A stretch of DNA of 20,000 bases from an uncultured virus (IMG/VR IMGVR_UViG_3300020463_003402) (IMGVR_UViG_3300020463_003402), one strand, 5' to 3'. Positions 1 to 20,000 are shown, counted from the stretch's first letter. Notes: generated by a model from the letters alone, not told the origin. Numbers and translations: made by a program.

Positions 1-1
1 T

Positions 2-226
2 GACGACCCTATCACAGCGGATCAAGTTGAAGCTGAAGCGGGTTTCACTAAAGCGATGGCTACTCGATTTGTTGAGAGTCGTGATGAGCTGAAGAAGTTC
101 TGGAAGATCATCGGTTTCTTCCACGTACCACAAAGCGAAATTCACGCTGGTACGATTATCGGTAAGCAAGACACCGTAGCGGCCAAAGCTGTCTTCGACG
201 CTTTAGCAATTCCTATCAACTTATAG
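2..226 (+). CDS. 3' end of hypothetical protein (runs in from the left edge)
   Basis: Open frame DDPITADQVEAEAGFTKAMATRFVES...FDALAIPINL ends at TAG 224-226 and is followed by a hairpin. Not in the ORF track. Confidence 0.75.
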   Translation, partial: DDPITADQVEAEAGFTKAMATRFVESRDELKKFWKIIGFFHVPQSEIHAGTIIGKQDTVAAKAVFDALAIPINL

Positions 227-231
227 TGGTT

Positions 232-245
232 GGGGCTTCGGCCCC
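232..245 (+). terminator. GC hairpin with cUUCGg tetraloop (terminator-like or stabilising; no U tract)
   Basis: GGGGC-TTCG-GCCCC, 5 nt after a stop codon. Confidence 0.45.
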
Positions 246-257
246 TCGAGAACGATT

Positions 258-884
258 ATGAGTAGCACAAATAAAAAGGTCGCTGAGTTCGAAGACTACC
301 CTACCCCGCGAGAACTTGTCGAAGCCTTATTCAAGTATATTGACTGGGATGCACTTAGGCACTTTGCGTCCTACGACAACCGGCCAGCTAGGTTCCTAGA
401 GCCGTGTCGTGGTCTGAAAAGAAATATCTACGACTTGGTACCACAGGACTTTGAAAAGTATTACTGCGAGATTCAGGAAGGTTTGAACTACCTAGAGACA
501 GACCTCAGCCCATTACACTTCGATATTATCGTAACTAATCCCCCATTCTCGCTTTTCGAAGAGTTTGTCACCAAAGCACGCAGTGAGGCCGCGGACCACG
601 GGTTTGTATGCTTCTTAATGCGTATTAACGCTTTAGGGACAAAGAAGCGTGAGAAGTTCTGGGCTGATAATCCGCCCGATAAAATTATTGTCGCGGTACC
701 TCGCCCTGACTTTAGTGGTGGGGGTGGTGATAGCTGCGAGTATGCGTGGTTCTGCTGGGACCCTACGGGGATCTTATTAGTAGACTCGAACGTTGGGCGC
801 CTTAACTGGGATAAGCCTAAAAAGCGTCGCAGCAAGAAGATAGACAACCGGAAATTGACTGATGAAAAAGAAAGCCAAGCGTAA
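258..884 (+). CDS. Orphan N6-adenine DNA methyltransferase (small phage type)
   Basis: Motif X DYPTP, motif I-like FLEPCRG, catalytic motif IV IVTNPPF, C-terminal EYAWFCW. Confidence 0.85.
   Translation: MSSTNKKVAEFEDYPTPRELVEALFKYIDWDALRHFASYDNRPARFLEPCRGLKRNIYDLVPQDFEKYYCEIQEGLNYLETDLSPLHFDIIVTNPPFSLFEEFVTKARSEAADHGFVCFLMRINALGTKKREKFWADNPPDKIIVAVPRPDFSGGGGDSCEYAWFCWDPTGILLVDSNVGRLNWDKPKKRRSKKIDNRKLTDEKESQA
850..864 (+). promoter_or_regulatory. Leader motif variant GGAAATTGACTGATG
   Basis: Ends in the ATG of the 862 ORF. Confidence 0.7.
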
Positions 885-1380
885 TAAGAAATACAACCCT
901 AGAAAGTACCTAGACCTTGTGGTTCGCGACAAAGTGAAGAACTTTGCTATCGCGATGGTGTTGGGTGAAACGAAGTATTGCACGCTTATTGACTATAAGA
1001 CGGGCGAGGAACTTAACGTAACGGTGGATGTGGCCGAGAGCGTTGAGAAGGGTTGCTTCAATTGGTACTACGAATGTTCTGTGGTTTGTCGTGACCAGAC
1101 AGGCAAAGAGTACGTCGTAAGTGAACCGCATTATTTTCAATCGCGATACCGCCAGTCCGATGAACGTTTAAATAAATACCTTAACGATGTTCATGTAGCC
1201 TTCAAAGAAAAACAAAATCCACTCCATATTATCACGATGGCCTGGGTCGCTATTCCCGTTATGGACGAAACGGAAAACCTCGACCTCGAGACCCTTGGCA
1301 AAATTTACGAAAACCTTGGTGCGTTCGATTATCTCTCAAAGTGGGAGAGCGACCAGCTTGAGAGGGAGAAAGTGGCGTGA
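862..1380 (+). CDS. Hypothetical phage protein (basic N-terminus KRNKKYNPRK)
   Basis: 172-aa ORF preceded by the leader motif; GTGA overlap with the next gene. Confidence 0.8.
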   Translation: MKKKAKRNKKYNPRKYLDLVVRDKVKNFAIAMVLGETKYCTLIDYKTGEELNVTVDVAESVEKGCFNWYYECSVVCRDQTGKEYVVSEPHYFQSRYRQSDERLNKYLNDVHVAFKEKQNPLHIITMAWVAIPVMDETENLDLETLGKIYENLGAFDYLSKWESDQLEREKVA

Positions 1381-2024
1381 GCAAATACAAATTTAACAAT
1401 GGTTTCATTTATTGCAACGGTTTTAGGATGCCAATGACTAGAGTTGTAGAAGCTTTGAACGAAATGGACGGGGAGCTAAGCAAGGACGAAGAGGGTTATA
1501 AAAACTTATTTGAGGCATTTGAGGATTGTCAAAAGGTTTTAGGGGATGCGAATAAGCGTTTGGAAAATCTCTCTCGAGTAAACAAAGAATACAAAGAGGT
1601 TCTAACCCCTATCTGGGATTACTGTCGGAAGAACGTAAAGGTTGAGCTAGGGAAAAGTATTACTGAGGCCTTAATTGAATCACATAAGGAGTTAGTGACT
1701 AAAGTTTGGAGCCTAGAACCTCGATGTAAATTGCTTGAGGAAGATGCCGAGGATACCGCTAAGTATGTAGAAATTCAGCGGGGAGAACTAGCAAAGGCTA
1801 ATGAACGTGTTGCGGGTTTGGAGAAAGAGATTTCCAGTAAAGAGCTATTGCATGTTGGCTTTACTAACGGAGACCAAGTTAAATACGCAAAAGTAGAGGA
1901 AGGTGCTTTTTACCCTGACACAGAAGGTGATTGCTACATACCTCTTTACATGCTTAAAAGTCACGAGCATAGAATTGAGACAACAAGCTTCGAACAACTA
2001 CGCAAGGAGCAAGAAAATGGGTAA
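1377..2024 (+). CDS. Coiled-coil hypothetical protein, Ead/Ea22-like mosaic type
   Basis: SD GAGGGAG, GTG start, heptad-rich AKANERVAGLEKE, C-terminal EQLRKEQ. Confidence 0.7.
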   Translation: MSKYKFNNGFIYCNGFRMPMTRVVEALNEMDGELSKDEEGYKNLFEAFEDCQKVLGDANKRLENLSRVNKEYKEVLTPIWDYCRKNVKVELGKSITEALIESHKELVTKVWSLEPRCKLLEEDAEDTAKYVEIQRGELAKANERVAGLEKEISSKELLHVGFTNGDQVKYAKVEEGAFYPDTEGDCYIPLYMLKSHEHRIETTSFEQLRKEQENG

Positions 2025-2445
2025 CGGTGTGACAGTAAGCAACACGGCATCAGTGATCCAGCAACAAATTATCGACTCGCTAACAGAAAAACTAAAAAAG
2101 TCTAATGAGCGCGTGAGGGAACTTGAAGAGCGCTGTTCTTCGCATGAAAAAGATATGCTTCGCCAATGTGTATTTATGGAAAAGACAGCCGAAAAGATAG
2201 AAAGACACAGAGAGTGGCAAGCAACGGCAAATGTATTGCGCAGACCAACACGCGAAGCTAAGCAAGCACTAAACAAATTCGCCCTAGAGCGGAAGATTGA
2301 GGCGCTTGATGATTTGCTTGAAGAAATACAATGCAGTGTTGTAGTACCAAAGCGCTATGAACAGCTTCAGGAGCCTTATTTAGAAGGGATAAAGCACTGT
2401 ATTCAGTTTATTGAGTGCCAGTTAGAACAACTACGCAAGGGGCAA
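1992..2445 (+). repeat. 21-bp direct repeat GAACAACTACGCAAGG(A/G)GCAA at 1992-2012 and 2425-2445
   Basis: 20/21 identical; each copy encodes EQLRK at a gene end and supplies the SD of the next gene. Confidence 0.9.
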
Positions 2446-2451
2446 CAGTGA
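2017..2451 (+). CDS. Coiled-coil hypothetical protein, sharing modules with 1377..2024
   Basis: ATG 2017 with SD AAGGAG 2004-2009 (preferred to track start 1903); KKSNERVRELEE and terminal EQLRKGQQ. Confidence 0.75.
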   Translation: MGNGVTVSNTASVIQQQIIDSLTEKLKKSNERVRELEERCSSHEKDMLRQCVFMEKTAEKIERHREWQATANVLRRPTREAKQALNKFALERKIEALDDLLEEIQCSVVVPKRYEQLQEPYLEGIKHCIQFIECQLEQLRKGQQ

Positions 2452-2648
2452 TGGATGATTTTTACAAAGACTTAGCGGAATTGCTAAAGAAACACAAAGT
2501 CGCAATAGTTTCAAAGCCTAATGATTTCAATGACTCTATTATAGGTTTTCAGTCTAATTACTGCGACAACTACTGGACCAACAGGCATCATGTTACTGGC
2601 TACGACGTAGAGTGTGAAATAAAGAAACAAGACCATGAAAAAACTTAA
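2451..2648 (+). CDS. Hypothetical protein
   Basis: TGATG coupling with the upstream stop, SD AAGGGG; MDDFYKDLAELLKKHKVAIV. Confidence 0.7.
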   Translation: MDDFYKDLAELLKKHKVAIVSKPNDFNDSIIGFQSNYCDNYWTNRHHVTGYDVECEIKKQDHEKT

Positions 2649-2841
2649 AGCTAAACAGCTAGGCCCGTGGTGTTCGTTCTGCGCTCCTAAGACGAACCGA
2701 GCGGTTTACCGAGAGAACGGCTTTGCCTATAAGTTCGCTTGTTCAGAGCATAAGAGCGCTTTAGTTGAACATGAGCGCCAGCAAGCAGAACGAGAGAAGC
2801 ATCTTACCGAAGCCGATTATCAAACTTGGATGAGGGTATAG
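2635..2841 (+). CDS. Small putative Zn-binding protein (CxxC...CxxH)
   Basis: WCSFC ... FACSEH. Confidence 0.7.
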   Translation: MKKLKAKQLGPWCSFCAPKTNRAVYRENGFAYKFACSEHKSALVEHERQQAEREKHLTEADYQTWMRV

Positions 2842-2843
2842 CA

Positions 2844-3038
2844 ATGTCATTAAGTGACAAGAGGCGACAAGCCAGGATTAACGCTCTCACTACGGCTGCG
2901 GCTTATTTAGATACTTTTGATTGGTCGAACTTTGATAAGGCCAATACCGACGAAGAGACTTTCGCTATCTTTCTAGAGGAATGTAACACCGTTTATAAAC
3001 GACTGGAAAACCAAGCCGAAAAGTTACGAAAGAAATAA
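2844..3038 (+). CDS. Hypothetical protein
   Basis: ATG 2844 after SD GAGGG; fits operon packing. Confidence 0.7.
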   Translation: MSLSDKRRQARINALTTAAAYLDTFDWSNFDKANTDEETFAIFLEECNTVYKRLENQAEKLRKK

Positions 3039-3052
3039 AGGATACGAGAACT

Positions 3053-3268
3053 GTGAAAAATATAATTTTAGAATTGTTATCTATGGTGTTACTGGTTTAT
3101 TTAACAGCGGGGGCCTTGATTATTCCACTTCAAGCTTTCACAGACTTAGGTTTTGAAAAGTCTTTAGCTTCAGGCATTGCACTAGGGGTTTTACTAGACA
3201 CTATAATACTTGTGTACATCACCATTCGTGATAAGAGAGCAAAGAAAAATGCAAATATCAGAACTTAA
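3053..3268 (+). CDS. Small membrane protein (two predicted TM helices)
   Basis: Two hydrophobic stretches and a basic C-tail; GTG start. Confidence 0.7.
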   Translation: MKNIILELLSMVLLVYLTAGALIIPLQAFTDLGFEKSLASGIALGVLLDTIILVYITIRDKRAKKNANIRT

Positions 3269-3458
3269 AATGATTCGTGTGGTGTGCCCTGATTGTGGGG
3301 TTGGCGGCGCGAGTAACTGGGCTTGCTTCTGTCACGTTTGTGAAGACCGTATTTTGATGCTTCCGGCCAAGGGCTCACACGGTACACAAAACTGGAACGA
3401 AATCGCGAGACTGTATGAAGGTAAGGTATCAACGTACAGTCCGCAACTACCAGCTTAA
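3249..3458 (+). CDS. Small Cys-rich putative Zn-finger protein
   Basis: ATG 3249; CPDC...CFCHVC. Confidence 0.65.
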   Translation: MQISELKMIRVVCPDCGVGGASNWACFCHVCEDRILMLPAKGSHGTQNWNEIARLYEGKVSTYSPQLPA

Positions 3459-3470
3459 CTAACTAAAAAC

Positions 3471-3485
3471 AGGAAATTGACGATG
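3471..3485 (+). promoter_or_regulatory. Leader motif AGGAAATTGACGATG (exact)
   Basis: Ends in the ATG of rdgC. Confidence 0.9.
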
Positions 3486-4370
3486 TATTTTAAAAACGCA
3501 AAGATTTATTCACTCACTCAAAATGTAGATTTGTCTAACCTAGTGCAAGCACTAGAGGCAATCCCCTTTCACCCTTGTGGTTCGCATAACCTAGCCTCAT
3601 TAGGTTTTGCGCCTATCATTGGTTCGTTACTGGCTCATGAGGTTCAAGGTATTTACACGGTTAAGCTTTTGAAAGAAAGCAAGATACTACCGGCCCGTGT
3701 TATCAACCGTGAGTTAGAAGAAAAAGTTAAGCTTATTGAAGCGGAAACGGGATCACCGGTTGGGAAAAAACAGCGACAAGACTTAAAAGAAGAAATAGTT
3801 ACGCACCTAACGCCGCGTGCGTTCACAGACCAAACCTCGACTATTGGCACAATCATCCCAGAGCATAAACTAGTGTTAGTGAATGCCTCTTCAGATGGTG
3901 AGGCTGAAATCTTCCTTGCGGTACTTCGCAAAGCGCTGGGTAGTTTACCGGTAGTACCATTCGCAAGACGGTCTCTCGCTTCAGACCTAACAAGCTGGAT
4001 TGTTAATGGCCACCCTGACAAATTTGAATTGCTCGAAGAGACTGAGCTTCAAGCCACAGATGAGACCAAAGCGGTTATCCGTGCAAAAAATCAAGAACTG
4101 GCCTCAGAAGAAATTCAACTGTGTTTAGACTCAGGCAAGCTCGTTCAGAAACTTGCTGTCAGTTATGACGACCAATTGACCGCTATGCTCTGTGAAGATG
4201 GTTCGGTTAAGCGTATCAAGTATTCAGACCGCTTGATTGAAGAAAGCGACGATATTCCTAAGGACCAACAGGAAGCGCGTCTCGATTCAGAAATCTATCT
4301 CGGGGCCAGTGCACTTCTATCGTTAGCGCTGGACCTTAAAGCGGCGTTTAATTTGAATAACGAAGAGTAA
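3483..4370 (+). CDS. rdgC: Recombination-associated protein RdgC
   Basis: MYFKNAKIY start, PCGS..SLGF, ESKILPARVI, LKEEIVTHLTPRAF, LRKALGSLPVVP, GKLVQKLAV, and typical ~295 aa length. True start is ATG 3483. Confidence 0.93.
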   Translation: MYFKNAKIYSLTQNVDLSNLVQALEAIPFHPCGSHNLASLGFAPIIGSLLAHEVQGIYTVKLLKESKILPARVINRELEEKVKLIEAETGSPVGKKQRQDLKEEIVTHLTPRAFTDQTSTIGTIIPEHKLVLVNASSDGEAEIFLAVLRKALGSLPVVPFARRSLASDLTSWIVNGHPDKFELLEETELQATDETKAVIRAKNQELASEEIQLCLDSGKLVQKLAVSYDDQLTAMLCEDGSVKRIKYSDRLIEESDDIPKDQQEARLDSEIYLGASALLSLALDLKAAFNLNNEE

Positions 4371-4384
4371 GGAGACTGACGATG
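4370..4384 (+). promoter_or_regulatory. Leader motif variant AGGAGACTGACGATG (13/15)
   Basis: Ends in ATG 4382. Confidence 0.75.
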
Positions 4385-4897
4385 CCATTTGTTCCACCAA
4401 TGCAAAAAGTTGATGAAGTTTTACCAGAAGCAAGTTCAGGTACACCAATGCCGGAAGTTAAAGGGTATAACCCTGATATAAAAGTAAAGACTGCTTTTAG
4501 TAAAGAAATCATCGAACAAACGGTGGCTTTCCCCAGACAAGACTCGATGTTTGATGAAATCTCTAAGAAAATCGTTTTCTTACAAGATGAGGGGATTAAC
4601 CAAGCGTTGTATAAGCTGGGCTATCTTAGCCCTAAACAGCTTTTACCTCTCAAAGAAGCATACTTCGCTGCGAAACATAACGAAGGGGGTGTTCAGCGCG
4701 TTATGGCTGAGTTAGGTAGGTTGTTTGAAGAACCCGCCCTACCTTCTGAAAAGCCCGAAGAAAGCGCACCTGAAGTAGTAGTTAGGGATAAGCCAAAAGG
4801 CCCTGAGAATGAGAAAATTAACCCAAAGATTAAAAAAATGTGTGGGTCATTCTCTCAGGGTGGTTATGTCGCTAATACGAAACCCGAGCAGAAGTAA
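4382..4897 (+). CDS. Hypothetical protein (Pro/Glu-rich termini)
   Basis: 171-aa ORF with strong SD; TAATG coupling to the polymerase. Confidence 0.8.
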   Translation: MPFVPPMQKVDEVLPEASSGTPMPEVKGYNPDIKVKTAFSKEIIEQTVAFPRQDSMFDEISKKIVFLQDEGINQALYKLGYLSPKQLLPLKEAYFAAKHNEGGVQRVMAELGRLFEEPALPSEKPEESAPEVVVRDKPKGPENEKINPKIKKMCGSFSQGGYVANTKPEQK

Positions 4898-7770
4898 TGT
4901 ACTCGCAAATTAACGAGAGAACTGGACTAGTCGAGCAATTGGTTGATGCTCGTAACGTCCATGTTCTCGAGGAAATCAAAGCCAAAATTAACCAGATGGG
5001 ACAGCCTGTGGGTTTCGATATCGAAACCCATGATGCTGACAGGCATGAAGGCCTGAACCAATTCATGAAGTTAAACAAAGATGATGAGGACTATCGTAAC
5101 CCTAAGAAGCTGGTCTTCGATATCAATAGAACAACGGTGACGGGCTTTTCTCTGTATATCCGAGGGGATACTACCGTTTATTATGCAAACGCCGCTCACG
5201 CTGATGCAGACAATCGGATACCGCCAGATATTATCCGTAGCTTTGTTCAATATATGGCAGACAATCCGCTAAAAATAATTCATAACTATCCCTTTGAGCG
5301 GACGATGTGCTTTAAAAGCTTAGGTATCGACTTAGGTTGGAACTACGTAGACACGCTTCAAATGGCGGTATCGGCCTATAATTCGGACCAGTATGATATT
5401 GAAGTATTCCGCCAGTCGGACCTACTAGGGATTAAGAAACTTATCCCTCAAATACGCCGTACCTTCGCGGGGGTTCAAGACTTTAGAAAGTTAGATACCG
5501 CTCAGCAAGAACTTATGCAAAAGGTATTGGCCAAAGAGTCGAAGGCCGACCATAGCTACAATGGGTATGTGAAGTCGATTAACTACGGTTACAACCTAAA
5601 GCAGATCACAGAACGTATCTTTGGCTACAAGCAGACGTCATTTAAAGATGCCCTTCAGGGTAAAGCACATATGGGATTGCTTACAGGTGAAGAAGTCCTT
5701 CACTACGGTGCGGACGATGCTTACTGGTGTGTACGTATTTACGACTGGCTATGTCAGTTCATGCAGAACACGAACCCTGCCGTGTTACGCACGTTCTTCG
5801 AGCAAGAAAACCCTATGTGTTACGTTTACTCGGATTGCTGGGTAAAAGGCTGGCGTGTTAACAAAGACGCGGTTCTTTCCCGCCGTGAAACGGAACGCGC
5901 TAACTATATCGAAGTGATTAAGGAATTAGGCGAACTACTCCAAACCTTAGAGTTCCCCGAGGCCCCTGCCCCGCGTCTCTATCAGAAACAGCCTAAATGG
6001 TATGTTGGTAAGGAAGGTATTTCGTACCAGCGCTATCGTGACAAGATATTGTTTCTGAAAGAGGGTTATGCGGAGTTTATACAAGCATACGACCAAGACA
6101 TGGCCGTTGAAGACTTCGATTTTGCGACACTAACCTCAGGGCCGGTATCAATACCCTGGATGGCAGAAGAAAAGTTCAAGCTCAAGAAGAAGGAACTCGA
6201 CTTACGCGGCAACTTCTCACATTACATGGTACAGCGCACGTTATTTCACGACTTACTGTATCTGCCTTTCGTTTATATCAAAGGCGATATCAAAACGGAT
6301 GCGGAGGCACGCGGTAAGCTGATTGAATATGCTGAACGTTTAGGCGCGGACCCTGCGTTTTGGATTAAGGAATGGAAACGCTACGGCCAGTTAACCGAGC
6401 TACCGGACGAAACGTTACAAGTTCTTGCTGAACAGTGTTGTGAACAGTACCCGACAGAGACAGCCAAGCGAGTAATAACAGCAATTAACAAGCTGGCTCA
6501 GATAGAACAGCGAATGAAGTTGTATATCACGAACTATTTGCTACTTACGGACCCTGATACAGACCGCATGTACCCGATTATTAGTTCGCGACTTAATACA
6601 CGCCGGATGGCCGCTGAAAACCCTAACCCAATGCAGCTAAGCAAACGTGGTGAGTCTACCTATATTCGGGGTTTCTTCTTGCCGCACCGAGACGACCATT
6701 TATTGGTTGCGGTGGATTGGTCTCAGGTAGAACTTGTGTTGATTGGGGAGTTAAGTAAAGACCCTAACTTCCAGAAAGCTTATGGCCAGATACCTTATGA
6801 TGACTTGCATTTAGGTGCGGCAACCTCAGCAATCAAGGTTTTCTATCCTGATTTCACTTCGGGGATGTTGGCCAGCGTGAAGAACCTCGAGGGCCAAGAA
6901 TTAGAAGCGTTCAAACTGCAGTACTCTCGAGTGCTTATTGACCCAGTTAAAAACGCGGCACTTGAACCTTATGAAGTCGCTAAATGGTGGCGTGGTTCAG
7001 CCGGTAAGCCTTCTAACTTCGGTTACTGGTACTCGGGCTCTCTAATGACGGTACAAGATAAGCTAGGTTGGACGTCGGATGAAATGTGGGCTGGTACCGA
7101 CAACTATCGCGATACCTTCCCTGTTGCTGAACAATGGAGAATAAATACCCAGCGCGAGATAGAAGTACAAGGTTACGTTGATATCTTTGATGGTCACAGA
7201 CGTTACAAATATGAAGGTACCAACGATTGGTTCTATCACTTCACGGCTAAGTGGGATGCGTATAACGATCCTGTGTTATCACAGTTCGGCGCTTTTATCG
7301 CTAAGAAGATTCAACGTAGAGCTGGTAACCAAGCGGTAAATGCTAAGATTCAAGGTGGTTGTGCAACGTTAGCCAAGCGCTCGATGCTCAAACTATGGCA
7401 CGAGATTAATGCCCCAGATACAAAATGGGACGCTGATATCGTAATGCCTATTCACGATGAATTAGTATTTAGTGTACGATGGGACCAAGCTGTTGATTTT
7501 GGTCAACGCATACTCGAAGTGATGTGTAGTCACCCTGACTTAGTGAGCTGGTTGAAACTAGATGGTACCGTTTCAGTTGGTCGCACGCTCGAGCCGTATC
7601 ACCCAACCAAGGCCCCGTTCGGTCAAGTCGAACTAGACGAAGCACCGGAGCTTGAAGGGTATATTCCAAAGGAACTGAAAGATACTAAGCTCACCACGGA
7701 ATACCGACATAATGTTGTTGCTTATCTTATGGGACACGAACCTGTAGTTCCTGTGGAGGTGGCCGCATGA
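4897..7770 (+). CDS. polA: Phage family A DNA polymerase with N-terminal 3'-5' exonuclease domain
   Basis: ExoI GFDIET, ExoII HNYPFE, ExoIII YGADDA. Motif A DWSQVEL (6715), motif B RGSAGKPSNFGYWY (6991-7032), NAKIQG, motif C IHDELV (7450). Confidence 0.93.
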   Translation: MYSQINERTGLVEQLVDARNVHVLEEIKAKINQMGQPVGFDIETHDADRHEGLNQFMKLNKDDEDYRNPKKLVFDINRTTVTGFSLYIRGDTTVYYANAAHADADNRIPPDIIRSFVQYMADNPLKIIHNYPFERTMCFKSLGIDLGWNYVDTLQMAVSAYNSDQYDIEVFRQSDLLGIKKLIPQIRRTFAGVQDFRKLDTAQQELMQKVLAKESKADHSYNGYVKSINYGYNLKQITERIFGYKQTSFKDALQGKAHMGLLTGEEVLHYGADDAYWCVRIYDWLCQFMQNTNPAVLRTFFEQENPMCYVYSDCWVKGWRVNKDAVLSRRETERANYIEVIKELGELLQTLEFPEAPAPRLYQKQPKWYVGKEGISYQRYRDKILFLKEGYAEFIQAYDQDMAVEDFDFATLTSGPVSIPWMAEEKFKLKKKELDLRGNFSHYMVQRTLFHDLLYLPFVYIKGDIKTDAEARGKLIEYAERLGADPAFWIKEWKRYGQLTELPDETLQVLAEQCCEQYPTETAKRVITAINKLAQIEQRMKLYITNYLLLTDPDTDRMYPIISSRLNTRRMAAENPNPMQLSKRGESTYIRGFFLPHRDDHLLVAVDWSQVELVLIGELSKDPNFQKAYGQIPYDDLHLGAATSAIKVFYPDFTSGMLASVKNLEGQELEAFKLQYSRVLIDPVKNAALEPYEVAKWWRGSAGKPSNFGYWYSGSLMTVQDKLGWTSDEMWAGTDNYRDTFPVAEQWRINTQREIEVQGYVDIFDGHRRYKYEGTNDWFYHFTAKWDAYNDPVLSQFGAFIAKKIQRRAGNQAVNAKIQGGCATLAKRSMLKLWHEINAPDTKWDADIVMPIHDELVFSVRWDQAVDFGQRILEVMCSHPDLVSWLKLDGTVSVGRTLEPYHPTKAPFGQVELDEAPELEGYIPKELKDTKLTTEYRHNVVAYLMGHEPVVPVEVAA

Positions 7771-7970
7771 GTTCACATATTCCAGGGGTGATAGTACAGC
7801 TTACTCCTGAGGCTGAATTTTGTTGTGGTTCTTTGTGTGATAAGTCTCGGCTTATCACACAAATAAGTAGCCAGATAGAACGCGCCTTATTACTTGAACA
7901 TGCGTTGCGGGAACTAAACCCGCAACATCCTTTACTGAGAGACACACATGGCCCCAGCAACCGGAAATAA
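7767..7970 (+). CDS. Hypothetical protein
   Basis: ATGA overlap with the polA stop, SD GGAGGT. Confidence 0.7.
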   Translation: MSSHIPGVIVQLTPEAEFCCGSLCDKSRLITQISSQIERALLLEHALRELNPQHPLLRDTHGPSNRK

Positions 7971-8634
7971 CTTACCAGCTCCGTTTTCGTATCTACTTGG
8001 AAAACACTGGTGCACGCTAGATACAGAAACGACAGGTATAGGCCATGGCCATCAAATCGTAGAAATTGCGGTAAAAGATGGTCTAACCGGAAAAGTATTA
8101 CTCGATACGCTGGTACGCCCTACTCGGGATATCGACCCTAAAGCACAAGCTGTTCATGGTATTAGCCTTCAGACTTGTGCTTTGGCTCCCACTTGGCCAG
8201 AGGTTCGCTATAAGCTGATGGAAGCTGTGAAGGGAAAGACAGTGATTATTTATAACGCGAACTTCGATATCCAGATGCTAGTGCAAACCAATGCCGCTTG
8301 GAATATTAACTGTAATGGTTACTTTGGTGCTAAAGAGTACTTCTGTGCTATGACAGAGTACTCGAGAAGAGCGCGTATCTACAATCACCTTCATGGCCGC
8401 AACCGTAGCTTTAAGCTTGTAGATGCCGCAGCACTAGAAGGTATTACGCCCAAAGGAACGCTACATCGCGCCGTTGCTGATTGTGACCTAACTTATGATT
8501 TGGTGCACAAGATAATGTCTGAATTCGTGGTTTCCGCTAACGAACCCGAGTTTGAGGAACTAGGACCCGAGTTTGACGACCCACAGTGGGAAGAAGTTGA
8601 TATGCCGGACGCAGAACCTTGGAGAGAACTTTGA
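7948..8634 (+). CDS. DEDDh 3'-5' exonuclease (DnaQ/epsilon-like)
   Basis: LDTETTG, VHGIS, IYNANFD, HRAVADC; acidic C-tail. Confidence 0.92.
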   Translation: MAPATGNNLPAPFSYLLGKHWCTLDTETTGIGHGHQIVEIAVKDGLTGKVLLDTLVRPTRDIDPKAQAVHGISLQTCALAPTWPEVRYKLMEAVKGKTVIIYNANFDIQMLVQTNAAWNINCNGYFGAKEYFCAMTEYSRRARIYNHLHGRNRSFKLVDAAALEGITPKGTLHRAVADCDLTYDLVHKIMSEFVVSANEPEFEELGPEFDDPQWEEVDMPDAEPWREL

Positions 8635-8840
8635 ATACCGAACTAGAGTTTTATGTTTGGGGTTTATGGATAGCGCTGTTAATTACAGCGCTCTATATTA
8701 TCCCCCGCTATATACGAGAGCGAATTGCTAAGTCTAAGAAAATGGCTCTAGGTTCAGAACCTTATGAACCATTTCAAGAACCAAAGCAGGAGAACGACCT
8801 AACAACCATAGAGAAAAACGATTCAGGACGACTAATCTGA
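8631..8840 (+). CDS. Small single-pass membrane protein
   Basis: TTG start overlapping the upstream TGA, SD GGAGAG; hydrophobic FYVWGLWIALLITALYII followed by basic residues. Confidence 0.6.
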   Translation: MNTELEFYVWGLWIALLITALYIIPRYIRERIAKSKKMALGSEPYEPFQEPKQENDLTTIEKNDSGRLI

Positions 8841-8917
8841 TTAATAAAAATCCAGTTAGTTTGCCAGCAACTCACTTGATTACTTTTTATAATGCTGGTC
8901 TCATACTTAAAAATTAA

Positions 8918-8932
8918 AGGAAATTGACGATG
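8918..8932 (+). promoter_or_regulatory. Leader motif AGGAAATTGACGATG (exact)
   Basis: Ends in ATG 8930; TATAAT at 8888-8893 in the AT-rich upstream gap. Confidence 0.9.
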
Positions 8933-9538
8933 ATACTTAACGGTATTAAATATGACTTTTTAACCCCTGAAATCTTTGCTAAATTTTTTAGCGATATTAC
9001 TGACTTCAGAACCGCTTTTGACTTACCAATAAATGAAGACTTCACTACGGAATCCCTAAGCCTACACTTCGACTTATATCGCGAAGAAATGCGGGAGCTT
9101 TTCAGTGCTACGAATCGGGTTGAGAAACTTGATGCGGTTATCGATAGTTTGTATGTACTTTTTGGCAAGTATGTTCAGTTCAATTGTGCATTAGAAACCA
9201 TACACGCTTGGGAATTGAACGTAATAGAAACACTCCTATCTTCATCCGAAGAGGCTGAATTCGATATCCTAAAAGGATGGGATATCGTTCATCACTCGAA
9301 TATGAGTAAGCTATGTAACGACGATAACGTGCAAGCGACACTCGACCACTACACCGAATTGGGTGTTAGTGTTGAAGCAAAACCTGTAACACTTACCAAT
9401 AAAAATAAAAATGAAGGTACCGCACTCTGGGCCGTAAAGGTTAAAGAAGAAAGTACGGACCTAGATGGTAAAAGCTATGCTGCTGGCAAAGTGCTTAAGT
9501 CTGTTGATTACACCCCTGCAGACCTAAGTAAACTTTGA
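8930..9538 (+). CDS. MazG-like all-alpha NTP pyrophosphohydrolase (PRA-PH/DR2231-like)
   Basis: EExxE (REEMRE), DAVIDSLYV, VHHSNMSK, GKVLKS..Y.PADL. Confidence 0.85.
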   Translation: MILNGIKYDFLTPEIFAKFFSDITDFRTAFDLPINEDFTTESLSLHFDLYREEMRELFSATNRVEKLDAVIDSLYVLFGKYVQFNCALETIHAWELNVIETLLSSSEEAEFDILKGWDIVHHSNMSKLCNDDNVQATLDHYTELGVSVEAKPVTLTNKNKNEGTALWAVKVKEESTDLDGKSYAAGKVLKSVDYTPADLSKL

Positions 9539-9544
9539 TGAAGT

Positions 9545-9565
9545 CGGCCCTCACTTAGAGGGCCG
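9545..9565 (+). terminator. Intergenic hairpin (weak U tract)
   Basis: CGGCCCTC-ACTTA-GAGGGCCG, perfect 8-bp stem after the stop codon. Confidence 0.45.
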
Positions 9566-9574
9566 CTACAATTT

Positions 9575-9591
9575 GGATTAAATTGACGATG
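9575..9591 (+). promoter_or_regulatory. Leader motif variant GGATTAAATTGACGATG
   Basis: 12-nt core AAATTGACGATG ends in ATG 9589. Confidence 0.8.
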
Positions 9592-12500
9592 GCTAACCAA
9601 GTAGAACAAAAGTTTTACCTGACACTGTTTACCAACTCCACAGGAGTGCTCACCAAAGAGCTACGAATGGAGCACGGTAAAATTATAAGTGACGCACCTA
9701 AGATGGTGACAGGTACCGCAAAACGCGTAGAACTAACATTAACTGAACTGCCGGACTTTATAAAAAGCCTAGAGCCTAACCAGTGCTTTACCCCTGGTGT
9801 TATGGATACGGACCACGAGTTTGTAGAGGTTCTAACGAGTAACGAGTTTGAGCGCCGTGGTTATGAATATCCCGTGCACGTAGACGAGACCGGTGTATAT
9901 GGTACCCGTTCCTCTAAGTCTATGATCACAAAAGGCCCTAGCCTTGTTCTGTTCGATTACGATAAAGACGACCATGCCAAGCTGAAAATAGAAGGCCCTG
10001 AAGAATTTCTAACGCATCTAAATAGCGCGGTTCCAGAATTAGAACTAAACAACACCGACTATATTAGAACGTACAGTACCTCTACCTCATTATTCGATAA
10101 AGAAACCGATAAAGTAATTCGCCCTGCGGATGGCTTCCATATCTATATGTTGGTTGATAAAGGTGAGGATATTTCTCGGTTCGGTAAGATGCTTGAGAAA
10201 CGCTGCTGGATGGCGGGTTTAGGTCACATCAAAGTAAGCGCAAGCGGTGGACGATTACCAAGAACGATTTTTGATACCTCAGTTTTTCAGCCTGAACGTT
10301 TATGTTTTGAAGCTGGCGCATTCATAAAAGTACAAGAATCGTTCTACCAGAAATTACCAAAAGGCGAGATTAACCGCAAAAGCAATCGCTCATTAAAAAC
10401 TACAACGCTTAAAGACTACACCCCGACACAAGATAAAGAATTCCGCCGCGTTGTTGAGCTAGAAAAGCAATCTGAAGCCGTTATAAGCCGCGTGTCAGAG
10501 TTTAGAGAAATCAAAGTTCAGCGAATGGTGAACACGACTCACTATACGCAAATGCCTCTGTCTCGCGATGATGCAATGAAGATAGTGAAGGCCCATGAAA
10601 ACAAAATACTTCACCCTGCGGATGTTCTTGAGTTTGAAGATGGTCGTATTACTAGTGTACTCGAAGCGTTCTTAAACCCTACGCTTTATGATGGGGCTCA
10701 GCTGCAAGACCCTTTACGCCCTGAGAAAGGTTATTCAAAAGCTAAGTTCTACGCTAACGCTGGCCGATATGGGGACTACAATCCTACTATCCACTCGTTT
10801 GTAGAGGGTGAACGTAACTTTGAGCTGCGTGAGTCTATTGAAACCTTTATGAGTAAGACTGAGGCCACTGAATCTAGGCTTGAGGAATTCGATTCTAAAG
10901 CTACGGTTATTGACCAACGCTATTTACCAGAGCTAAAACTACGCCCAGGTATCACACTGGTAAAAAGTGATAAAGGTACCGGTAAAACGTTTATGTTGAA
11001 GAATCAGGTAAAAGATACCGAGGTCCGTGTTATAGCTATCAGCCACCTTATCTCATTGGTTAATACACTTTCAAAGCAGTTCAATCTTGCAGACTATAAC
11101 GAAATAGAAAGCGAACGGTTGCACTCGTTACGGATGCAGAAGCGCTTAGGTATTTGCCTTAACTCGATATACAAGCTGCAAGGCCAGAACTACGACATTG
11201 TGATCATGGATGAGGTTTGTCAGCTGGTTCGGGCGATTAAAGCTAACACGGTAGATAAGCCAGCGGCGTGTTTGAAAGTGCTTCGTGAAATTATTGCTGG
11301 GGCTAAGTTCGTAGTCTGTATGGACGCGGATTTGAATAAAGAGTTTGTGGACCTAATGAGAGACCCGCAATTTGGTATTCTCCCTGAAGACCGCACGATT
11401 AACGTTATTGTTAATAAATACCGTCCCGCGAAGGAACAACAGCGACAAGTGACCTTGTACCAAGATACCGATGGTAAAGGGGATACTTCAGCGTTCGTAG
11501 AAGCTTTGATGTGTGAGGCCAAGACTACAGGCCTATTCTATGCTTCGAATTCTAAAGTGGATGTGCTTAAGAAAGCGGCCACGATTATTGAGGAAATGGG
11601 TGGGGATAGTCAGCTAGAGCATGAACACTTCATGACGGAGATTAATGGTCGTCGTGTTATCACCATAACGAGTAACAATTCTCAGACACCGGATGTACAA
11701 GCCTTTATTCGTGATTTGAATGGCAACTTAAAAGACGATGATATTTTTATGTCTTCACCTTCTATGGGTACCGGCCACTCAATCGATGCGACTGAAATGG
11801 GTGCGAAGTTTAAAAAGACGTTCGCGTTTTTCACAAAGATGGCGGGTAATTTACCTTCGGATTGTTTGCAGCATATGAGCCGCGTTCGTGAGTGTACCGA
11901 CTACCATATTATGTACCTTGATAATGCGAGACGTTACCCTACCGCGCCTTTAGAAATCGTTCAAAAAGAGATATACGGAAATCGTAACACCATAGATAAC
12001 AAACTAAGTGTGCAGTTTATTTCTGAATATGATTATGCAACCGAACGTTTGAAAATAAATGACCATGGTTGGTCAGACTGGTATGGCCAACTCAAGAGTT
12101 TTGAAAATAATAAACTCAATCACTTTTCTAAAAATTTGATAAACGCTTTAGAAAATGAAGGTTACAACATCAACACGCTTTATACGCTGGCCTCTGAAGA
12201 AGGCTACAATTTGAAAATGCTAATGGATGAACTAACAGATCAGATTCGAGAAGTTGAAAAACAAAAGCTTAGGGATACTGAGCTGTTAACGGACGAAGAA
12301 TTTGAAATTTTAGATAACCAGACTTTGAAAAACGCAGAGGAACAACGCCAGCTACTTAAGAAACGCCAAGCGCGACTCTTTGGCCTCGAGGCTGGGGATG
12401 AACTGAACGATGTAGTTACTATGTCAACACAGGCTCTCAATGGTAGACGCAAGGGTTTGATGCTGGGTGCTAACAATGACGACCTGTTCCTTATCGATAT

Positions 12501-13092
12501 GATTAACCGCTTTGATACTAAGCGACACGATAAAGATAAAACGGCGTTTGCAGACCACCAAGGCTTGGGCCGTGGCTTCTTCTACCATTTAGGTGTGATA
12601 TTTCTAAATGATATCCCCACCTACGATGGCCGAGAAATAACGGATTTAGAAAAAGATCGTGCTTTTGATTTTCTATTAGCCCATGCAAGGGATTTAGAAA
12701 TCCTTCAAGGTATTCGAATCCCATTATGTGATACCGACAAGAAGCGTCATGAGTTCGTTCGCCGCGTTCTTACTTCGTTTGGTATGAAATATCGTAGAGA
12801 AAAGAAACGTGTAGGTGTCCGTTCAGTTTATAAATATTATTTAGATGATGAACGTTTTAATCGCTGGGTTGAGGATGTGAGAAGGGCTAAAGAGCTCTCC
12901 CACAGTACGATGTTCACAGGTCTTGAAGAAGTGCCAGGAAATTTGAAAGCCTATGTATTTCAAGCTTTGGCTGGGTCTCCGCAAGTTTCTGAATTACATC
13001 CATATATTTCTAAATTACATCCAGAAATTCAAAACCGACTTATCAACTTACTTAATAATAAATTGTTTGTCGTTACTACTAACGTTGCATAA
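9589..13092 (+). CDS. Replication protein: N-terminal AEP-like primase fused to SF2 helicase of the herpes UL9 origin-binding/CyRepA1 type
   Basis: AEP-like motifs LFDYD (9949-9963), GFHIY (10132), IFDTSV. Helicase motifs SDKGTGKT (10966-10989), ISHLISL, ICLNSI, YDIVIMDEV, CMDAD, SPSMGTGHSID, QHMSRVR. Confidence 0.8.
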   Translation: MANQVEQKFYLTLFTNSTGVLTKELRMEHGKIISDAPKMVTGTAKRVELTLTELPDFIKSLEPNQCFTPGVMDTDHEFVEVLTSNEFERRGYEYPVHVDETGVYGTRSSKSMITKGPSLVLFDYDKDDHAKLKIEGPEEFLTHLNSAVPELELNNTDYIRTYSTSTSLFDKETDKVIRPADGFHIYMLVDKGEDISRFGKMLEKRCWMAGLGHIKVSASGGRLPRTIFDTSVFQPERLCFEAGAFIKVQESFYQKLPKGEINRKSNRSLKTTTLKDYTPTQDKEFRRVVELEKQSEAVISRVSEFREIKVQRMVNTTHYTQMPLSRDDAMKIVKAHENKILHPADVLEFEDGRITSVLEAFLNPTLYDGAQLQDPLRPEKGYSKAKFYANAGRYGDYNPTIHSFVEGERNFELRESIETFMSKTEATESRLEEFDSKATVIDQRYLPELKLRPGITLVKSDKGTGKTFMLKNQVKDTEVRVIAISHLISLVNTLSKQFNLADYNEIESERLHSLRMQKRLGICLNSIYKLQGQNYDIVIMDEVCQLVRAIKANTVDKPAACLKVLREIIAGAKFVVCMDADLNKEFVDLMRDPQFGILPEDRTINVIVNKYRPAKEQQRQVTLYQDTDGKGDTSAFVEALMCEAKTTGLFYASNSKVDVLKKAATIIEEMGGDSQLEHEHFMTEINGRRVITITSNNSQTPDVQAFIRDLNGNLKDDDIFMSSPSMGTGHSIDATEMGAKFKKTFAFFTKMAGNLPSDCLQHMSRVRECTDYHIMYLDNARRYPTAPLEIVQKEIYGNRNTIDNKLSVQFISEYDYATERLKINDHGWSDWYGQLKSFENNKLNHFSKNLINALENEGYNINTLYTLASEEGYNLKMLMDELTDQIREVEKQKLRDTELLTDEEFEILDNQTLKNAEEQRQLLKKRQARLFGLEAGDELNDVVTMSTQALNGRRKGLMLGANNDDLFLIDMINRFDTKRHDKDKTAFADHQGLGRGFFYHLGVIFLNDIPTYDGREITDLEKDRAFDFLLAHARDLEILQGIRIPLCDTDKKRHEFVRRVLTSFGMKYRREKKRVGVRSVYKYYLDDERFNRWVEDVRRAKELSHSTMFTGLEEVPGNLKAYVFQALAGSPQVSELHPYISKLHPEIQNRLINLLNNKLFVVTTNVA

Positions 13093-13113
13093 CGCTGTAT
13101 TATTAAGCATAAT
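13085..13113 (+). promoter_or_regulatory. Putative sigma70 promoter
   Basis: TTGCAT(13085-90)-N17-CATAAT(13108-13); overlapped by the inverted repeat GTATTAT-N5-ATAATAC. Confidence 0.45.
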
Positions 13114-13138
13114 ACCTATTAATTAATATAATAATTAT

Positions 13139-13162
13139 AAAGGCTCCACTAGGAGCCTTTTT
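13139..13162 (+). terminator. Intrinsic terminator
   Basis: AAAGGCTCC-ACTA-GGAGCCTTT with a run of 5 T. Confidence 0.7.
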
Positions 13163-13185
13163 AAATATGAATTGACGAGTTGAGC

Positions 13186-13692
13186 ATGGATAACGCCACT
13201 TTTGGAATTGAAGGTGTAAGCCTTAAATATAATTCTAAAAAATTACAATTTGAAAAACCTATCCATTGCTGGCTTTGGGTGGTCACCTATTGTCGTAAAA
13301 ATAAATTCCGAATCTTAACTAACAAACCGTTAAGTAGGGAGATTTATGAGCAACTTCGTGCGGTTATTTCTCCTAAGAAAGTCAGCTCAAGAGAACTATA
13401 CGATGCGATAGGCTTTCACGTTAATTCTATAAAATACCTCAATCGTATTCGTACTGGTGCCCAGCGCTTTAACCTCTGGGGAAAGCCTGACGGTAGAGTA
13501 ACCGAATCCGAAGCCGACCATGCTCGTAAGAGAATGGTTGAACTACATTCTATGTACTTACGCTCTCGACGTAAGAACAAGAAGCAAGGGATTATCATAA
13601 ATCAGAAAGTGGGACGCGGCACACGCCAGTCAACATCAGATGATAAAGGTGATAAACCTAAAAGAGTATTAACTCTAAATAAAACAAAATAA
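13186..13692 (+). CDS. proQ: FinO/ProQ-domain RNA-binding protein
   Basis: KPLSREIYEQL...SSRELYDAIGFHVNSIKYL...GAQRFNLWGKPDGRVTESEADHAR aligns by eye to the ProQ core PLKIGIFQDL...SKTQLRSALRLYTSSWRYL...[24 protein letters not shown]. Basic C-tail. Start is ATG 13186 or TTG 13180. Confidence 0.85.
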   Translation: MDNATFGIEGVSLKYNSKKLQFEKPIHCWLWVVTYCRKNKFRILTNKPLSREIYEQLRAVISPKKVSSRELYDAIGFHVNSIKYLNRIRTGAQRFNLWGKPDGRVTESEADHARKRMVELHSMYLRSRRKNKKQGIIINQKVGRGTRQSTSDDKGDKPKRVLTLNKTK

Positions 13693-13703
13693 GTTTTATA
13701 CAA

Positions 13704-13724
13704 TTAGGAAATTGACGATGCAAA
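13704..13724 (+). repeat. Extended leader repeat TTAGGAAATTGACGATGCAAA
   Basis: Identical 21-mer also at 14501-14521 and 15017-15037. Confidence 0.92.
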
Positions 13725-14125
13725 ACACTGGTAAACCCTCCGAAGATATCTTCGAAGAGAATATGAAAGCGCTGGGCGCTCATGTATATCGCTTCGAAGA
13801 TCATGCTGATGTAAACAAGTCTCGCGTTCGCAAACGTATCGTTTCATCAAAACCCTCAGACTATCTTGTTACCGAAAAAGGTTTAACGGCCTACGCGGAA
13901 GTAAAAAGTATTGCTGAAAGTTCCCGCTTTGATTTCTCTCGAATTGAGAAACGTCAATGGCGCGAAGCAACCAAGGTAACCAAAGCTGGGGGCCTCTACT
14001 ATTTCTACCTCCATTTCATAAGTATTGATGGCTGGTTTAAAGTACCAGCATCCCTAATTCTAAGCTGGCCTAAGAAGTCTATGCGTTTTGAAGAACTCAC
14101 GCAGTTTCAATTTACGTGGAGATAA
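13718..14125 (+). CDS. PD-(D/E)xK nuclease, RecU-like Holliday junction resolvase
   Basis: GKPSE N-helix, KPSDYLV, YAEVKS, Q..EA......GG. Confidence 0.75.
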   Translation: MQNTGKPSEDIFEENMKALGAHVYRFEDHADVNKSRVRKRIVSSKPSDYLVTEKGLTAYAEVKSIAESSRFDFSRIEKRQWREATKVTKAGGLYYFYLHFISIDGWFKVPASLILSWPKKSMRFEELTQFQFTWR

Positions 14126-14129
14126 ACCT

Positions 14130-14504
14130 ATGCTTGAGGTTACTTGTGGATGGGCCTTACACGCTGAAACTGAGATTAATACTTTAATTTGGAGGAATGC
14201 TAGGCTGGCAAAGCTGGTTTTGTTGTGGCGAAGAGGACATATAACAGACCAGCATTTTATACCCCGAATTGTTCAACCTTGGGAACCAGATGAAGAATCC
14301 GAAGAGTTTGAGGACTTCAATGAACTTAGGAACCCTAATGCGGCTTACCGAGTTTTATGCTTTGCTGTGCTGGGACACGCTGTTAGTGTCTATCCAGATA
14401 TTAAAAGATTTGTACTCGAATACTGGCCATACTTTAGCCCAGATTTGAACTGGAAAATTAGAGTTAACTTTACTGAGGGCCAAGTCCCCTCAATTATTAT
14501 TTAG
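14130..14504 (+). CDS. Hypothetical protein (Trp-rich)
   Basis: ATG 14130 after GGAGA; its TAG lies inside the next leader motif. Confidence 0.65.
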   Translation: MLEVTCGWALHAETEINTLIWRNARLAKLVLLWRRGHITDQHFIPRIVQPWEPDEESEEFEDFNELRNPNAAYRVLCFAVLGHAVSVYPDIKRFVLEYWPYFSPDLNWKIRVNFTEGQVPSIII

Positions 14505-14521
14505 GAAATTGACGATGCAAA
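14497..14521 (+). repeat. 25-bp leader repeat TTATTTAGGAAATTGACGATGCAAA, copy 1
   Basis: Identical to 15013-15037. Confidence 0.93.
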
Positions 14522-15003
14522 AAACAGTTTTAGACCCTTGTTCAGGGTCTCGTATGTGGTGGTTGGATAAAGCTCACCACTCCGCAGTATATGGGGATAT
14601 TAGAAACGAGACCATAACTGTTACGGATAGAACGCATAAATCGGATGGGACTCGAACTATAAAAATTGAACCCGACACTTTAATGGATTTTAGAGAACTT
14701 CCTTTTGCGGATAACACTTTCAACATTGTAGCTTTCGACCCACCTCATTTAGAGAGAGCAGGTCCTAAAAGTTGGCTTGCCGCAAAATATGGTAAATTAG
14801 GTAATGATTGGAGAGAAGATTTGAACAAAGGATTCAAGGAGTGCTTAAGAGTTTTGAAACCTGGGGGAACGCTTGTTTTCAAATGGAATGAAACTCAAAT
14901 AAAACTCAAAGAGATACTTCCTCTATGTCCAGTTAAACCACTATTTGGGCAAGTTTCAGGCCGTTCTGGTTTAACTCACTTTTTAGTTTTCATGAAACCA
15001 TAG
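14515..15003 (+). CDS. Small class I SAM-dependent methyltransferase (DPPH catalytic motif, probably an amino/adenine DNA MTase)
   Basis: VLDPCSGSRM, DFRELPFADNTF, AFDPPHL, LRVLKPGGTLVFKW. Confidence 0.85.
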   Translation: MQKTVLDPCSGSRMWWLDKAHHSAVYGDIRNETITVTDRTHKSDGTRTIKIEPDTLMDFRELPFADNTFNIVAFDPPHLERAGPKSWLAAKYGKLGNDWREDLNKGFKECLRVLKPGGTLVFKWNETQIKLKEILPLCPVKPLFGQVSGRSGLTHFLVFMKP

Positions 15004-15012
15004 CATAAACTT

Positions 15013-15037
15013 TTATTTAGGAAATTGACGATGCAAA
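15013..15037 (+). repeat. 25-bp leader repeat, copy 2
   Basis: Identical to 14497-14521; contains the ATG of the SbcD-like gene. Confidence 0.93.
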
Positions 15038-16056
15038 TGCAACCAATCGAATCGCTTAACGATTTAGTTAAACTCCCCTCTTTTGTACAGACGTTAGGTG
15101 ACCCGCACCTAGCACGTAAATTTAATACCGGCGTACCAACACACCGCAAAGGTGAGCGCGAAGAAATGGTGAAAGATACCTTTGCGGGTATTGTTAATTC
15201 GCCAGGGTATAAGCTTCACGTTTGTATGGGAGACTTGTTTGATAAGTTTCGCGTTCCTGAAGAAGATATTTTATTTGCGGCCGACGTTTATCGTCTCGCG
15301 GCCAGTAATTATCCTGACCGTCAGTTCGTGATAATTCGCGGCAACCATGACGCTTCGAGAGATACCCAGTTCAAAAGCTCGTTTGATGTATTTACACAGC
15401 TTGTGGCTCACGTTCCGAATATTCATGTTGTTTCAGAAAGCGCACTCAAACTAACCATTGATAAAGAGCACTTTGTTTTCTACCCGTGGCACCCTTTTAA
15501 AACTGCGAAAGAAATTGCGGCAGAGATTAAGCCACCGGTAGGTTTCTTCGCCTTTGGTCATTGGGACATTCTTGCTTTTAGTGAAGATAGCTCAGCGACA
15601 GATAACTTGATCCCGTTTGAAGAAATGCAAACAGCACTTGCGGTTATCACTGGCCACTATCATACCCCCCGTATTTTTATGGAAGGTGATACGCCAGTCT
15701 GGGTTACCGGCTCTATGCAACCCTACTCGCATGCCGAGGACCCAAACAACCAGCTCTACATAACGCTCTCGCTTCAAGAAGCAACCACGGCCTTAGAAGC
15801 TGACCCTGATAAGTTCAAAAACATGAACCTTCGAATCACGCTTCTACCAACGGAGGCCCCGATTGCTGAAGTGGATTGTTTGAGCCTGACTTTCAAACGT
15901 GTGTCGGAAAATAAAGACGACGAACTGGAAGTTAATCTCGATAGCTTCGACTTAGAAGGTATCTTCAAATCGACAATGGCGGAACACAACGTTTCAACTG
16001 AAACTACGAATCAACTTTGGGGCCAGTTTATGGACCTAAGCGCGGAGGCTGAATAA
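15031..16056 (+). CDS. sbcD: SbcD/Mre11-like metallophosphoesterase nuclease
   Basis: GDPH, GDLFD, GNHD, GHW, GHYH, TGS; coupled (TAATG) to an SMC-like ATPase. Confidence 0.88.
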   Translation: MQMQPIESLNDLVKLPSFVQTLGDPHLARKFNTGVPTHRKGEREEMVKDTFAGIVNSPGYKLHVCMGDLFDKFRVPEEDILFAADVYRLAASNYPDRQFVIIRGNHDASRDTQFKSSFDVFTQLVAHVPNIHVVSESALKLTIDKEHFVFYPWHPFKTAKEIAAEIKPPVGFFAFGHWDILAFSEDSSATDNLIPFEEMQTALAVITGHYHTPRIFMEGDTPVWVTGSMQPYSHAEDPNNQLYITLSLQEATTALEADPDKFKNMNLRITLLPTEAPIAEVDCLSLTFKRVSENKDDELEVNLDSFDLEGIFKSTMAEHNVSTETTNQLWGQFMDLSAEAE

Positions 16057-18080
16057 TGCTTTCTTCAATTAAATATGACTTAACGTTCTCGAACGGCAAA
16101 ACAATTAAAAACGAGTTGGAACTAAATGCAGGTTCAACCTTGATCACCGGCGCGAACGGCAAAGGTAAATCACTTAACTTTGAAATGGTAGGCTTTGCCC
16201 TCTTTGGTAACAAAGCACTTCGCGGCATTGCTGGCGATTACAAGCGAATGAAGGTAGAGGTTGTTATTGCTATCAATGGCGAGACGTACACTATCAGCCG
16301 TACCAAATCTAAGTCTGAAGTCTTTCATAAAAATGAGCCTATCGTAAGTGGTACCAAGCCTGTAAATCAGTGGGTAGTTAGAACCCTGGGTTATGGTTTT
16401 GATGTGTTCCGAATTGCTCACTGGTGCGCTCAAGGCGATATACAAGCGCTTGCGGATATGCGCCCAACTGAACGTAAACAAATGATTGATTCGGTAGCTG
16501 GCCTTACGCAGATGGATGGGCTTGCTAATAATATGGCCGGAGAGATTAGAGAACTGCGTGCGGTTATCGACACTCACAAAAAGAACTTGGTAGAACCCGT
16601 GGCGCCGACTCAACCTCAAACTCCTAAGGCCGATATAGAGAATGCGTTATCGACGTATAAAACAAGTCTTGAGAACTGGTTAACGGCAAAAGCGGTCTCG
16701 GTACCAGCGGAGCCAACAAAACCTGTACAACCCGAAGAGCCGATTTACCCAGAAAAACCACAGCTTTTATCGCCTACGATGAAAGCCCCTGAGTTCCCGA
16801 CGTTAACTAACGGTATACCAAGTACAGTATCCCAGTTAACCACCGTGGAACTGAACCTTCAGAATAACCTTGATAAAGCGGTGAAGGTTGAAGCTGAGTT
16901 CTTGCGTCTAGAAGCGCAATGCAAGCCTTGTGAACCTAACGCCGAGTGGCCAGAAATAGGAGAGCTTTATGAAGCTTGGGCCGAACACGAGCGTTATACT
17001 CGTATCCAAGAGCTCAAGGCGTCACACACGATTGAGTGTCCTAAATGTAACCATCACTTCCATTTATCAGCAGAGATTGCAGAACTGGAAAAATTACGTT
17101 TAAGGGAAAAGGCCCCGAGCTTAACCATTAAGCAATGGAATGATATCGCTGCCCAAATTGAAATAAACAAGAGGCATGACACGGTATTAGAAGAGCTGCA
17201 GAGCTTAAATATTGATGATTTGAGAACCGCGCTTCATGAAGTTCGCACGGCTAAGTCTGCAATACTGCAGTTTGAGAAAGAGAACAAGGACTATAAGAGC
17301 CATGTATCTAATATTTCTCAGATGAACGACCAGCAAATTAAAAACTGGGAAGGTACCTGTAAGCGGATTAAAGACCAGTTTGATAACCAGATGCGGATGT
17401 ATGATAGTCAAGCAACGCATTTTGAAGGTCTGAAGCAAGCGTATGGTGAAGCTAAAGCGAATTATGACCAAGCGCAAGAAACGCTTAACAGTATTACACA
17501 GCAATTCCCTGAGAATACTGAAGCGACCTTACGTAATGTCATTAGCCAGCTAGAGTCGGCCCGTCAAGAATGGGCGAACTACGAGCACCTTTCGGGGCAG
17601 TACGAACAGGCTTTGGCCACCTATAATAAAAGTATTGAGGGTGTAGCTGCCGAGGAAGAGCGTTTATCGGAACTGTCTCGGGCCCGTGAAGCACTGAAAG
17701 TGGTGAAAGCTAAGGTTCAGAGTCACCTACTACCTTCACTTAATAAAGTGGCCTCGATGCTTATGAGTGAAATGACGGGTGGCGAATTCCAGTCCGTTGA
17801 AGTGGGACAGGATTTCGAGGTTGTTGTTGATGGCCAGCCGCTAAGAACGCTATCGGGTTCGGGTAAAGACCTTGCTAATTTAACCCTACGTATCGGTTTA
17901 GGTCGTATTTTGACTCACCGTGTATTACCTTTAATGATGTTAGACGAGATTGATAGCGCGATGGACGACACACGAGCCAGCTTCACATGGCAATGTATCC
18001 AACGTATCACACCTCATATCGGACAGGTTTTACAGGCATCACATAAAGAACTAGATGCCGAGAACCGCGTAGCTGTTTAA
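16056..18080 (+). CDS. sbcC: SbcC/Rad50-like SMC ATPase
   Basis: Walker A GANGKGKS, Q-loop AQG, central Zn hook CPKC (17037-17048), signature LSGSG, Walker B/D-loop MMLDEIDSAMD, H-loop SH. Confidence 0.9.
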   Translation: MLSSIKYDLTFSNGKTIKNELELNAGSTLITGANGKGKSLNFEMVGFALFGNKALRGIAGDYKRMKVEVVIAINGETYTISRTKSKSEVFHKNEPIVSGTKPVNQWVVRTLGYGFDVFRIAHWCAQGDIQALADMRPTERKQMIDSVAGLTQMDGLANNMAGEIRELRAVIDTHKKNLVEPVAPTQPQTPKADIENALSTYKTSLENWLTAKAVSVPAEPTKPVQPEEPIYPEKPQLLSPTMKAPEFPTLTNGIPSTVSQLTTVELNLQNNLDKAVKVEAEFLRLEAQCKPCEPNAEWPEIGELYEAWAEHERYTRIQELKASHTIECPKCNHHFHLSAEIAELEKLRLREKAPSLTIKQWNDIAAQIEINKRHDTVLEELQSLNIDDLRTALHEVRTAKSAILQFEKENKDYKSHVSNISQMNDQQIKNWEGTCKRIKDQFDNQMRMYDSQATHFEGLKQAYGEAKANYDQAQETLNSITQQFPENTEATLRNVISQLESARQEWANYEHLSGQYEQALATYNKSIEGVAAEEERLSELSRAREALKVVKAKVQSHLLPSLNKVASMLMSEMTGGEFQSVEVGQDFEVVVDGQPLRTLSGSGKDLANLTLRIGLGRILTHRVLPLMMLDEIDSAMDDTRASFTWQCIQRITPHIGQVLQASHKELDAENRVAV

Positions 18081-18087
18081 CTTTTAT

Positions 18088-18114
18088 AGGCTGGTGAAAG
18101 CCAGCCTTTGATTT
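18088..18114 (+). terminator. Probable intrinsic terminator
   Basis: AGGCTGG-TGAAAG-CCAGCCT followed by TTGATTT. Confidence 0.55.
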
Positions 18115-18127
18115 GGAAATTGATTTT

Positions 18128-18349
18128 ATGATAGAGAAACCACGCTTTAAAGTCCCTTACTGTAAATACTGCTATGAGTATGCGACGGTAACTCAGCAAG
18201 CACCAATCCGAGGGCCTTTCGAAAAGATAACTAAAAACGACGATGCTGTTGTTTTTGAGAGCGTTTGTTTTGACCACGTTAGAAACGCTCACGATGCTTT
18301 AACCTTCAGATTCGATAACCTCGCATGTTCTAGGGATTTGTGGTTATGA
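18128..18349 (+). CDS. Small CxxC...CxxH putative Zn-binding protein, paralog 1
   Basis: MIEKPRFKVPYCKYCYEYATV...VCFDH; leader variant GGAAATTGATTTTATG 18115-18130. Confidence 0.75.
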   Translation: MIEKPRFKVPYCKYCYEYATVTQQAPIRGPFEKITKNDDAVVFESVCFDHVRNAHDALTFRFDNLACSRDLWL

Positions 18350-18519
18350 AAGATAAACCTCACTTCAAAGTCCGCTACTGTAAATACTGTAATGAGTATG
18401 CGACGGTGAAACAACCCGCTCCGCCAGATTACGTAACGGATGGGCCACTTGCAATGCAGCAAACGAGAGCATGGGAACTTGTGTGTAAAGACCACGAACG
18501 GAACCCACTCCCTTTGTAA
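18346..18519 (+). CDS. Small CxxC...CxxH putative Zn-binding protein, paralog 2 (57 aa, absent from the ORF track)
   Basis: ATGA overlap; MKDKPHFKVRYCKYCNEYATVKQPAPPDYVTDGPLAMQQTRAWELVCKDHERNPLPL*. Confidence 0.8.
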   Translation: MKDKPHFKVRYCKYCNEYATVKQPAPPDYVTDGPLAMQQTRAWELVCKDHERNPLPL

Positions 18520-18536
18520 GCTAACTTTTAAAATTT

Positions 18537-18552
18537 GGAAATTGACGATATG
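18537..18552 (+). promoter_or_regulatory. Leader motif variant GGAAATTGACGATATG
   Basis: Ends in ATG 18550. Confidence 0.8.
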
Positions 18553-18798
18553 ACGAACTCAGCTAATGATAACTACCCTGTTGCTATTAATGTGACTACT
18601 AGCCTAAGAACCGTACCACTCACTAAATATTGTGAACTGTCTGGTGAAGACATAGAAACGGTACGACAGAGAATTAAACGCGGACACTGGGTAAAGGGCG
18701 TACATGCTATTAAGCCACCCCATATTCGCGAACTTTGGATTGACTTAGAAGCGGTAGAACAATGGATAAGAAATGGGGGCAGCTCCCTCGCGGGGTAA
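18550..18798 (+). CDS. xis: Excisionase / recombination directionality factor (winged-helix)
   Basis: VPLTKYCELSGE...VRQRIKRGHWVKGVH...LWIDLEAVEQWI; directly upstream of and overlapping the integrase. Confidence 0.8.
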   Translation: MTNSANDNYPVAINVTTSLRTVPLTKYCELSGEDIETVRQRIKRGHWVKGVHAIKPPHIRELWIDLEAVEQWIRNGGSSLAG

Positions 18799-20000
18799 CT
18801 ATTCGGCCTGGGGCCAAAGAAGACCGTATTCAAATTAACTTCGAATATAAAGGGGTTCGCTGCCGCGAACTCCTTAAGGTTCCAGTCAACAAATCAAATA
18901 TCAAATACGCGGGTAACTTACGCGGTGAGATATTAAATAAGATTGAGCGTGAAACTTTCCGATACGCGGACTACTTCCCAAGCTCACCAAAGCTAAAAAT
19001 ATTCGGTGGCGCGGTAGCGTGGGGCAAGACCGTTGAAGCGTACTTGGAGGAATATATTGAGAGCGTCAAGAAACGGGGGCTCTCACCTTCCACGATTAAA
19101 GGCTACGAAAAACTGAAGACGTCGGTTAAGGAACTCCACCCTATTCCTGTGACCGAGCTCTCGCCGCAAGTTTTGAAAAGCTTCGTTCTCAAGTCTGGGA
19201 ACTCACCTAAAACCCTGCGAAACAAATTCAGCTTTTTACGTACTGCGCTGGCCGAAGCTGTGACTGACGGACTGGTACCGACCAACCCTATTGATGGGGT
19301 GAAGCTTTCTAACTACGTTGAAAAAGATAACAAGGTAGATTTAGACGGTGGCCACGACGATATTGACCCGTTTACTCCACAAGAAGTTGAAGCAATCTAT
19401 GAGCATTGCAGACCGGAAGAACTAAATATTGTTGAGTTGGTTTTCAATACAGGGATGCGGCCTAGTGAATGGTCGGCGCTTAAGTGGAACGAGGTTGATT
19501 TCATTCACAACACCTTAGTCGTTAAAGCGGCCATTGTGCATAACGAGATCAAGGGTCCAAAATCGAAAGCCGGTAAACGTGCCATACCTTTAAATGAAAG
19601 CGCGATGAATGCCCTTAACCGGCAAAGAGAACTTTCCTATCTGGGTCGAGGTTTTGTGTTCCCTAAAAACTTAAAGTTTGGAATGGAACTGCCAGAGGGG
19701 GAGTTGAACCGGATAAACCCAGACTCATTTCGTAAACACAAATGGAGTCGAATTCTTACCGCGGCAAAAGTAAGATACCGCTACCCTTACCAAATGCGTC
19801 ACACTTTCGCGACTCGACATATTAGTGAGGGAATTAACTTGTGGCAGTTGGCAAATTGGATGGGCCACTCTTCGCCAGAAATGCTATTTCGACACTACGG
19901 TAAATTCATCGAGGATTACGAGAAAAAAATCCAAAATGACACGAGTGCGGCACGAGACACCAATGGCACAAACAAAAAACCAAGCTTATCAGCTATTTAG
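18762..20000 (+). CDS. int: Tyrosine integrase with N-terminal arm-binding domain (DUF3596-type)
   Basis: PRGVTIR..IQINFEYKGVRCRE arm domain; catalytic TGMRPSE (R), PKSK (K), YQMRH, MGH, HYG (Y); TAG at 19998-20000. Confidence 0.95.
   Translation: MDKKWGQLPRGVTIRPGAKEDRIQINFEYKGVRCRELLKVPVNKSNIKYAGNLRGEILNKIERETFRYADYFPSSPKLKIFGGAVAWGKTVEAYLEEYIESVKKRGLSPSTIKGYEKLKTSVKELHPIPVTELSPQVLKSFVLKSGNSPKTLRNKFSFLRTALAEAVTDGLVPTNPIDGVKLSNYVEKDNKVDLDGGHDDIDPFTPQEVEAIYEHCRPEELNIVELVFNTGMRPSEWSALKWNEVDFIHNTLVVKAAIVHNEIKGPKSKAGKRAIPLNESAMNALNRQRELSYLGRGFVFPKNLKFGMELPEGELNRINPDSFRKHKWSRILTAAKVRYRYPYQMRHTFATRHISEGINLWQLANWMGHSSPEMLFRHYGKFIEDYEKKIQNDTSAARDTNGTNKKPSLSAI

Follow-up and report, generated by a model that had tools for sequence, protein, structure and literature searches.

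A tag repeated at the translation starts of a temperate Alteromonas phage and a candidate antisense small RNA that may read it

The closest published analogue of the element examined here is SAS of the Cluster K mycobacteriophages, which is itself unexplained in the report that describes it. In that account (Pope et al. 2011, PMC3203893), SAS and ESAS form a 13-nt asymmetric repeat that occurs in one orientation a few nucleotides 5′ of start codons, which are nearly always ATG. SAS is described there as overlapping the Shine-Dalgarno position with a conservation that exceeds pairing with 16S rRNA, as absent from the host genome, and as residing at genes with larger intergenic gaps, often after a second element of inverted-repeat character (PMC3203893). 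The authors of that report left open whether SAS is read by an RNA or by a protein (PMC3203893). A second set of relevant systems, as presented in a published overview, includes FinO/FinP-traJ, FopA/Inc-repZ, and RocC/RocR, in which a FinO-domain chaperone acts with one dedicated small RNA, which carries a terminator and represses translation by pairing at a ribosome-binding site (PMC9977716). The same source describes RocR as acting in trans on several mRNAs that carry a common target sequence (PMC9977716). Antisense RNAs of temperate phages are also on record, among them P22 sar and lambda OOP (PMC12197685).

The DNA analyzed here, called the window, is a 20,000-nt stretch from IMGVR_UViG_3300020463_003402, and all window coordinates count from its first letter. 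The host is Alteromonas, and the phage, a siphophage of 80 kb, belongs to the JWF/Seuss-like PolA group. It is temperate, and approximately 40% of its genes carry a short tag at their start. Judging from sequence patterns, we consider it reasonably probable that this tag is a private ribosome-binding element that is read, and probably repressed, by an antisense small RNA, perhaps with the help of a ProQ/FinO protein.

Five exact copies of AGGAAATTGACGATG, each on the + strand, are present in the window (3471, 8918, 13706, 14503, and 15019), and 200 dinucleotide shuffles of the window gave no match at all (0 expected versus 5). At up to three mismatches, the window has 8 matches compared to a shuffle mean of 0.71. 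The first-pass annotation had placed these five copies at gene starts, which the counts bear out, and had listed six variant sites that prove to be as described, save that the tag of the primase-helicase gene begins at 9577 rather than 9575. It had also proposed that a 15-nt leader marks 11 genes. All 11 tags indeed reside at gene starts, with the tag ending at the ATG of a long ORF or no more than 3 nt away, and the single exception to this spacing is the tag at 13169, which is 7 nt 5′ of its ATG. However, the conserved core is only 13 nt, GGARATTGACGAT, and is followed by 0–3 nt and then by the ATG, which is outside the fixed part. Information content is concentrated in GGAAATTGACGAT (0.8–2.2 bits per position), compared to merely 0.1–0.3 bits per position in the AT-rich part upstream, and the tag holds GGA or GGAG at the position of a ribosome-binding site. 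The tags, the direct repeat that contains two of them, and the ProQ/FinO gene are given below, with energies for predicted duplexes with the seed of a small-RNA-like unit found in a relative.

850..864, + strand: variant tag GGAAATTGACTGATG with one inserted T; ATG at 862, 172-aa gene; predicted duplex -18.3 kcal/mol
3471..3485, + strand: exact tag AGGAAATTGACGATG; ATG at 3483, rdgC; 13 nt complementary to the seed, predicted -20.6 kcal/mol
4370..4384, + strand: variant tag AGGAGACTGACGATG; ATG at 4382, 171-aa gene; predicted -17.0 kcal/mol, with contiguous complementarity of just 7 nt
8918..8932, + strand: exact tag AGGAAATTGACGATG; ATG at 8930, MazG-like pyrophosphohydrolase; predicted duplex -23.4 kcal/mol
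9577..9591, + strand: variant tag ATTAAATTGACGATG with TTTGG directly 5′; ATG at 9589, 1167-aa primase-helicase/origin-binding gene; 11 nt complementary, predicted -19.7 kcal/mol
13169..13188, + strand: degenerate tag GAATTGACGAGTTGAGCATG 5′ of the ProQ/FinO gene; 9 nt complementary, predicted -11.9 kcal/mol, weaker than at the 10 other sites
13186..13692, + strand: ProQ/FinO-family RNA-chaperone gene (PF04352, E 7.2e-13, 48.9 bits versus a cut-off of 27)
13706..13720, + strand: exact tag AGGAAATTGACGATG; ATG at 13718, RecU-like resolvase; predicted duplex -20.7 kcal/mol
14497..14521, + strand: left copy of the 25-nt direct repeat TTATTTAGGAAATTGACGATGCAAA, containing the exact tag of the methyltransferase gene (14503–14517)
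15013..15037, + strand: right copy of the 25-nt direct repeat TTATTTAGGAAATTGACGATGCAAA, containing the exact tag of sbcD (15019–15033)
18115..18130, + strand: variant tag GGAAATTGATTTTATG; ATG at 18128, 73-aa gene; 16 nt complementary when the upstream ATTT is counted, predicted -23.2 kcal/mol
18537..18552, + strand: tag GGAAATTGACGATATG; ATG at 18550, excisionase gene; 18 nt complementary, the longest in the window, predicted -24.8 kcal/mol

The predicted duplexes thus span -17 to -24.8 kcal/mol at 10 of the 11 sites, compared to -2.9 to -14.0 kcal/mol at 15 window starts that lack the motif and -15 kcal/mol for the first percentile of the background.

Searches of Pfam and PHROGs confirmed the names previously given to the tagged genes (rdgC, MazG-like, resolvase, MTase, sbcD, primase-helicase, and proQ) by identifying in the window RdgC (PF04381), a MazG-like protein (PRA-PH), a RecU-like resolvase, a methyltransferase, SbcD, SbcC, a ProQ/FinO protein (PF04352), an origin-binding/primase-helicase, and an integrase. 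The name xis stands in part, in that PHROGs calls the homologue in a related genome (G001) an excisionase, but a Pfam scan of the window protein gave no match. Residue 1 of RdgC aligns with position 1 of its Pfam profile, and translation therefore truly begins at the motif ATG. Tags also precede portal, capsid, tape-measure, and tail genes, and they occur in both the structural and the non-structural arm; the cI-like operon and int are without a tag. Early, late, and xis genes are all tagged, such that the target list gives no temporal logic.

Use of the tag extends across the phage. The nearest whole genome is G001 (83.4 kb, approximately 94% identical to the window), and close whole genomes carry 29–37 copies each, always on the coding strand. 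A 14-mer search at up to two mismatches gave 37 matches in G001 versus 0 for the reversed control, with the strand tracking gene direction, and exact 13-mer counts in other genomes are 34 (G002), 33 (G003), 29 (G004), 17 (G005), and 20 (G006), where controls gave 0. There are 46 exact copies of ATTGACGA in G001, 38 of which are just 5′ of a predicted start by a crude gene call, and so the earlier figure of 11 genes undercounts the phage. The remaining copies (approximately 8 of 46) are either 14–20 nt 5′ of a start, with a second Shine-Dalgarno sequence in between, or without an ORF, and pairing there would leave the start codon uncovered. In Pseudoalteromonas phage KB12-38, a relative that has been cultured, GGATTGA occurs 37 times in total and is found within 25 nt upstream of 29 of the 83 deposited coding sequences. 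Genes with the motif have an upstream gap of more than 10 nt in 35 of 39 cases, and the gap is no more than 10 nt for 36 of the 67 other genes, which makes the earlier proposal that most other genes are translationally coupled roughly right. ATG is the start codon of 37 of the 39 motif genes versus 50 of the 67 others. Many tag sites share a wider cassette composed of a hairpin, an AT-rich tract, and the tag, and the hairpins 5′ of many copies resemble terminators.

The tag is not a feature of the host. Five Alteromonas host-type genomes that share the tmRNA attachment flank of the phage have no exact copy, and matches at up to one mismatch (12–19) are in the range of the control (11–24). A survey of 301 genomes from a single family gave at most 3 copies in any genome. 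Conservation in related phages, a check proposed in the first pass, takes a particular form: each lineage has its own version (GGATTGACGAT, GGATTAACAA, or GGAAATCGACGAT) at the same genes, and the top 10-mer of each relative genome is the local form of the tag. These versions are found at no fewer than 10 orthologous genes, including those for ligase, SbcD, the MazG-like protein, and major capsid, whose proteins are 30–57% identical. For example, the tag of the respective lineage is present at the genes for the MazG-like orthologues in G006, G007, G009, and G010 and at those for SbcD in G007, G009, and G010.

The first-pass annotation had also raised the prospect of an intergenic locus carrying the reverse complement, and every whole relative genome examined has one such conserved, small-RNA-like unit. 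This unit of approximately 80 nt is outside the region covered by the window and is 5′ of the same conserved tail gene in G002–G007, G009, G010, and KB12-38. Its predicted parts are a promoter of the sigma-70 type, a hairpin at the 5′ end, a complement of the tag that is largely unpaired, and a terminator. The complement is the exact antisense of the tag of that lineage and changes with the tag in seven lineages. In G001, the unit is on the minus strand (approximately 16890–16810), has the promoter TTGACA-17-TAGTAT and a terminator with a 12-bp stem and a T-run, and is predicted to fold as a hairpin, an open seed, and the terminator (z = -4.5), with the seed AUCGUCAAUUUCC single-stranded in most predicted folds. 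The minimum-energy fold for G010 buries part of the seed, and the fold for G009 is ambiguous. A scripted scan found a promoter-like site 29–36 nt upstream of the unit at 7 of 10 loci, compared to 3.6% of random 110-nt windows; the G006 promoter matches at 9 of 12 positions by eye, and no promoter was found for the G005 and G009 units under the scan criteria. Compensatory changes are evident in 5 of 8 pairs of the terminator, and the strand opposite to the unit has no ORF of more than 9 codons after the tag-sense copy. An Rfam scan of the window and of the 20-kb sequence L031, which holds the small-RNA locus, gave no family (C4 included) at the gathering threshold except tmRNA, whose 3′ fragment (L031 1–127) was the sole match. 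The presence of the locus in this exact phage is inferred from its relatives. A dedicated RNA with a terminator and U-tail that is complementary to a ribosome-binding site, as in FinO-type systems, is predicted, with 13–18 nt of complementarity that covers the region from Shine-Dalgarno to AUG.

Starts with at least 12 nt of contiguous complementarity to the cognate RNA number 26 of 98 in G001, 13 of 97 in G009, and 23 of 135 in G010. The same count is 0–5 when the RNA comes from a lineage with a different tag version, and RNAs from lineages with near-identical tags (G006 and G007) score close to the cognate RNA. Target bases also follow the RNA: where it has A, targets have T in 36 cases and C in none (G001), and where it has G, targets have T in 19 and C in 10 (G005). 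Likewise, C in the RNA goes with 20 G and 0 A in targets (G009), and U goes with 20 A and 7 G (KB12-38). Departures from the consensus are G-U-compatible rather than mismatched by 11 to 3 in G001, 26 to 10 in G005, and 28 to 6 in G010, and those in G006 and G009 are mostly true mismatches (9 to 20 and 4 to 16). The A-to-G target variant is ambiguous as a sign of wobble pairing, in that it also strengthens the Shine-Dalgarno sequence. Covariation would be trivial if the locus were just another copy of the motif on the other strand; what speaks against this is the orientation predicted for the promoter and terminator, together with the absence of an ORF and the conserved position.

These observations suggest how the system might operate. 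The tag would provide a weak Shine-Dalgarno sequence (GGA or GGAG) and a fixed spacer 0–3 nt 5′ of the ATG, and the phage appears to place it at nearly every gene that has free upstream intergenic space. The invariance of the spacer might reflect a need to stay complementary to one phage-encoded small RNA. This RNA of approximately 80 nt, presumably made from its own promoter and ended by its intrinsic terminator, would pair through the seed AUCGUCAAUUUCC, and because such pairing would span the region from Shine-Dalgarno through AUG, repression of translation is the most likely effect. Perhaps 30–45 phage mRNAs would be repressed at once, including those for xis, replication genes, and structural genes, and we favor lysogeny as the stage at which the RNA would act. 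It is also plausible that the ProQ/FinO-family protein stabilizes the RNA or speeds its pairing, in the manner of FinO with FinP and RocC with RocR. We infer the production of the RNA, the repression, its timing, and the participation of ProQ. If true, one RNA could control much of the protein synthesis of the phage.

The idea of a trans-acting reader formed by a phage sRNA and ProQ/FinO, put forward in the first pass, thus gains a putative RNA in the form of a conserved complementary unit whose seed covaries with the tag. The two outcomes named in the first pass as counting against its proposal were not seen, as host-type genomes lack the motif and relatives keep it at orthologous genes. A role for ProQ is putative. 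The phage protein matches a solved E. coli ProQ chain (5nb9_A, E 2e-6), and its KB12-38 homologue is annotated PFAM-ProQ. Homologues are present at 13 of 85 PolA-relative loci and are limited to loci that also have the tag, but this co-occurrence is one clade, and hence one evolutionary event.

An alternative that we regard as unlikely, but worth serious consideration, is that the tag is an optimized, standard ribosome-binding cassette that a host ribosome or factor such as S1 reads and that recombination spread, with the small RNA being a decayed or incidental copy on the opposite strand that has no function. The position of the tag, its GGA or GGAG, and its use wherever intergenic space is free are all in keeping with this proposal. 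Moreover, the tag copies do recombine, the shared cassette of hairpin, AT-rich tract, and tag suggests duplication, and we take the AT-rich TTAACTTTT tract to resemble the T7 gene-10 epsilon enhancer. However, host-type genomes are without the sequence, and drift together with copying fails to account for 13 nt that are fixed at orthologous genes with 30–57% protein identity and yet differ between lineages. An opposite-strand copy that lacks an ORF would also not be expected to be kept at one position in seven lineages with a promoter and terminator in the reverse orientation, nor would mixes of T and C or of A and G be expected solely where the partner base permits G-U pairing.

We assign a smaller probability to the unit being a cis-acting leader of the tail gene, in which the anti-tag pairs with the gene's own tag approximately 100 nt downstream to gate translation or the terminator, and the other tags are read in some other way. 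The anti-tag, the terminator, and the tag of the tail gene are on one strand within approximately 125 nt in all lineages, which speaks for such a leader. Yet a strong terminator (12-bp stem and T-run) separates the anti-tag from the gene's tag and should stop most transcripts as a short RNA, and the same sequence at 30–45 other genes is left unexplained.

Tag copies are sometimes sites of DNA exchange. The methyltransferase cassette is flanked by the two 25-nt repeat copies and is absent from G002, G003, and G004, where one copy is left, and one 240-nt segment likewise has repeats of the tag or of the cassette upstream of it at its ends. Boundaries of homology blocks are within 30 nt of a tag copy in 15 of 63 cases versus 2.6 expected at random positions, but random gene starts predict 24. 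Because mosaic boundaries are no more common at motif starts than at gene starts generally, recombination at the tags looks like a by-product, and the earlier suggestion of a shared recombination site survives only to the extent that copies recombine. At the transcript level, a TAnAAT-like hexamer is often 2–3 nt 5′ of the GG of the tag, and RNA-library contigs begin at 9591 and 13184, which is a weak hint; assembled contigs provide no strand, ends, or level. A phage-specific or sigma-70 promoter is not supported, in that no RNA polymerase or sigma factor was found among 108 proteins (PHROGs) and 72 G001 plus 25 window proteins (Pfam), that the AT-rich part is weak relative to GGAAATTGACGAT, and that the core abuts a true ATG and so must be transcribed. 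Despite the hexamer, the terminator-like hairpins 5′ of many copies, the contig starts, and the repeat-bounded segments, a signal at the level of DNA, whether it is a promoter or transcription-start element specific to the phage or a linker for module exchange by recombination, seems to us the least probable reading, given these findings and variants that are strand-specific and G-U-compatible.

The proposed system resembles several known ones. The C4 RNA of P1 and P7, which differ in RNA specificity, and the CI RNA of P4 confer prophage antisense-RNA immunity. As with these RNAs and with sar and OOP, a prophage small RNA would pair with phage targets that are repeated or overlap a ribosome-binding site and would hold down lytic functions. 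C4, CI, sar, and OOP have one or two transcripts as targets, whereas about 40% of genes would be affected here. In T4, RegA is a translational repressor whose binding sites are AU-rich start regions in many early mRNAs, and the RegB endoribonuclease cleaves inside GGAG. The tag system is similar in that a phage-wide set of mRNAs would be recognized at the translation-start region, but the T4 readers are proteins, and the tagged genes are not limited to early genes. Furthermore, a scan of 25 window proteins and 72 from G001 gave no RegA- or CsrA-like family, which the first-pass annotation had offered as a possible reader. Compared to the FinO systems as they are described in the overview, the phage likewise has a FinO/ProQ-domain protein on a mobile element and a short RNA that is predicted to end in a terminator hairpin plus 3′ U-tail and that would repress translation by pairing at ribosome-binding sites. 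It differs in that the system is encoded by a phage and not by a plasmid or a chromosome, in having 30–45 predicted targets rather than 1–4, and in that the target is a standardized tag over the element's own genes; binding of the RNA by the protein is putative here.

The resemblance to SAS, as that element is reported, is closer. Both are 13-nt, one-orientation repeats a few nucleotides before ATG that overlap the Shine-Dalgarno position with a conservation in excess of 16S pairing, are absent from the host, are found at genes with larger gaps, and often follow an upstream element, which is a hairpin cassette in the phage. The SAS consensus, GGGATAGGAGCCC, is unrelated to GGARATTGACGAT. Copy numbers are 11–19 for SAS versus 29–46 for the tag, and SAS is limited to the non-structural arm, whereas the tag is used in both. 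SAS is also an element of actinobacteriophages, whereas the tag belongs to a siphophage of Gram-negative Alteromonas and has merely a weak Shine-Dalgarno sequence. The tag thus works like SAS but is no member of that group by descent, and it differs in having a candidate reader, a putative complementary small RNA that covaries with it.

Five exact copies of the 15-mer AGGAAATTGACGATG are present in the window, all on the plus strand, and an exact search placed them where the first-pass annotation had reported a conserved leader at gene starts. None of 200 dinucleotide-preserving shuffles contained an exact match, and when up to three mismatches were allowed the window yielded eight matches versus a shuffle mean of 0.71. 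The six variant tags proposed alongside these copies are also all present, with the sole adjustment that the one assigned to 9575 is better placed at 9577. At each of the 11 window sites, an ATG that opens a long ORF lies directly at, or a few bases beyond, the end of the tag. PHROGs and Pfam agreed with the names given to the window genes, namely RdgC, MazG-like, RecU-like resolvase, methyltransferase, and SbcD/SbcC, as well as ProQ/FinO, the origin-binding/primase-helicase protein, and integrase. Because RdgC aligns with its Pfam profile from residue 1 onward, the ATG beside the motif is the genuine start codon, which puts the motif within the mRNA leader.

The nearest record is G001, a genome of 83,406 bp rated complete, to which the window is ~94% identical over G001 63.5-83.1 kb. 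By PHROGs and Pfam, the phage is a temperate siphovirus that encodes a tape-measure protein, a J-like tail protein, capsid, portal, and terminase, together with a large replication/recombination arm, several methyltransferases, a cI-like HTH gene, xis, and int. At its left end (L031 1-127, L031 being its first part), G001 carries the 3′ part of a tmRNA gene, and a 43-mer from this fragment is found exactly in 13 genome records, 11 of which are named Alteromonas. These matches identify Alteromonas as the host and ssrA as the attachment site, with the prophage residing in ssrA. The flank of another relative, G004, was rejected as a host indicator because it is another integrative island. According to its ORF list, this second island (L251 1736-10777, beyond int) abuts the prophage and includes another tyrosine integrase, a UvrD-like helicase-sized ORF, two large unknown ORFs, a serine recombinase-like ORF, and a further integrase-like ORF.

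PolA comparisons place the phage in a wide group of roughly 75-85-kb phages, with Pseudoalteromonas phage KB12-38 at 51% identity and Achromobacter phage JWF, Caulobacter phage Seuss, Xylophilus phage Lumi, and Acinetobacter phages at 33-39%. We examined 85 loci around PolA homologues, in addition to nine whole genomes and KB12-38; for the far relatives, coverage extends ±10 kb around PolA and stops short of the tail region. Whole-genome statements rest on G001-G010 and KB12-38, and gene calls are crude except for KB12-38, for which the deposited CDS were used. A single PolA query of genome contigs gave no match, and a PolA alignment query recovered only distant alpha-/beta-proteobacterial prophages, none of which has the tag. 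DndB-like and PAPS-reductase-like genes lie beside several methyltransferases (G001 48.4-53 kb; KB12-38 46-55 kb), an arrangement suggestive of a DNA-modification module in these phages.

Alignment of 55 ATTGAYGA sites in G001 locates the information in GGARATTGACGAT (0.8-2.2 bits per position), with little in the AT-rich stretch upstream (0.1-0.3 bits per position). The distance from tag to ATG is 0, 2, or 3 nt, and thus the ATG lies outside the fixed element. There are 46 exact occurrences of ATTGACGA in G001, counting both strands, where length alone predicts ~2.5, and 38 of these are just before a start as judged by crude gene calls. For most of the other eight, a second, canonical Shine-Dalgarno comes next, with a start 14-20 nt beyond the copy (e.g., ...GACGATAATTAGGAGCCACATG), and a few copies are without any ORF. 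Many sites share a wider cassette in which a GC-rich hairpin is followed by (A)ATTAACTTTTAAAATT and then the tag. A GGGGGGAAYRTTCYCCCCC-like hairpin sequence occurs nine times upstream of tags in G001 38.8-54 kb, and the window includes the following.

Window 9545-9565, GC-rich hairpin just upstream of a tag
Window 13140-13162, GC-rich hairpin just upstream of a tag
Window 14472-14490, GC-rich hairpin just upstream of a tag
Window 18085-18105, GC-rich hairpin just upstream of a tag

These hairpins have the look of weak terminators or of RNA-stability/ProQ-type 3′ structures. Behind them comes an AT-rich tract (AATTAACTTTTAAAATT, or AATTAAACTAAAA in both G009 and KB12-38) that contains stop codons in each of the three frames and resembles the T7 gene-10 epsilon enhancer. 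The tag is present on 39 of the 106 genes in the G001 gene set. More than 10 nt of free upstream space is available at 35 of these 39 (median 55 nt), and 36 of the 67 untagged genes overlap or abut the preceding gene. This split indicates that the tag is the default start signal where no upstream gene constrains the sequence, with four cases in which it falls within the terminal part of the gene before it. The cI-like operon and int are untagged.

The motif had been viewed as a phage-wide element, and its frequency in host-type genomes, which is at control level, confirms that it is not a host signal. Phage genomes carry 17-37 exact copies of the 13-mer in ~80 kb. Among 301 genomes of one family (centred on a Colwellia genome), 92 have at least one exact copy, with a maximum of three, and none occurs in five Alteromonas genomes carrying the same tmRNA flank. 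With at most one mismatch, these five genomes give 12-19 matches versus 11-24 for a reversed control pattern. A 14-mer scan of viral contigs returned single chance matches among the matches listed, and a 19-mer scan of genome contigs returned 13 single, apparently chance matches, including a Colwellia genome with one copy of the 13-mer.

Within the inner clade (PolA at least 51% identical), each genome has a form of the tag as its most over-represented 10-mer, as listed below.

G001-G005, AATTGACGAT, 17-35 copies
G006 and G007, ATTGACGATG(A), 26-28 copies
G009, GATTGACGAT, 20 copies
G010, GGATTAACAA, 29 copies
L170, GGAATCGACGATG
KB12-38, GGATTGA, before 29 of 83 deposited CDS

Conservation in related phages, which had been suggested as a check on the proposal of a shared regulatory site, is evident in that orthologous genes carry the tag in its local lineage version. 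At least 10 orthologous genes retain it even though their proteins are only 30-57% identical, and genes keeping the local version include those for ligase, SbcD, the MazG-like protein, a 5′-3′ exonuclease, the major capsid, and several tail proteins. That many sites have changed alike within a lineage points to a lineage-specific reader. G005 mixes two versions, with 18 copies of ATTGACGA and at least 10 of ATCGACGA, and uses the C version in its structural module. No start-associated repeat was found in the 72 more distant PolA loci.

A candidate reader is located outside the window and is known from the sequence of relatives, with all of its RNA features being predicted. Exactly one tag copy in G001 runs against local transcription (16851-16863, plus strand, in the leftward tail-gene block), and it is followed by only three codons and no gene. 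The opposite strand carries the following features.

G001 16925-16897, minus strand, predicted promoter TTGACA-17-TAGTAT (10 of 12 matches)
G001 between promoter and terminator, minus strand, seed that is the exact tag complement AUCGUCAAUUUCC
G001 16844-16818, minus strand, predicted terminator with a 12-bp stem and T-run

The first-pass annotation had suggested looking for the reverse complement of the motif in an intergenic or small-RNA locus, and AUCGUCAAUUUCC is indeed found in an intergenic, small-RNA-like unit of G001. The predicted RNA of ~81 nt folds into a 5′ hairpin, 17 unpaired nucleotides that hold the seed, and the terminator (-25.1 kcal/mol, z = -4.5; 0 of 200 shuffles fold as well). 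The unit lies just upstream of the orthologue of a 162-aa tail gene in G001-G007, G009, G010, and KB12-38, and its seed is always the complement of the tag used by its own genome. Seeds of other lineages are as follows.

G005, ATCGTCGATTTCC
G007, CTCATCGTCAATTT, with the conserved block shifted into ATGAG
G009, CATATCGTCAATCC
KB12-38, CATATTGTCAATCC
G010, ATGTTTGTTAATCCTAAT

In a scripted scan, seven of 10 loci had a promoter-like site upstream of the seed (29-36 nt away), compared with only 3.6% of random 110-nt G001 windows. The G006 locus has a 9/12 site that the script ranked second, and the scan detected none at the G005 and G009 loci. A strong hairpin followed by a T-run is present at all 10 loci. 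An alignment of six lineages reveals compensatory changes in five of eight terminator pairs and an unpaired seed, and the 5′ hairpin is retained with unrelated sequences in four of six predicted folds. No Rfam family matches the locus at the gathering threshold. It is possible that the antisense unit instead serves as a cis leader for the tail gene itself, just upstream of which it is found.

For a small RNA that acts on the tags, covariation between seed and targets would be trivial on its own if the locus were only an opposite-strand copy of the motif. Three lines of sequence evidence argue that the locus is more than this. First, its predicted promoter and terminator point opposite to the motif, there is no conserved ORF in the motif sense, and its position is fixed across seven lineages. 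Second, in each lineage the cognate RNA gives the best match or nearly so. We counted start windows in which 12 or more contiguous nucleotides are complementary to an RNA, a measure adopted because a duplex-energy matrix for the whole 5′ RNA part at -14 kcal/mol was too permissive (6-64 of 85-135 random windows passed). The G001 RNA matches 26 of 98 G001 start windows, and the G009 and G010 RNAs match four and none, respectively. Cognate matches number 13 of 97 in G009 (other RNAs, 0-2) and 23 of 135 in G010 (other RNAs, 0), with random windows at 2-7 per 1000.

Third, target variation obeys RNA pairing rules. Where the small RNA has A (G001), targets have T in 36 cases and C in none, and no site in G001-G004 and G006 together has C at this position. 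Where the predicted G005 RNA has G, which is able to pair with both tag versions, targets have T in 19 cases and C in 10. Similarly, C in the G009 RNA faces G 20 times and A never, and U in the KB12-38 RNA faces A 20 times and G seven times. Natural compensatory variants exist, with seed A or G accompanied by targets of T only versus T/C, and seed C or U by G only versus A/G. The usual minor variants in all lineages are A to G opposite U and C to T opposite G, of which A to G is ambiguous because it also improves the Shine-Dalgarno. G-U-compatible departures from consensus at start sites outnumber mismatches in G001 (11:3), G005 (26:10), and G010 (28:6), and the ratios are 9:20 in G006 and 4:16 in G009, mostly at an edge position.

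For the window, duplexes were predicted with the seed region of the RNA from G002, the closest relative. Ten of the 11 sites give -17.0 to -24.8 kcal/mol, where the first percentile of background is -15.0 kcal/mol (1996 windows) and fifteen untagged window starts give -2.9 to -14.0 kcal/mol. Complementarity is longest at xis (18 nt), followed by a small gene at 18128 (16 nt), and the ProQ leader is the weakest site (9 nt, -11.9 kcal/mol). Because the predicted duplex spans GGA through AUG, the simplest outcome would be a block of 30S binding. The absence of tags from the cI-like operon and int is consistent with, and does not prove, a role in silencing lytic and excision functions within lysogens. 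RNA-library contigs from one sample begin within a few nucleotides of tag 3′ ends at window 9591 (one run) and 13184 (two runs). Contigs of this kind show neither strand nor true RNA ends; loose contig ends at the tag reflect multi-mapping of the repeat, and stretches left uncovered carry no information.

Other explanations for the tag itself fare less well. The suggestion that it is a shared recombination site is partly true as a side effect. A methyltransferase cassette of 491 nt (window 14521-15013) is a presence/absence polymorphism bracketed, in the window and G001, by the following repeats.

Window 14497-14521, 25-nt repeat (tag plus flanks)
Window 15013-15037, 25-nt repeat (tag plus flanks)

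The cassette is missing exactly between these copies from G002, G003, and G004, which keep one repeat copy, and the hairpin/AT-rich cassette also bounds a segment of 240 nt. However, 15 of 63 block boundaries lie near a tag, versus 24 expected for random gene starts. If the tag were purely the best ribosome-binding site, its non-use by the host, its lineage-specific versions, and the conserved antisense unit would be left unexplained. A promoter reading fails, given that PHROGs and Pfam protein scans of the phage genes found no RNA polymerase or sigma factor, that the information is in a transcribed core abutting the true ATG, and that tag variants are strand-specific. Other readings, judged by eye against consensus sequences, were rejected for lack of fit or of conservation in G009/G010, namely extended pairing between the tag and the 16S 3′ end, a promoter of the sigma-54, sigma-28, or ECF type, and an RNA hairpin with GGA in its loop. 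No promoter-like site was found in the divergent region near the cI-like gene.

The FinO/ProQ-domain protein encoded in the window has E. coli ProQ as its closest solved relative. By tblastn, homologues occur at exactly 13 of the 85 PolA loci, which are those with the tag, and KB12-38 also has one. Loci with both tag and ProQ form one clade, and this association thus counts as a single co-occurrence. FinO/ProQ family members, in the examples drawn from one account, work with one dedicated terminator-bearing small RNA at a ribosome-binding site, as for FinP, Inc, and RocR (PMC9977716). By analogy, the phage protein might partner the candidate small RNA.

Perhaps the tag and small RNA together constitute an RNA-based immunity code, although we regard this as rather unlikely. 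An antisense RNA made constitutively in the lysogen and held by the phage FinO-like protein would silence leaky or incoming mRNAs with the same start tag, including those of xis, replication genes, and virion genes, and the untagged cI-like operon and int would stay translatable. On this view, the tag/seed pairs TTGACGA, TCGACGA, GGATTGACG, and GGATTAACAA would define heteroimmunity groups that competition among related prophages has driven apart, and ORF-less sense copies, such as that at G001 37168, could act as sponges that lift the block on induction.

This ORF-less copy (L032 17160-17320, equal to G001 37160-37320, plus strand) is followed ~115 nt later by a hairpin and T-run, beyond which iteron-like GGTTCTCGGGTCGC repeats (G001 37300-37400) lie just after the first primase gene. 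The element could be a non-coding RNA, a small-RNA sponge, or an origin region, and similar ORF-less copies are present in G009 (23505) and KB12-38 (58740). Furthermore, the cI-like HTH gene contains GAAAATTGACGAT, which matches 12 of 13 nt of the tag, within its N-terminal coding region (L033 16233-16247, equal to G001 56233-56247, minus strand). This sequence, which is retained in G002-G004 and lies ~240 nt from the divergent, tagged ligase gene, may be a chance match or a second interaction site.

In mechanism, the predicted pairing of tag and small RNA is akin to FinOP and RocC/RocR, with a further likeness to the antisense immunity RNAs that P1/P7 and P4 encode. If the system operates as predicted, one phage small RNA would gate translation of ~40% of the phage genes, possibly with a phage-borne FinO-family chaperone. 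Self-regulation on this scale does not appear in the passages of a 2025 review of phage small RNAs drawn on here (PMC12197685), which describe no start tag shared as a target across a phage's own genes and leave ProQ unmentioned, though other literature may exist. The cultured Pseudoalteromonas phage KB12-38 carries the tag, the small-RNA unit, and a ProQ gene, and the tag offers a means of calling gene starts and of grouping these phages. The nearest parallel in print is provided by the start-associated sequences (SAS) of Cluster K mycobacteriophages, known since 2011, which are asymmetric 13-bp elements 3-7 bp before mostly ATG starts that are absent from the host and whose reader, in the part of that report relied on here, is not identified (PMC3203893). 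The Alteromonas phage tag is like SAS in behaviour but unlike it in sequence, host, and arm restriction. A SAS-like signal is now apparent in an unrelated marine phage group, to which the predicted small RNA adds a specific candidate reader.
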